Source: a bacterium
Lineage (GTDB): Bacteria; Hinthialibacterota; Hinthialibacteria; Hinthialibacterales; Hinthialibacteraceae
Direction of reading: 5' to 3'
Assembly: GCA_963662285.2 (NCBI GenBank)
Contig: CAXXMV010000008.1
Location: 960,001 to 1,024,000 of the forward strand
DNA length: 64,000 bases
The position numbers and the translations under genes are program-made. Within the stretch, counting starts at the first letter, position 1. Each line of letters opens with the position of its first letter. Below are positions 1 through 64,000 of the stretch, one piece after another. Below the pieces are notes generated by a model that was not told the DNA's origin, ran no database searches, and saw only the letters and a list, made by a program, of their open reading frames with translations.

Positions 1-840
1 TTTGGAGCTGAGTTGGAAAATAACAATGCTGCTGTTTGCCAGTTTATGCCAGCTACAGCTTCATTCACCAAAAAAGGAGTTCCTCACAATAAATACGCCG
101 CCCCTATTCTGTTCGTCGGTTCATATCAAGATACAATCCAGGTCATGAATAACACAACATCTAAAAACCGTGAAGAGATCAATGCAATGATGGAATACCT
201 CATTCAGAATCCGACCAAAACAGGCCGCGATGCAATCACCAGTCTCTGTATAACCGATGAAACCCAAAAGTTATTGCTTAGGAAAGCGCTGCTTTATACC
301 GATTCAATCAAAAACCGACTGAAAGACGATGAACGAAGAATTGATTATTTGCTCTATTCAATATCCAATAGTAAAAAACGCGAACGGGTGGTCCGTCAAT
401 TACTTGATTTAGGACTGGTTCTTTATGGACCGAAATCATGGATAAACCTCACTGGAGAAAAATACGCTTCCCAATACCGGGGGTGGCTCGATTCGGATGA
501 TCTGGCCGACGCTTACGCTTCGGCGGATCTGGTGTTGAATATCCATAGCCTGCAATGTCCAACCTGTTTGAATCCACGGGATTTCGATGTGTTAGCGGCG
601 GGAGGATGTCTGGTATGCGATTGGGTGGACGACCTGGATCAAGGCATCATTACACAGGGAGAAGATTGCTTCACCACCCGGCGGATAGACGATCTACCTG
701 CTTTAGTGAAAAAGTTATTAAATGATCCAGAAAAACGGGAAGAAGTTCGTAGGCGCGGACATCAAACCTACCTCGACCGGCATACCCCGAAACACCGGGC
801 GCAGGAAGTGGTTGATATAATAAAAGCAAAGTTCAAATGA
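1..840 (+). CDS. CgeB-like glycosyltransferase (Glyco_trans_1_2 C-terminal domain), 5' partial
   Basis: Frame is open from base 1. Motifs YASADLVLNIH, NPRDFDVLAAGGCLVCD and RRGHQTYLDRHTPKHRAQ fit the CgeB/GT1_2 family. Confidence 0.75.
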   Translation, partial: FGAELENNNAAVCQFMPATASFTKKGVPHNKYAAPILFVGSYQDTIQVMNNTTSKNREEINAMMEYLIQNPTKTGRDAITSLCITDETQKLLLRKALLYTDSIKNRLKDDERRIDYLLYSISNSKKRERVVRQLLDLGLVLYGPKSWINLTGEKYASQYRGWLDSDDLADAYASADLVLNIHSLQCPTCLNPRDFDVLAAGGCLVCDWVDDLDQGIITQGEDCFTTRRIDDLPALVKKLLNDPEKREEVRRRGHQTYLDRHTPKHRAQEVVDIIKAKFK

Positions 841-871
841 ATTTGACTCAATCTTCACTGACCTCAATACC

Positions 872-1801
872 TCAACCCGGACTTATAATCTGACACGCCA
901 TCCCGGCAAAGATAGACCACACAATGCTTAATGTAACATAGGCGATAGTGGTAGTAGTTCCCACCGTCAATCGAAGAGCAACCAGGGTGGATAGTTTGGT
1001 GGCTGGTCCGGCGATGAAAAAGGCCAGGGCGGCGCCGTTCGACATGCCCATGCTCATCATCACCTGAATCAATGGTATGGTCCCGCCGCCGCAGGCATAG
1101 AGCGGCACGCCCAATAATGCGCCCGCCAAAACTCCATGACCGTACTGTTTCCCCACCGCCGCTTCGATCCAACTTATGGGAATCAGTTCCTTGACTACTG
1201 ATGCGATAACGATGCCCAGCATAACATATTTTAATGCGAACCATCCCAAATGCAGAAACGACTTACGCCATCGGCGGGTGAATGCTTCATCTTGTTTGTG
1301 ATGCATGAAGTCAACCGGATTATCCGGAGATTGCTGTTTTATATAATGGATTAAGTTAGTGGAATAACGTGATGCCAGAAAGCCGCCCAGTACACCGAAA
1401 CCCAACGCCGCAATCACTCTGGCTATAGCGAGCGGAAAACCCAGGGCGCTCCAGGTCATAGCGAAGAGGGATGGATTCATCAGTGGGGTGGAACATAAAA
1501 AGGCGAATACCGGACCGGGCCGCACGCCGCCTAGAATCAACGCCGCAGCTATAGGTATGGCCAGATAAGAGCAGAATGGGGAAACAACGCCAATACAGGC
1601 CATGATAAACACAGCCCAATATCCATCCATAAAACGCCATGAGCGGACTTGCTCCAAGGGACGCCATGCCACCATCCATGATGAAACCGCAATGCCAATC
1701 ACCAATCCGGGAAAGATGGAATAAAAAATAGCGTAACTTTCCCTTATTACCCGGAAGGTATAGGAATCATGGAAAAGATCAAGCCATCCGCTTATTGGCA
1801 T
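872..1801 (-). CDS. DUF318/ArsP-family permease
   Basis: Multi-TM protein with PFCS, STPLMNP, GVPLYACGGG and GAALAFFIAGPAT motifs. Confidence 0.85.
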   Translation of the reverse strand: MPISGWLDLFHDSYTFRVIRESYAIFYSIFPGLVIGIAVSSWMVAWRPLEQVRSWRFMDGYWAVFIMACIGVVSPFCSYLAIPIAAALILGGVRPGPVFAFLCSTPLMNPSLFAMTWSALGFPLAIARVIAALGFGVLGGFLASRYSTNLIHYIKQQSPDNPVDFMHHKQDEAFTRRWRKSFLHLGWFALKYVMLGIVIASVVKELIPISWIEAAVGKQYGHGVLAGALLGVPLYACGGGTIPLIQVMMSMGMSNGAALAFFIAGPATKLSTLVALRLTVGTTTTIAYVTLSIVWSIFAGMACQIISPG

Positions 1802-1821
1802 AATAAAATTATTCTCAACAT

Positions 1822-1853
1822 TTCAAAAAGCCCGTAAAGACGGGCTTTTTGAA
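1822..1853. terminator. Bidirectional intrinsic terminator-like hairpin (part of a dispersed repeat)
   Basis: TTCAAAAAGCCCGT-aaag-ACGGGCTTTTTGAA; near-identical hairpin at about 7064-7098. Confidence 0.7.
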
Positions 1854-1889
1854 GATGAAATATGATAATAAAACAAGATTATGGAGAAC

Positions 1890-1939
1890 TAGAGCGATTC
1901 TCAAAACAACGCACGTCTATGCGGTTTTTAACCGCTCTA
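1890..1939. repeat. Imperfect palindrome with TAGAGCG...CGCTCTA ends (MITE/RIME-like)
   Basis: 7-bp terminal inverted repeat plus inner AAAAC/GTTTT and CGCA/TGCG pairs; partial inverted homolog at 7014-7044. Confidence 0.5.
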
Positions 1940-1941
1940 AT

Positions 1942-3762
1942 CTAATAAGTTTTCCATTGGTGAACGCCCGATTCCTGCCCCACTGCGGAGAATTGCAATC
2001 CCAGAATGCGCGTTCCTTCATAGCGCTGGTAATTTTTCGAAGACCTAAGATCGGTATATGTCGCCTGCCCTGTAGGCAGGTGAGTGGGAAGGATGCGGCA
2101 CAGGTTCATGGCGAAAGGCGCGGTACGATTTCTATCCACCAGTTTAACCAGCAACGGTTGCCGTCCGGCTTTCAAATGTATCTTTTTAGTTGGTCCGCCC
2201 GGCAGTCCGAAATTTTGATAGGAAGAATCATTATGATAAACCTGTTCGCCGTCAATCCAGACCGCGCAGGCCTCATCATGAGCAATCCATAATTCAGCAT
2301 CCTGTTCCTGAGGAACCGTCAGCCAGCAGAAAGCATAGTACACGCCGCTGTTGGCGGCGCCGTAATAGCCTTCAAAATCTATGATATCATCTGAGAAATA
2401 GATGGGTTCCGTCCAACCACTTTGCTGCGGCGTTGCAATCACATCTTTATCAGGTACATCAAAATATTGTCCGTCGATATCAATGCCATCGAATTTATTA
2501 ACCAACCATACGCGGTTGCTAGTTCCGAAATGCCCCCGGTTGCCCGAGTCGCCGCTTTTGGTTCGCTCAAAATAAAAGAGCGACTCTTTAAGCGAGTGCT
2601 CACTCAGCACTTCGATTTTATCTAAATCCATGGTTCCAAAACCTTCACGGGCAGCGGTATGCAGGTGAGATACGTCTTCCGGGTTCAAACCCATCAACAA
2701 AGCGCAGACGCTATCCAAAGCCACCATGTCAGTTCCAGCCAGAACCATATTGCGCCGCACAGATGGAGAATCTTTGGTTTTAGCGCGTTCTTTACAAATC
2801 GTCGCGTCAATCAGGCAGTAATCAGCTGGAGCAATGGAGGCCAAATCAATTATTTCATGTTCCACCGAATTCTGTTCAGGATAATTCTGGTGTAATCCAG
2901 GCGGGTCGCCGGGAGCGGGTCCGCCAATTCCTTTATAAGTACCGTATTTCGCTCCGGCTGCGGTTCCGATATAATTCTTGAGGCAGACAGTGATATTGGT
3001 ATTATGGATTTTCATGACGGGCACATTAATCAAGACATCCGCGTCGAGTATCGCTTCATGAACCCAATAAGAGGGATATTCGGGGAAGTCGATCCATTCA
3101 GGAGTCTGCACCAAACGTATGCCTTCGAGCGGTTCATCTGGCGTTCCGAAGTTGGCGTCAAGCAATACCACATCAACTCCTTTAGCAGCGAGCCGCTGTT
3201 GCATAGCTTTGTAACCTGCTAGCGCCAAACCATCACCGACCGTCGCGCCGCCGGTATTAAATCTGGTATTACGCATAGCGCTGGAGAGCCAACCGCCCGC
3301 CGCTTCAGCAACGGTATAGTTCAAATCGCCGGGACCGTTGTCTTCCATCCACATAATTAATCCTTCAATAATCCGTGGATCGGTATTGACTCCATTTTCT
3401 AATGGCGCCATTTCAACGATATTCGGTTTGATAACCACGTTAGCGCCGGGGAACAAAAGATCATCCAGCCCGCCATGTAGGTCCAGCGCACGATAAGCCA
3501 GTTCTATTATTTGCTCTGAACTTAGTTCCTGATCCAAAGCAACCGGATTATCCATGACGCTATCATCAGAGCGCATCAGCGCAATTTTGGTGGTATAGTC
3601 TGGAGATATACCGTCATTTTTCAGTTGAGAAACGGGGACCGCTTCGACGTGCGATGGAGATTGCAGAGTTGAAGCCAGGTCGAAACCTACGAGAATAAGT
3701 AATCCTATAATTGCTATTACGCGAAGTTTTAAGAATGAACGAATATGTCTTGGCTGAATCAT
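1942..3762 (-). CDS. Secreted DUF362 domain protein with C-terminal beta-sandwich (PA14-like) domain and C-terminal VxxWxxY tag
   Basis: N-terminal hydrophobic signal; DUF362 motifs VVIKPN, TDPR, INVPVMKIH, CLKN, DMVALDSV; C-terminal YAFCWL...DEACAVWIDG...LKAGRQPLLVK; ends SGVHQWKTY. Confidence 0.8.
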   Translation of the reverse strand: MIQPRHIRSFLKLRVIAIIGLLILVGFDLASTLQSPSHVEAVPVSQLKNDGISPDYTTKIALMRSDDSVMDNPVALDQELSSEQIIELAYRALDLHGGLDDLLFPGANVVIKPNIVEMAPLENGVNTDPRIIEGLIMWMEDNGPGDLNYTVAEAAGGWLSSAMRNTRFNTGGATVGDGLALAGYKAMQQRLAAKGVDVVLLDANFGTPDEPLEGIRLVQTPEWIDFPEYPSYWVHEAILDADVLINVPVMKIHNTNITVCLKNYIGTAAGAKYGTYKGIGGPAPGDPPGLHQNYPEQNSVEHEIIDLASIAPADYCLIDATICKERAKTKDSPSVRRNMVLAGTDMVALDSVCALLMGLNPEDVSHLHTAAREGFGTMDLDKIEVLSEHSLKESLFYFERTKSGDSGNRGHFGTSNRVWLVNKFDGIDIDGQYFDVPDKDVIATPQQSGWTEPIYFSDDIIDFEGYYGAANSGVYYAFCWLTVPQEQDAELWIAHDEACAVWIDGEQVYHNDSSYQNFGLPGGPTKKIHLKAGRQPLLVKLVDRNRTAPFAMNLCRILPTHLPTGQATYTDLRSSKNYQRYEGTRILGLQFSAVGQESGVHQWKTY

Positions 3763-3904
3763 GGTGAAATTCCTTGCTATGCTTTTGATTAAAATTTGAG
3801 CTAATCATCAGGCTTCTTTATATTAATACAATATAGCAGAATCATATTATTGTAACTGTAAATATTTATTCTTGAACAGCCATCGATAAAACAATAAATT
3901 AAAA

Positions 3905-5308
3905 CTACTTATAATCCATTCCAGCATTACTATGTTTACATGATTCACACCATGCAAGTAAATGCTGTTTCATCTTCTCAACAATTTTCGGTTTCTTGTG
4001 AGCAATATCATGCTTCTCGCCTGGATCAGCAAGGATGTCATAGAGTTCAAAAGGTATGTTATTGTTGGATCGATAGATTTTGTATTGATTATCGATCAAA
4101 GCTAATTGGTCTCTGGACTGGAATGCGATAGGAGAAGGCCGCTGCCTGGTTTGTCCTTTGAGAAGAGGCTTCAGACTAACTCCATCCAATGGTTCAGGCT
4201 TCCCTTCCCTTTGGTATCCCAGTATATCCAGCACGGTTGGTAAATAGTCGCTGGTCGAACAGGGAGCATCAATAGTTTCTGGACGTTTAATCATTGCAGG
4301 ATACGTCAAAAGCGCTGGAACGCGAATGCCGCCTTCGTATAGGCTGCGTTTTCGTCCACGCAGATATTTGGCTGATCCATTATGATCGTTCTTCGTCTTA
4401 CCTTCCGGGCCATTATCGCTGCAGAACCACATCATGGTATCATCATATGCGTCAAGTGATTTCAATTGATCCCGCAGCCGCCCGACTTGCTCATCCATAG
4501 CTGATATGCAGCCATAGTAATGCTGCGCCGCTTCATTTTGATCTTTATACAATGCGCGATGCTGCAAACCCGCCACTACAGGCAAATGAGGCGCGTGAAA
4601 CCATACCACAGCAAAGAAAGGCTTATCTTGATTCACCGCATTCTCTATAAAAGGGATCACCCGGTCCATGATGATGCGCGAATCATCGCCCTCCAAATTA
4701 TCTTCCACCCGCTGATCAGGCCCCGTCCAATAATAAGTTCCATAGGGATCATTGGTTCCTGGTTTTCGCATTGGATTATATGTCGGAACCTTGGCTTCAG
4801 TGGAAAAACAGACGTCAAAACCATTGCGCCAGGGAGGCGAGAAATGATCTTTGCCCCGTGGGCCGCCTCTGTTGCTTTCATTAATTTTAGTGTTTAGCGT
4901 TCCAAGATGCCATTTACCGAAATGGCCAGTTGTATAACCAAGAGATTGCAACGCTTCAGCCAGGGTGAATTCTTGAGGCTTCATAAAACCAGCGTTGGCG
5001 AAGTATACGCCGTACCGATAGGGATGGCGACCAGTAAGACAACTGCCGCGAGTAGGAGAACAGACCGGCGCTCCGGAATACCAACGTTCAAAGCGGATGC
5101 CTTCGCGACTCATAGCATCTAAATGAGGCGTCTTTAAAATGGGGTGACCATTATAAGCGACATCTCCCCAACCCTGGTCATCGGTCATGCAAAGTATAAT
5201 GTTGGGCTTGCGCTTGAATTCTTTCGCCGCCAGCAACAGTTTGGTATGGTAGAATGAAATAACGCCAAGCCCCAGTATTTGAAGTAGATCGCGACGATTG
5301 ATCATCAT
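3905..5308 (-). CDS. Sulfatase (formylglycine-dependent S1 family), probably Tat-exported
   Basis: PNIILCMTDDQG, CSPTR catalytic motif, GKWHLG, SDNG; N-terminal NRRDLL twin-arginine-like signal. Confidence 0.92.
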   Translation of the reverse strand: MMINRRDLLQILGLGVISFYHTKLLLAAKEFKRKPNIILCMTDDQGWGDVAYNGHPILKTPHLDAMSREGIRFERWYSGAPVCSPTRGSCLTGRHPYRYGVYFANAGFMKPQEFTLAEALQSLGYTTGHFGKWHLGTLNTKINESNRGGPRGKDHFSPPWRNGFDVCFSTEAKVPTYNPMRKPGTNDPYGTYYWTGPDQRVEDNLEGDDSRIIMDRVIPFIENAVNQDKPFFAVVWFHAPHLPVVAGLQHRALYKDQNEAAQHYYGCISAMDEQVGRLRDQLKSLDAYDDTMMWFCSDNGPEGKTKNDHNGSAKYLRGRKRSLYEGGIRVPALLTYPAMIKRPETIDAPCSTSDYLPTVLDILGYQREGKPEPLDGVSLKPLLKGQTRQRPSPIAFQSRDQLALIDNQYKIYRSNNNIPFELYDILADPGEKHDIAHKKPKIVEKMKQHLLAWCESCKHSNAGMDYK

Positions 5309-5535
5309 TAACCTCTCTATACTTTGGTTTTATCTTATCATTTAATCTGGCTCAATTATTACTCATTTTTAAGAAGACTATTATCTATTATAAGCAAAGA
5401 CATTTTTCAATTAATTCCATATTTCCTATTTCACACTATTCTAAGATATACTTAACTCTATAATAAATTATAGATAATTATTATTCGCCTATAAATACAT
5501 AAAACACAATATAATTATACACAACCAGGTGCTTA

Positions 5536-6933
5536 ATGAAAAAATATCATGTATTAATTGCTGATGACGATCCTTCAGTCCATATAATTCTTGATAGAGT
5601 CTGTAAAATTATGGACTGGACAGTAGATCACGCAACGACAGGCGAAGAAGCGCTCAAGTTAATCAGCGAGAAACTCCATCATATCTACATTCTTGATGTT
5701 AAAATGCCCGGGCCAGCCGGAGTTGAACTGGCTAGAATAATTCTTAAAGAGCAAGAAGCGCCAGCAATTTTAATTCTGACTGGATACGCTGAAATCAAAC
5801 AAGCTGTTGAAGCAATGAAAGAAGGAGTTTTCGATTATATACAAAAAGACTCCCTCAGAGTTGCAGAACTACAAAAAATATTAAAACATGCCGCGATGTT
5901 CCACGAAAACCGGTTATGGAGTTTTCAAATCAGAAAAGACCGTGAAAAAACCTTTAACAATATTGATTTAGCGAATAAACAATTCCAAGCTATCCTTGAA
6001 TTAAGCAGCGACCTGATATTCATCTTCAATTCAAAAACCGGAAAAATGATAGATTGCAACGCTTCAGCATGCAGATACCTGGATTATTCTCACAACGAAT
6101 TATTGACTTTTCAAATGAGTGATATCTGCGTAGATTTTTCTCAATCAGAATGGAATGAAATAATTCAACGTGGATTAATAAACAGACAAATAGTGATTGA
6201 GAAATCGTTAAAAACCAAAGATGGCGCAACTGTTCTGGTTGAAATGTCGCTTGCATTCGTATATCTGGACTCAGAAGGATACATCACCGCTATTGCAAGA
6301 GATATTTCTGAACGAAAACGCATGGAACTCAAAAGCCGTGAATATTATGATCAACAACAAAAAACATTAACTCAGACTATAGAAATGATGGCTCTGGCAT
6401 TTGAAAAGCGCGATATCTATACAGCAGGTCATCAGCTTCGAGTCGCGCAATTAGCGGAGAAAATTGGCAGAAAACTAACATTAAGCAATCAGCGTATTGA
6501 AGGACTCTATCTTGGAGGCTTAATTCACGACATAGGAAAAATCAGCATTCCCACCGATATTCTGAATAAACCAGGCAGAATAACCGATGAAGAACTTGAA
6601 CTGATCAAGACGCATTCCCAAATTGGTTATGACATTGTCAAAGAGATCAAGTTCCCATGGCCCATATCAGAAATGATAATTCAACACCATGAAAAATTAG
6701 ATGGAAGCGGATACCCCAACAACCTTTGCGGTGATGATATATTACTTGAAGCCAAGATACTCTGCGTTTCAGACGTAGTAGAAGCGATGGCTTCCCATAG
6801 ACCATATCGGCCTGCGTTAGGCCTCGAAAAAGCCTTGGATGAAATTTCATCTAAAAAATCAACCCTGTATGATCCAGATGTAGTTGAAACTTGCCTGTGC
6901 ATCTTCAGGGATGATGAATTCAAATTCCAGTGA
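5536..6933 (+). CDS. REC-PAS-HD-GYP response regulator (c-di-GMP phosphodiesterase family)
   Basis: Receiver VLIADDD...LDVKMPG; PAS domain; HDIGK and HHEKLDGSGYP motifs; RPYR. Confidence 0.92.
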   Translation: MKKYHVLIADDDPSVHIILDRVCKIMDWTVDHATTGEEALKLISEKLHHIYILDVKMPGPAGVELARIILKEQEAPAILILTGYAEIKQAVEAMKEGVFDYIQKDSLRVAELQKILKHAAMFHENRLWSFQIRKDREKTFNNIDLANKQFQAILELSSDLIFIFNSKTGKMIDCNASACRYLDYSHNELLTFQMSDICVDFSQSEWNEIIQRGLINRQIVIEKSLKTKDGATVLVEMSLAFVYLDSEGYITAIARDISERKRMELKSREYYDQQQKTLTQTIEMMALAFEKRDIYTAGHQLRVAQLAEKIGRKLTLSNQRIEGLYLGGLIHDIGKISIPTDILNKPGRITDEELELIKTHSQIGYDIVKEIKFPWPISEMIIQHHEKLDGSGYPNNLCGDDILLEAKILCVSDVVEAMASHRPYRPALGLEKALDEISSKKSTLYDPDVVETCLCIFRDDEFKFQ

Positions 6934-7061
6934 GAGTAGTTTTCACAATAATGTTCTGATTGGCGATTCGAAAAAGCCATAAAAGATTGGTTTTTCGAAG
7001 ACCAAAGGTGATAATAAACGAACATCATTTTGATAATCGCTCTATCTTCATAAAATTAAAA

Positions 7062-7100
7062 ATCTTCAAAAAAGCCCGTAAAATGGGCTTTTTTGAAGAT
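7062..7100. terminator. Bidirectional terminator-like hairpin between convergent genes
   Basis: ATCTTCAAAAAAGCCCG-taaaa-TGGGCTTTTTTGAAGAT; a second hairpin lies at 6967-6999. Confidence 0.7.
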
Positions 7101-7131
7101 AAAATATACTGTTGAGCAATACTCTTCATCC

Positions 7132-8265
7132 TTAATCGTGGAATAATTGCGGAATAAACTCCGCCAAATATCCTCTCCACACGCTCCACATATGACTGCC
7201 TTCAGTCTCCTTGTAGATATGCTTGATCTTCTTTTCGTTCAACAAGGCGATCATCTTATGATTACCGTCAAGCAAAAAGTCATCCTTGCCAATTGCTATC
7301 CATAGCAGTTTGATGCGTTGGTTAGTTTCCTGAGGATTCTTGCCTAACTCATTGATAACAGCATCAACTCTTCTGGTTGATGAACTGAATCCACCAATCC
7401 AGGCGAATCGATCCAGATTTTTCAAACCAACGCTAAGCGATTGCCCGCCGCCCATTGATAAACCAACAATAGCGCAATTATCTCTACCTTTTTTGATTCG
7501 GTAATTTGATTCAACCAATGGCGTAACGCAATCGATCAGGTCACGCTCGAAACTATCAGGCGAGCTCTGACCACCGGGGGCGTTGACATGGCCGTCAGGC
7601 ATTACAATCAACATGGGGACAGTTTTGCCATCCGCAAGCAGATTATCCATTATGGTATTGGCTCTTCCCATCCACATCCAATGCGAATCATTATCGCCGC
7701 TGCCATGCAACAGATATAAAACGGGATACTCTTTATCCAGATTATTGGAGTATCCCGGAGGAGCATATACATGAATGCGTCTTCTGGCGCCATTGGCGGC
7801 GGAAGATTCATACCAATGCATAGTCACTGTTCCATGTGGAACGTCCCGCCATTCATCATGCCGCGGTTTGCCATCCTGCCGTGGAATTTCAACATAGCCC
7901 CGTGATCCGTTTCTATTTTCAAAAACCGATGGATTAGCTGGATCGGTATTATTAACGCCATCAATATTGAAGGTATAATCATAGATGCCAGCAGGTAAAG
8001 GACCGAGAGTTACCTGCCAGAGGCCTTGATCATCTTTGGTCATTTTCATAGATGATTCATCAACCAGCGACTGGATTTCCCAACAATTTACTTTCACGCT
8101 ATCCGCTTTCGGGGCGCTGATGCGAAAAGAAACCCGTCCATCTTTGTGGACTTCTGGAGATACAATCCTCTTCTCACGTTCTCTCGATTCACTAGTTTGA
8201 ATTCCAGCAATAAGTAACGCCATAACAGATAAGGCAACCGCTATCCTTTTAACATGGTTCATCAT
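7132..8265 (-). CDS. Secreted esterase (CBM48/E-set N-domain + Fes/CE1-like alpha/beta hydrolase)
   Basis: Signal peptide; YPVLYLLHG, GLSMGG nucleophile motif, EGSHMW. Confidence 0.88.
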   Translation of the reverse strand: MMNHVKRIAVALSVMALLIAGIQTSESREREKRIVSPEVHKDGRVSFRISAPKADSVKVNCWEIQSLVDESSMKMTKDDQGLWQVTLGPLPAGIYDYTFNIDGVNNTDPANPSVFENRNGSRGYVEIPRQDGKPRHDEWRDVPHGTVTMHWYESSAANGARRRIHVYAPPGYSNNLDKEYPVLYLLHGSGDNDSHWMWMGRANTIMDNLLADGKTVPMLIVMPDGHVNAPGGQSSPDSFERDLIDCVTPLVESNYRIKKGRDNCAIVGLSMGGGQSLSVGLKNLDRFAWIGGFSSSTRRVDAVINELGKNPQETNQRIKLLWIAIGKDDFLLDGNHKMIALLNEKKIKHIYKETEGSHMWSVWRGYLAEFIPQLFHD

Positions 8266-8487
8266 ATTCTCCTCCTAGGATAATATTATAAAAAAACTTG
8301 TAACTATGCGTTAAAACTAATCATACAATCCATATATTAATAATAAGTCTTTTGATAATTAAGGTTACTGAAGGATTTAAGTTCTCTCCAAGGTATACTA
8401 ATTGACCTGTGGGTTTATGGTGGGTCGATAAGGCTAACCCTACGCTTGAGTGATTATTCTTCTTTGGTGGATTATTTGTCTGAATCT

Positions 8488-8523
8488 GGATGCTCTGGAT
8501 TTATTGGATTTTCAGGATTTTAT
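8488..8523. repeat. 9-bp periodic GGAT repeat (4 units) preceded by TTGTCTGAATC
   Basis: GGAT at 8488, 8497, 8506, 8515 (ggatgctct ggatttatt ggattttca ggattttat). Confidence 0.55.
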
Positions 8524-8688
8524 GTGAATAGATGGATTTGGGTATTGTATTGTTTATTTGCGTGTTTTTTGCAGAGACATCCTTTATGGACAATGTCATT
8601 ATGTTAACCGAGTTATCCCCTTTCTCCATGGAAATTTTTATGCCTAATGGGGTCATTCTATTTTATTTGGCACACCGGCTAGAAGCCG

Positions 8689-8807
8689 ATGCTCCCCGAT
8701 CTATAATGCTCCCCGATCTATAATGTCCCCCGCTATATAATGTCCCCCGCTATATAATGTCCCCCGATCTATAATGCTCTCCGCTCTATGATGTTCCCCA
8801 CTCTATT
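8689..8807. repeat. 17-bp tandem repeat, 7 degenerate copies
   Basis: Units begin at 8689, 8706, 8723, 8740, 8757, 8774, 8791; consensus ATG(CT/TC)CCCCG(AT/CT)(C/A)TATA; no spacers. Confidence 0.9.
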
Positions 8808-9142
8808 CTCTCCTCTCCTGATTTGTGTGCTGAGAGTAGCCCTGAGGGAGAGTACTAGGGTGAGGGGTATATTTCAATAACTTAAGTTAATGACATTACT
8901 GGGTACCAAGGGTAAGACCACAATGTGGTCAGTGATTGGTATTCATGAGTTGATTTTTGGTGAGTCTGGAAAGTTGACAACCCTACGAATAGGTGGATTT
9001 TAATCACCACAAAAGTTCGGAGCACCGAACAAAGAATTAACCAAGCAATATATTGATCAGTATAGATTTACCAGACATTGCTCAACGTTAGTCTCGATAT
9101 AAAATAACATAATTTCCGGAGTAATTTATCTAAATATATTTG

Positions 9143-9185
9143 AAAAAATTGCCAAGTCCGAATATTTTAGGACTTGGCAATTTTT
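9143..9185. terminator. Intrinsic terminator after the YqaA gene (bidirectional-type)
   Basis: AAAAAATTGCCAAGTCC-N10-GGACTTGGCAATTTTT immediately after the minus-strand stop at 9191. Confidence 0.8.
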
Positions 9186-9190
9186 AACGA

Positions 9191-9826
9191 TTAGCTTACG
9201 GATTCTTTTTTGGCTGGCTTCAGAAAACGAAGAGATAAAAAACCAAGAAGAACCAGAACCAGCATTCCAGCCAGAAAGAGATCAAACCTTTTGACCAGGA
9301 ATTGAGCGTGTTCTCCAAAGTAATATAGGATTGTTCCAACCAGGAAGAAGCGGCCTGATCTTCCCACCAGGGATACCAGCATAAAACGCCAGAAATTGAT
9401 GCGGCATAAGCCTCCGCCAATAGTGAATATCTTGTATGGAAGCGGGGTAAAAGCGGCTATGAGGACTGCCCAGAAATCATATTTTTGATAATACGATTCA
9501 ACTATTTCAAATTTTTCATGGCTGAATATTCGTCCTACAAAGCGGTTGGCTATTAACCATTCAACCAGTGGACGGCCTCCGAAATAGCCTATGGCATAAC
9601 CCATTGCTCCTCCTATGACTGAACCACAAGTCAGAATCAGAGCCAAGAATAAAGCTGATGTTGGTTTGGCTATCCCCATTAAAATGAAGGGTATATCCGG
9701 AGGAATAGGAAAGAATGATGATTCGGCGAATGCTATGAACCAAAGAGCGATGAATGCATTCTGGGTAAATTCCTGGTTTTCGGTCAGAACCAAAGCAATG
9801 GTCCAGTTTTTAAGATCAGTTATCAC
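9191..9826 (-). CDS. YqaA/DedA-family (VTT domain) membrane protein
   Basis: FAESSFFPIPPD, FTPLPYKIFTI, GRSGRFF motifs; lies downstream of surE as in many bacteria. Confidence 0.9.
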   Translation of the reverse strand: MITDLKNWTIALVLTENQEFTQNAFIALWFIAFAESSFFPIPPDIPFILMGIAKPTSALFLALILTCGSVIGGAMGYAIGYFGGRPLVEWLIANRFVGRIFSHEKFEIVESYYQKYDFWAVLIAAFTPLPYKIFTIGGGLCRINFWRFMLVSLVGRSGRFFLVGTILYYFGEHAQFLVKRFDLFLAGMLVLVLLGFLSLRFLKPAKKESVS

Positions 9827-9880
9827 AAAAGCCTCCTAGTTTGGTTTACATAATGAACAATAAAGAATCAATCAGGTGAG

Positions 9881-10657
9881 CTATTCAAGAGACATGTTCC
9901 ACAAATCAAGTTCAGGAATAGCATGGAATTGAGTGAAATCCTCTCCCAGGGGAGTAACGGAAATTTTATCTTCTTCCAAGGCGTGGAAATCGGTTCCCTC
10001 AGATTTGACCCAGGTTGGCGTTTCACCGCCGATCCAATAGTAATCCTTACCCTGTGGATCGACGCGGCGGATGATTTTATCCCGGTAAATACGCTGACCC
10101 AAGCGGGTCACGGCAATTCCCTTGATCTCTTCCCAGGGCATATTGGGAATATTGACATTCAAGAACGAACCATCCGGCATGTGCTTGGAAAGGATAGACT
10201 TAGCCAGAATAGCGGCGAAACGCGCCCCCGATTCGAAATGATATTCCCCGCCCTCTTGAGGGACATCCATCGAAATAGCGAACGATGGTTTGCCATGCAG
10301 ATGGCCTTCATGAGCAGCGGCGACAGTGCCGGAATAGACTGTGTCGATTCCAAGATTAGGGCCGCGGTTAATGCCGGAAGCAACCAGATCAGGCGGTTCA
10401 TCCAGGAATCCGCGCGTGCCGAACATGACGCAGTCCGCCGGAGTGCCATCAATTACATAGGTATTGTCACCCAAATCCTGTAATCGAATAGGGTGATTCA
10501 TGGTAAAAGAATGGGAAACAGCGCTTCGTTCCCGGTCAGGAGCGATGATATAGACCTCGCCCAATTTACGCATAGCATCAGCTAAAGCAGAGAGACCGGG
10601 GGAATGTATTCCATCATCGTTGGTTACTAGAATTCTAGGTTTTTTTTTGGTAGACAT
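9881..10657 (-). CDS. surE: 5'/3'-nucleotidase SurE
   Basis: ILVTNDDG, GTPADCV, SGINRGPNLG, YSGTVAAA, LNVNIP. Confidence 0.97.
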   Translation of the reverse strand: MSTKKKPRILVTNDDGIHSPGLSALADAMRKLGEVYIIAPDRERSAVSHSFTMNHPIRLQDLGDNTYVIDGTPADCVMFGTRGFLDEPPDLVASGINRGPNLGIDTVYSGTVAAAHEGHLHGKPSFAISMDVPQEGGEYHFESGARFAAILAKSILSKHMPDGSFLNVNIPNMPWEEIKGIAVTRLGQRIYRDKIIRRVDPQGKDYYWIGGETPTWVKSEGTDFHALEEDKISVTPLGEDFTQFHAIPELDLWNMSLE

Positions 10658-10801
10658 TTTACTCTCAATGTTTATTGTAGTAGAGATACGACAATCATCG
10701 GTCAGGAAATAACCAAGTAGATATGTTAGCCTTGATCAAAGCAAGCGAACAAGGAGGGTAAGCGGGCGCCAGATAGGAACTTTACATGCAACAGATAAAA
10801 A

Positions 10802-12379
10802 TCATGCGCTGTTTTCGGCCAAGGCGGCAAAAGGCGAGGCCGATAAAAGTGAATCAAGAATGATAGTAAAGTATTGAGAACGCTGACGTTTTGAGTTGCT
10901 GCTGTTACCAAGAAAATCCACATCTCCATAGGAATCACAATTTATTGGAATATATGAATTAAAAGGGCCATTGCGAAACACGCCAAATACTTCAACATTC
11001 TGTTCTTCCCAGGGAAAATCAATCAGCCATCCTTTTTGATCAGCGATATCCTCATCGATTTTTCGCTTCTCTATGCTCCGGTCTTTCTTTTTATCAACAA
11101 TTGCCTGAATCGAATTGCGGGCTATGGCAATAACATCCATACCTTTGCCTTTAAGAATATCGCCCTTGCTGCTGGAAGCAATTTCTTTACGTTTATTATC
11201 TATCTCGGTTTCAGTAAGAGTTATTAGTCCTGGAGCGCCTGGTTCCTGTTGAGCAAAGCGGGAGAAGATTTCATAAAACCTTTCCAAATGCAGATGGTAT
11301 TGATCTGCTGCATAGGCGCGAGCAAAACCATTTTTTCCATAAAAAACCACATTGCGGGGCAACGAATTCATAAGAGAAGCCAATGAATCAAAACTGGATT
11401 TAATATGAGATAACACATAAAAACGAAATTTAATAGATAAATCATTCCGTGAAATAAACTGACGTACACGGCTATGATCTGTATTATTGAATCGATGCTC
11501 GCTGGAAAACTGCCACGTATATAAAAATGATTCCAATTCTTCAAGACTCTCCATTTTTATATTCGTATTCTTGCTATCAATCTGCTTATCCATAGATTCA
11601 ATAAATGACCGGTATGCCTGGATATCCTGCTCGTAATCTTTGAGCAGGCCAGATCGAATAGTAGCAGATACAGCATCTAATAAAACATGATTGGAAGAAT
11701 TTGCGTTTCGTGCAATTTCAGTTTGAAGAGTGTGCTTATAAATGGTTAACCAGCGCTCCCAGCCTTCCATACCTTTTATGTTGTTGACCGCTTTCAAAGC
11801 CTCAGCGTTGGTATTTCGTCCCAGCATGGCGAATCCGATCAAGTCCGCCTGGCGGCGTATTTCATGAGAGGCATACCGTTGTAAAATTCTATCTTTTCCC
11901 TCTAGATTGATGCCTGAATCTTGCAGGTGCTTCTTCGCTTCACTTTCAGATATGGAGATAATACGATTCAGAATATCTTTGACTTGAGACTCAATTTTGT
12001 TTTCCAGTTCTTCAGTTCGCTTGATAATCTGAGATATACGATCAATTATTGGTTCATCATTAACTTTATGATTTTTCTGAAATTCCAGGCATTTCTGTTC
12101 AAAATAAGATAAATCATCATTATTCAACCAGATTTTAGCTTTTTTGAATGCTTCTTTTACATTTCTTTCTCCCCACACCCGTTCTTTACTGGTTTTACGC
12201 CATGACCATTTATAAAAAGCTGTAGTTTTACCACCCCATTGTTTGTTTGCCAAACCAAGGTCAGTTAATATAGATTTCTGTTTATTTTGTGAAGATGCTC
12301 CGCTAAAGAGCAACATAATCACGCCAATAAAAGAAACAGCTATCACGGGAATTAAAATCATGTAAAGCATTGTTAACAT
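10802..12379 (-). CDS. Hypothetical membrane-anchored, helical protein
   Basis: 525-aa ORF in AT-rich DNA; N-terminal TM segment, coiled-coil-like stretches, no motif recognised. Confidence 0.6.
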   Translation of the reverse strand: MLTMLYMILIPVIAVSFIGVIMLLFSGASSQNKQKSILTDLGLANKQWGGKTTAFYKWSWRKTSKERVWGERNVKEAFKKAKIWLNNDDLSYFEQKCLEFQKNHKVNDEPIIDRISQIIKRTEELENKIESQVKDILNRIISISESEAKKHLQDSGINLEGKDRILQRYASHEIRRQADLIGFAMLGRNTNAEALKAVNNIKGMEGWERWLTIYKHTLQTEIARNANSSNHVLLDAVSATIRSGLLKDYEQDIQAYRSFIESMDKQIDSKNTNIKMESLEELESFLYTWQFSSEHRFNNTDHSRVRQFISRNDLSIKFRFYVLSHIKSSFDSLASLMNSLPRNVVFYGKNGFARAYAADQYHLHLERFYEIFSRFAQQEPGAPGLITLTETEIDNKRKEIASSSKGDILKGKGMDVIAIARNSIQAIVDKKKDRSIEKRKIDEDIADQKGWLIDFPWEEQNVEVFGVFRNGPFNSYIPINCDSYGDVDFLGNSSNSKRQRSQYFTIILDSLLSASPFAALAENSA

Positions 12380-12658
12380 CGCATCCTAAAACAGAATAAG
12401 TTATATACCAAATAATTAATATTTTGTAAAATATTAATATATATTATATAACACTTTACGAGATATACAAACGATTTATTTTTAACTCTATCCTTATTCC
12501 ATTTTTGTTTATAGAATTAATTATCTTTCTAAATTATATAAAACGATCTTAATATAATCGACATGTATTCATAACACATGTAGTTTAAATAATTAAATAT
12601 TGTATACAGATTATTTATGTTTTTTCATTATATCATAACATTTATTTCATGAGGACGA

Positions 12659-14887
12659 ATGACAGCTAATCCACGCTTCGTAGAAGTCGCTTTTCCAATG
12701 CCGCCCCGAACCCTCTTCACCTATCGAATACCAGAAGAGATGCAGGAGAAAGTGAAGCCCGGTTGTCGTATTTATGCTCCATTAGGAAAACGAAAGGTTC
12801 TGGGATATGCCATTAATCTGACAGAAGAGCCGTCTTTCGATCTAAAATCCATCAAACCAATCTACCAGCTTATCGATGATGAATCACTTTTCGGCGATGA
12901 GCTTATCCGTTTTCTACATTGGGTATCCGACTACTATCTCGCATCATTAGGAGATACTTTCTCAGCGGCGTATCCATTCGCCCCATCAGTCAAGACAAGA
13001 ATGATAAAGGTAGTAGTGCTGGATGACGGCATCCAATCCAGCAGTGCAATTCCCGATGATATTCGTCATGAGAATCAACGTCGCGTGATTGAATTCCTCA
13101 TCAACCGCAAAGCTTTATTATCTCCATCCGATATAGTACGGGAGGTCGGCGTTTCGCCTTCCACCATCAAGACGCTGCAACAAAAAGGCGTACTGCGATT
13201 GGAATCACGCGAGTCGTTGAGAATACCAATATTTTCTCAAAACGAGATAAATTCATCAAATTTAACGTTGACGGATGAACAGGAAAACGCACTAAAACTG
13301 ATTGATGAATCATTAAGCAAGAAGACGCCCAAAGCGATTCTGCTGCATGGCGTAACCGGCAGCGGCAAAACTGAAGTCTATTTACAAGCTATAGAACACT
13401 GCCTGGAGATGGGAAGAACCGCGCTGGTTCTTATCCCGGAAATTTCATTGACGCCACAAACCATGGATCGATTCCGTTCGCGGTTCGGCGCCGAGGTGGG
13501 CATCCTGCATAGCGGATTAGGTCAGGGCGAGCGTTATGATGAATGGCGCATGACCAAGAAAGGCAAGCGCCGCATCGTGGTCGGAACCCGCTCCGCCATT
13601 TTTGCTCCTCTCGATAAACCGGGCATCATCATTGTCGATGAAGAGCATGATGGATCATATAAACAATCCGATCCCAGTCCGCGATATCATGCGCGCGACC
13701 TGGCTGTCGCCCGTGCGCACATGACTGGCGCCTTATGCATACTGGGTTCAGCCACTCCAGCCACCGAATCAACCCATAACGCCCGTACGGGAAAGTATCA
13801 ATACGTCCCCATGAGAAAGCGGATTTCCACTCATGGATTGCCTACCGTCAAACTGGTCGATATGCGCGGACGGGGAGAGGACGAAGAGGTTTTAAGCCAG
13901 GAAACATTGGAAGCGCTTTGGGAACGTTGTGAAAAAAAGCAGCAATCCATTCTCTTTCTCAACCGCAGGGGATTCGCAACCACGCTGTCCTGTAACAAAT
14001 GCGGTCATATATTAACCTGCTCCCATTGCAGCGTAGCAATGGTTTATCACCGCAAGCAAAACCAATTGGTCTGCCACCATTGCGACTCGCGCATTCCCTT
14101 ACCAGACAACTGCCCGGCTTGCAATGAGCATTTTATCCGTCAAAGGGGATTCGGAACCGAGCGGGTAGTTCACGAGATAGAAAAGAAGATTCCCCATGCC
14201 CGTATAATCCGCATCGACCGGGATACCACCACGAAAAAAGGAGACCACGACCGTCTGTTGACCCCCTTCCGCAATGGTGAAGCCGATATCCTGGTCGGCA
14301 CTCAGATGATCGCCAAGGGTTTGGATTTCCCAAACGTGACCCTGGTTGGCGTTATCAATGCGGATTACTCGCTGTCGCTGCCCGATTTCCGCGCGTCTGA
14401 ACGCACCTTCTTTTTGTTGACTCAGGTGGCGGGACGCTCCGGCCGGGGAGACCAGGCTGGTGAAGTTTTGATTCAGACGTATTGCCCGGATCATTACAGC
14501 GTTCAGTTGGCATTGAAACAGGATTACGACGCCTTTTTCGAGAAGGAAATCCGCTACCGCAGGTTGATAGCGTTCCCTCCATTTTCCCGGTTGGTGTTAT
14601 GGCGCATTGAAGCAGCCAACGAGGACGTGGCGCGGGGTAAATCATGGGAATTATATAACATCCTATGCGAAGGCTTAAAAACCCAGAGCGGCATAACTCT
14701 GCTGCCTCCAGTAGAAGCCCCGCTATACCGCCTGCGCGACTACTACCGCTGGCAAGTAGCGCTCAAAAGCCGCGACCATCGAGCCTTCCGCCCGCTGCTG
14801 ACCAGCAAGGAACTGCAAAAGTTTATGTCGCAACGCAAGCAGGATTTACGGATTGTGCAGGATGTTGATCCTTTTGATATGCTTTAG
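12659..14887 (+). CDS. priA: Primosomal protein N' (replication restart helicase)
   Basis: GVTGSGKTEVY Walker A, DEEH, LGSATP, four CxxC zinc motifs, GTQMIAKGLDFP, QVAGRSGR, ends DVDP. Confidence 0.97.
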   Translation: MTANPRFVEVAFPMPPRTLFTYRIPEEMQEKVKPGCRIYAPLGKRKVLGYAINLTEEPSFDLKSIKPIYQLIDDESLFGDELIRFLHWVSDYYLASLGDTFSAAYPFAPSVKTRMIKVVVLDDGIQSSSAIPDDIRHENQRRVIEFLINRKALLSPSDIVREVGVSPSTIKTLQQKGVLRLESRESLRIPIFSQNEINSSNLTLTDEQENALKLIDESLSKKTPKAILLHGVTGSGKTEVYLQAIEHCLEMGRTALVLIPEISLTPQTMDRFRSRFGAEVGILHSGLGQGERYDEWRMTKKGKRRIVVGTRSAIFAPLDKPGIIIVDEEHDGSYKQSDPSPRYHARDLAVARAHMTGALCILGSATPATESTHNARTGKYQYVPMRKRISTHGLPTVKLVDMRGRGEDEEVLSQETLEALWERCEKKQQSILFLNRRGFATTLSCNKCGHILTCSHCSVAMVYHRKQNQLVCHHCDSRIPLPDNCPACNEHFIRQRGFGTERVVHEIEKKIPHARIIRIDRDTTTKKGDHDRLLTPFRNGEADILVGTQMIAKGLDFPNVTLVGVINADYSLSLPDFRASERTFFLLTQVAGRSGRGDQAGEVLIQTYCPDHYSVQLALKQDYDAFFEKEIRYRRLIAFPPFSRLVLWRIEAANEDVARGKSWELYNILCEGLKTQSGITLLPPVEAPLYRLRDYYRWQVALKSRDHRAFRPLLTSKELQKFMSQRKQDLRIVQDVDPFDML

Positions 14888-14917
14888 ATACGCTAATTTA
14901 ATCCACCCAATCGTTGT

Positions 14918-15802
14918 TTATTCCTCTGTTCGAAGGTATCCGTACTTTGCAGATAGTTTCTGAGCATCTGTCAGGTTGTAGTCGTAATTATACAGTGCTT
15001 TTTCAAAGGTCCCATATATAGGATTTGAAAGGATAAACCACTGCGTTCCCCATCGTGATTGATGTGCAGAGGCTTTCTCTATCCGTTCAGCCGGTGTAGC
15101 TTTTCCAAAAAAGGCGAAGTCGTTGTAGTCATCACCCACTAGCAATATAACTCTGTGCGTCTTGACGATTTCAGCCCTACGGGAAGTCTTGTCTGAATCC
15201 CATTCAGGCCTCTCTTTCTTGCATAGAACATCATTTGCGGTGATTTTCGAATCGATAGCCACTTGGAGATTCTTAACCGTCGGAGCTTCTAACTCCCTGT
15301 TGGTGATATAGAACACATGGACGCCGCGTTCACGTACACTTGCTATGAATTCTTTTGCGCCTGGCATTGGGATGGCTTTGGTTTCTTGAACCCAATCCCT
15401 CCACAGAGCCTGGTCATAGTCAACGCCCTTGCTAACGAGTCTTGCCTGGAATGGGGAGTTGTCTAGGATTGTTTCGTCAACATCAACAATAATTGCCGGT
15501 GGAAGGCTTTGATACCTCTCTGTCTGCTCAATTGCAGCGGTCCAGTTGGCGTCCGATAATCCTTGCTCTAAACTTTTAAGCGCATTAGAAAAGACCTGAT
15601 AACAGGAAAACCGATACTCAACTGACGTCTGCACCCAGGAGACTCCACGGAGTATCTCATGGGATTTACGACAATTACTCAGCCGAGCAGAATCATCGGA
15701 TTGATTACGCGTTGACGCACATCCACCAAATATAAAAACAATCATTACAAAGGATGCAAGTACTTTCATTGGAGTGCTCTTAGTTCTTATTGATGTAATC
15801 AT
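14918..15802 (-). CDS. Class C acid phosphatase / 5'-nucleotidase lipoprotein, e(P4) family
   Basis: Lipobox FGGC; DVDETILDNS, YITNR, GDDYNDF, NPIYG motifs; true start may be the second Met (MKVL). Confidence 0.88.
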   Translation of the reverse strand: MITSIRTKSTPMKVLASFVMIVFIFGGCASTRNQSDDSARLSNCRKSHEILRGVSWVQTSVEYRFSCYQVFSNALKSLEQGLSDANWTAAIEQTERYQSLPPAIIVDVDETILDNSPFQARLVSKGVDYDQALWRDWVQETKAIPMPGAKEFIASVRERGVHVFYITNRELEAPTVKNLQVAIDSKITANDVLCKKERPEWDSDKTSRRAEIVKTHRVILLVGDDYNDFAFFGKATPAERIEKASAHQSRWGTQWFILSNPIYGTFEKALYNYDYNLTDAQKLSAKYGYLRTEE

Positions 15803-16152
15803 TAATGTATACCTAATATCAAAGAATAGTGATGCAGATTTGTTGCATCGGCATCAATCATGTTGTTATTCAAATTTGTCCAAAATATTCATATAACACT
15901 AAAACTATCACTACTTGAAGTCAAGATAATTATGGTAAAATTTACTATCTTTGATTATTTGTATACCAATAAATCAGTTTTTATTCTTACGTTATTACAT
16001 CACCATCAAATTCAGCACTATAAGCGACAGCAAAATATTGATCCTCTCGGAATGCTGTAGAATAATTTGTATAAAAATGTTATCATTCAAACAACTAATA
16101 TTCCGTAGATTTATTCTATGGGTCAAACCAGCGTGAGGACTACATTATCGTT

Positions 16153-19100
16153 ATGAGAAACTACTGTATTGATTTGTGTTTAATTGGATTACTAATTATT
16201 TGCGCTCTTCCGGCAGGTTCAGACGTCGTCATCAATGAGATCATGTATCACCCTGAATCGGATCAAGATGATGATGAGTATATAGAGTTAGTCAACACTG
16301 GATCAGAAACGGTGAATCTGTCGGATTGGTCTATCAAAGGTATAAATTATAAGTTCCCGGCGGGAAGCGAAATTAATTCCGGCCAGTATTTGGTGGTGGC
16401 CAAGAATCCCGCCCGGTTCCAATCTACTTACAGCATCGAACCGTATGGGCCTTATGATGGGATATTGAGAGACAGCGGCGAGTCGTTGCGTCTGGTGGAT
16501 GCCAACGAGCAGGAAATTGATAGTGTGGAATATGATGATGAAAATCCCTGGCCGATCGCCGCTGATGGATTAGGAGCATCGCTGGAATGCATCAATCCAT
16601 CTTTTGATAATGCTCATCCCCGTAACTGGCGCGCTGCGGGTCAGGGATCGGAGTGGCAATACGTTGAAATTACTGATCAAGCCACAGCCACGCGGCTCTA
16701 TTTTTATTTGTAGGGCGCGGGCGAGTGCCTGATTGACGATGTTCAACTAATTAGTCATGAGACGTCAATCCAGGCGGGTTCATATCAAAGCATCGCTCAT
16801 CCAATGCAGTACCGGCACACGCCGGGAGGAGCGCAATACCTGGATATGCATTTGTCGAATACGGCAATTTTATTCGACGATACTATCAATCCACAAACAA
16901 TAAAGCTGCCTGATAATCCCAAGATCATGATTTTCGCTATAACTTTAACGACTTCGGAGGGCGAAGTCCAACTGGATTTATCGGAGGCTTTCAATCTCGA
17001 CGGCATCTCATGGTCAGATAATATTACAGACGGAAACCTGGATGGCGGAGGCTGCAGCTACGCGGCTGAACTGCTGCCGGAGGATCATATAATTACATCC
17101 GATGACGAACTGCCACAGGTTAATTGGACTATGGGATCGTACACGGATGGAGACCTTAACTGCATACGCTGTGAAGGTCAGAGCATTACTGTACCATCCG
17201 GTATGTATACCGGAATATACCTGCTGGCCAGCGCGGTTAACACAAGCACCGAAGAGGAACTGCTTACAGCCTCTAGTCCCAGTATGCAGCGCCAATTTCC
17301 AATTTCAGTTACTGATTGGGCTGTTGCTTTACCGGAAGGCGTCACAGGACCAGCAAACCTCGTACCCAATGGCAATTTCGAACAGAGCAGCGGACGATGG
17401 AATACATTGGGCGCTTACGCCGGTTCGTATATCTGGTCGGGCGATGCGCATGAGGGATCGTACTGCATGCACGTCGTGGGTACGGATGCAGGTTTGGATC
17501 ACAGATCGAGCGTTTGGCAAACTATAGCCGCAGCACAGATCGGCGAGACATATACTTTATCATTCTGGGCCAAGGGATTATCAGGCAACAGTACGCTGGT
17601 CAGCCGGTTCTATGGCGACAGTCATCTCACCGAGACGCAATTATCGGCCAAGGGATCTCCGGGATTACTCAATAGCGTTTTTTCCGTAGATATACCTCCA
17701 TTCATTACTGAAGTTTCGCAATCACCTGAAGAACCTTCCTCAGATGATCCACTGCTGATAACTGCTCGTATTGAGGATATCGAGGGACTTACGTCAACCG
17801 TTTTGACCTACCAGGTTGGTAATGGTTTGCGGCAGGATATTGCGATGTCGGATGACGGTTTCGACGGTGATGCTGCTGCGGGAGACGGAATATACTCCGC
17901 GCAGATACCCGCCGCTCCATCGCAGAGCATCATTCGCTATAAAATACTGGCGACCGATAACGCCGGGCAAGTTACTTCAGCGCCGCTGAAAAATGAACCA
18001 ACCGAAGTTTTCGGCGCGTTTGTCTATGACGGTGAACTGCAATCCAAGACGCCAATTTATTGGCTTTTCCTGAGTAATGAGGTTTATCAAAACCTTTTGA
18101 GGTATCCGCAAAGCAATGATTTCGTAAAAGGAACCGTGGCCATAGGTGGAAGAGCGTATGATAACGTAGGCATAAGGTTCCGGGGTCAATGGGCCAGATC
18201 GTGGCCTAAGAAAAGTTGGAAACTCCGCTTCAATAAAGATAACTATTTTGATGGTAGACGCACAGTCAACCTGAATTCTGGATATCATGACCGCGCTTAT
18301 ATCCGCGAATACCTCTGTTACCGTTTCTACCGTGAAGCCGGATGCCGGGCCTGTAAGGCTCAGATGGTTCAAGTATATCTAAACGGAGAATTCTATGGGA
18401 TTGAGGTGGATGTCGAGCAGGTCAATGAGCAGTTTCTCGAAGCAAACGGCCTTGACGCTGATGGTAATATTTATAAGAGCAAACAGGGCGGAGATCTACG
18501 AAAACTTTCATCAGAAAGTGCATATCATGGTCCTTATGAGAAAAAGACCAACGAAAATGAGGATTGGAGCGACCTGAAAGAATTCGCTGACGGATTGGCT
18601 GATACGCCCTCAAGCGAGATACATGCCTTCTTGCATCAAAATGTTCCAGTAGACGAAATACTGCGTTACTGGGCGGCGACTACCATCTTGCAGAATTGGG
18701 ATTCGATCATTAAAAACCATTATCTATACCATGATACCAATGATACGGGACTCTGGTATATGATTCCCTGGGATCTCGACCGAACCTGGGGAGAGTATGC
18801 CAATTGGAATCTAGGCGCTGAGCAGGATATTCTGGCGGGTATGCGTCAGCATCCACCCGGATTCGGATTGCCCAGCGACTGGTGGAACCGGCTGATTGAC
18901 GCCATGCTCAAACAACCGGATATGCTGGAACAATACTATGGTCACATTCGCTACCAGCTCGATAATATTTTCACTGAAGAGAATATAAACCAATGGATCA
19001 GCGAACAGTATCAGAACATCTATGATCTTGTACCCGCCGACCAACAGCAATGGGGAACGCATGGCGCGTGGCAGCCTTTCAGGCAGGAGATCGAGAATTG

Positions 19101-19179
19101 CAAGGATTTCGTGCGAGACCGCCGCGCATTTCTTTACCAGTTTCTACCTGTGGATGTTGCGGATTGGCAGGTTTATTAA
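16153..19179 (+). pseudogene. Lamin-tail + CBM-like + Ig-like + CotH kinase family secreted protein with one in-frame TAG at 16711-16713 (nonsense allele, readthrough or sequence error); C-terminal VxxWxxY tag
   Basis: ORFs 16153-16713 and 16804-19179 are in the same frame with no other stop (RLYFYL*GAGECLIDDVQL...). VVINEIMYHP lamin tail; MSDDGFDGDAAAGDGIY; CotH motifs RFRG, KKSWK, KNHYLY, PWDLD; ends VDVADWQVY. Confidence 0.85.
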
Positions 19180-19196
19180 TATTGCATACATAGTAT

Positions 19197-19233
19197 ACAG
19201 TTCAAAGTCCCTATTTGAGGGACTTTGAACTGT
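19197..19233. terminator. Long hairpin between convergent genes
   Basis: ACAGTTCAAAGTCCCT-atttg-AGGGACTTTGAACTGT, 16-bp perfect stem. Confidence 0.75.
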
Positions 19234-19243
19234 CATCATTATG

Positions 19244-22200
19244 CTAAAAGGTTCTCTCCTGCAACGCCATCCAGGCTTTGATCGGGTAACTACAGGCGCA
19301 TTTGGATGCCCCGTCAGGAATCAAGACCATTCCTCCGGCGGGTATGGCGTTAAACCAGCAGCCTACCCTTATGCCGCCGAAATTTTCAGTATCCGTGGCA
19401 TCACGGCTTAAATCCCAATACCCCAGCGTCGCTGAACGATACAGCAGAAGATTGGAACTTGCGCAAATTTGACCGCAGCCATAAGAACGCTTAAATTTAA
19501 ATGGTTGTGGTTGACCGGTTTTTAATTTCCACGCCCCGCCTTCGGCGTAAATGATATCATCGTTGATCATGGGACGGGTGACGTATTGCGCCTTAATATC
19601 CCACAAGCATTGGCCGTCGAGCATAGAAAAGGCCGCCATTCTTCCTCCTATTTCGGAAGGCAATTCGAAAAAATTGTGTTTCACTGCTTTAAAATTCATC
19701 AGTGCGATTCCGTATTTTTCACTTAGGGCAAGTTGAGTACCATAGATGCCTTGATCTTGACGCCAAAGTATATCGCCGCGCTTGGCATCCAGAGCAATCA
19801 ATTCGCCGAAAGGGTGCTCGCCGAATTTTAATTTGGGGCCATGCTTCTTGACCAAACGCGGATCAGTAATTCGACCTTGATTATCACTTGATGGATTATT
19901 AATTCGATCTTGCTGCGCAATTGGTCGATCAATCAACAAAATTTTTCCATCAGTGACCGCGATTGCGTTATTACGGATGGAATGTTCGGGTTTGTATTGC
20001 CATTTAATCTCTCCGCTATCGACATCCAAACCGAATAATAAGACGGATTCGGTGTAAAGATGGATATTTGAATAACGGGGACTGACTTTATGATCCTGGT
20101 TGGATACTGTGCCAAAAATCATGCCATCGTGGTAGGCCAAATATCCCCATGCCCGGTTCTGGTTATCCTGCTCCAATAAAGGCGTTTTATATTCGCGGAT
20201 CAGTTTTCCGGTGGCTATATCAATGCGAATACATTTATCAGCGTAACATACATAAACGCTGTCATCGCTCAGGCAGTAATTCCCGCCAGTGTCGCCGATG
20301 GCGACATCGTGATGGATTCCATCATAATCTTTGAGAACGCCTTCGATCTCATAGGTCCATAAGCGGCGTCCGTTATAGGCGTCGAGAGCGCAAAGACCGT
20401 TGACGCCTTCTACAACCAGGTATCCCTGATTACTCAACGGCGCCGGTCCCTGTCCGTGGCGATTGGCCAGTTCGAAATCGACGTCACGATACCACAGCGG
20501 GGTAAACGGCGCTCTAACCTCATCAATAGAACAGATGGTATTGGCGGCGTTGGCGTTTTGATGGGTCCACGAACCGTCGCCATCCAAAGCCCCGCGCGTG
20601 TGAACTTTCATTGCTTGGGATGCGCCGATGCATACCTTACCTCCATAGGGACGTTGCAAACGGCGCATTTCCGCAACCGTTTTATCCGATAGATCATGCA
20701 TCAATGAATGAGAGGAGATAACCAGATTAGCGAAACGTCCGGGATAGCCTGAGTTTTCTGGATCGGCATTATGGACCGTAACGCGCGCGCCGTACAAGTT
20801 GGCTCGATCTAATTTCTTTCGCGCTTGGGATGCTTTGTCCGCGTCTGGCTCGACGATGTAGATTTGCAGTTTAGTGCGCTTAGCCATTGCGAGCGCCAGG
20901 TCACCGCTGTCGCCGCCTAGATCGACGCATATACCTTCCGTTACTCCAGTTTTTCGTATGATCTCTTCCGCAGCGGCTTTGTAATCGAACGCTGCGCCTG
21001 AATTATGTTCGATGGTCTTGGCAATATTCTCTGTAATTGGTTGTACCGCATCAGCGCCAAAGCAATATATCCAACCTTGATCCGTACTTACGATCAGCCG
21101 ACCATCAGAGACCGCCAATCCAAGGGCATTTCCTTCAACTGCTATTGATCCAATTTCCGTTTTCGCGTCCAGATGATAAAGGCAAACACGATTTTCTTCA
21201 GCGAGCACAACGGTTGAAGCCGCAACAATAATATCGTTCGCTTCACCTTCCCGCTTGATTTCCATCAATGACTCTAATCCGGTATAGGATATCACTGTTC
21301 CTTTACGGTCGTTCTTTTGTTTCTGTTTCCAATGATGAACCATAAAACGATTGCCCAATGATTGAACCAGCCCTTGCGGAATAGCTGCCAGCACGCCTCC
21401 ACCGTAGCGCTCGGTTGCGGCGCCGTTTTGCATGTCGAACAGGCATCCCGCATTGAGAAAATATCCTCCTGCGGACATAGTTCTCACTCCGCCCCTCCAT
21501 TGGTTCTCTTGCAGATGATAGTATTTAAGTTTCCCCGTATCGCGTTGAAATACGGCTGGCACGGAACGGCCATTGGGAACTATCAAACATTCAACCGTAA
21601 CGGCCATATAACCTTGAGGCGTAACGCCGCTTCTAGCCATGGCGCCAGGGTGAGGCTGAGGCATCATCAGGCAGCCCGCTTGATCGTTACGCCAGATTTC
21701 CTCGCCCGTTGCTGCATTCAACGCCAGGATGAAAATTCCATCGTTAGGCCAAATCCCCGCACTGCAATATACGATATCATCATAAACCACCGGGCCGCCC
21801 CGCATGGGCCAATGGGAAATCATCCGGTCGTTGCCTAAACACTTATAATCGTTCGGGCCGCCGCGTACTTTCCATAACAGACGCCCATCTGTTATTTTGA
21901 TGGCGTATAGCCATCCATCATCGCTGCCTGCAAATATCCGGTCGCGCCAGGCAACCGGAGCAAAACGCACTGGACCTTCAGTGAAGAAGGTCCAAAGTTC
22001 GACACCGGTTTTCAAGTCGATAGCCCTGATTTGATCATCCGATGAACTGCCAAAAATTACTGTATTTTGAACTATGACAGGATGGAATGCATCATCAATG
22101 CGCATCCGGTTCAAATCACGGTCGCCAGGCATTTTGGGCATCTCACCCGAAAAAAGTTCGTCATTTGGCCAAGCCGGTTTGGGAGCATGAGTCGACTTGT

Positions 22201-22354
22201 ATATCCAATTCAATGATAAGTTATGCGGGATAGTTTCCTTGGTATATCCATCCCGCTCTGGATTAGCGCGATACATGGGCCAATCAGCTCTGCTGGTAAT
22301 AGCGGATGCTACCCAAGCGATGAGTATTACATTTATATAAATACTTTTTTTCAT
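19244..22354 (-). CDS. Secreted PQQ-like beta-propeller repeat protein with internal SAM-methyltransferase-like domain
   Basis: Signal peptide then DWPMYRANPERDG; repeated AxDxxTGxxxW blades; central GICVDLGGDSGDLA...FANLVIS; C-terminal RSYGCG and RVGCW. Confidence 0.8.
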   Translation of the reverse strand: MKKSIYINVILIAWVASAITSRADWPMYRANPERDGYTKETIPHNLSLNWIYKSTHAPKPAWPNDELFSGEMPKMPGDRDLNRMRIDDAFHPVIVQNTVIFGSSSDDQIRAIDLKTGVELWTFFTEGPVRFAPVAWRDRIFAGSDDGWLYAIKITDGRLLWKVRGGPNDYKCLGNDRMISHWPMRGGPVVYDDIVYCSAGIWPNDGIFILALNAATGEEIWRNDQAGCLMMPQPHPGAMARSGVTPQGYMAVTVECLIVPNGRSVPAVFQRDTGKLKYYHLQENQWRGGVRTMSAGGYFLNAGCLFDMQNGAATERYGGGVLAAIPQGLVQSLGNRFMVHHWKQKQKNDRKGTVISYTGLESLMEIKREGEANDIIVAASTVVLAEENRVCLYHLDAKTEIGSIAVEGNALGLAVSDGRLIVSTDQGWIYCFGADAVQPITENIAKTIEHNSGAAFDYKAAAEEIIRKTGVTEGICVDLGGDSGDLALAMAKRTKLQIYIVEPDADKASQARKKLDRANLYGARVTVHNADPENSGYPGRFANLVISSHSLMHDLSDKTVAEMRRLQRPYGGKVCIGASQAMKVHTRGALDGDGSWTHQNANAANTICSIDEVRAPFTPLWYRDVDFELANRHGQGPAPLSNQGYLVVEGVNGLCALDAYNGRRLWTYEIEGVLKDYDGIHHDVAIGDTGGNYCLSDDSVYVCYADKCIRIDIATGKLIREYKTPLLEQDNQNRAWGYLAYHDGMIFGTVSNQDHKVSPRYSNIHLYTESVLLFGLDVDSGEIKWQYKPEHSIRNNAIAVTDGKILLIDRPIAQQDRINNPSSDNQGRITDPRLVKKHGPKLKFGEHPFGELIALDAKRGDILWRQDQGIYGTQLALSEKYGIALMNFKAVKHNFFELPSEIGGRMAAFSMLDGQCLWDIKAQYVTRPMINDDIIYAEGGAWKLKTGQPQPFKFKRSYGCGQICASSNLLLYRSATLGYWDLSRDATDTENFGGIRVGCWFNAIPAGGMVLIPDGASKCACSYPIKAWMALQERTF

Positions 22355-22480
22355 ATTTTCGAATCTCCACGTTTATCCAAGTATGCAATAATCAAAGGCT
22401 ATCATACCACTGAGAACAGGAAAAGCCCGGTATTATTGCAATTTAACACAATAAATGAAATTAAAAGGAGGCTATCTTCA

Positions 22481-22514
22481 ACCCTCTCCTAGCCTCTCCC
22501 AATCTTGGGAGAGG
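22481..22514. repeat. REP-like palindrome (CCCTCTCC...CCTCTCCC-N6-GGGAGAGG type)
   Basis: ccctctcctagCCTCTCCCAAtcTTGGGAGAGG; degenerate inverted relative at about 8808-8868 (ctctcctctcc...gggagagtactagggtgagggg). Confidence 0.5.
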
Positions 22515-22605
22515 AATGTATGCTTCATTATGAGAATTATGCAAACCTCTCCAGCGTCAGCTCTATCTGTGAGAGAGTAGTGGTGTTAGAATTCAACAAA
22601 ACTAT

Positions 22606-23208
22606 ATGGACAATAACATAACCAATATGTCTGAATCTATCGGCGAAGTAATTGTTACCAATACCAGCGAAATTATCGGGCAATGCCACCGGGGCGTTCC
22701 GACATTTGAGTATGGCAGTTTCATTATGGCTGGAAAGACGGCGCAATGCGTTGGCGTGGTTTATAACGTTGAAACTGCCAGCGTTGACCCTAACCGGCGG
22801 GCCACTGCTATCGAAGTTGATGAAGACAACCTGGACGCGGTTCATCCCCATCTCAAAGCGCTGCTGCGCAATCAGTTCTATGCGCTGTTGATCGGTACTA
22901 TGAAAGACGGCAAATTCCAATACGGCCTGCCGCCTACGCCGCCGGGGCTTCATGCTCAAGTAGTTCCCTGCTCTGACGACGACATACGCGAACTACGTAA
23001 GCAACCCGGTTTTCTACGCATTATTCACGATTCGGGCAAGTCATCATCTGAAGAGTTGATCCTGAATTGCTGCCGACATTTGTTATATAGTTTTGAACGC
23101 AGTGAAAAAGCATTATCCATCGGCAAAGCCCTGTCAGACATCTACCGCGACGACTACGACGCGCTGCGGCGCATAATAAATCGATTGGAATCATGGCAAA
23201 ACGCATAG
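22606..23208 (+). CDS. HAS-barrel domain protein (HerA/NurA-associated)
   Basis: IGEVIVT...PTFEYGSFI...GVVYNVET...GLPPTPPGLHAQV; overlaps the HerA start by 16 bp; start could be 22627. Confidence 0.7.
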   Translation: MDNNITNMSESIGEVIVTNTSEIIGQCHRGVPTFEYGSFIMAGKTAQCVGVVYNVETASVDPNRRATAIEVDEDNLDAVHPHLKALLRNQFYALLIGTMKDGKFQYGLPPTPPGLHAQVVPCSDDDIRELRKQPGFLRIIHDSGKSSSEELILNCCRHLLYSFERSEKALSIGKALSDIYRDDYDALRRIINRLESWQNA

Positions 23209-24950
23209 ACGATATAAAATCTCTTGGTGTTATAACATCCGGTTCCCTGGCTGAAGGCTTGGAGATGCGTCTCGATCCTTCCTATTCAGTGGAACAGGTT
23301 CGCGCTGGAAAATTCGTGGTTGTCGAAGGAAGTGAATTCGATTTCTTCTGCATGATAACCGACGTAATGCTTGATGCCTCATCGGCCTCGATTCTGCGCG
23401 ACCCGCCGCCGCGCTCTTCGCTGTTGAGCGACGTGCTGGCTGGCGACCATACCTATGCCACCGTATCGCTCAAACCGATGTTAATGCTGGAACGCAAAAT
23501 CGCAGAGAAGGATTTCGACCGAGAAGAAGATCTGCGCCCGGTTAAAAGCATCCCGGCTCATTTTTCTCCGGTGCGCGAAGCGAGCAATGCGGATATCGCC
23601 AAAGTCTTCGGCGAGGAAGAAAAGAAGCGTTATTTCAATCTGGGAACCCCGTTGGATATGGATAACGTCGACGTCTGTCTTGACCTGGACCGTTTCATTG
23701 AACGATCCAACGGAATCTTCGGCAAAACCGGCACGGGCAAAACCTTCCTGACCCGTCTGGTGCTGGCCGGTATGATCCGCAGCAATAAGGCGGTCAACCT
23801 GATCTTTGACATGCATAGCGAATATGGCTGGGAAACACGTTCTGAATCGGGCGCCGGTAAAGATTCATTCGTTAAGGGTCTGAAGAATATCTTCCAAGAA
23901 AAAGTCTTGATCTGCACGCTTGATCCTGAATCGGCCAGTCAGAGGAATGTGGGCGTTGATTTTGAGATCGAGATTCCACTTAACTCGATTGAAGTGGAAG
24001 ATATCGAACCGCTGCAAGATGAACTGAAACTGCACCCCACCGCTATTGAAACCGCCTATATCCTGCGCAACCGTTTTGGCAAGAGCTGGCTGCAACGCCT
24101 GATCGAGCAGGACGCGGCTGACCTTAAAGACTGGGCTGATGAAATCGGCGCCAACAAAGAGAGCCTGGCCGCGCTATACCGCAAACTGGGCAAGATCAAA
24201 AACCTTAAGTTTGTGGTTGAAAAAAGCGAAAAGCAGATCGAAGGCGCATCATCCAACAAAGCCTCAATCAATAAACTGGTGCAGGAACTGCGCTCCGGCA
24301 AGCATATCGATCTGGAGTTCGGGCGGGTATCCAACATGCTGGCTTATCTGCTGGTGGCTAACCTGATCAGCCGCCGCATCCATCAGGCATGGGTCGATGA
24401 CGCCGAAAAATATATGTCTACCCAAAAACTGGAAGATAGACCGCGACCCTTGATGATTACCATCGAAGAAGCCCATAAGTTCCTGAATCCCTCAGCGGCG
24501 CGTCAGACCATATTCGGAACCATCGCCCGCGAATTGCGCAAGTATTTCGTCTCGCTGCTGGTGGTCGATCAACGGCCATCCGGCATTGATGATGAGATCA
24601 TATCGCAGTTGGGCACGCGCATTACATCGCTGCTCAACGACGAGAAGGATATCCAGGCCGTCTTCACCGGAGTCTCCGGCGCTTCGGCGCTGCGCAACGT
24701 TCTGGCTTCGCTTGATTCCAAGCAACAGGCGCTGATTCTGGGACACGCCACGCCTATGCCTATCGTAGTAAAAACCCGGTTCTATGGACCGGATTTCTAC
24801 GCCGCTATGGGAATGCAATCCAAAGAAGAAAAAGCCGAAAGCAGCGCGAAGATAACATCACTCTTTCCACCGGGAATAATTTATCCCCAATCACCCTTAT
24901 TAAATATATCCTCATGTGATAAATTGGATATTCTGAAAAGAATCTTGTGA
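23193..24950 (+). CDS. herA: HerA-like (DUF87) FtsK/HerA ATPase with N-terminal HAS barrel
   Basis: GIFGKTGTGKT Walker A, IFDMHSEYG, ITIEEAHKF Walker B, ARELRKY, DQRPS; true stop probably TAA at 24877-24879 if one G is removed at 24872-24874. Confidence 0.85.
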   Translation: MAKRIDDIKSLGVITSGSLAEGLEMRLDPSYSVEQVRAGKFVVVEGSEFDFFCMITDVMLDASSASILRDPPPRSSLLSDVLAGDHTYATVSLKPMLMLERKIAEKDFDREEDLRPVKSIPAHFSPVREASNADIAKVFGEEEKKRYFNLGTPLDMDNVDVCLDLDRFIERSNGIFGKTGTGKTFLTRLVLAGMIRSNKAVNLIFDMHSEYGWETRSESGAGKDSFVKGLKNIFQEKVLICTLDPESASQRNVGVDFEIEIPLNSIEVEDIEPLQDELKLHPTAIETAYILRNRFGKSWLQRLIEQDAADLKDWADEIGANKESLAALYRKLGKIKNLKFVVEKSEKQIEGASSNKASINKLVQELRSGKHIDLEFGRVSNMLAYLLVANLISRRIHQAWVDDAEKYMSTQKLEDRPRPLMITIEEAHKFLNPSAARQTIFGTIARELRKYFVSLLVVDQRPSGIDDEIISQLGTRITSLLNDEKDIQAVFTGVSGASALRNVLASLDSKQQALILGHATPMPIVVKTRFYGPDFYAAMGMQSKEEKAESSAKITSLFPPGIIYPQSPLLNISSCDKLDILKRIL

Positions 24951-24976
24951 ATTTCACAATGCTACAGGAGGATATT

Positions 24977-26424
24977 ATGCAAAAATTTGTATTTCTAATG
25001 TTGGTCAGCCTTTTATTCATTTCATTTACGTCTTCTCCTTATTGCGCAACTCTCATCGTAAAACAAGATGGTTCGGGCGATGCAAGCACTATCCAGGCGG
25101 CGTTTAATGCAGCCGGCGGATGGCGATATAATCGAGATCGGCGACGATGGAACATACAATGAAGATGTAACCGTCAGCCCCTTTCTAGCTGCGGTGGGGC
25201 ATCCCCGCCGCCCCTCTGGTCTCATTCACTCTGCAAGCCGCGGAAGGCAAGCATCCGGTGATTCAAGCGGCTAATGCAGAGTCATCCCAACGCATGAGCG
25301 CATTAGGCGTACCCGGGCGCGACATGCTGGGATTCAGCATCTGGGGATGTCAACATGTTGTTGTAAAAGGCCTGGAAATCGCCAATTTCGAAAATGTAGT
25401 CAATGAGTTCGGCGTCCAGTCATCATTGGTTATTGCTGATTGCGATGATGTCATTATTGAGGATTGCACAATCCGCGGCCCCAATGAACGATCAGCAGGC
25501 GAAGGCAATGCCATTCTCATTGCCGGCGTACAGGCCAATCCATTCCGCGCGGATAATATAACTGTCCGCAATTGCCTGATTACAGAATCGCATTACGGCA
25601 TCATATCAGCCATGTTCCAAAAAGGCTCTGGAGTCGACCCGATCAATGTAACCATCGAGGATTGCCAGTTTATCAATGGTTTTGAATCGGGCGTAGACGT
25701 CGACAACGCCGAAAACATGGTTATCCGCAATTGCCTGTTTGATAATTATCACCACGGCATTCATTTCGCTGGAGGCAGTTCGCTGGTGGAAGATTGCATA
25801 ATCAAGAACTCAAAGGGAGAAGGGCTGGAGTGTCAGGTTGATACCAACTGGAACGAATCCATAACCAACGTTATCGTGCTCCGCTGCGCCATCCTCGGCA
25901 ACGGATTAGAGACGGATGATGCTCCAGGCGTGGAATGCACCGATGGACCGTTACTGTTTGAGAACTGCATAATCGCAGGCAACACCGGACCGGGCATTAA
26001 AGTTGCTACCGACTCAAACTCCGCGGTTAACGCAGTATTCGACCATTGCGATATATATGAAAACTATGGCTTGGCGGAAATCATGATTTTCGGCGGAGGG
26101 GATCAGACCGCTAAACTGACCGTAACCAACAGCAACATTGTCAGTTCCGGCGGCGGCTTCGAGAATGAGTTGGATCCATCAGTGGTCACCGCGCATCATA
26201 ACAATGTCGCCGTATCCTTCGACGCCTATTACAATGTAGACGCCACTGACAGCGTCGCCAATGATCCCCTGTATGAATCACCCACCAACAATCCGGATGA
26301 TTTCTCGTGGGATGGCTTCAAACTTAAAACCGGCTCACCATCGTTGAACGCTGGTGAAGATGGATCGACTATTGGATATACCGGGTCGTCTGTGACATTG
26401 ATTAATGCTTGGGAGATATTTTAG
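24977..26424 (+). pseudogene. Secreted right-handed beta-helix (pectin-lyase-like) protein with two +1 frameshifts (probable sequence errors); C-terminal IxxWxxF tag
   Basis: AGGAGG RBS then MQKFVFL signal peptide; removing one G at about 25115 and one at about 25196-25199 gives ...TIQAAFNAAADGDIIEI...AAVGIPAAPLVSFTLQAAEGKHPVIQAAN; repeated I(E/R)(D/N)C beta-helix coils; ends TLINAWEIF. Confidence 0.8.
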
Positions 26425-26438
26425 ATTAGGCGGCTTGT

Positions 26439-26513
26439 GGTGGGCTACGCTTCGCTTTTAGCCCACCCTACCTGCCACTCACAGGCGCCAAGGCGAATCT
26501 AACCCTTGGCGCC
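26439..26513. repeat. GTAG-type REP-like palindrome plus adjacent GGCGCCAAGG/CCTTGGCGCC hairpin
   Basis: GGTGGGCTA-N11-TAGCCCACC-CTAC (26439-26471), then GGCGCCAAGG-N10-CCTTGGCGCC (26484-26513). Confidence 0.75.
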
Positions 26514-26543
26514 AGAAAAATTATATTAATAGAGAAAAAATTA

Positions 26544-26870
26544 ATGGACATTGTAACCTGGACGCCTTTTCAATCAGAAGAAACCAAACAAATATACGCT
26601 CACATGACGGATGATGAAAAGAAACGCGGCATGATTCGTGGATGCTGTTTTGGTTTATGGGTTGGATTATTTCTTACTCCTCTGGCTAATGAGTACATCA
26701 TAAGAAATTTAAATATATCAACGACGACAGCAATCGTCTTCATCATTTTAAACATTATATTCATCCCATCATGGTTCAAGAGTCAAAAAAGGTTTTTATG
26801 CTCCACGAAATGGGCTAAATCTCAAGGTTACAACTCTGATCAAATCGCATTGTACAAATTCAGAAAATAA
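26544..26870 (+). CDS. Small two-TM hypothetical membrane protein
   Basis: 108-aa ORF with two hydrophobic segments, AT-rich, bracketed by REP-like elements. Confidence 0.6.
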   Translation: MDIVTWTPFQSEETKQIYAHMTDDEKKRGMIRGCCFGLWVGLFLTPLANEYIIRNLNISTTTAIVFIILNIIFIPSWFKSQKRFLCSTKWAKSQGYNSDQIALYKFRK

Positions 26871-26908
26871 CAATACCCACCCAATATTATTGATTAATTG
26901 CATGATCC

Positions 26909-26951
26909 GGTGGGTCATAAAGCGCGACCCACCCTACGGGGCTTGGCGCCC
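26909..26951. repeat. GTAG-type REP-like palindrome followed by CTTGGCGCCC
   Basis: GGTGGGTC-N9-GACCCACC-CTAC-ggggCTTGGCGCCC; same orientation as the copy at 26439. Confidence 0.75.
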
Positions 26952-26969
26952 ATCTTATATATAAAGTCA

Positions 26970-28388
26970 CTAGCAATTCGGTAGATACGCTCCGATTTTT
27001 TTTAGGCGTTGCTGCAAATTCTTGATCGAAATACTGCGGGTGTCTGTTTTGTTTTCGATAGCCATGGCGGCGGCCATAGCTGTTGCCTGTCCAGTGATGA
27101 AACACCCCGGCATCACCCGGAGAGAACCTTGCATATAACGGTCGGTACTGACGCACCGCCCGGCAACCAATACGTTCGATAATTTCAACGGCGTCAATGA
27201 GCGGTAGGGAATCCCGTAACTTTCGCCTTTACCATATCGAAGATTCTTGAAATCCTGGGCATATTTTTTATAATCGTTATCGCCCGGTTTGGCGGCATGG
27301 ATATCAACCGGATATGAATAGCGTCCAATTTCATCATCAAACACGGCCCGCGTCTTGAAATCATTCAAATTCAAAACATAATCGCCCATGATGCGCCGGG
27401 TTTCACGGATGCCCAGCATTGACCCCATGGTAACCAGTTCCATATCAGAAAAACCTTCGAGGTACTCTTTGTAATAACGCTCGTATTCAAGAATCATTTT
27501 ACGCGCCCAAAGCAGGGCTTTAGTAACCGAACGTTCGTCGGAACCATCCACGCCGAATGTATGCCCGATATTGCCGCCGCCCAGGTGTTTTCCAATTCTC
27601 CACATCCCGGGCAGATGCCGGTCTTCCTGGCTGAAAACACCATCCGCAATTGCTTTGGGTAAGAGGGCTTCCTGTTTATGCATCCCAAATTTACGCGCTT
27701 TATCCCAATCGATATCAGCCCAGACGCTGCACAGCGTCCCGGCCATCATATTGCCCTCTTCATCACCTTTTTCAAAAGGCGCTCCCGACCAGACGGCCAG
27801 GTCGCCATCCCCCGTGCAATCAATAAACATCTTGGCTTTGACGGCGAAAATTCCGCTTTTGGCCGCCAGAATAGCGCATTGGGTTTGATCGCCATCAGTT
27901 TGAACATCGATCAACCTGGTTTCAAAAGTGAAATCGACTTTGGCCTCCAGCATCATTTCATCGTATAACCGCTTGAGGACTTCCGCTTTGATCGTCACGT
28001 TGCTATCCGGACCGTTGCCGCCTTTTTTATTCAATCGTTTTGCAATTTCTTGTCCGATTCCACCAGCCAGAAAATTCTCTCCATCGGTAAATTGCATAAA
28101 AAGCGGCAAGAGACCTCCCGTCCCCATTCCCCCGAAAGAATTCTGCCGTTCAGCCACAAAAACCGTCTTATTCTGGCGGGCCGCCGTGATGGCCGCTGCA
28201 ACACCGGACGGCCCTCCTCCAGCAACAAACACATCCACTTCATGCCGGATAGGAATTGTTCTTTGGATGGTGATGCTTTTCTGATTTGACAAATTACCGG
28301 CATTGGCTTGTACGCCGGGCGCCATCAATCCACTCACGCTTGTTGCGGCCAACGATTTAATAACAAAATCACGACGATTCAGCGACAT
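26970..28388 (-). CDS. Tat-exported FAD-dependent oxidoreductase (FAD_oxidored family)
   Basis: NRRDFV Tat signal; VAGGGPSG, IDCTGDGDLA, GIRETRRI, YGIPYRSL, VAGRC, LRVMP. Confidence 0.9.
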   Translation of the reverse strand: MSLNRRDFVIKSLAATSVSGLMAPGVQANAGNLSNQKSITIQRTIPIRHEVDVFVAGGGPSGVAAAITAARQNKTVFVAERQNSFGGMGTGGLLPLFMQFTDGENFLAGGIGQEIAKRLNKKGGNGPDSNVTIKAEVLKRLYDEMMLEAKVDFTFETRLIDVQTDGDQTQCAILAAKSGIFAVKAKMFIDCTGDGDLAVWSGAPFEKGDEEGNMMAGTLCSVWADIDWDKARKFGMHKQEALLPKAIADGVFSQEDRHLPGMWRIGKHLGGGNIGHTFGVDGSDERSVTKALLWARKMILEYERYYKEYLEGFSDMELVTMGSMLGIRETRRIMGDYVLNLNDFKTRAVFDDEIGRYSYPVDIHAAKPGDNDYKKYAQDFKNLRYGKGESYGIPYRSLTPLKLSNVLVAGRCVSTDRYMQGSLRVMPGCFITGQATAMAAAMAIENKTDTRSISIKNLQQRLKKIGAYLPNC

Positions 28389-28541
28389 GGTAATCCTCCA
28401 TCATAGAGTTATCTCAATAGGCAATAGCCATAAAACCAAGATAACCCGGTAGAATAGATAATCTAGCCTAATTTCATTTTTATTTCCGATTTGATCATAA
28501 AATATTATGGTTTTTCACTTAATTTGTTTTATAGAATAGTC

Positions 28542-28694
28542 CCATTGGTTTTGTTTATCAAATATCGTAGGTGATCGCATCAAGGGCTGACCGCATTGCG
28601 GTCTTGCCCTTGGCGCCCGTGTACCATCGCTTTGGTCTATCCAATATCATGGGTGATCGCATCAAGGGCAGAAAGAACGCTGCCCTTGCCACCC
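28542..28694. repeat. Two tandem degenerate ~82-bp units each ending in a CAAGGGC...GCCCTTG hairpin
   Basis: aatatc(gta/atg)ggtgatcgcatCAAGGGC occurs at about 28561 and about 28643 with different loop contents. Confidence 0.75.
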
Positions 28695-28843
28695 TCCACT
28701 ATCCGCTAGTTTCTATAAAATTGATTTGCCAAAAACCATAATTCATGCTATACATACTTAAGTAAAGGATATCCCATATCCGATGATTCATCGTATCTCT
28801 GGGAGCAGACAATCGAAAGAATAATTTTATATAGGTTATTACC

Positions 28844-29341
28844 ATGTTCCCATTCAAGAAAAAGAAAAACCGATTAAGTCCTCAGCAGGAAAAAGCTGAA
28901 CAAGAAGCCATAAATATCTTGAACCGTGCAATCAAAATGCTGGAAAAAGACCCGCGGAATGCAGAAGAAGCAAAGCGTTTGCGTTTCGAGGTTACTAATG
29001 ATCTGTTGCCCAAGAACAAGATGTATATCATTGGCAAACATCCCCGCAGCCTGCTTAAAGAGTTGGATATAACCATCCAACACGCCTATTTCAAGCAGAT
29101 TACCAATAATGGCCAATTGCATAAAGACGAAGTTCCTGTAGTTCTAAGCGCAGCAACCCAAAAAGCATGCGATTGGTGGACCAACCGGTATGGAACATTA
29201 AAAAAGAATACTCAATATAAATTATATTGGACTATCGGCATTTTCCTGGTTTTAACAGTCTTTATAGTGATACTGTTATTCCTGATGGGATCGCTAGGGG
29301 GCAATAGTTCATATACTAACTCTTTCAAGTGGATGTCATAA
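28844..29341 (+). CDS. Hypothetical protein with C-terminal TM helix
   Basis: 165-aa ORF with an AGGT RBS-like element; basic N-terminus; single hydrophobic segment near the C-terminus. Confidence 0.6.
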   Translation: MFPFKKKKNRLSPQQEKAEQEAINILNRAIKMLEKDPRNAEEAKRLRFEVTNDLLPKNKMYIIGKHPRSLLKELDITIQHAYFKQITNNGQLHKDEVPVVLSAATQKACDWWTNRYGTLKKNTQYKLYWTIGIFLVLTVFIVILLFLMGSLGGNSSYTNSFKWMS

Positions 29342-29470
29342 AAACAAGTAATAATTCAAGAAGAATAATCTAAACAACCAAAACCTCAAAAACCTTTGCA
29401 CTTAATACTTTCAAGACTCATTCAGTTAAGTTAAATACAATCGGGTATATAGCAGAAGGATAAATTCCTA

Positions 29471-29500
29471 TTGACATTTGACTAAGAAGATAGATAAAAT
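29471..29500 (+). promoter_or_regulatory. Putative sigma70 promoter of the WD40 gene
   Basis: TTGACA-N18-TAAAAT, 39 bp upstream of the ATG at 29540. Confidence 0.5.
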
Positions 29501-29539
29501 TGATTTCACCATAGATCGACGATTTGCGAGGGAACAATC

Positions 29540-31486
29540 ATGAACCAAGAAAATATTTCAGTTCAGATATGTAATCCTAGGTGCACTTTATCGAATTGCA
29601 TGGATATTTTATGCTTGACTCAGCTTTGGTCGGGAAAATACCTCTATCTGACAGGGCTTACGCTGATTCTGCTTTTGCTTGCCATTCCTCTGAACAGTTA
29701 TACTGAAGACGATGCTCCAATACAGCAATTCGGTGAAGGAAGCGCCGTCTTTGCCGCTTACTCATCGACCGGTAAGTATATTATCACCGCCAGCGAAGCG
29801 GGTCATGCAATCCTGTGGAATGCGGAAACAGCTGAGGTTTTGAAACGCTTTACCGGGCATACAGGCGCTATCAGCATGGCAATCCTGTCTCCAGATGAGA
29901 GTAAACTGCTCACGGGAAGTACAGACGGCGCAGCGAAATTGTGGGATATTGAAAGCGGTCAGGCAATTCAAACTTTCAGTGGACATGGTGGAACTGTGGA
30001 ATCGGTCGCCTTTTCGCCGGATATGATGCGGATATTGACCGGATGCGCTGATGATACGGCCCGGCTTTGGGATGCCGCGACAGGGGAATTGATCCGCACC
30101 TTCAGTGGAAGAAGTCCGGCGTTGTTTACGCTGGATGGAATGAAAGTACTGACATTAATCAATCTATGGAATGCAGAAACAGGCGAAATGATCCACACGT
30201 TTCCTGCTGACGGATACAGTATGGGAGCGTCGATATCTCCTGATGACACGCGAGTTCTATCTGGAGGAGGCGTCACTGAATCCGATTACGGCAAAGCCAG
30301 GATGTGGGATATCGAAACAGGCGCCCTGCTGAGATCGTTTTCAGATACTTCCACTTATCAGATTACTGCTGTCGCATTCTCAGGTGATAGTACAAACATA
30401 CTCACAGGAAATCTGGATGGGGACGTTAAACTTTGGGATGCCGAAACAGGTGCACTTATTCGTAAGTTTTCTGGTGATTCGGGAGAGATTCTCTCTGTTG
30501 ATATGTCACCGGATAATTCGACAATTATGGCTTGTACTAAAGATGGCGTAGTACAACTATGGAAAACAGATACTGGTGAAGCAAGCAGTACGCTACCAGG
30601 ACATTCGACGACCGCTTATACAGCCGCATATTCTCCCGATGGAATGAGCATACTTATTGCAGGATGGGGATATGACGCCATACTATTTGATGTTAAGACA
30701 AGCAGGGAAATCCGAAAGTATTCCGGCCACTCCAATCGCGTCATATCTGCGGCCTTCTCTAAAGATGGAACTAAAATACTGACCACAAGTTGGGATAATA
30801 CGGCAAAGATATGGGATGCCAATACAGGCGCCGAAATTCGTTCGTTTCCCATGTCAGCGCTTGCTTTCAATAAATCAGCCTATTTCTCACCCGATGGAAT
30901 GCAAGTCTTAATTGCCAGTAGTTCTTCAGCGAATCTATTCAATGCATTGACAGGAGAAAAAATCCGCACATTTGATGGCGCCGCCCCGGTAGCATTCTCA
31001 CCGGATGGGAAATCATTGTTAATAGGACCGGGCGATGAAGCCGCATTGCTTGATATACAAACTGGCGATGTCATCCGAACTTTCAGCGGACATCCGGGAT
31101 ATTTCCTGAGTTGCCTGGCGTTCTCGGCGGACGGGCAATGGGCGCTAACCGGAGCTGATACTGCGAAAATCTGGGATGTGGAGACAGGTAAGGAACTTAG
31201 AACATTTAGCAGCGCAACGCATAGTGTAGGTCGTGCGGTTTTTTCGCCTGACAAACGTTTTTTGCTAACAGGAAGTTTAATTAATCAAAACGCGATATTG
31301 TGGAATGCGGTGATGGGTAATAAAATCCGGATGTTTGAGGCGCATAATGGAGCGGTGGAATCCGTTGCTTTTTCTCCGGACGGACTTCACATCCTGACAG
31401 GATGCACCGACGGCATAGCGCGGATATGGGATATTTCCGACATTGCTTCTACCTCGGAAATAAGTGATTTTACGTTGTATAAGTAA
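29540..31486 (+). CDS. Secreted WD40-repeat (double beta-propeller) protein with C-terminal IxxFxxY tag variant
   Basis: Hydrophobic signal (LTLILLLLAIPLNS); about 14 GH...V.SVAFSPDG...TG..D..A.LWD repeats; ends SEISDFTLYK. Confidence 0.9.
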   Translation: MNQENISVQICNPRCTLSNCMDILCLTQLWSGKYLYLTGLTLILLLLAIPLNSYTEDDAPIQQFGEGSAVFAAYSSTGKYIITASEAGHAILWNAETAEVLKRFTGHTGAISMAILSPDESKLLTGSTDGAAKLWDIESGQAIQTFSGHGGTVESVAFSPDMMRILTGCADDTARLWDAATGELIRTFSGRSPALFTLDGMKVLTLINLWNAETGEMIHTFPADGYSMGASISPDDTRVLSGGGVTESDYGKARMWDIETGALLRSFSDTSTYQITAVAFSGDSTNILTGNLDGDVKLWDAETGALIRKFSGDSGEILSVDMSPDNSTIMACTKDGVVQLWKTDTGEASSTLPGHSTTAYTAAYSPDGMSILIAGWGYDAILFDVKTSREIRKYSGHSNRVISAAFSKDGTKILTTSWDNTAKIWDANTGAEIRSFPMSALAFNKSAYFSPDGMQVLIASSSSANLFNALTGEKIRTFDGAAPVAFSPDGKSLLIGPGDEAALLDIQTGDVIRTFSGHPGYFLSCLAFSADGQWALTGADTAKIWDVETGKELRTFSSATHSVGRAVFSPDKRFLLTGSLINQNAILWNAVMGNKIRMFEAHNGAVESVAFSPDGLHILTGCTDGIARIWDISDIASTSEISDFTLYK

Positions 31487-31505
31487 GATTATGCAGTGGT
31501 GAAAT

Positions 31506-34500
31506 TTATGAAACCAAAGGTAATTTAATAATAAATTTCGTTCCAATACCGGGAGTAGATTCTACATCTATATAGCCATGGTGATTCTCGGTAATAATGA
31601 AATAAGAGATCGACAACCCTAATCCCGTGCCAATACCGGGTTTCTTTGTAGTAAAGAAAGGCTCGAAGGCGTGCTTCATCGTTGTTTCATTCATCCCCAT
31701 GCCATTATCTTCAATTTCTATTACTGCAAAATTTCCCTCTTTTTTTGTGCGGATAATAAAACAGTGCATTTCTATAGATTGATCTTTTTCTGCCATAGAT
31801 TGCGCTCCATTTTTTAATAAATTCAAAATTACTTGTTGAATTTTTGTAATTTCGCATTTAACGTATGGCATATTTTCTTCATATTCACGTATTATTTCTA
31901 TCTTCCGGAAATCATATTTCTTTTTAAGATCATAATCATTCGATGCAAGTTCAATAGTATCATCAAGTAATTCAGAAATATTAATTGGAACAAACAGGGA
32001 TTCATTTTTGCGGCTAAAACTGAGCATATTATCGATAATTTTGGCGGCGCGCTTGCCTGAATCAACTACAGCGTCAATCATTTCAGGGACTTTACGTTGA
32101 TTCATATACTCTTCAATAACCTGAATAGTGGTCCCGCATTCTTGCGCTATTTTTGAATTTTGGGGGATTTTATCAGATATACGATTACGAATAACCTGGA
32201 TATTTTGAAGAATCCCAGCCAAGGGGTTATTAATTTCATGCGCCATCCCGGCAGCTAAACCTCCAACAGATAGCATCTTCTCGGATTGAATCATCATCTC
32301 TTCAATGCGTACGCGTTCAGTTACATCATCAATGCGGATCACTGCTCCTTCAACGCCATTAGCAACCAAGGGATAGATCGTAATATCTGAATAGCGCGTT
32401 TCATCATTAATTTTTTTAGCAATTTTCCGCTCACTCTGCACCTGACATTCTTTTATCGCTTTTCTAATTCGATCCATTTCATTTGCGAATTGTGGATAAA
32501 CATCGTTCAATATTCGTCCGTGAGCTTGATCAGCTTTTAATCCGGTAGTTTGTTCCGCCTGCAGATTCCATTGCGTCACTTTTCCGTCAGAATCAACGCC
32601 AATTAATATGGAAGGCATAGAATTAATAATATTGCTCAACAGGTTTCGAAGACGATTCAAAGATTCTTCGGTCTGTTTACGATCAGTAATATCCTGAAGG
32701 ATTCCCAGAGATCCGATAATATTTCCCTTATCGTCACTCACTTGAACTGCTGCATTTGCTACCCACCGTTCTTCGCCAGTACGCGTTTTTAATCTGTAAT
32801 CAGCACGCCAACTGATTCCTTCTCCCTGCTGGGCAATATTTATGGCTTCTTCAGGTAATAGGCCTGTCAAATCTCCCATTAAAACTATTTCCTGAGCCAT
32901 GGATTCCCAAACTTGATATGTAAATTCATCAGCAGAATACCCCGTTAGCTTTTCAATACCCGGGCCGACAAATTCATAATGTTCGCATGAGTAATCTTGA
33001 TAATATGGAACGGCGCCAGCCACTTCAATAGCCGAACGATAAAGACGCTCACTCTCTTGCAAGGCGTCCTCCGCCTGTTTAAGTTTAATCATGTCCTGCT
33101 TAAGTTTCTCATTCGCAAATTGTATTTCCGCAGTACGTTCGTCAACGATACTTTCAAGGTTGCGGGCATATTGGGCGAGTTTTTTTCTGGAATATAACAA
33201 TGATAACGCCAATAAAATAATGACGGCAATAATGCTATATAGAACAGGCATAAACCAGAAGCGATCTTGAATAGGAATGGAATGAACCTGAAAATCGAAG
33301 CGTGCGGGACTACGGTCAGCATTCAAATTAGTATCAAGCGCGCGAACTTCCACGCTATGTAAACCAACATTTAGAACAGGTATTTGCACCATTTTTTTTG
33401 AATCATAAGAAGACCATTCACTATTATCTATGCGGTAAGAAAAAAGAAGACGTTCGGATGATGTATATTCCCACCTGTCTTTTCCCTCAAACACTATTAT
33501 GGAATTGGTATCTTTGTGTATGTTGTTGGTATTCAAATCAGACGGGAGAAATGTATCAGGCGCATCCATATCTGTATCAGGATAATAAAGAGATAAACCT
33601 TTCGCAGTGCCGCACCACAACCGTCCTTGGCTGTCTTCAAATATATCTCTTATGGTTGAAGAAGGTAAACCATCTTCAACAGTATAACAAACCCAAGAAT
33701 CATCAAATTTCCGGTATAGCCCATTATCCGCGCCAATCCATGCATCTCCATTTTTGGCCGTAATCATGGAACGTACAATCGCTGATGTTTTTTTTATTGA
33801 TCTCCATTTCGTCCCATCATAAGCTAATATTTCTTTTCTGCCTCCCACCCAAATACCGCCATTATCCATTTGGTGAATGGAAAAGGCGCCGTTTTCGGTG
33901 AATCCATCCTCTAATGTAAAATTCTTATATTTGTTATTTTTGTATAAACCAAGACCTCCAACGCCTCCTAACCAGATGTCGCCATTTTTGGCGACAAAAG
34001 GTCTCCGCAATGTAGCAATGCCCCAATCTTGATTATTTAAAATGGTATCAAATTTATTTCCATCATATTTCTCTATGCTATAAGTGGCGCGATCTCCTAG
34101 AGCCGCAATAATCAAGCCATCATTTTGTTGAGAAATATGCCAGATTTCTTTCCCCTCAGGGTGTTTAATAGATTTGAATATACCACTCACAGGATCAAAT
34201 ATCAGAAAATGGTTTAAAATCAGATTGTTATCATCGATATTCCAAATTTCTACAACAAAACGCCCATCAGGTAATATGGATATTGCATTTGAATTATAAT
34301 AGTCTACGGCAAATCCTTTTGGTAAAGGATACGTTTTCCATTTTCCATCCAAGAAAGAAGCCAAGTGTGTACCGCAAGCAAACCAGACAGTTCCATCCGA
34401 ACTTTCACAAATCGAATGCACTGGTGATTTTATATGTTTAATTTGTAGAGGAGTTCTCCACAGAGAAGGAGAATATCTGACTAATCCTTGATCGGTCGCC

Positions 34501-35459
34501 AACCAAAACACTCCATTGTTTTCAACGGCTGCGTCTACAACTCTCCCGGATAAATCAATTTTTTCTATTTTATCATTAATGAAATATAGATTATTACTAA
34601 GCAGAACCCAGATATCTCCATTGGGATTAAGCCAGCCCATTTGGATATATTCCTCAGAATATAATTTATTCCACGCGTGACCATCAAATTGAAGCAAACT
34701 TGTTTGATCTGTTTCAATATCTGATGCGACAACAAAAACTTCTGCATTTGAACCAACTATGAGATTCCTGAAATTGCGATAAACTTGGTTATCGCAAATA
34801 AAATCATCCCATTGAAACGCGGAATCTGAATTATTAGAAGGAATCATCTTTGCGATTCCATTTTCTCCAACAATCCAAAAACCCGATGCTCTATCTGGTT
34901 GCAAATCAACAAAATGTTTTAATTTGGTTTCAAACGCTTTTTTCAAAACTCGGGTATTCATGGTTTCTATATTAAATTCGACGATTTGATCTGACAGTAA
35001 AAGCAATATGCGATTCTCATCGATTGGATAAAAAGAAAGAATTCCATCAATACCAGGCGGGATAGGATAACGTTGCCACTCATCATTGATGTATTTATAT
35101 GCAATATTAAATCTTAATCCCCAAATATTACCGGCAGGATTTTCATAAACAACAGGATATTCATCTTCACTGGGATATTCATTTTGATTGCTGGAATCAC
35201 CGGGAAGAGGTATTTTATAAAATTCATTACCATCATAATTTGTTATATTTGGAACATCCCCATGCCTGATCCACACTTTTCCATTAGGGCTGATACTTAC
35301 GCTTCTTGAGTAATTTTCTTCTAAACCATCTTGTACTGTCCAAGTACGAAAATCACGAAAACTTACACTCCAAACATTATTCAAGACAAAAAATGATAAA
35401 AAAATCAAGGATATAACATATTTTTCACATATTAATTCTCGAAATAAATATTTTCTCAT
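31506..35459 (-). CDS. Sensor histidine kinase: periplasmic beta-propeller (Reg_prop) + Y_Y_Y + TM + 2 PAS + HisKA/HATPase
   Basis: WT/FT/YTVEDGL propeller repeats, FSYRIDNSEWS, TM helix, AHEINNPL H-box, EDNGMGM, GTGLGL. Confidence 0.92.
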   Translation of the reverse strand: MRKYLFRELICEKYVISLIFLSFFVLNNVWSVSFRDFRTWTVQDGLEENYSRSVSISPNGKVWIRHGDVPNITNYDGNEFYKIPLPGDSSNQNEYPSEDEYPVVYENPAGNIWGLRFNIAYKYINDEWQRYPIPPGIDGILSFYPIDENRILLLLSDQIVEFNIETMNTRVLKKAFETKLKHFVDLQPDRASGFWIVGENGIAKMIPSNNSDSAFQWDDFICDNQVYRNFRNLIVGSNAEVFVVASDIETDQTSLLQFDGHAWNKLYSEEYIQMGWLNPNGDIWVLLSNNLYFINDKIEKIDLSGRVVDAAVENNGVFWLATDQGLVRYSPSLWRTPLQIKHIKSPVHSICESSDGTVWFACGTHLASFLDGKWKTYPLPKGFAVDYYNSNAISILPDGRFVVEIWNIDDNNLILNHFLIFDPVSGIFKSIKHPEGKEIWHISQQNDGLIIAALGDRATYSIEKYDGNKFDTILNNQDWGIATLRRPFVAKNGDIWLGGVGGLGLYKNNKYKNFTLEDGFTENGAFSIHQMDNGGIWVGGRKEILAYDGTKWRSIKKTSAIVRSMITAKNGDAWIGADNGLYRKFDDSWVCYTVEDGLPSSTIRDIFEDSQGRLWCGTAKGLSLYYPDTDMDAPDTFLPSDLNTNNIHKDTNSIIVFEGKDRWEYTSSERLLFSYRIDNSEWSSYDSKKMVQIPVLNVGLHSVEVRALDTNLNADRSPARFDFQVHSIPIQDRFWFMPVLYSIIAVIILLALSLLYSRKKLAQYARNLESIVDERTAEIQFANEKLKQDMIKLKQAEDALQESERLYRSAIEVAGAVPYYQDYSCEHYEFVGPGIEKLTGYSADEFTYQVWESMAQEIVLMGDLTGLLPEEAINIAQQGEGISWRADYRLKTRTGEERWVANAAVQVSDDKGNIIGSLGILQDITDRKQTEESLNRLRNLLSNIINSMPSILIGVDSDGKVTQWNLQAEQTTGLKADQAHGRILNDVYPQFANEMDRIRKAIKECQVQSERKIAKKINDETRYSDITIYPLVANGVEGAVIRIDDVTERVRIEEMMIQSEKMLSVGGLAAGMAHEINNPLAGILQNIQVIRNRISDKIPQNSKIAQECGTTIQVIEEYMNQRKVPEMIDAVVDSGKRAAKIIDNMLSFSRKNESLFVPINISELLDDTIELASNDYDLKKKYDFRKIEIIREYEENMPYVKCEITKIQQVILNLLKNGAQSMAEKDQSIEMHCFIIRTKKEGNFAVIEIEDNGMGMNETTMKHAFEPFFTTKKPGIGTGLGLSISYFIITENHHGYIDVESTPGIGTKFIIKLPLVS

Positions 35460-35640
35460 AATTCTACCCTTGAGTTACAGTGCATTTTAAAACACATAAA
35501 CCTTAAATATGCATATTAATAATAGTATATCGGTATTTGCATCAACAATATTATAAATACAGAAGCAATTTACGTGCCATCGATAAACTATTATATCAAT
35601 GGTACGTAAATATTTTTTAAAAATTATTTCTGATGCGCAC

Positions 35641-36948
35641 TCATTTTTTCAAATGAATAACGGTTTCCAGGTGGTAGGTTTGAGGGAACATATCGAAAGG
35701 AACTATGCTTTGAATCTGGTATCCACTATCAACCAGTGATTTTACATCACGGGCCAGAGCTGCCGGATGGCAGGAAACGATCACCATTTCAGGAGCGGAT
35801 TTCTTGATAATTTCTTCTCTCACTTCATTGGAAAGCCCCGCTCTAGGAGGATTAAGAACCACGCAATCAAAACTTTTCTCACTATTATATTGCAGGAATT
35901 TCTCGATGGAGTCATTTACAATCTTGATACGCTCAGATAAATCTTCCAATTCCACCAGGCGCTTAGCTTCTTTAGCGGACGCTTTATTCAACTCAACGCC
36001 AGTAGCATGTTTAAAACAAGAGCTCAGGCTCATGGTTAGAAACCCGACTCCACAATAACCATCAAGCACCGTCTCCATCGACTGGTATGGAAGATCAATC
36101 ACATGTTGATAGAGTTTCTGGCGCACCACGTCATTGACCTGGAAAAATGAATCAGCCGCAATATCAATCTCTTCAGGCGCAACGCTATCACGCTGAGCGG
36201 CATTTTGCCTGATTTCTTTTTTACTCTCGCCCCGCAATATAATCTCATCAAACAATTCATCATTCATTGAAGCCAGTTTTAGAATATTATTAGCGCTTTC
36301 CGGTGAGAATAACACATCGAAAAATCTTACGGATAATCTATCATTCACCACCTGAAACTGGACTCTCGAGGCCTGGGGACGCTTGCGGTTGGCTGTTTTA
36401 ATACTGGGCCGGACGTCATTAAGCGCTTGTTGAATAAGCGGCATAGCCTGCCGGATAACCGGATGAGCAATAGAGCAATCCTCTACCATCACAGGTTTAT
36501 TAGGCTGATATACATGATGAAAAGCAAAAACGATCTTGCCGCGCATAGTACGAAGCGGCAGTACAATCTTATTGCGGTACTGCCAAGGCGGAGAAGATTC
36601 AACATCATCCGGTTCAACCTCAAGATGAGCCACCCGGCGGAAGGTTTCCTTGAGCCACTCGCGCTTCAATGAGCGTTGATCTTCATAGGCAATATGCTGC
36701 AAATGGCATCCACCGCATTTAGCATAATATGGACAGGTAGGCGTGATGCGCTGAGGCGCGTCGTCGCTTCGTTCAATTAATTCGAGTGGAAGCCCGCGCT
36801 CAAAGTTCTTTTTCCGCTCGATAATTTCCACTTCCCAGGTTTCTCCGGGCAGCGTAAACGGAACAAAAACAGCTTTCCCATCGACGCGGGCGATGCCTTC
36901 TCCCCGCGTTGACAGGGTTGATACAGTAAGTTTGGTTTTATTATCCAT
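35641..36948 (-). CDS. rlmD: TrmA/RlmD-family RNA (uracil-5)-methyltransferase
   Basis: TRAM domain, CPYYAKCGGC Fe-S motif, FFQVN, YCGVG, NPPRAG, VSC, DMFPQTYHLE; the exact target uridine cannot be determined. Confidence 0.85.
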   Translation of the reverse strand: MDNKTKLTVSTLSTRGEGIARVDGKAVFVPFTLPGETWEVEIIERKKNFERGLPLELIERSDDAPQRITPTCPYYAKCGGCHLQHIAYEDQRSLKREWLKETFRRVAHLEVEPDDVESSPPWQYRNKIVLPLRTMRGKIVFAFHHVYQPNKPVMVEDCSIAHPVIRQAMPLIQQALNDVRPSIKTANRKRPQASRVQFQVVNDRLSVRFFDVLFSPESANNILKLASMNDELFDEIILRGESKKEIRQNAAQRDSVAPEEIDIAADSFFQVNDVVRQKLYQHVIDLPYQSMETVLDGYCGVGFLTMSLSSCFKHATGVELNKASAKEAKRLVELEDLSERIKIVNDSIEKFLQYNSEKSFDCVVLNPPRAGLSNEVREEIIKKSAPEMVIVSCHPAALARDVKSLVDSGYQIQSIVPFDMFPQTYHLETVIHLKK

Positions 36949-36979
36949 TAATTATAGACCTTAGGCGGTCATCTCTTTA

Positions 36980-39634
36980 CTATAGATCTGCTACGACCAT
37001 CTCTTTAAATTTTTCCAGCGCTTCAGGCAGTTTATCAGGATTCCTGCCGCCTGCCTGGGCGCGGTCTTTTCTTCCGCCGCCGCCGCCTCCGGTAATCTTG
37101 GCCATCTCTTTGACCAGTTTCCCGGCGTTAAGCGTTCCGGTTAAATCCTCGCTCACTCCGCAAATGAAAGTCACTTTATCCTGACCTTTGGCAGCCAGGA
37201 CAGCGACAATCTTGCTGGCGCCGTTCATCAGTGAATCCATAGCGGATTGCAGGTCTTCCGTACTGCCAGATTCGACTTCACGCGCAATGATGGTAACACC
37301 GTTCACTTGCTCAGCGCCTTCGGTGAGATTGGTAGTTTCGCCTTGCAGCAGTTTTTGGCGCAGTTCACGGTTTTCTTTTTCGAGTTGCTTGATCTGAGCA
37401 TTCATTCGCGTCAACCGCTCTGGAAGATCATCTGCTGAGGTTTTTAGTTCCAATGCCAGTTGGCGCAATAAATCATGTTCCTTAATAGTATACTCGACAG
37501 CCTTCTTTCCGGTAATTGCTTCGATGCGGCGGTTTCCGGCGGAAATTGAACTTTCACTCAAAATACGGAAGCATCCAATCTCGCCAGTCGTTTTAACATG
37601 GGTTCCACCGCACAGTTCTAAACTGACCGATGACTCTGAATTACCTTGATTTACCACTTCGACCATACGCACTTCATTGCCGTATTTTTCGCCGAATAGC
37701 GCTGTCGCGCCTCGTTTTTTGGCTTCATCCAGAGATACGGTTGCAGTTGCCACCGGGTGATTTTCATATACCCACTGGTTGACAGATGCTTCGATAGCGC
37801 TTAATTCTTCCGGCTTAACTGATTCGTAATGAGTAAAGTCGAAGCGCAGAGACCCGGTTTCAACCAATGAACCTGATTGCTTGACATGATTTCCTAAAGT
37901 AGAACGCAAGGCCGCTTGCAGCAGATGAGTCGCAGTATGATTCTTCTCGACTGGTTTACGTGATGCGTCATCAACTTTAAGTCTAACCTTGTCGCCTTGT
38001 CTGGCGGTTCCCCGTTCAATGGTTCCAAAATGGACGAAGACGTTGGAGGCGGTTTTACGGGTGACTTCAATTTGGATTAAAAGATCATCTTCCGCGAGGC
38101 CTTCAATGACGCCCTTGTCTCCAACCTGACCGCCGGATTCGGCGTAAAATGGAGTGGTTTCGACAACCACTTCAATAGCCTGTCCCGCAATGGCGGATTC
38201 GATCCGTTCGCCTTTGCAGAAGATGGCCTGAATTTCGCTCTCTTCCTCTACCGAGTCATAACCAGTGAATTTCGACGCGGGCACGCCGACATCAACCTCA
38301 ACCTTGGTCTCGCCCGATCCCTTCCAGGCGGCCTGGGCGCGTTTGCGCTGCTCTTCCATGCACGTTTGAAAAGCTGCGTCATCGTAACCTGCAAAATCAC
38401 GTTCCAGGAGTATTTCCTTGGTCAGGTCAGCCGGAAAGCCATAGGTGTCATAAAGCGCGAAGGCTTTATCGCCAGCCAATAGTTGCTCTTTGGAAGACTG
38501 CATCTCCTCGATCATCTCTTCCAATTTGCCCAATCCACGGTTGATGGTGCTGCGGAAGGCGTCTTCCTCAGCAGTTGCAATGCGCTTGGTGAATTTGAGG
38601 CTTTCAACCAGATCGGGATATTCCTTGCAATTGACTTCAGCCACCATTTCCATGGCCGGGGCCATCAGGTTGCTATCGATGCCCAATATCAAACCATGGC
38701 GGATGGCGCGGCGCATGATGCGGCGCAGCACATAGCCCCGTCCGGTATTGGCGGGAGTTACTTGATCGGTCAACACGAATAAAGTAGCGCGCAGATGATC
38801 CGCCAAAACACGAAAGGAGACGTCACGCGCTGCATCGTCTCGGAATTTGAAACCGGAAATGTTTTCGAAATATTGAATAATTGGATAGAGGGTATCGGTT
38901 TCGTAGTTGGAATGAACGCCCTGTTTAATGGCCGCCAGACGTTCCAGCCCAAGCCCGGTATCAATGTTCTTACGATCCAGTGGAGGCAGCGAACCATCGG
39001 CCTGCCGGTCGTATTGGGTAAATACCAGGTTCCAGTATTCCAGAAAGCGGTTGTCTTCGCTCTCATCAACCGGAGTGGCGTTTTCTTTGCCCGTGCCGTA
39101 TTGTTCGCCTAGATCATAATATAATTCAGAGCAGGGGCCGGATGGCCCAAGGATGCCTGAACTGGGCCAAAAGTTATCCTTGGCGCCCATGCGGACAATG
39201 CGGCTGGCATCGATATCGGTCTCTTTCAGCCAGATATCAGCCGACTCTTCATCTTCTTCAAATATGCTTACCCAGATTTTTTCTTTATCCAGTTGCATAT
39301 CTTCAAGCGAGAATTCCCAAGCCCAGCGGATGGCGTCTTGCTTGAAATAATCGCCGAATGAGAAGTTGCCCAACATCTCAAAGAAAGTATGGTGGCGTTC
39401 GGTATGGCCGACGTTTTCGATATCACTGGTGCGGAAGCATTTTTGGCAGGTAGTAGCCCTTTTCAGGGAATCGCCCATTTCGCCTCTAAAATAGGGCTTA
39501 AACTGAACCATGCCCGCACTGGAAAACAGCAGGGTAGGATCATTTTTAGGCGCCAGCGAATCGCTAGGCCATGCTTCGTGTCCTCTTTTAACAAAAAATT
39601 CCCGGTAACTATCTCGTATTTCCTGGGTTTTCAT
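36980..39634 (-). CDS. alaS: Alanine--tRNA ligase
   Basis: DPTLLFSSAGMVQFK, HHTFFEMLGNFSFGDYFK, DTGLGLERL, NHTATHLL, ELCGGTH, GGGGGR; start taken at MKTQ. Confidence 0.98.
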   Translation of the reverse strand: MKTQEIRDSYREFFVKRGHEAWPSDSLAPKNDPTLLFSSAGMVQFKPYFRGEMGDSLKRATTCQKCFRTSDIENVGHTERHHTFFEMLGNFSFGDYFKQDAIRWAWEFSLEDMQLDKEKIWVSIFEEDEESADIWLKETDIDASRIVRMGAKDNFWPSSGILGPSGPCSELYYDLGEQYGTGKENATPVDESEDNRFLEYWNLVFTQYDRQADGSLPPLDRKNIDTGLGLERLAAIKQGVHSNYETDTLYPIIQYFENISGFKFRDDAARDVSFRVLADHLRATLFVLTDQVTPANTGRGYVLRRIMRRAIRHGLILGIDSNLMAPAMEMVAEVNCKEYPDLVESLKFTKRIATAEEDAFRSTINRGLGKLEEMIEEMQSSKEQLLAGDKAFALYDTYGFPADLTKEILLERDFAGYDDAAFQTCMEEQRKRAQAAWKGSGETKVEVDVGVPASKFTGYDSVEEESEIQAIFCKGERIESAIAGQAIEVVVETTPFYAESGGQVGDKGVIEGLAEDDLLIQIEVTRKTASNVFVHFGTIERGTARQGDKVRLKVDDASRKPVEKNHTATHLLQAALRSTLGNHVKQSGSLVETGSLRFDFTHYESVKPEELSAIEASVNQWVYENHPVATATVSLDEAKKRGATALFGEKYGNEVRMVEVVNQGNSESSVSLELCGGTHVKTTGEIGCFRILSESSISAGNRRIEAITGKKAVEYTIKEHDLLRQLALELKTSADDLPERLTRMNAQIKQLEKENRELRQKLLQGETTNLTEGAEQVNGVTIIAREVESGSTEDLQSAMDSLMNGASKIVAVLAAKGQDKVTFICGVSEDLTGTLNAGKLVKEMAKITGGGGGGRKDRAQAGGRNPDKLPEALEKFKEMVVADL

Positions 39635-39939
39635 CCTATCACCTTCTCTATAATTCAAGTTATAAATTTGTTGATTTCAAATTGAATAGAAACAAAAAAG
39701 TATAAAAGCAACCCAGCAAAGCGGCAATGGCTTCAATCTCTGGATCGAACGTAGAACCTAAAAACAATTGACGCCAAATGAATATCTACAGTGGTTCTCA
39801 AGAACCTTACCGTGTATTATTGAGTAATCTTAAAATTTAATAATTATGTAACTGTCAAATTGTTTTGTTTTTTTACGGGAAAATCATTAAAATACTTTAT
39901 ATAGATTTTATTTAACATTTCTTTGTAGGGAGATAGAAA

Positions 39940-41058
39940 ATGAAAAAAGTAATTTTCACCGTTTTATGCTGCACAATCGCAATGATCTCTTTCGCACAGG
40001 ATCAGGTCTTCATCACTGGATTTGAAGATACTGAAGAAATAACCGGAGAGTGGAGTTGGATAGGGGGCGCATTCACATCATTCGTCGATTATCCAACCGA
40101 TCCAGCGCCGGTTGAAGGTGAGGCCGCACTGGTGGTAATCTATGACAACAATGGTTCTGAATGGCAGCACGCCAGAATGGATTTCGCTGTTCCCGCCGTC
40201 GATCTAACCGGGATGCGCGAGATTCGCATGTCGGTTTATTTCACTCCTGAATCTACCGGAGATATGAGTATTCGCTTCGACTTACCGAATGGGAACAGTC
40301 TCGGTTTCGCTTATGTCCCGAATACGGGAGAATGGCATGAATTGTCTTGGAAAATTGACCGGTTGACATCCGCTACCAGAGTGAGCAGCGTTGGCTATAT
40401 TCAAGGTTTTATCTGTCCCACTCCAGGCGATGCAGCTGGTGAAGTGTTTATTGACAATATGTACGCCATCCGGCCTGCCTCAATGCCCGAACTCGAAGAA
40501 ATCATGCTTTATGGATTCAATGAAGCCGATCCAGAAACCAGCGCTCCATCCGGCTGGATCAACGCGGAAGGCGCGTTACCGGAATTAACCAACGATTGGG
40601 TAGAACCTTTAGAAGGTTCGGATTCAATGGTGTTTTTCGCTGGGGGTGGATATCTACAAAATATAGTTACCACAAACGCTCTTGAAGTTTTCGACAGATG
40701 GGATGAAGTAAGCGAAATACTGTTTGATCTTAGGATCGCTGAGTCAGTCCCAGGAGATTGGCTTCAAAGCCGTTTGCGTTTTCGATCCGGCATTACAGGC
40801 AACGATGATGCCTTAGTCGAAGAAACCACCAAGGAAATGGGATACTCCGACGCAACCGAAGCATGGAAAACCATGTTATTTGAAGTGGATTTATCCAACC
40901 ATGTCGATAACATGAATGATCCCAACGGCTGGTTTGAAATCCGCATTGATACTAACAACGCTGCCTCCGCAGATGGATTTGCGATATTCATCGATAATTT
41001 CAGGGTTGCAGTTCCTGTCGGCGGTCCAGTCAACGTCTCTGAATGGAACCTGTATTAG
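39940..41058 (+). CDS. Secreted acidic protein with two galactose-binding-like/CBM domains and C-terminal VxxWxxY tag
   Basis: Signal peptide; two modules starting (T/Y)GF(E/N) and ending FIDN; ends PVNVSEWNLY. Confidence 0.75.
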   Translation: MKKVIFTVLCCTIAMISFAQDQVFITGFEDTEEITGEWSWIGGAFTSFVDYPTDPAPVEGEAALVVIYDNNGSEWQHARMDFAVPAVDLTGMREIRMSVYFTPESTGDMSIRFDLPNGNSLGFAYVPNTGEWHELSWKIDRLTSATRVSSVGYIQGFICPTPGDAAGEVFIDNMYAIRPASMPELEEIMLYGFNEADPETSAPSGWINAEGALPELTNDWVEPLEGSDSMVFFAGGGYLQNIVTTNALEVFDRWDEVSEILFDLRIAESVPGDWLQSRLRFRSGITGNDDALVEETTKEMGYSDATEAWKTMLFEVDLSNHVDNMNDPNGWFEIRIDTNNAASADGFAIFIDNFRVAVPVGGPVNVSEWNLY

Positions 41059-41089
41059 AATAATTATCAATAATTATATTGAAACCTTT

Positions 41090-41123
41090 AATGGGATGAG
41101 TGATTCGACTCATCCCATTTTTT
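41090..41123 (+). terminator. Intrinsic terminator
   Basis: AATGGGATGAGT-gattcg-ACTCATCCCATT followed by a T run. Confidence 0.8.
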
Positions 41124-41197
41124 ATATTTAATATCATTCCCTATCATTTCATGAGTAATAAGTTAATAATTATTGATTAATATTAGAGGAGAAAATT

Positions 41198-43414
41198 ATG
41201 CGGTTCCTATTGGTTATATTAACCTTATTCATGGGTCTTACGGCTCAATCAAGAGATAATGCTTATCAGCCATTCCAGGATGATTGGTTGATTAAATCAG
41301 TATCCGGTCAAGCGGGAATTAATGAAATTGCAGACGGCAATGAACTGGTCATCAGCAATGGATTGATAGCCCGGACATTCCGCCTGCAACCAAATTTGAC
41401 CAGCATCGGTTTCAAGAACTTGAAATCCGACCGAGAATTCATTCGCGGAGTCAAACCCGAAGCTATTATAAAAATCGACGGACAAACATACCAAGTCGGT
41501 GGTCTTCTCGGACAACCGGACTATGGCTACTTAAATCCCACATGGCTCGAGTCAATGACCAGCGATCCTAATGCTTTTCAATACCAGGACTACACTATTG
41601 GAAAAACCGCCGAACGGTTTCCCTGGAAGAAGAAAAGGTATTGTGAAGACCGCGCCTGGCCGCCGCAAGGCATATCTATAACCTTCCGTTTCACTCCTCC
41701 AGCAAAATTAGCGGAAACTCATAACGGTCTGGAACTCTACGTCCATTACGAAATGTATCAGGAGATACCAGTACTATCCAAATGGATAACTCTTAAAAAT
41801 AACTCAAACCAATGCATCACGATTGACGAACTGACTACAGAAATTCTGGCTGTGGTTGAGCAAGACAGCGAAGTCAACCTGGCCCGCTCCACCAGACCCC
41901 GTACATATAAAGACTTTATCGATCCCAACGACCTGGCCGCCATGTCCAACCTTCGCTTGCACGTACAGAGCGACTATGCATTTTGCGGAGGGACTCCCAA
42001 ATCTTCCGATCAGACAAACTTCTGGGAACCTGATCCAGATTATAAAACCCAGGTCAATTACGACCTTACCTGGCCTCATCTTTTCACCAGCCGCTATCCC
42101 TATGGCCCCGGCGCCAGGATTGATGCGGGCGACTCATTCACCTCGTTCCGAACCTTCGAGTTGCTGCATGACTCTGACGATTTTGAACGAAAGGGATTAG
42201 CGGTCAGACGAATGCACAGAGTATTGGCGCCCTGGTGCACCGAGAATCCACTAATGCTCCACTTGCGCTATTCCGATTCTGAATCAATCCGCCGGGCGGT
42301 TGATCAATGCGTAGCGGTCGGTTTCGAGATGATCATTCTAAGTTTCGGCAGCGGAATTAACATGGAGAGCGATAATCAGGAATATATACAACGCATCAAA
42401 GCCGACGTCGATTACGCCCACAGCAAGGGCATAGAAATTGGCGGTTACTCTTTACTGGCCTCACGCAGCGCCGGGCCGGAGCATGACGTGATTGATCCAG
42501 AGACTGGCAAACCCAAAGCCTACTTCGGCAATTCTCCCTGCCTGTGCAGTGAATGGGGTGAGCGCTATTTCAAAAACTTGAAAAATTTCATCATCCAGAC
42601 TGGCTGCGACATCCTGGAGCATGACGGATCATATCCCGGCGATATTTGCGCATCAACCAACCACCCGGGACATCATGGATTAAACGACTCGCAGTGGACC
42701 CAGTACAACAAGATAACCGAGTTCTATCATTGGTGCCGCGCCAACGGAGTTTATTTGAATGTGCCGGATTATTATTTCTTCCAGGGTTCCAACAAATCGG
42801 CCATGGGATACAGAGAAACCAACTGGAGCCTGCCCCGTGCGCAACAGATTATACATGGCCGCAAAAATATATACGATGGGACATGGCTTAAGGCGCCCAG
42901 CATGGGTTGGATGTTTGTGCCGCTAGTTGAATATCACGGCGGTGGAGCGGCGGCTACGATTGAGCCATTGCATGAACATCTTGATACTTACGAAACCCTA
43001 CTGGTTGAAAATCTTGGAGCTGGAGTGCAGGCCTGTTACCGCGGCCCGCGTTTATACGATACTGATGAGACCAAAGCTATGGTTAAAAAATGGGTGGATT
43101 TTTATAAAGAATACCGCTCCATTCTTGATTCAGACGTCATTCATCTGCGCCGCCCCGATGGACGCGACTGGGATGGATTGCTGCATGTTAATCCTGACCT
43201 CAAAAAACGCGGCTTCGCCTTGCTCTTCAATCCTACTGATCAAACCATCCAACGGGATATCCAGCTGCCTCTGTACTACACCGGCTTAACCAAAACCGCC
43301 AAAGTACGGGAGCAAGACGGCAAATTCAAAAAATATAAATTAAACCGCGATTACAGCATCGATTTGTCTTTTGAGATTAAAGCTCAATCATGGACGTGGT
43401 TTGTTATTGAGTAA
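41198..43414 (+). CDS. Secreted alpha-galactosidase-like (GH36/GH-D clan related) protein
   Basis: Signal peptide; APWCTENP, GFEMIILSFGSG, EHDGSYPG, RRPDGRDWDG motifs, typical of proteins annotated as alpha-galactosidase. Confidence 0.7.
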   Translation: MRFLLVILTLFMGLTAQSRDNAYQPFQDDWLIKSVSGQAGINEIADGNELVISNGLIARTFRLQPNLTSIGFKNLKSDREFIRGVKPEAIIKIDGQTYQVGGLLGQPDYGYLNPTWLESMTSDPNAFQYQDYTIGKTAERFPWKKKRYCEDRAWPPQGISITFRFTPPAKLAETHNGLELYVHYEMYQEIPVLSKWITLKNNSNQCITIDELTTEILAVVEQDSEVNLARSTRPRTYKDFIDPNDLAAMSNLRLHVQSDYAFCGGTPKSSDQTNFWEPDPDYKTQVNYDLTWPHLFTSRYPYGPGARIDAGDSFTSFRTFELLHDSDDFERKGLAVRRMHRVLAPWCTENPLMLHLRYSDSESIRRAVDQCVAVGFEMIILSFGSGINMESDNQEYIQRIKADVDYAHSKGIEIGGYSLLASRSAGPEHDVIDPETGKPKAYFGNSPCLCSEWGERYFKNLKNFIIQTGCDILEHDGSYPGDICASTNHPGHHGLNDSQWTQYNKITEFYHWCRANGVYLNVPDYYFFQGSNKSAMGYRETNWSLPRAQQIIHGRKNIYDGTWLKAPSMGWMFVPLVEYHGGGAAATIEPLHEHLDTYETLLVENLGAGVQACYRGPRLYDTDETKAMVKKWVDFYKEYRSILDSDVIHLRRPDGRDWDGLLHVNPDLKKRGFALLFNPTDQTIQRDIQLPLYYTGLTKTAKVREQDGKFKKYKLNRDYSIDLSFEIKAQSWTWFVIE

Positions 43415-43445
43415 TTTTTTGCTATAAGCCTATAGGAGAAATTTC

Positions 43446-44444
43446 ATGACTAGAGTTAATAGATTAAGAAATTCCATGTTCATATTCTCATTAACTATCA
43501 TGATGACAGCGGGACTACTAGCGCTGAACGCACCTGCTGTTTTTGGCGGCTCACCCGATCCGGCGGCAATCCATAAGCCGTTTGGTACGATAGGTAAAGA
43601 ATTGCGCATCCTGAAGACTGATCAGGAGACAGAATTATATAAATTTCAGGGAGCCGGCTGTCTGACCCACATGTGGTTTGGCGGCAGCTGGCCTGATTAT
43701 GGCAAGACGCAGGTACGCATCTATGTGGATGATGAAGAGACAGCATCGATTGATATGGAACTGATGTTGGGGCACGGCATCGGCTTCCAAGATCCGGCGG
43801 CGCCGTGGGGCGTCGCCCGCATCGGCGTAACCGGCAATCCCAGCGGCCTCTATAACACCTACCGCATACCCTTCGGCAAAAGCATCCGCGTCACCGCCCA
43901 GATGGCGCCGGGCGTTGAAGGGCAGCCCTATTTCTGGTGGATAATACGCGGATCGGAAAACCTACCTGTTGAAGTAGGCGGCGTACATCTACCAGACTCA
44001 GCCAGACTGCGTCTGTATAAAAAGGTAGACTATAAAGCCAAGAGGCTGGAAGAATTCGACCTAATCAATACATCAAAATCCGGCGCCCTCTATCAAGTGA
44101 CGCTCGCCGCGCAAGGCTCAAATTTCAGTTATCTGGAAGCCTGCGTACGCGCTTATATCAATGGCGCACAGAAGCCGCTCTGGCTTTCATCCGGTTTGGA
44201 AGATTATTTTCTGGGAACCTATTATTTCAACCGCGGCAAGTACTACACTTCAGTAGCTGGTCTCACTCATCTGGATAAGGAAAATTTCAGTTTCTCGGCC
44301 TATCGGTTCCACGAAGACGATCCACTATTCTTCCAAGACGGACTGCGCCTCACCTGCCGATGCGGCGAAAAGATCGGCGACAAAATATTCCATGATCCAC
44401 AGGAAACTGTTTATACCAGTTACGTATGGGTATATGAATGGTAA
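43446..44444 (+). CDS. DUF2961 (GH172-like) secreted protein
   Basis: GAGCLTHMWF, IYVDDE, IPFGKSIRVT, SGLEDYF, AYRFHEDDP. Confidence 0.8.
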   Translation: MTRVNRLRNSMFIFSLTIMMTAGLLALNAPAVFGGSPDPAAIHKPFGTIGKELRILKTDQETELYKFQGAGCLTHMWFGGSWPDYGKTQVRIYVDDEETASIDMELMLGHGIGFQDPAAPWGVARIGVTGNPSGLYNTYRIPFGKSIRVTAQMAPGVEGQPYFWWIIRGSENLPVEVGGVHLPDSARLRLYKKVDYKAKRLEEFDLINTSKSGALYQVTLAAQGSNFSYLEACVRAYINGAQKPLWLSSGLEDYFLGTYYFNRGKYYTSVAGLTHLDKENFSFSAYRFHEDDPLFFQDGLRLTCRCGEKIGDKIFHDPQETVYTSYVWVYEW

Positions 44445-44446
44445 AC

Positions 44447-44480
44447 ATGATGGATTGATAATGCTTTGTCAATCCATCAT
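44447..44480. terminator. Hairpin between convergent genes
   Basis: ATGATGGATTGA-N10-TCAATCCATCAT. Confidence 0.65.
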
Positions 44481-44499
44481 TAAAACTGCCGTATTAGGT

Positions 44500-46551
44500 T
44501 TATTTTTGATCCAATACGCGCCGCACAGTGCTCAACAATTCATAAGAGTGATAAGGTTTTGCTAAAAATCCGTCCGCCTCGATCTCATCCATGAAGTCCT
44601 TGTCAAGCGATTCTGTATAGCCACTGCTTATAATCACTTTGATATCGCTATTGCTTTTGCGCATATTACTTAGACTCTCATCTAGTGGAAGAATAGGCAT
44701 TGATAAATCAATTACGATTATATCGATAGGATGAGTTTCATCTTCAATCAGTTTGATGCCCTCAAAACAGTCCTTAGCCAGCAAAACAGTGTAACCATTA
44801 TTTTGCAGAATTTCCTTACTTAAATCCAGGATCAACTCCTCTGAATCAATGATAAGAATGCGCTCTTCACCCTTAGCTGATAGGTCCATTAAATTATTCT
44901 GATTATCGCTATCAACCTGCTCTTCAATAGCGGGCAGGAAAATCTGAAAAGTGGTTCCATTGCCATATTCACTAGAAAAATCGATCCAACCATTGTGCTG
45001 TTTGATACTGCCGAATGCACTGGCCAATCCTAAGCCAGTACCCACGGTATTTTTGGTTGAATAGAATGGTTCAAAAATTCTACGCCTGGTCTCTTCTTTC
45101 ATCCCGATACCATTATCAGAGACGCTTAATACAACAAAGATCCCGGGATAGGATGAAGGATTCAGATGGTGTATATCGTCTAAAACCACTTTCTCTAATT
45201 TGATGAATATAAAATATTCTTTTTGATCTTGTGAGAATATAGGATTATTCTCAATATCTTTATTAATTGCATCTTGCGCATTAAGACATAAGTTCATCAA
45301 GATGGAATTAATCTGTGAAGCATCAGCATAAATTTGAGGAAGGTTTTTTTGAATATCAATATTGAAATCTATTCGCCGGTCAATTATTGGACGAATAAGG
45401 TAATATACCCGCTCAACAATGAGATTCATATTAACCAGTTTTAGACTAGCCGTTGATTTGCGGCTAAATGAGAGCAAATCATTAATCATCTCTGACGCCT
45501 GATTTGAAGCCTTCAACGCTATACGTAGATAACAGGAAATTTCTTCAGGCGCTTTTAACTGAGCCATATTTATATTTCCAATTATTCCCGTCAGAATATT
45601 ATTTATGTTATGAGCTATACCACTGGCCATCTGAGTTATAGCATCATATTTATGCGCCTGGATCAGTTGCTCCTCAATCCTTTTCTTCTCGGTAATATCA
45701 ATAGAAATGCCAATAATACCAATAGCATTACCTGATTTGTCTTGAAGGGGAACTTTATGTGTAGAAACCCAGGCATATTTGCCATTTTTACCAAGAAGTC
45801 TTTGTTCGTAATTCTCTATCGGCTTATTAGTTTGAATTATCTTTTGGTCAATTTCTCTGATCTCACTTGCGATATCATCAGAAAACAGATCAAAATCCGT
45901 CAAACCTTGCAGACGATCTATGGGAATACCTAAAAAATCTGAAACGCTTTTACTGACAACAATATATCTAAAATCTTTATCTTTTACATATATTTGAGCA
46001 GGAATAGCCGAAAGTATCAAATCCTGAATTTCAAGATTATTACGATAAGTTTCTTCGATTTTCTTTTGTTCAGAAATATCAAAAATTATTGCCATAACAG
46101 CATATATTTCACTGTTTTTATCTATTAAAGGACAAGTTTCTATCAAAGCAGAGAAATGTTCACCAGATTTACGAACAGCAGTAATATCAATACGGAATCC
46201 TGAATCACCCTGTTTTAAGGGTGTTAGAACATTGTGGAATTTATTGCTATCCTGTGGGATACTCAATAATGCCGCAGGTTGACCAACAATCTCTTCTCTG
46301 CCGTAACCAAAAATCCGTTCAGCGCCAAGGCTGAAATCCACTATCCGAAATTCGCCGCTACCGGTTTCCACACTCAGAAATGCAATATTATCCGTAGTTT
46401 GGAATATTGCTCTAAGGCGTTGTTCACTTTCGGAAGTTGAACTTTTTGTTTTTTGGTATTCACCTTTACGACGCTCAAGTTCTTCGACATGAGATCGCAA
46501 TCTTGCTAACTCTGAAATCAGTTGCTTTTTTGTTTTTTGGGAATCCCCCAT
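44500..46551 (-). CDS. Cytoplasmic hybrid PAS-PAS histidine kinase/receiver (CckA-like architecture)
   Basis: Two PAS/PAC, AHNINNIL H-box, NLCLNAQDA, GTGLGL, C-terminal REC with DLSMP and AKPY. Confidence 0.9.
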   Translation of the reverse strand: MGDSQKTKKQLISELARLRSHVEELERRKGEYQKTKSSTSESEQRLRAIFQTTDNIAFLSVETGSGEFRIVDFSLGAERIFGYGREEIVGQPAALLSIPQDSNKFHNVLTPLKQGDSGFRIDITAVRKSGEHFSALIETCPLIDKNSEIYAVMAIIFDISEQKKIEETYRNNLEIQDLILSAIPAQIYVKDKDFRYIVVSKSVSDFLGIPIDRLQGLTDFDLFSDDIASEIREIDQKIIQTNKPIENYEQRLLGKNGKYAWVSTHKVPLQDKSGNAIGIIGISIDITEKKRIEEQLIQAHKYDAITQMASGIAHNINNILTGIIGNINMAQLKAPEEISCYLRIALKASNQASEMINDLLSFSRKSTASLKLVNMNLIVERVYYLIRPIIDRRIDFNIDIQKNLPQIYADASQINSILMNLCLNAQDAINKDIENNPIFSQDQKEYFIFIKLEKVVLDDIHHLNPSSYPGIFVVLSVSDNGIGMKEETRRRIFEPFYSTKNTVGTGLGLASAFGSIKQHNGWIDFSSEYGNGTTFQIFLPAIEEQVDSDNQNNLMDLSAKGEERILIIDSEELILDLSKEILQNNGYTVLLAKDCFEGIKLIEDETHPIDIIVIDLSMPILPLDESLSNMRKSNSDIKVIISSGYTESLDKDFMDEIEADGFLAKPYHSYELLSTVRRVLDQK

Positions 46552-46901
46552 TTTAAAAATCCTTATGGTCTAAAGACTCATGGTGATTCCCCCAAATTAA
46601 ATAACAAGAAAAGAAAAGAAAATATATACAATATATTAAGTGAGATTATTTTAGAACAAAAATAATTCTTCACTGAACAACACCAGAAATAATAATATCA
46701 TATAAAATGTCTCGATAATTCACGCCAAAATTGGCAAATACAAATCATATAAAAATATAATTATATCATATAAAAAATGCAAAGTTAAGCAATTTTTTAC
46801 ATTTTAATTTAAAAGTCCACCTATATGTTAATTATAATAGATTTATATACAATGTAAATATTAGTAGTATATTACTATATTAATTAAATCGAATAAATCA
46901 A

Positions 46902-48581
46902 TTAAGAGCGTTTAAATATTTCGATTATTGGCCCAGGACGATCACGGGACCATAAATCATCAAATGGACTGTATACATCTTCAATATCATTTGCATGTGG
47001 GGGCCAATCTGGACTAGAAGAGAATGTTCTTATCGGATTAACCGTTCCAGAAAACTCGATCAATGAATTACGCCGCTCCAAATAAGTATCAGCAATATGT
47101 CCGGGCAATGAAGCGAACCCACTGATAACCAATAACTCAACCGGAGCAGGTAGAGAATCCAGCCGATTCAAATCGCTGGAAACCAATCTATCAATATACA
47201 CCAGTCTTGGATCAGCCGGTTGAGTCCAAAAATCTGCTATCCCCCGATAAACCAGTGGGATAGAGAATTGATCCAAGCCGATAAGAGACTGATTTTTTGT
47301 CCCGGTTTTTATCCAATGAAGAAATTCTATGCGGGTATCCGTCTGTTTTAACAGATAGTTGCTGCGGATATCCTTAGTTAAAGGTTCTATAGCAAGGATA
47401 GTAAACAAAATCACTACAATCAGGGTGGCGAATAATTCCCTTCCCTTGTAATGTTTCACGCACTCAGCTACCGCAATAGCAGCCATTACCGAAATCCACG
47501 GAAGCACTGGCAACGAGAAACGCACGAAGAATAATGGATGGGTGCAAACCAGCAGACCATAGAGCAATGGGAATAACAAAATAGATATATTTTTACGGTA
47601 AATAGAAATGATCAATCCAGCTAACGACAATAGCGCTGCTGCGATTCCCTCGCTCTTCCAGATAGTCTCTAGCAGTTGAACGCCCGACCATCTGGCATCC
47701 TGCCCCTGCCAGGGTTTATCCGCCGCAAGGCGTAATTTCTCTATTTCCAAACCAAACGTTTCCGGGTCGGTAATTGGAAAAGGGCAAATCAACAGAAAGC
47801 ATAAGACGCCCAATAATCCCATCACCACCAAATCCCGTAAGAGTGGTTTATAACTCTCTTCCCACCGCTTCGGCCAGAATTGCAGAACGCGCATCCCCAC
47901 TACAGCAAGCAGAGCTGGCGCCATATTATACTTAAACGCTATGGCCGCTCCACATAATCCAGCGGCTAGGTAAAACAACTTGGTGGAACTTTTCCTGAAC
48001 GCCATAACGCCCAGGACCATCGCCCACAATACCAGACATGCCGCCGCTGGATCGTTTACTGCAAAATGACACTCACGCACATTGGCGAATGAGACCGCCG
48101 CCAATCCCGCCGCTCCGAAAGCGTATTGCAATGACAACCACTCTCTAGCCAGATAGAATACCCCGGCAACTGACAACATCCCCAACAGAGCTGATAATGC
48201 GCGTCCTCCCAAAACCAGATCGAATGGACGATACATAAAGGTTGTTTCTACATCATCCGACGGGGCAATCCACATCGGATTGATTCCCAGCCAACCGGGA
48301 ACCTCAACCGGCGTCCTTACCTTAAGCCACAAGGGATACCATGCCGCATTTAGATAAGAAAAACCTGGAGGATTCCTGAAATATTTGGGATTAAATTCGC
48401 CAAGATGACAGTTGGCGCCTGCTGAGACATATTTCCATTCATCGGGATGCAGCCGGAAGGGCAAGCCCCAATCGTTGCTATCCGCCCGTAGAAACAAGGC
48501 GAACAGCATCAAAACCGGCAACACCAACATCCGACCCACCGACAACCAGGAGACCTGTTTTTTTGCAGTATTTTCATTCAT
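46902..48581 (-). CDS. ArnT/PMT-family (GT-C) lipid-carrier glycosyltransferase
   Basis: WGLPFRLHPDE loop, GRALSA, HFAVND, FKYN, RFSLP; many TM helices. Confidence 0.82.
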   Translation of the reverse strand: MNENTAKKQVSWLSVGRMLVLPVLMLFALFLRADSNDWGLPFRLHPDEWKYVSAGANCHLGEFNPKYFRNPPGFSYLNAAWYPLWLKVRTPVEVPGWLGINPMWIAPSDDVETTFMYRPFDLVLGGRALSALLGMLSVAGVFYLAREWLSLQYAFGAAGLAAVSFANVRECHFAVNDPAAACLVLWAMVLGVMAFRKSSTKLFYLAAGLCGAAIAFKYNMAPALLAVVGMRVLQFWPKRWEESYKPLLRDLVVMGLLGVLCFLLICPFPITDPETFGLEIEKLRLAADKPWQGQDARWSGVQLLETIWKSEGIAAALLSLAGLIISIYRKNISILLFPLLYGLLVCTHPLFFVRFSLPVLPWISVMAAIAVAECVKHYKGRELFATLIVVILFTILAIEPLTKDIRSNYLLKQTDTRIEFLHWIKTGTKNQSLIGLDQFSIPLVYRGIADFWTQPADPRLVYIDRLVSSDLNRLDSLPAPVELLVISGFASLPGHIADTYLERRNSLIEFSGTVNPIRTFSSSPDWPPHANDIEDVYSPFDDLWSRDRPGPIIEIFKRS

Positions 48582-48615
48582 AGCAAGAGTAAACCAAGTC
48601 CCCTCTCCAGACCAT

Positions 48616-48722
48616 GTAGGGCGCGCCCCTTGTGGGCGATGTCATTAAGTTAAGGAATTTCACCCTATCATTGGTGGCTTGATCAAGGGCTGAGCGCAAT
48701 GCGCTCTTGCCCTTGGCACCCA
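48616..48722. repeat. GTAG-type REP relic and CAAGGGC...GCCCTTG palindrome
   Basis: GTAGGGCGCGCCCCTTGTGGGCG at 48616; CAAGGGC-TGAGCGCAATGCGCTCTT-GCCCTTGGCACCC at 48684-48721. Confidence 0.7.
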
Positions 48723-48762
48723 GCGCCCGATTTTCCAGCAACCTAAGGCATCACAGATTCAC

Positions 48763-49749
48763 CTAAGGCAATTGATAATCAGTCATGCTTTCATAGAAAT
48801 CCTGCATTATTTTATCTTTATCAAAATTTTCCCAGATAATGATATTGCGTGGATTATCAGGTCGATCCACCCATTTTTTATTCACTACTTTCGGCGCGGG
48901 GATTTCAATAGGCGTCGCCCAGGATGAATTTTTCACAATCGCCACCGCCGCCATATCAAATAGAGCGCGTGATGGAGGGTTGCCATGCAGCTGGATATTC
49001 TGGAAAAGGTTTAGTGAGTAGTCGCCGAAATTTGTAAATTCCTTGCCATGTCTTCCGACAACCGGTTTAGATATTTGAGGCCCTTTGCCCGGCATATTGC
49101 GCTTGATATCAGACAAGGCGGCGCGAACTGCGTCTGTACCGGATGGCTTGCCATAACGCACAATGGCAAATTCAAACTTAACCTTGGCATCAAGGATATA
49201 ATTCAGTGATGGCTCATCATTGACTTGATTGTATTCGCCCGGTTCGGGGTAATTCGAACCAAGCCACACGATCCTGACTTTTGAAGCAATGGCAGGCTCT
49301 TTTTTCAGAGCCAGCGCGATATTGGTCAGTTTCCCTACCGGCAGCAATACCAATTCTCTGGAGTCTTCCGCCAGGGCGCGCTTGATAATATGATTGACCG
49401 CTTCTGAACCATCAAACTCTTGCTGGCCGACATTATTCTTTATCTCATCGAAACTGCCATTGGCGCCAGTATAGACTTTGATCTTAGGATGCAGGTTGCA
49501 TAATTTCACAACCCGTTCCGCTTCTTCATAATGCTTATCAACCTCACCACCGCTTTTGGTCTTGTTGACGGTGATGCCTTCTACATCAAACACGTCTCCG
49601 TTAAACAGCATGTAAGCGATGGCGTGTTGATCATCCAGTTCATTATTGGCGTCGGTATCTAGAATAACCCGAATCTTTTCAGCCGCGCTGCACTCAACCA
49701 GCGCAGCAACCAATAAAGACATAATAAATAAAACAGATAATTTTCTCAT
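48763..49749 (-). CDS. Secreted nucleoside-hydrolase-fold protein (IU-NH family)
   Basis: Signal peptide; ILDTDANNELDD, GKLTNIALAL, WLG...EYN motifs. Confidence 0.82.
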   Translation of the reverse strand: MRKLSVLFIMSLLVAALVECSAAEKIRVILDTDANNELDDQHAIAYMLFNGDVFDVEGITVNKTKSGGEVDKHYEEAERVVKLCNLHPKIKVYTGANGSFDEIKNNVGQQEFDGSEAVNHIIKRALAEDSRELVLLPVGKLTNIALALKKEPAIASKVRIVWLGSNYPEPGEYNQVNDEPSLNYILDAKVKFEFAIVRYGKPSGTDAVRAALSDIKRNMPGKGPQISKPVVGRHGKEFTNFGDYSLNLFQNIQLHGNPPSRALFDMAAVAIVKNSSWATPIEIPAPKVVNKKWVDRPDNPRNIIIWENFDKDKIMQDFYESMTDYQLP

Positions 49750-49797
49750 TGGACTGAACTCCTTGTGTTATTGTTTCATAACTTATGCAATTAAATA

Positions 49798-51213
49798 CTA
49801 TGGTTGAGGATACTTTTGACTCTCGTCTTCCAATATAAGTATCCAATCATCTACATCGCCCGAAGTGGGAGGCGTATATGTTTGGATTCCTGAATTATCG
49901 GATGTATGGATATAATACGAAACGCCATATCGTGGATCATACCAGGTTTGTTTGACTCCTTTTGCTTTGATGCGACTTTTATCGATTGAAAATCGTTCTC
50001 CACGCGGTGAATAGATAAAGGCGAACGATCCATCTCTGGCGCGGGCAGCCCGTATCTTGGCGCCTCCATTAGCAGGTCCATCAACGATCATACTCTGATC
50101 CGGGACTAATTGATTGAACGGTTTCGATTCAAACAACTTTTTTACATGTCCCATTTGAAATGCGCCGGGATGATCCAGCGCTTCTTTCCAGGGGATATTG
50201 GCGCTGATAACCGGGCCGCGTCCCGGCTGCCACATCTGCCAGATGCTGTTGTTTCCATAAGTATGACCACAGGCGCCAGCCAGCAATGACCAGTAGGCCG
50301 CTTGACGGGCGTCGTAATCGGTGAATCTTTGGTTGGCGTTAATTCCCTTAAAATAGAAGCCGACCTGGATCGTTTCGTATCTTGGTTCGCCGTCAATGGT
50401 AGGTTTGGTCGGCTTGAGATTGTAGTCATGATCGATAAACAGACCGTTGTCATGGTCGCGGGCGCCATGCGATGATTGCACCATATTAAAATCCAGCCAA
50501 TCAGCATTATGCAAGGCATCTGAAGACAAGCCCGGCCCCCGTGGATGAAAAGTCATCAAGTGAGCGCCGCCGTCGCCTTGATCCAATCCGGCGGCGATAG
50601 CATCAACGATTTTACGCTCATCATCGCACTTAATATTCTCATCGCCGCCCAGCACCCAGATAACCGGTTTATCTTTATAGCGTTTCCCTAGAAATTCACC
50701 ATACTGTCTGGCGCTCGATTCATTAAACAGGAATGGACCTTTGCGGTTTGCGCTCTTCCAATAGTTACCCCAGGTAGGCAGCATCCCGATATACAATCCA
50801 AGTTGCTGCGCCTTGTTGACGATGAAATCCACATGCTTAAAATACGCTTCATTAGGCCGCGTGGGGTCCTTATCTATCAGTGGACAATCGCCATAGGGAT
50901 TTGGCGCATCCAATCCACCAAGTTGAGCGATCACCACGGCTTGAATAACCGTAAAACCTTTTTCCGCCCGGTTTGATAAATAAAGTTCCGCTTCTTCGCG
51001 GTTCAATCGATGAAACAGTTCCCAGGCGGTATCACCCAGATAGAAGAATGGCGAGCCGTCTTCATATTCCAGATAGCGGTTATTGTCGCAAACCCGCAGG
51101 TTCTTAAATTCCACTGCCGCACAGTTTGCATCTGCCAATACAAACACAGTTAATAAAGCCAATGCGCCAGCCATTAACCGCTCCACCCCGAACACAGCTT
51201 TACCATATTTCAT
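49798..51213 (-). CDS. GH140/DUF4038 (apiosidase-like) protein with C-terminal collagen-binding-like domain
   Basis: PFFYLGDTAW, GFTVIQ, WVLGGD, TFHP, DGEPRYE, GHTYG, WYDPR, DDWILIL. Confidence 0.88.
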   Translation of the reverse strand: MKYGKAVFGVERLMAGALALLTVFVLADANCAAVEFKNLRVCDNNRYLEYEDGSPFFYLGDTAWELFHRLNREEAELYLSNRAEKGFTVIQAVVIAQLGGLDAPNPYGDCPLIDKDPTRPNEAYFKHVDFIVNKAQQLGLYIGMLPTWGNYWKSANRKGPFLFNESSARQYGEFLGKRYKDKPVIWVLGGDENIKCDDERKIVDAIAAGLDQGDGGAHLMTFHPRGPGLSSDALHNADWLDFNMVQSSHGARDHDNGLFIDHDYNLKPTKPTIDGEPRYETIQVGFYFKGINANQRFTDYDARQAAYWSLLAGACGHTYGNNSIWQMWQPGRGPVISANIPWKEALDHPGAFQMGHVKKLFESKPFNQLVPDQSMIVDGPANGGAKIRAARARDGSFAFIYSPRGERFSIDKSRIKAKGVKQTWYDPRYGVSYYIHTSDNSGIQTYTPPTSGDVDDWILILEDESQKYPQP

Positions 51214-51339
51214 AATACTCTCCCATATTGAACCATTATTATAAACATAGCAGTACTTTTAATATCCAGTAAATTCAAGAATATCCCGATTTACCTTATT
51301 TTACAATTTCAACGATATATCCATTACAAAGATGCAACC

Positions 51340-51963
51340 TCACCGTGGAAACGCTACGTTGCCATCGCTGACCAATCCATTGGATGAATCGTAGCCGTAG
51401 GTATATGGCCAATCCACTTCCAGGGCGAAGCCGTTGTTTTTGCTGCTGACGTCGGTGTCGGGGCCGCGCCCTTGCAGGCAATAGCGCCAGTTGGCTGGAC
51501 GCCGGGGGTCGTTCATATTGGCGCGGTATTGATTCTGCCCGGCCTGATAGAAATACTTGCCTTCTCCTCTGGGATCGAAATAGGCCTCGTAGAAATCCAC
51601 GCTGGCTTCTTTCTTGCCGCTGAAGAATGGGTCGCATGGAATAGCGGTGATATATGAGATGGGAGTGGTCAACACTTTGGGAAGCCCCCATCCGTTATCC
51701 GGTTCGTTAAATCCATTGGGTGGAATCTTGCCCCGGTCGAGCGAGTACATCTCCAACGCGGTGACGCAGGCCTTCATATCCGCCAGACAACGCGAATATT
51801 TAGCACGAATCTGAGCATTGAGAAAATTGGGTACGGCGATAGCGGCCAGGATGCCGATGATGGCGACCACGATGAGTAGTTCGATTAATGTAAATGCACT
51901 TGTGCGATTCACAGAAGAATTTGCGGCAATGCGGTTCTTAACCGCCATAGTTGTTTTATTCAT
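51340..51963 (-). CDS. Type II secretion pseudopilin / type IV pilin-like protein (N-methylation domain)
   Basis: SA|FTLIELLIVVAIIGILAAIAVPNF; LTTPISY, GRGPD, YDSSNGLVSDG; start at 51963 or 51948 rather than 52032. Confidence 0.88.
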   Translation of the reverse strand: MNKTTMAVKNRIAANSSVNRTSAFTLIELLIVVAIIGILAAIAVPNFLNAQIRAKYSRCLADMKACVTALEMYSLDRGKIPPNGFNEPDNGWGLPKVLTTPISYITAIPCDPFFSGKKEASVDFYEAYFDPRGEGKYFYQAGQNQYRANMNDPRRPANWRYCLQGRGPDTDVSSKNNGFALEVDWPYTYGYDSSNGLVSDGNVAFPR

Positions 51964-51975
51964 GATTTTAAGGTT

Positions 51976-52011
51976 GAAAAAGAACAGGGCGATGCATGCG
52001 CCATCGCCCTG
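51976..52011 (-). terminator. Intrinsic terminator between the CBM gene and the pilin gene
   Basis: CAGGGCGATG-N7-CATCGCCCTG followed on the minus strand by TTCTTTTTC. Confidence 0.7.
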
Positions 52012-52038
52012 CTCCAGGTTCATTCCATCCATTCAGTT

Positions 52039-54291
52039 TTAGTTCAACATCCAGTCAAGAACCGCCGTAGGAGCGGTGGGACCCGCTTTGAGGTTGTCGA
52101 ACCGGGCGTGATTCATATATAGCATGTCGCTCAATGCGTCGCTGTAGCAAGCGCGGTAATGCAATCCAGCCGGACCGAAGGGATAGTCGCCGTCATTGAT
52201 TTCGGCGATTGGTGCGCCATCCACCAGGAAGGATACTTTGCCATTCAAGTATTCGATGCGGAAACGATGCCATCCGCTGTCGGTCAAAGTTACCCGCGCG
52301 AAATCTTCGGCGAATCCTTCGGTGCGGTTGATAACATGAACCTTGCTGTTGCCGGGGGCGTACTTGCGGGCGATGATGTCGCCGCTGTCGGTTTCAAAAG
52401 AAATAGCATAGCCGCCGGAACTGCGGTAGGTATTGCTGTCGCCCAGAGCGTCCATCGACGGTTTGTCAGGATTGAAAACGCTGCAATGCACTGCCAATGA
52501 AATACGGTCGAACATATTCTCCGGCGCATCAAAACGAACATCGCAATATGCGTCGACTTCGACGAAATAATTGGCGTCGGCGTTCTGTCCGAAGGCCAGC
52601 ATATCCCAACTAAAGAAACCACCCACTTCCAGCGCATAACTTGGGCTGGTCGCTCCTTCAAGCGTGTTGGGTTCAATATAATAGAGAACTGTTTCATCGC
52701 CGGCAGCGTCAGGGAAATTGACCTGATAGAAAGTATCCTGAGTAACATCGATTATCGGCCGGACATCGCCTGCTTCTTCGTGTCCCCATTCACGCGAACC
52801 GCGATAAACTATTTCTGGATTCAAACCGCTTGGGTCGAATTGATCGGCGATAGCGTTATCTTCCAGACTATTGAAGAGACTGGGTATAGCGCTGAAATCC
52901 TGAGTATAGGCGTCGCCGAACATGGTAACGGTTTCCGCAGCCGGATCGAAATCGTAATATTTGGCTATAGGTCCGACGCGGTATTGCTTGCCCTGTTGCA
53001 GGTCGTTAAACGAATAGGCGCCCGACTCATCAGTGACCGTCTGATACACTGAATTCTGATCTATGGCGAATACCATAACGCCAGCTAGAGGTTGATCTGC
53101 TTCGGTGATGGTTCCTGTGATAGAAGCGGCGGCCTGCTGGCTGACGAACTGAACGTCATCTACATAGAAGGTTGCGACTTGATCCACGTCATCGCCCACG
53201 CACATTAAACCCAATGCCACAACATCGTTTTGGTTGGCGTCGGGAGTATCCGTACCGTATCCTGCGTCCCATTCCTCTTCGCCAAAGGCATCGAGCGAGA
53301 GGGTGAGTTTCTGCCAACTGGCGTTAGTGGTGTAATCGTTGGGCAGCGCGAATCGCAGAGCGCGTCCCTGGCTATCGTACAAAAAGACGGTGAAAGTCAA
53401 CTGACCGGGAGTCACGTTGGCGTCGCCGTAAAACCACATTTCCACCGCCGCGAATTTTGAAAGACTCAAGGCGCCTGCTTCAAAATCCTTGCGAACCGTG
53501 TTATGCCACCATTTTTCCGGCAGATCAACGTCCATCAATAAACAACCGGAACCCTGGGGCGAGGGATTCTGATCATCTATCGAGATAAACAGACCGTCGG
53601 GGCCGCCCGCCTTGCTGAATTGCCACACTGTGTTGAGATCGTCGTTGTTGGCGTAACCGTCAAACGCATCGACTACCATGCTTTCAGGTTTGATGTTCAT
53701 TTTGATGTCGTCGACGTAGAAGGTGGCGAACTGTTCAACTTCGTTGCCAACCGTCATCAAGCCAACTGATACGATATCGGTTTTATCGGCGTCAGGCGCG
53801 TCAGTGCCATAACCTGAATCCCACTCTTCTTCGCTGAAGGCGTCCAACGACAGGGTGATTTTCTGCCATTCGGGATTAACGATGTAATCATTGGGTAGCG
53901 CGAATTTCAACACGCGACCTGCGCTGTCATACAGGAAAACATTGAACGCCAGGGCGCCGGGAGTGACGGATGCATCACCAGCGAACTGAAACTGGATATT
54001 GAGATACTCAGAAAGGTCCAATGGGCCTATAGGAATCTCTTTACGAATGATGTTGTGCCACCATTTTTCGGGCATATCGATATCCATAGCCAAACAGTTG
54101 GAACCCTCGATGGCGCCATTGGTCTCCAGCCAGGCGTAAAGACCATCCGGGCCGCCCGCTTTGGAAAACACCCAGTTCTCCTGAACGTCGAAATCGTCGA
54201 TATAGGTTTCGAAATCATCGATGGGCAATGTCTGGGCGTTCACGTTGAACGCCGACATGACCAGCGCTGCAAATAAAATAATCCGGTACAT
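52039..54291 (-). CDS. Secreted protein: two tandem CBM11-like domains + carboxypeptidase-regulatory-like + ConA/lectin-like domain; C-terminal VxxWxx tag
   Basis: Signal peptide; two ~180-aa repeats (FSKAGGPDGL, PEKWWHN, FALPNDY, ATFYVDD); SITGTIT...TDESGAYSF; WHRFRIE...VDG...GPAGL; ends TAVLDWMLN. Confidence 0.8.
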   Translation of the reverse strand: MYRIILFAALVMSAFNVNAQTLPIDDFETYIDDFDVQENWVFSKAGGPDGLYAWLETNGAIEGSNCLAMDIDMPEKWWHNIIRKEIPIGPLDLSEYLNIQFQFAGDASVTPGALAFNVFLYDSAGRVLKFALPNDYIVNPEWQKITLSLDAFSEEEWDSGYGTDAPDADKTDIVSVGLMTVGNEVEQFATFYVDDIKMNIKPESMVVDAFDGYANNDDLNTVWQFSKAGGPDGLFISIDDQNPSPQGSGCLLMDVDLPEKWWHNTVRKDFEAGALSLSKFAAVEMWFYGDANVTPGQLTFTVFLYDSQGRALRFALPNDYTTNASWQKLTLSLDAFGEEEWDAGYGTDTPDANQNDVVALGLMCVGDDVDQVATFYVDDVQFVSQQAAASITGTITEADQPLAGVMVFAIDQNSVYQTVTDESGAYSFNDLQQGKQYRVGPIAKYYDFDPAAETVTMFGDAYTQDFSAIPSLFNSLEDNAIADQFDPSGLNPEIVYRGSREWGHEEAGDVRPIIDVTQDTFYQVNFPDAAGDETVLYYIEPNTLEGATSPSYALEVGGFFSWDMLAFGQNADANYFVEVDAYCDVRFDAPENMFDRISLAVHCSVFNPDKPSMDALGDSNTYRSSGGYAISFETDSGDIIARKYAPGNSKVHVINRTEGFAEDFARVTLTDSGWHRFRIEYLNGKVSFLVDGAPIAEINDGDYPFGPAGLHYRACYSDALSDMLYMNHARFDNLKAGPTAPTAVLDWMLN

Positions 54292-54591
54292 GATATGATA
54301 CTCCTTTTAAATAATGATTAATTCTCTAAGAACATTGTGCTATCACAGAATCAGCAGTAAAGGGTGATGCAAATATGTAAAATCATTATATTATAAATAG
54401 TCAAGCAGGTTGGATAATCAATACCATTTTGGCATAGACAAAAAATATCTAGATACACCAGCCAAAGATGCATAAAAATTATCTAAAGCCTGATCTATCT
54501 CAATACCGAAGCATAAAATCGATATCATTGAGGCGCAAAGTGAAACGCGCCCCATGCTGTTAGAGGATTAAGATAAAGTTAAGAAAGGCCA

Positions 54592-55194
54592 TTATTCGAG
54601 CATGTTGCCCGGTCCAAAAATAGCGATATCGCCAATGCTGATCAATCCATTCGAGGAATCATAGCGCATAGTGTAATCATCCCCATTGCCGCCCGACCAT
54701 AAACCCGGCATCCCGGCATTAGGTCCAAACGATTTCACATACCATTTGGCGGAACATCCTCTTGTCTGGGATTGAGCTACAGCTTCACTCCAAGGAAGAA
54801 ACGGCGGGAAATATCCCCAATAATCATTACATACCGAAGTTCCCCGGCCATCCACTCCAGGAGGAATGGAGAAATAACGGTACCAAGTCCATTGCAACCA
54901 TGCTTCCGGTTGCCCACTCGTATTATCGTGGGGAGGAGGAAAAACATCTTTGGGAATTGAACTGAGATAAGGAACAGGCGTACTCAATAAAGGCAGATAA
55001 TGGCTGGGCGGATAGGCGTTATTATCCAGAAAATATTGCTCTTGCGCCATGCCAATAGCCCGCAGGTCGGATTTACAACGCGCTACTTTCGCGCATATCT
55101 GAGCATTCAAAAAATTGGGAACGGCAATCGCAGCAAGAATGCCAATGATGGCCACAACAATAAGAAGTTCGATTAAGGTAAATCCTCTTTTCAT
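54592..55194 (-). CDS. Type II secretion pseudopilin / type IV pilin-like protein (N-methylation domain)
   Basis: MKRG|FTLIELLIVVAIIGILAAIAVPNF; LSTPVPY, SFGPN, YDSSNGLISIGDI. Confidence 0.9.
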   Translation of the reverse strand: MKRGFTLIELLIVVAIIGILAAIAVPNFLNAQICAKVARCKSDLRAIGMAQEQYFLDNNAYPPSHYLPLLSTPVPYLSSIPKDVFPPPHDNTSGQPEAWLQWTWYRYFSIPPGVDGRGTSVCNDYWGYFPPFLPWSEAVAQSQTRGCSAKWYVKSFGPNAGMPGLWSGGNGDDYTMRYDSSNGLISIGDIAIFGPGNMLE

Positions 55195-55643
55195 GATTGA
55201 GTTCTTTCTTAACAATGGAGTTGTTGTACCGGATGTTAACCATACACAAAATATGGATAATAAACGGCTTGATGCATCAAGTCGATTAAAAACGTTTTGC
55301 TGTTACCACAAAATACAATCAGGATATAAAAAAAGGAAGGATATTAGTCAATATTCCCAGGCAGAATAATAAAAACCTCTGAGAGTCGCCTTATAGCGGA
55401 ACAGGCAAGAATTCTAGCGGTGTTCCACGCCAAATGTTAAAGAAATATTTCACTAGATTGTCATCCGCCATTTGGAGTTTTGGATAATTAAAACATATCA
55501 CTAACCTTAACAAAAACAGTTCTCTTATTATATATTGGATAAATGGAAAGATGCATTTTCGACTTTTGTTATATATCTTTATTGAGATCAGTAGGTTATG
55601 GAATGAATATTTCATATATTTTTATAGAGGTGAATAAAGAAAC

Positions 55644-57704
55644 ATGCGAGTTCCCCAAATCATCAAACACTTTAAAAGTATAACGCTATGTCTGTTTTTT
55701 CTGACATTATTACTAGGGATTAATTCCGGCAGATCATTCAGTGACGCAATTAGTAAGAAACAATATAATGATGCAATAAGTCTTCTTAGAAACGGGATGA
55801 GCAAGCAGGATATACCCACTCTAATCGAAGCCAAGAAGATATTTGATGTGATGCCTGACAAGATGCACGGTTCAGGAAATTTTCGCGCCTCGATACTTCC
55901 TTTCGTGGAAAAATGTAATAACGCCCTGATCAACTTTAGTAAAAACGGAATTACTAAAGGCGAAAAAACTCAAGACTGCAAATTATTGCTCGAAATGGAA
56001 AATCATCTTCTGGTCATGAAATCCCTTCAGCGCCCTGAAGATGAGATGACGGAAGCCCGGCAGAGAATTGAAAGAAAATTCAGGGAATCGTATTTGATAC
56101 TTTCCGATCAATGCGACGAACTTATAGCTAAATACTGCCAAAATGGAAATACTTTGCCTTCATCTGCGATTCTCGATATCTGGGGTCCTGATTTTGTTGT
56201 GGATGACGCCAAAATGACATTCCCCTTTACTCTTCACATGAAGCGTGAAAAAACGCTTCCCTGGCAAACAGTCACAGAGGGAGTTACATGGGATATCACT
56301 GTCGCTTCCGCTAAAGCAACCATCGAAGATGGTACTCTTGTGTTGAATGATTCAGGAGCGGATGTCAATCTCATCGTCCATGCTTCCTATCGGGGACGTA
56401 CCAGATCCAAGACGATTGATATTCGCCGGAACTTGAAATTAATCGTTGAAGGCCAACCTGAAATCATGAAAAATTCAGAAAGCCAATACCATTTATTCTC
56501 TGAGGGGAAAAAAATACTGCTTAATGTTGAGTGGTCAGTCAGTCAGAATACCGCCAATGCAACAATCAAGAACGGCATCCTCAGCGTCGGTAATACGAAC
56601 GACAACCAGACGGTATACGTACAAGCGGAGTATATGAAAAACACAGCTACCATCCCGGTGAAAGTCCTGGCTGATGTATCAACCCAGATTGTCGGTCCTT
56701 CCTCACTCCGCCAAGGGGAGCAATTCACTTACCAGTTTCTCTATAAAGGGAGAGAGATCACGGAGGGAGTCAGCTGGTCGATTAAAGATGAATCCGCTGG
56801 AACGATTGATCCCAAAAAAGGAACTCTTTCGATTGTTGATGATAATAAAAAAGAAAGCGTAATAATTATCGCTCAGTATATGGGAACTTCGGTGTTTAAA
56901 ACGATTCAACTTCTGAGTTTTCAGCGATGGGCGATCATATTTGGCGTTACGAATAATGAAAAAAAGCAACTCGTAAAACGGGGATACGCAGACACGGATG
57001 CGGAGAAAATCTATAACTGGGCGACATCAAGCGCGGGAGGCTTTCCTGAAGATCATGTCCTCTATTTAACCGATTCAACGGATACTAAGGCGACTACAGG
57101 TCAGCTGCAAGAAGCATTATTTGAATGGACCAAACAAATCCAACCAGATGATTTTCTCTTGTTCTATTATGCTGGTCATGGTGAAGGCGCTTTTTCAAAG
57201 GTAGAAGAAGAAGGTGCAGAAACTGATCAAATGACAAAAGAACTTTATCTCATAACATATGATACCGATCCACTTGATAAGCCAAATACTGCGTTTCCCA
57301 TGAATCGCGTCAAACAAGCGTTAGCGGAAACCGCTTGCCGTAATATCTTAGTTGTCGCTGATACCTGTTTTTCGGGTGGTATTGGATCTGAATTGTTTCA
57401 ATCCAACCTGGATTTCGCCAACCTCGTAACAGCCAAAGATGGAGTCTCTGTATTTACGGCTGCCGATTCTACTCAATCTTCTTATTTTAAGGGAAATGAA
57501 TGGAACGGAGGGGTATTTACTTATTATTTTGAGAACGGATTAAAAGGGGAAGCAGATTTTGATAATGACTCTCTGGTTACATTAGGTGAAATCACTTATT
57601 TTGTCACCAAAGAGGTGATTGGAGCAAATACCAGTGGACCGCAAACTCCCAAGACCTATGGAAATATTGATCAGACTTTTCCATTGTCGTGGTGTTATGA
57701 ATGA
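55644..57704 (+). CDS. Secreted caspase-family (peptidase C14, ortho/metacaspase-like) protease with three Ig-like repeats
   Basis: Signal/TM; repeats of the form GVTW/VEWSV/GVSWSI...ATI..G.L; C14 domain with RWAIIFG, YYAGHG (His), ADTCFSG (Cys), GVFTY, GEADFDNDSLVT, QTP. Confidence 0.88.
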   Translation: MRVPQIIKHFKSITLCLFFLTLLLGINSGRSFSDAISKKQYNDAISLLRNGMSKQDIPTLIEAKKIFDVMPDKMHGSGNFRASILPFVEKCNNALINFSKNGITKGEKTQDCKLLLEMENHLLVMKSLQRPEDEMTEARQRIERKFRESYLILSDQCDELIAKYCQNGNTLPSSAILDIWGPDFVVDDAKMTFPFTLHMKREKTLPWQTVTEGVTWDITVASAKATIEDGTLVLNDSGADVNLIVHASYRGRTRSKTIDIRRNLKLIVEGQPEIMKNSESQYHLFSEGKKILLNVEWSVSQNTANATIKNGILSVGNTNDNQTVYVQAEYMKNTATIPVKVLADVSTQIVGPSSLRQGEQFTYQFLYKGREITEGVSWSIKDESAGTIDPKKGTLSIVDDNKKESVIIIAQYMGTSVFKTIQLLSFQRWAIIFGVTNNEKKQLVKRGYADTDAEKIYNWATSSAGGFPEDHVLYLTDSTDTKATTGQLQEALFEWTKQIQPDDFLLFYYAGHGEGAFSKVEEEGAETDQMTKELYLITYDTDPLDKPNTAFPMNRVKQALAETACRNILVVADTCFSGGIGSELFQSNLDFANLVTAKDGVSVFTAADSTQSSYFKGNEWNGGVFTYYFENGLKGEADFDNDSLVTLGEITYFVTKEVIGANTSGPQTPKTYGNIDQTFPLSWCYE

Positions 57705-57931
57705 TATAAATAAGTACGTATAAATGCATATTTCAATGATAATTACGTTAATAGTCTTTGATAATACTAAGTTGTTCCTGCCATAAATATTGAGGAGTCT
57801 TCTCTATACATAAAATATTCTGATAAGATAAATGACTTGTGATTCGTAATAAGAGCGTGATTTTTTTTGTTTAGCAAATATTCATGTTATGAAATTGAAA
57901 TTAATTAGCGTAGGATATAAAAAGGGGAAAT

Positions 57932-60900
57932 GTGATGAAATATCGAGTGAATTTTCATTTTATAAAACAATTGATAATCTATGGTACCTATTTAATTTTA
58001 ATTACCTTATCTGCTGGCGCCAAACCAAGAATCGTATTGATTAAGGATTTTCTTAGTGATATAAGTTTGCAAAACGCCGTCTGGCGAGATACCGGACTAC
58101 AGGCATTTGAATTCAGTAGTCGACAAGCGGGAACGGAGCGTGCGGGAACCGGATTTATAAACCATTGTGCGGATATTCATACGAATCCATCAAAGGATCT
58201 CCACTCTTCAATATATGGATCGTATATTATTAATCTCCCCGACCTAAAACGCATTCAATTAGAACTACGTTACGATTTATTCAAAAATGCTAATGGAGTA
58301 TTTAAACATAGTGATTTCTATGTAAAAGTCATTGAAAAAAATGAATTGGGAAAATATCACGCTACTGCGATTTTTCATGATCCGAATCTTGAACAACAAA
58401 CGCAAATAGATTCTATCAAAAAAGAAGAAGACCGTGAATTTACTTCTCACCCATTTATCGTTGACCTTTCTCCTTGGCGAGGGGAGAAACTCATCCGTAT
58501 AGACTTAGTAGTTGATACCCCTTCAGGTATAACTGTTCCATGTCATGGAAGATGGGTGGAAGCAAGCCTGAAGGGAACGACGTTCAACATTGCACTAGGC
58601 GAAGTTCAGAAGATTACTGGCAAGCAGGCTTCCCGTAATTCGAACAATTCTCTTTCTATCAATCCACAACTATTGAGAGACAGTGAAACAGGAGAGCGCC
58701 AGGATATTTCAATCAATGACCTGAGCAATTACCCGGATACGGGTATAACAACGGTGAACCTTAATGGCCGCTGGTTGGCTTATACCCATGCAATAAACTC
58801 ATATAATAACTCCAATAAGAGAGGAACTGTAGTTTTCGATTTATCAAGTTATAGTTCTGAAAACCTTTATACTATTTCGGTTGATGATTTTGCAAAAACT
58901 CTCGTTCGCGGCGAATCATTGCATTCTGCAGAGCCAGCTTTATCGGGGAATCCATTTCTCCTATTCGAACCTTCAGACTATTCTTCTCGAATAGATAATT
59001 ATTACACTGGCGTTTCATCCGCTGTGGTTAATAATTCACAGGTTCATGCATTTCTTAATCTACATGATCGATATCTGAATTTGTCGTATCACAATTGGGA
59101 TTATACGCGTATCGGATATGCACGGTCACAAGATACTTGGGATCATGATGGTTATGAATTTGGAGAAATCTATTCTATCATCGAAGGTTATCAATCTGAA
59201 TCTTCCATAAATGCAACGCGGAATACTTATGGAGTTGGAACGCCATCGGTGATTCAAAAAGGTAATTATTATTATCTTTTTTACACTAGATGGTTGGATC
59301 GAAAATTTATTTCCGATTCGTTAGATTCAATCTGCGTTGCCCGCGCTTATAAAAACGATCTATTTAATTCCAATATTGAAATTTCTACTCAGGCATGGAA
59401 AAAATACTATCTCGGTTCATGGTCAGAAAATGGGATTGGGGGAAAATCAAGCCCTATCCTTAATCAAGGTTGGTCATGGCGGGCGTTTCCTAAAGTACAT
59501 TTCAATACTCACTACAACGAATATGTAATGCTCTGCCTGGGACCAAGCGGCGTCTATATGTATATGACGGATAACCAGGATTTAACGGACTGGGGCTCTT
59601 CGGTTCTCCTTCAAGGCTTGGAATCATATCCTCAAGCGCTCTATCCATCTGTGATTGGACAAGGTGGCAGCGATACAGAATGTGACCAGTACGGGATGTT
59701 GTATTACGCCTATGATACAAACCAGACTCTTGGTGGTCATACTATGGCGCGGCGTCAGATATACTTTGATGGTAAACCTTCACCGCCAGTTGCATCTATA
59801 GATTCTATTAGAATAGATGATGAAAGTGTTCCTGTTGATATTTCACCAATTACTTTAAACGAGGGTAGAAAACTGAAAATCGCTTTCTCTGGATATGATC
59901 CAGGAAATACCAATCCAACCTATACTCATGGATTGAATCCACCGTCAGTACCTGCAATCATCGAAACTTCTGTGAATTCAGAAGGATTTATCACTGGAAC
60001 CTTAACATATACTCCTGGTCAAAACGATGCCGATATACTAGATAATGGTAATGATAGTACTAATGATCCATTTCTCTTCCAATTTAGAGTTACCAATGAG
60101 TTTGAAGAAAGTGTTATTAATATTGTTGTTGATATAATCAACTCAAATCAACCTCCTGTCATCTCGACAACTTATAAAATTCAGGGATCCTATACAACTC
60201 CAATTCCAATTAATGATGGTAATACTATTAATGCGGAAGCCGGGCAAACTTTAGTATTTAATTATCAAGCGGTTGATGAAGATGGCGATGCTATTATGCT
60301 TCCTGAACATCCTATCATATCTGGTCCAGATGATTTAACTTCATCATTAACTGTTACAAATGTCGAAACTAATTCGATCGACTGGTTACTTGTTATCGAA
60401 ATCCCATCAGAAATCAATTTATTAGGTGAAGAGATTACAATTGAGCAGTACGTAGAAGATGAACATAACGTTTTACGCAAAGTAACTTATTACATATATG
60501 TAAAACCTCTTCCACCGACGCCGACGTTCACTTTTACTCCAACGTATGAGCCGCCGACATTTACTCCAACGGCTACTTCAATTCCAACGCCTGAGCCGCC
60601 AACATTTACTCCAACGGCTACTTCAATTCCAACGCCTGAGCCGCCAACATTTACTCCAACGGCCACTTCAACTCCAACGCTTGAGCCGCCAACATTTACT
60701 CCAACGGCCACTTCAACTCCAACGCTTGAGCCGCCAACATTTACTCCAACGGCCACTTCAACTCCAACGCTTAAGCCGCCAACATTTACTCCAACGGCCA
60801 CTTCAACTCCAACGCCTGAGCCGCCAACTCCTACTCCAGAAGTTACATCGAGCGAGCCGGGGGTTTACATAACGACCAAAGAAATCTTACGGCGGTGCAG

Positions 60901-63799
60901 TGGAAAAAGCGTTTTCTTCCAGGTTATTGTGGAGGGACTTAATGGATTTAATGATAAAGTCTATCTGCAACTCAAAAAATTGCCTGCCGGATTTGATGCA
61001 CGCATCTTTCCCGATACGCTTATCCCGCCAAGCCGGGCTACGCTTATCCTGACTCCAAAATCGGACGCTGGAATATTTGATAATGCTGATGGATATGGGG
61101 TCGAAGAATTTGTGATCCAGGCGCTCCCGTCCAAGATCAAATCCGTTGAAGAAACAGCTTATATCAATATCCTTCCTCGGGGAGCAATGATCTTAAAAGA
61201 TCCCGTTCCAAGAGAGCCATATCAAATCGATCTCCGCTCCACATCGAAAGGAGAAGAAACTGTCGGTCAAACAGTAAAAATCAAAGGCCAGATTTATAAT
61301 AATCCCGCAATTCGATATATCACAGTCAGCGCTTTACGACCGGGGGAGTTTGCGCCTGAGATTCATCCGAATGTTGAAGTCTCTGAACGCGGGGGATATT
61401 TCGATACGGAATTTGAGATTCGCCATTCAGATCAGTTAGTTCTTGATTCCAATGACGCGCCATGGAAAATCGAAGCCTTTTATAAAAGCGGTACGCGCGA
61501 CAATCCGTTCAACGCCGTCAGCGAGCCGCTTTATTTGCGCGTCGGCGAATCGAATCCGATTGCTGGAAAGCGAAGCCGCCGTCAACTGAATATGATCGCA
61601 TCCACCGATGATGATCAATTAAAAATCCTTCACGGAAAAGTAATCATAGTCGGCGGCGCAAGCGACGGATCGATCAGCGTTAACGCTATCTATAATTTGA
61701 CATCGACATTATATAGAAACCTGATTAACGAACGGCGTTTCAATCCGGATTCCATCCATTACCTGGCGCCCGTTCCGGTCGATCCATCCATCGGTCAGAA
61801 AACGAGCAACCAAGCGTTAAGCACAGCTATCGACAATGCAAATGACGCAGATTACCTTCTTATATATCTGGTCGGAGGAGGAGGAGATGGATATTTCTAT
61901 CTGTCTTCGCAAGAACGTTTGACCGGCGATTCTTTGAAATCACTTCTTTATGAGCGTATTCAAAATACTGAAAAATATACTCTTATTGTTGTAGATGCCC
62001 CACAAGCAGGCATCATGAAAAGCATTTTCCCAATCCAACCCAATCTAGAAGTTATCGCCAGCACCGGTTCGAGCGAAGACAGCATTGCCATCTTCAGCGT
62101 ATCGGATGAAGGGCAGCCATTCTCATTTTCCGATCTTTTCTTTGATGGATTGATGAGAGGAAAAACCATCCGGGATTCACTTGCCTATTCCCGCAAGCAT
62201 TTGCGAAGAATTCAGGAACCGAATATTCAACAAATCCCCGTTCCATTGGAAAACGACCTTTCCGAACCGTTTGCATCACTCGTTCTTGGTACGGCATATA
62301 CGCCGGAAAACGAACCGATGGCGGACAACCTGCCTCCACGAATCGAAGAAGTCCCCGATTCGATGAAAATATTACGCGGTGGAACGTTGCATCTCAAGGT
62401 TAAAATTAGGGATGAAGAGGAAGAGGATAAAGACAGCAGCGGTGAAGATGTGATTCTATCAGTTCGAATCACAGAATTTGGAACATCCATTAGTTATGAA
62501 ATTCCAGCGACGTATCTACCCGATAGCGACGAGTTGGATATACATGTTGAGAATTTCCCCATCGAGCCATTCGGAGAAAATGCTCCTAACGGACAATATA
62601 CATTGAGCATGCTCGTTCAAGACAAAACGGACAACTCAACTGCGCCCGCAATTACGTCGATTGATGTAATAGCGCCAATGCAAACTTATGAGTTCGGTGA
62701 AAGCAGTTTAGCTGAATCCGGTTGGGCGGAAATTGCAGGTGGTTTTTCCGGAGCGATCCCGGGAAGGATATCAATGCAAGGTTTTAACAATCCAAGCATC
62801 ATACCTTCCAGCCAGGATCAAAAAGGAATGGCCATCCAGGTTGAACCGGGACAAGTGGCTTTCGTTTACGCCACAACTCCAATTCAGACCAACGGTAATC
62901 CAATATTGCTCCGAGCCATGATGCGTTCCACCTCGCAAAATGCCGCCATTTGGTGCGTCGGATTGAAAGGCGATTTGAGTAAAACTGAACAGGTAGACGG
63001 TTCGTTGACTTTAACTAACGCCATGACGGCCAGCGCTTTTCTCGCTCAAGAGAAGCACAATATTCTTTTGTATAATCCCATCGGCGAAGAACCAGTAACT
63101 CCGGTAATTCAAGTTCAAGGAAATGGAGATAGCGCAACCACTGTCTGGATCGACCGAGTTGAAATATATGAAATCGATCCAACCAAATCATATCCAAGCG
63201 AACTGTTCACGATGATTGAGACCCAGCCTAACAGCCAAACAGCGCAAACAAGTTTTCAGCCGGATGCGGTTTATGAATTCGATGGCGCGTCACAATGGTT
63301 AGAAATTCCAGGAGGCTTTGAAGGCGCTAATCCCGGTTCTATTGATTTAGTCGACTTTGGTAATAATTACAATATTTTGCCTTCAAGCTTAGACCGTAAA
63401 GGACTTGCAGTTTCTATGGATAAAGATGAACTGGCGCTGATATTCTCCGCATTGCCTATACCGGTTGAGAATGAACCAGTTTTAATGCGTATGAAGGTTC
63501 AGGCCAGTTCTTCAAATGTCTCTAACTGGTTGATTGGCCTCAAAGGGAATGTTGCTACAGGCGAAAATGTTGATGGATCGAAGGGTTATAATTACCTATC
63601 TCAATCCTATGATTATTCGAATTCAGAGAAGACGATTATTCTTCTTTATGAGCCAGATTCGGGAACGTTGATTACCCCTGGAATTCAAGCGACGAACAAG
63701 TCAGGAAATGGACAAGCGATTCTATATATTGATCGCATGGAAATATACAAACTGAAATCCGGTTTATACTATCCCGGCTCATTATTCAATGGAGAATAA
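57932..63799 (+). CDS. 1955-aa secreted multidomain surface protein (beta-sandwich, 5-bladed propeller-like, cadherin/Ig-like, PT linker, degenerate clan-CD peptidase fold, two C-terminal repeats)
   Basis: Long ORF with signal peptide; GTPSVIQK..YYLFYT and YPSVI propeller-like motifs; NQPPVI; (EPPTFTPTATSxPTx)n; LIYLVGGG and VVDAPQAG. Confidence 0.8.
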   Translation: MMKYRVNFHFIKQLIIYGTYLILITLSAGAKPRIVLIKDFLSDISLQNAVWRDTGLQAFEFSSRQAGTERAGTGFINHCADIHTNPSKDLHSSIYGSYIINLPDLKRIQLELRYDLFKNANGVFKHSDFYVKVIEKNELGKYHATAIFHDPNLEQQTQIDSIKKEEDREFTSHPFIVDLSPWRGEKLIRIDLVVDTPSGITVPCHGRWVEASLKGTTFNIALGEVQKITGKQASRNSNNSLSINPQLLRDSETGERQDISINDLSNYPDTGITTVNLNGRWLAYTHAINSYNNSNKRGTVVFDLSSYSSENLYTISVDDFAKTLVRGESLHSAEPALSGNPFLLFEPSDYSSRIDNYYTGVSSAVVNNSQVHAFLNLHDRYLNLSYHNWDYTRIGYARSQDTWDHDGYEFGEIYSIIEGYQSESSINATRNTYGVGTPSVIQKGNYYYLFYTRWLDRKFISDSLDSICVARAYKNDLFNSNIEISTQAWKKYYLGSWSENGIGGKSSPILNQGWSWRAFPKVHFNTHYNEYVMLCLGPSGVYMYMTDNQDLTDWGSSVLLQGLESYPQALYPSVIGQGGSDTECDQYGMLYYAYDTNQTLGGHTMARRQIYFDGKPSPPVASIDSIRIDDESVPVDISPITLNEGRKLKIAFSGYDPGNTNPTYTHGLNPPSVPAIIETSVNSEGFITGTLTYTPGQNDADILDNGNDSTNDPFLFQFRVTNEFEESVINIVVDIINSNQPPVISTTYKIQGSYTTPIPINDGNTINAEAGQTLVFNYQAVDEDGDAIMLPEHPIISGPDDLTSSLTVTNVETNSIDWLLVIEIPSEINLLGEEITIEQYVEDEHNVLRKVTYYIYVKPLPPTPTFTFTPTYEPPTFTPTATSIPTPEPPTFTPTATSIPTPEPPTFTPTATSTPTLEPPTFTPTATSTPTLEPPTFTPTATSTPTLKPPTFTPTATSTPTPEPPTPTPEVTSSEPGVYITTKEILRRCSGKSVFFQVIVEGLNGFNDKVYLQLKKLPAGFDARIFPDTLIPPSRATLILTPKSDAGIFDNADGYGVEEFVIQALPSKIKSVEETAYINILPRGAMILKDPVPREPYQIDLRSTSKGEETVGQTVKIKGQIYNNPAIRYITVSALRPGEFAPEIHPNVEVSERGGYFDTEFEIRHSDQLVLDSNDAPWKIEAFYKSGTRDNPFNAVSEPLYLRVGESNPIAGKRSRRQLNMIASTDDDQLKILHGKVIIVGGASDGSISVNAIYNLTSTLYRNLINERRFNPDSIHYLAPVPVDPSIGQKTSNQALSTAIDNANDADYLLIYLVGGGGDGYFYLSSQERLTGDSLKSLLYERIQNTEKYTLIVVDAPQAGIMKSIFPIQPNLEVIASTGSSEDSIAIFSVSDEGQPFSFSDLFFDGLMRGKTIRDSLAYSRKHLRRIQEPNIQQIPVPLENDLSEPFASLVLGTAYTPENEPMADNLPPRIEEVPDSMKILRGGTLHLKVKIRDEEEEDKDSSGEDVILSVRITEFGTSISYEIPATYLPDSDELDIHVENFPIEPFGENAPNGQYTLSMLVQDKTDNSTAPAITSIDVIAPMQTYEFGESSLAESGWAEIAGGFSGAIPGRISMQGFNNPSIIPSSQDQKGMAIQVEPGQVAFVYATTPIQTNGNPILLRAMMRSTSQNAAIWCVGLKGDLSKTEQVDGSLTLTNAMTASAFLAQEKHNILLYNPIGEEPVTPVIQVQGNGDSATTVWIDRVEIYEIDPTKSYPSELFTMIETQPNSQTAQTSFQPDAVYEFDGASQWLEIPGGFEGANPGSIDLVDFGNNYNILPSSLDRKGLAVSMDKDELALIFSALPIPVENEPVLMRMKVQASSSNVSNWLIGLKGNVATGENVDGSKGYNYLSQSYDYSNSEKTIILLYEPDSGTLITPGIQATNKSGNGQAILYIDRMEIYKLKSGLYYPGSLFNGE
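60548..60838 (+). repeat. 45-bp coding tandem repeat (EPPTFTPTATSxPTx), 6 full copies + partial
   Basis: Units start at 60548, 60593, 60638, 60683, 60728, 60773 and 60818 (partial). Confidence 0.95.
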
Positions 63800-63818
63800 T
63801 ACATATTATGAGTGAAAC

Positions 63819-63849
63819 AAAAAGCCCTTCTTGGCGAGAAGGGCTTTTT
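63819..63849. terminator. Bidirectional intrinsic terminator
   Basis: AAAAAGCCCTTCT-tggcg-AGAAGGGCTTTTT between convergent genes. Confidence 0.85.
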
Positions 63850-63871
63850 AGCGAAATATCATGGCTAGATT

Positions 63872-64000
63872 CTATTTATGATTAAAAACGACATCGGTAA
63901 TCATATCATCATCAGGACCTTCTTGATCATCACCAGTTCGCATTGGATGATTGTAGACTGTAATATTATAGTTTGCTGCATACTTATAATTTGGACGATC
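63872..64000 (-). CDS. 3' end of a hypothetical gene entering from beyond the window
   Basis: Open frame DRPNYKYAANYNITVYNHPMRTGDDQEGPDDDMITDVVFNHK* ending just before the bidirectional terminator. Confidence 0.5.
   Translation of the reverse strand, partial: DRPNYKYAANYNITVYNHPMRTGDDQEGPDDDMITDVVFNHK

Follow-up and report, generated by a model that had tools for sequence, protein, structure and literature searches.

A nine-residue C-terminal tail on unrelated exported proteins of Hinthialibacterota, with a possible role in surface docking

Six window proteins with a common C-terminus

The window (i.e. the whole 64,000-nucleotide stretch of DNA analysed here) encodes six proteins closed by the consensus T-x-[V/I]-x-[D/N/E]-W-x-[L/I/M]-[Y/F/H]-COOH and, on either side of one of their genes, two pilin-like genes:

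1945..1971, minus strand: tail SGVHQWKTY of the DUF362 protein (gene 1942-3762); matrix score 10.9, exact end
19150..19176, plus strand: tail VDVADWQVY of the CotH protein (ORF 16804-19179, part of a split gene); score 20.3
26395..26421, plus strand: tail TLINAWEIF of the beta-helix protein (ORF 25258-26424, the 5' part lying in another frame); score 11.9; Beta_helix Pfam match
31454..31480, plus strand: tail SEISDFTLY, plus one extra Lys, of the WD40 protein (gene 29540-31486); score 10.0, +1 register
41029..41055, plus strand: tail VNVSEWNLY of the two-domain beta-sandwich protein (gene 39940-41058); score 20.3
52042..52068, minus strand: tail TAVLDWMLN of the tandem-CBM-like protein (gene 52039-54291); score 19.1
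54592..55215, minus strand: type-IV-pilin-like gene just upstream of tagged gene 52039-54291; N_methyl / IV_pilin_GFxxxE matches
51340..52032, minus strand: second pilin-like gene, 6 bases downstream of tagged gene 52039-54291; N_methyl match; product 38% identical to that of 54592-55215

All six C-termini translate as given in the preliminary description, with the tail forming the exact C-terminus in five proteins (matrix scores 10.9-20.3) and being followed by one further residue in the WD40 protein, whose tail groups with a +1 class (24 tails genome-wide) but scores below the class-counting threshold of 12. The conserved positions are -9 (T), -7 (V/I), -5 (D/N/E), -4 (W), -2 (L/I/M) and -1 (Y/F/H). 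The pattern originally proposed, [S/T/V]x[V/I]xx[W/F]xx[Y/F]-COOH, did describe a real tail but has to be emended at position -9, which belongs to the motif (Thr in 104 of 153 tails). The Pfam DUF362 domain stops at residue 354 of 606 in its protein, while the Pfam CotH model reaches residue 777 of 791. The description of all six proteins as bearing a Sec-type N-terminus holds only in part, since the genes for CotH and the beta-helix protein are both interrupted and the ORFs called for them therefore lack a signal peptide, which is found in separate 5' pieces (16153-16713 for CotH; 24977-25162, in another frame, for the beta-helix gene). By our rule, 18 of the 35 window ORFs bear a signal peptide; the tail is restricted to a subset of the window proteins, as first stated, and is carried by none of the other 29 ORFs.

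Genome-wide excess, position lock and cargo

The genome-wide inventory was based on a position matrix derived from the C-termini that this genome encodes, on crude gene calls (longest ORF, codon-usage score and greedy choice) and on a crude signal-peptide test (a hydrophobicity rule). The matrix placed the tail on 180 of 5169 ORFs (approx. 3.5% of genes; <1 expected), at the exact end in 155 cases, with one extra residue in 24 and with two in a single case, and the regular expression [VIL]..W..[YF]$ matched 113 of the 5169 ORFs as compared to 1.2 expected from its internal rate. Matrix scores of >=10 were reached by only 31 of 1,949,783 internal 9-mers, and the score attained by some 155 termini by none of 15,507 random internal windows. 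At a core score of >=14, 147 terminal matches stood against 29 in 2,058,332 internal windows (21 of the latter lying one residue from the end, one lying two residues from it, and only seven being truly internal). A DNA pattern that included the stop codon gave 110 matches versus 22 in its built-in control, and the synonymous codons differ between tails, which points to selection on the peptide rather than to a DNA repeat. Of the 24 tails with one extra residue (the +1 class), 14 have Asp or Glu there, as opposed to 16.8% at other termini (p = 5e-6), and a stricter pattern applied to five further genomes returned 26-40 matches (0-2 in the control). The crude gene calls, and nothing further, speak for the tail being due to chance, biased composition, a DNA repeat or faulty gene calling; such an origin is contradicted by the above figures and retains a vanishingly small probability, the tail being real and far beyond chance.

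The association with secreted proteins, put forward from the window, extends to the whole genome: a signal-peptide-like N-terminus is present in 158 of the 180 tagged ORFs versus 1422 of the 4989 untagged ones. The same applies to the acidity of the carriers (net charge per residue -0.085, as compared to -0.017 in other signal-peptide-like proteins) and to their unrelated folds, 19 out of 40 randomly drawn tagged proteins having Pfam matches that represent >10 architectures. The cargo includes CotH, peptidases, carbohydrate-binding modules (CBMs), propellers and binding proteins; binding modules make up much of it, peptidases and other enzymes are represented as well, and one protein carries a 'choice-of-anchor X' domain. 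Lipobox frequency was no different (8/135 in tagged proteins versus 130/1445). The tail is a position-locked peptide common to unrelated exported proteins.

A free tail and its place among C-terminal signals

In the AlphaFold model of the CotH protein the last helix spans residues 745-766 and residues 772-777 have a pLDDT <50, and in that of the two-domain beta-sandwich protein the last strand spans residues 348-359 and residues 366-372 have a pLDDT <50. Among 31 aligned relatives of the beta-sandwich protein, 30 have the tail, preceded by a linker that differs in length between them, and W is retained in >90% of orthologues while linker length varies. The preliminary description had considered that the tail might simply be the last core beta-strand of each domain. 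Such an intramolecular element (the closing strand of the final domain, or its cap) would fit the beta-sandwich ending ...DNFRV... that often precedes the tail; it is already contradicted by the low-confidence tail of both models, by the insertions and deletions in the linker, by the unrelated folds that precede the tail (including the all-helical end of CotH), and by the 39 of 47 CotH relatives outside these lineages that lack the tail and stop where their last helix does. We regard it as very improbable; the models and the variable linker place the tail outside the fold of its own domain.

The tail occurs throughout the phylum of the window (relatives: Hinthialibacter/OLB16) and patchily in a second one, Sumerlaeota, where a '+D/E' form gave 103 matches against 7 in the control. 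Its apparent absence from many second-phylum genomes was partly produced by a pattern that placed the stop right after Tyr/Phe, and the '+Asp/Glu' form recovers some of these genomes (e.g. G046, 10 matches versus 0 in the control). The tail is conserved over two candidate phyla. No paper describing it was found in the literature searched, which included passages of PMC9324843 and PMC8092238, and its novelty holds to that extent.

Tripartite signals (LPXTG/sortase, PEP-CTERM/exosortase, GlyGly-CTERM/rhombosortase and MYXO-CTERM) resemble the tail in that a short C-terminal signature, placed after a low-complexity linker, is found on many unrelated signal-peptide proteins of one lineage. In these signals (PGF-CTERM included) the motif is followed by a transmembrane helix and a basic cluster, whereas here the protein ends at the motif; the lack of both, noted earlier, is borne out by the finding that none of the 180 tagged ORFs has a hydrophobic run of >=14 residues within its last 45. 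The PEP-CTERM model PF07589 had no match in the genome (the 14 control genomes were also without a positive), and the six window proteins matched no named sorting-signal model (NCBIfam E <=0.1; Pfam E <=0.01). As the protein ends at the motif and no model matches, a membrane-embedded transpeptidase cannot act on it in the known way. The T9SS CTD (Por_Secre_tail, PF18962/TIGR04183) likewise marks exported, often carbohydrate-active or adhesin-like, diderm proteins for the cell surface, but it is a folded domain of ~70-100 residues, and the tail, a nine-residue free peptide in the models, is far shorter, as had been proposed. PF18962 matched none of the six window proteins and gave one sub-threshold match in the genome, while two distant CotH relatives carry it where the window lineage has the tail; PF14349 (T9SS translocon, SprA/Sov) was found neither in the genome (92.5% complete) nor in any of the 14 control genomes.

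In the outer-membrane beta-signal, hydrophobic residues alternate at -1, -3, -5 and -7 along the last strand of a barrel. The tail shares with it, and with the DegS-activating Y-x-F, an aromatic last residue and the need for a free chain end, and differs in having its hydrophobic residues at -1, -2, -4 and -7 and in occurring on soluble multidomain proteins. PTS1 (SKL-COOH) is read by the TPR domain of PEX5, and other carboxylate-clamp ligands are known; these too are very short chain-end tags on folded proteins, read in trans (as the tail may be) and with a terminal negative charge that is probably recognised, although PTS1 belongs to a eukaryotic system and has another motif. In the dockerin-cohesin pairing of the cellulosome, extracellular enzymes and binding modules of many unrelated kinds, CotH proteins among them, likewise share one C-terminal module, but dockerin is a duplicated calcium-binding module of ~60-70 residues as opposed to nine here, and PF00404 (dockerin) had no match in the 6 proteins of the window or in the sample of 40 tagged ones. 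Cohesin-domain proteins are encoded in a secretin/PilMN locus and, unlike in the cohesin-dockerin pairing, the cohesin-like proteins do not track the tail.

Pilin-like neighbours and the putative docking role

At a distance of up to two genes from tagged genes, no family but the pilin-like one is enriched (29/105 versus 12.6 expected, p = 1.3e-5). A total of 25 out of 117 pilin-like genes directly adjoin a tagged gene, the adjacent pairs being mostly co-directional and separated by short gaps, and such adjacency was also seen in 4 of the 20 second-phylum loci fetched; only about 1 in 7 tagged genes has a pilin-like neighbour. In the product of 51340..52032 the N_methyl match falls at residues 42-66, so that its true start probably lies further in. 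A special pilin-like subfamily beside tagged genes (with a C-terminal NG..S.GD) was tried and rejected, the motif being present in 19/25 adjacent versus 65/92 non-adjacent members. Phylogenetic profiling, suggested earlier as a way to a co-occurring partner, did not discriminate among 61 second-phylum genomes (pilin-like genes in 61/61, the cohesin-domain protein in 58/61); as all 61 have pilin-like genes, including those without a tail signal, presence does not track the tag, and the weaker profile matches in genomes without the tail probably reflect mere distance. Co-folding of a pilin-like globular domain (residues 38-207) with the last 32 residues of a tagged protein, run without controls, scored 0.00 (mark: 0.32), a value that counts neither for nor against binding. 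Four of seven Hsp20-like genes have a tagged gene nearby (p = 0.005), but this does not survive correction for multiple testing. Eight secretin genes are spread over seven loci of the genome, at least three of them GspD-type with pseudopilins, and no GspC-like PDZ protein was found in the seven loci. A TPR-secretin fusion and TPR proteins are present in the secretin loci. PDZ proteins were also discarded as a special partner, the genome encoding only ordinary HtrA-, CtpA- and RseP-like ones (RseP, a single S41 protease and three proteases of the HtrA type) along with two or three unusual ones that are secreted, and these searches yielded no receptor for the tail.

In this genome, a pair of tail-bearing proteins lies behind a cobalamin riboswitch, which was found upstream on the same strand in 17 of the 20 related loci scanned; a pilin-like gene is directly downstream in only 4 of 30 orthologous B12 loci.

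We tentatively favour, at somewhat less than even chances, the reading that the tail is a C-terminal tag recognised in trans on Sec-exported proteins, preferably for surface docking with pilin-like/secretin machinery. On this assumption, a tagged protein would be exported via Sec to the periplasm, where its tail would stay free on a short Pro/Gly/Glu/Thr/Ser linker, and a receptor would sense the Thr-x-Val...Trp-x-Leu-Tyr side chains together with a negative charge on the terminal residue or beside it; the tag would then tether enzymes and binding proteins to the cell surface, where they would be functionally linked to an expanded type-IV-pilin-like/secretin machinery. Reading in trans, a role of chain-end charge, docking over release and the pilin link are what we infer from the above: we count the Asp/Glu of the +1 class and the '+D/E' form of the second phylum for the charge, and the wealth of binding modules for retention over release, with which the riboswitch-linked pair (fitting ligand capture for the cell) is also in keeping. 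Against docking, the peptidases and other enzymes of the cargo would work equally well if released. A bolder version, which we deem improbable, would have the tail as the docking peptide of a pilus-based capture system, in which ligand-binding proteins and enzymes hang by their tails on fibres of ~100 pilin-like paralogues and the fibres, working through the many secretins, hold or even reel in substrates such as polysaccharides and vitamin B12, largely replacing TonB-dependent receptors (only 7 Plug domains in the genome) in two little-known phyla.

Release is the outcome if the tail is instead a linear secretion signal, read in the periplasm, that hands folded proteins to a type II secretion-like secretin system. 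The exported, very acidic and enzyme-rich cargo, the secretin loci, the pilin-like genes enriched beside tagged genes and the near absence of other C-terminal export tags (the sub-threshold Por_Secre_tail and no PEP-CTERM match) fit this explanation, which we nonetheless consider rather unlikely, as no tag-tracking component was found (the cohesin-like protein of the secretin operon being present in 58/61 second-phylum genomes regardless of the tail), as we know of no linear signal in type II secretion substrates, and as B12-regulated binders make more sense if retained. Still less probable, to our mind, is a ligand of a periplasmic PDZ protease (HtrA/DegS-like or CtpA-like), i.e. a processing, quality-control or envelope-stress signal comparable to the DegS-activating, aromatic ends of outer-membrane proteins. 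The aromatic last residue, the dependence on the chain end and the PDZ repertoire of the genome are in its favour, but the conserved stretch has nine residues (with conserved -9 and -7) and typical PDZ ligands are shorter, extra residues are tolerated by 25 of 180 tails, it is hard to see why 3.5% of the proteome would bear a degradation or stress signal that orthologues retain across two phyla, and these PDZ proteases occur universally, unlike the lineage-specific tail.

Should the tail serve in sorting or docking, sequence alone would suffice to delimit the surface and secreted proteome (~3.5% of genes) of two uncultured phyla, both globally distributed and polymer-degrading, and the tail would hint at a protein-targeting route independent of membrane anchors and folded sorting domains. 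Two testable questions arise, namely what in a diderm envelope reads a free C-terminus of nine residues, and whether the hugely expanded pilin-like families cooperate with tagged binders, including in B12 uptake; as a minimal portable tag, the tail could also serve surface display. For the B12-operon protein, a sequence search of solved structures produced no usable match (best E = 0.099), and its look-alikes in a protein atlas are propellers of the BNR/sialidase type (score 0.92), which we take as a lead only.

Chain-end peptide and its carriers

The C-termini singled out in the window belong to a lineage-specific nine-residue peptide (T-x-[V/I]-x-[D/N/E]-W-x-[L/I/M]-[Y/F/H]-COOH, hereafter the tail) fixed in position at the chain end and present on approximately 3.5% of the proteome, on carriers that are exported, acidic and structurally unrelated, and from whose folds it is free. 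Translation of the ORF ends returned the six sequences as the preliminary description had given them:

1945-1971, - strand, DUF362 protein, tail SGVHQWKTY
19150-19176, + strand, CotH protein, tail VDVADWQVY
26395-26421, + strand, beta-helix protein, tail TLINAWEIF
31454-31480, + strand, WD40 protein, tail SEISDFTLY, then Lys
41029-41055, + strand, two-domain beta-sandwich protein, tail VNVSEWNLY
52042-52068, - strand, tandem CBM-like protein, tail TAVLDWMLN

The folds had been called unrelated, and the Pfam assignments agree (DUF362, CotH with CBM_4_9, Beta_helix and WD40; the last two proteins of the list match weakly or not at all). No NCBIfam sorting-signal model matched any of the six at E <= 0.1, and the CotH protein was found to contain a 'choice-of-anchor X' domain. 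The signal peptides ascribed to all six hold in part, since the CotH and beta-helix ORFs as called have none, their starts sitting in separate pieces. The tagged CotH gene is divided (+ strand, 90 bases between the pieces) into a signal peptide plus lamin-tail-domain piece (16153-16713) and a CBM/CotH piece (16804-19179), unlike its closest relatives, which are single proteins of 996-1016 residues; the gene is a pseudogene, or else the assembly is wrong at this place. The signal-peptide-bearing start of the beta-helix gene (MQKFVF..., 24977-25162, +) is in a different frame from the ORF (25258-26424, +), which means a frameshift in this gene or a sequence error at that point.

Within the whole genome (7.29 Mb, 44% GC, 8 contigs), 5169 ORFs were called heuristically (longest ORF, codon-usage score and greedy non-overlap; 87% of bases covered). 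In 246 ORFs tryptophan occupies position -4 from the end, which is 3.1-fold its background rate, and the expression [VIL]..W..[YF]$ matched 113 of the 5169 ORFs against 1.2 expected from the internal rate. A position matrix refined iteratively from the termini converged on 153 sequences, characterized by T at -9 (104/153), V or I at -7 (148/153), D, N or E at -5 (106/153), W at -4 (142/153), S, M or E at -3 (115/153), L, I or M at -2 (134/153) and Y, F or H at -1 (144/153). A score of at least 6 was obtained for 158 termini and for not one of 15,507 internal windows drawn at random; with the core matrix of nine residues, a score of at least 14 was reached by 147 terminal and by 29 of 2,058,332 internal windows, of which 21 lie one residue from the end, 1 lies two residues from it and just 7 are truly internal. 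Chance, contradicted by such data, has a negligible probability as an explanation.

With all registers counted, the tail is found on 180 of the 5169 ORFs (3.5%), ending the chain in 155, one residue short of the end in 24 (+1) and two residues short of it in 1 (+2). The WD40 tail scores 10.0 in the +1 register, short of the cutoff of 12 by which the 180 were counted, and is taken as the sixth carrier because only 31 of 1,949,783 internal windows reach 10. In the +1 class, 14 of the 24 extra residues are acidic (Asp or Glu), compared with 16.8% at other termini (p = 5e-6), a hint that a putative receptor recognising the tail may sense negative charge at the chain end.

The association with export proposed from the window extends to the genome: a signal-peptide-like N-terminus (by a heuristic rule that misses some visible signal peptides) is present in 158 of 180 tagged and 1422 of 4989 other ORFs (first-pass counts 135/155 and 1445/5014, odds ratio 16.7), and the tagged ORFs failing the rule mostly have a visible signal peptide missed by it or are broken genes. 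Two further attributes were confirmed genome-wide, namely acidity (net charge per residue -0.085 in tagged versus -0.017 in other signal-peptide-like proteins) and the lack of a terminal transmembrane helix (hydrophobic runs of at least 14 residues in the last 45 occur in none of the 180 tagged ORFs). Of the short S/T/P/G linker described, Pro, Gly, Thr and Ser are all enriched in the six pre-tail positions, and so is Glu. A lipobox is not commoner in tagged proteins than elsewhere in the genome. From 40 tagged proteins taken at random, 21 had no Pfam match at E <= 1e-6, and the remaining 19 comprised CotH with LTD (7), peptidases (C1, S8, S15, S9), periplasmic-binding-protein-like domains (3), CBM9, Laminin_G_3, FG-GAP, cadherin/Big_9, DUF3160, WD40, and an architecture of LRR with tyrosine phosphatase.

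Tail and fold

The preliminary description had allowed that the tail might simply be the last core strand of each domain, which we find not to be the case in the two protein families modelled, as low-confidence tails, a linker of variable length and CotH homologues without a tail all argue against it. For the 372-residue two-domain beta-sandwich protein of the window, a search gave 34 relatives, and the tail is kept in 30 of the 31 aligned (the sole tail-less sequence ends prematurely), with the linker from the last strand (...DNFRV.VP) to the tail differing in length by up to five residues. Its AlphaFold model (31-row alignment, mean pLDDT 89) places the last strand at residues 348-359 and predicts the tail residues 366-372 with pLDDT < 50; similarly, the CotH model (41-row alignment, mean pLDDT 80) has its last helix at 745-766, and residues 772-777 have pLDDT < 50. 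Only 8 of 47 CotH homologues bear a tail in an accepted register, all among the closest relatives, and in a further close relative (P0040) the tail is followed by nine extra residues; the chain of the remaining homologues ends directly after the ...RRAFL helix, and two distant ones have a T9SS domain (PF18962) in place of the tail. A structural cap, contradicted by these data, we hold to be very improbable. In a few orthologues (P0040 and loci L150 and L154), 4-9 residues follow the tail, and these extensions resemble read-through after loss of the stop codon.

Spread across two candidate phyla

As a peptide sequence, the tail is conserved in two candidate phyla, the Hinthialibacterota and a second one whose records are titled Sumerlaeota. 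The query for searching genomes was a back-translation of the tail with its stop codon (RTN7-TGG-N4-TN-TWY-TRA), and the reversed pattern was the control; the resulting counts are to be read as covering some tail variants only, and the taxon names as resting on record titles and protein names. The genome of the window gave 110 matches (22 in the control), and within its phylum the matches exceeded the control in 35 of 35 genomes and were at least three-fold in 31 of them, for example 130 versus 11 and 117 versus 9, with the weakest (G027) at 13 versus 8. Close protein relatives and two pattern matches are named Candidatus Hinthialibacter or Hinthialibacteria OLB16, and some records are titled Omnitrophota. 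A stricter pattern, applied to one genome for each of 185,579 species, yielded 60 loci, titled Sumerlaeota or Sumerlaeaceae (14), Omnitrophota (5), Hinthialibacteria (2), 'bacterium' (25) and other named taxa (14); among the latter, 12 are single-locus taxa and two, from different MAGs, are Planctomycetaceae. Two Sumerlaeota-titled genomes showed 11 versus 0 and 17 versus 0 matches, and a Planctomycetaceae (6 versus 3) and an Armatimonadota genome (27 versus 22) were at chance level.

Among 61 sampled genomes of the second phylum (each counted irrespective of kinship), some 25 reach 10 or more matches and a match-to-control ratio of four or more (e.g. 65 versus 4, 58 versus 5 and 25 versus 0), and ten have two or fewer. 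This patchiness is partly a register effect, since a variant pattern in which Asp or Glu precedes the stop codon (103 matches versus 7 in the 61 genomes) recovers further genomes (G046, 10 versus 0; G075, 7 versus 0); G063, G065, G079 and G094 gave no signal with either DNA pattern. Furthermore, a pattern including Thr at -9 gave 26-40 matches versus 0-2 in five further genomes. Tail dialects were observed in G001, of another family of the Hinthialibacterota (...W-R-[L/V]-[Y/F]), and in G048, of the second phylum (...RRW.LYD).

Envelope machinery, genomic neighbours and B12 control

By its gene content, the window's genome is diderm-like. Genome-wide model searches gave a single, sub-threshold match to Por_Secre_tail and none to PEP-CTERM, and a search for SprA, run without a positive control, found no match. 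Plug domains of TonB-dependent receptors number just 7 in 7.3 Mb, six of them in one tandem array (contig 6, ~1102000-1113200). The 8 secretin genes occupy seven loci: three GspD-type systems with pseudopilins, one Tad system, type-IV-pilus-like sets, two small secretins beside a TPR protein, and a TPR-secretin fusion with PilM/N and two cohesin-domain proteins. The last of these, locus L107 (contig 8, 412000-432000), encodes a secretin of 1057 residues whose N-terminal region is TPR, together with a PilM-PilN fusion and two exported Cohesin-domain proteins; homologues of its cohesin-like protein occur in 58 of the 61 second-phylum genomes and do not discriminate.

When the 601 genes within two genes of tagged genes were compared with the proteome by BLAST, unbiased by family, the sole enriched family was that of the type-IV-pilin-like genes (29 of 105 members near tagged genes, 12.6 expected, p = 1.3e-5). 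By motif, 25 of 117 pilin-like genes directly adjoin a tagged gene; with a narrower motif, 14 of 155 tagged genes have such a neighbour versus 4.7 ± 2.0 random signal-peptide genes (maximum 11 in 500 draws). Adjoining pairs are co-directional in 13 of 15 cases, with gaps of -4 to 300 bases, and the tagged gene at 52039-54291 of the window is flanked on both sides (51340-52032 and 54592-55215). In the second phylum, adjacency was seen in 4 of 20 tail loci from two genomes. The family does not track the tail, being found in all 61 second-phylum genomes, tail-positive or not, and the pilin-like neighbours of tagged genes form no distinct subfamily in the window's genome. This genome has 105-117 pilin-like paralogues with a nearly invariant N-terminus (FTLIELLIVVAIIGILAAIAVPNF), and 84 of 117 share a C-terminal ...NG..S.GD... 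motif.

One of three cobalamin riboswitches in the genome (contig 6, 1397253-1397464, 100 bits) heads an operon (locus L148, 1396515-1402141) with a second pilin-like gene divergently upstream and no TonB-dependent receptor among its genes:

278-residue exported protein, with a near-tail followed by two residues
445-residue tagged protein, ending ...AVDSWQLY
pilin-like gene, its start overlapping the stop codon of the preceding gene
membrane protein

Homologues of the 445-residue protein were detected in 33 of 35 genomes of the phylum; across 30 loci, 24 have a recognisable tail (score of at least 6 in some register) and 4 are followed directly by a pilin-like gene. A scan of 20 loci placed the riboswitch upstream and on the same strand in 17 and downstream in 1, with none in the fetched flank of the other 2. 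The only look-alikes of this protein are BNR-type propellers, a likeness that is just a lead.

Judging by this gene context, B12-controlled tail-bearing proteins would most plausibly capture corrinoids for the cell, a role that speaks for retention by the cell rather than for free release. We tentatively favour, as an almost even possibility, that the tail, read in trans, would serve docking or retention at the surface, in connection with the pilin-like/secretin machinery. That the tail is purely a signal for secretion through a type II-like system, for which GspD-type sets are at hand, we regard as rather unlikely. That the tail is a ligand of PDZ proteases seems improbable to us; apart from a few odd secreted members, the PDZ proteins of the genome are ordinary ones of HtrA, CtpA and RseP type.

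Full-text searches on Hinthialibacterota, Sumerlaeota and new C-terminal sorting signals yielded no description of the tail, and strings such as DWSLY led to unrelated papers only; in the passages searched, neither 'C-terminal' nor 'secretion' occurs in the Hinthialibacter paper (PMC9324843), and neither 'C-terminal' nor 'sorting' in the Sumerlaeota paper (PMC8092238). Contributed here are a complete census of tails by register, structural checks of two folds, the second-phylum spread with its register variants, the unbiased pilin-neighbour enrichment and the B12-riboswitch context conserved in the Hinthialibacterota. As a minor observation, 4 of 7 Hsp20-like genes (e.g. contig 6, 1386610-1387011) of the window's genome have a tagged gene no more than two genes away (p = 0.005, non-significant after multiple testing).
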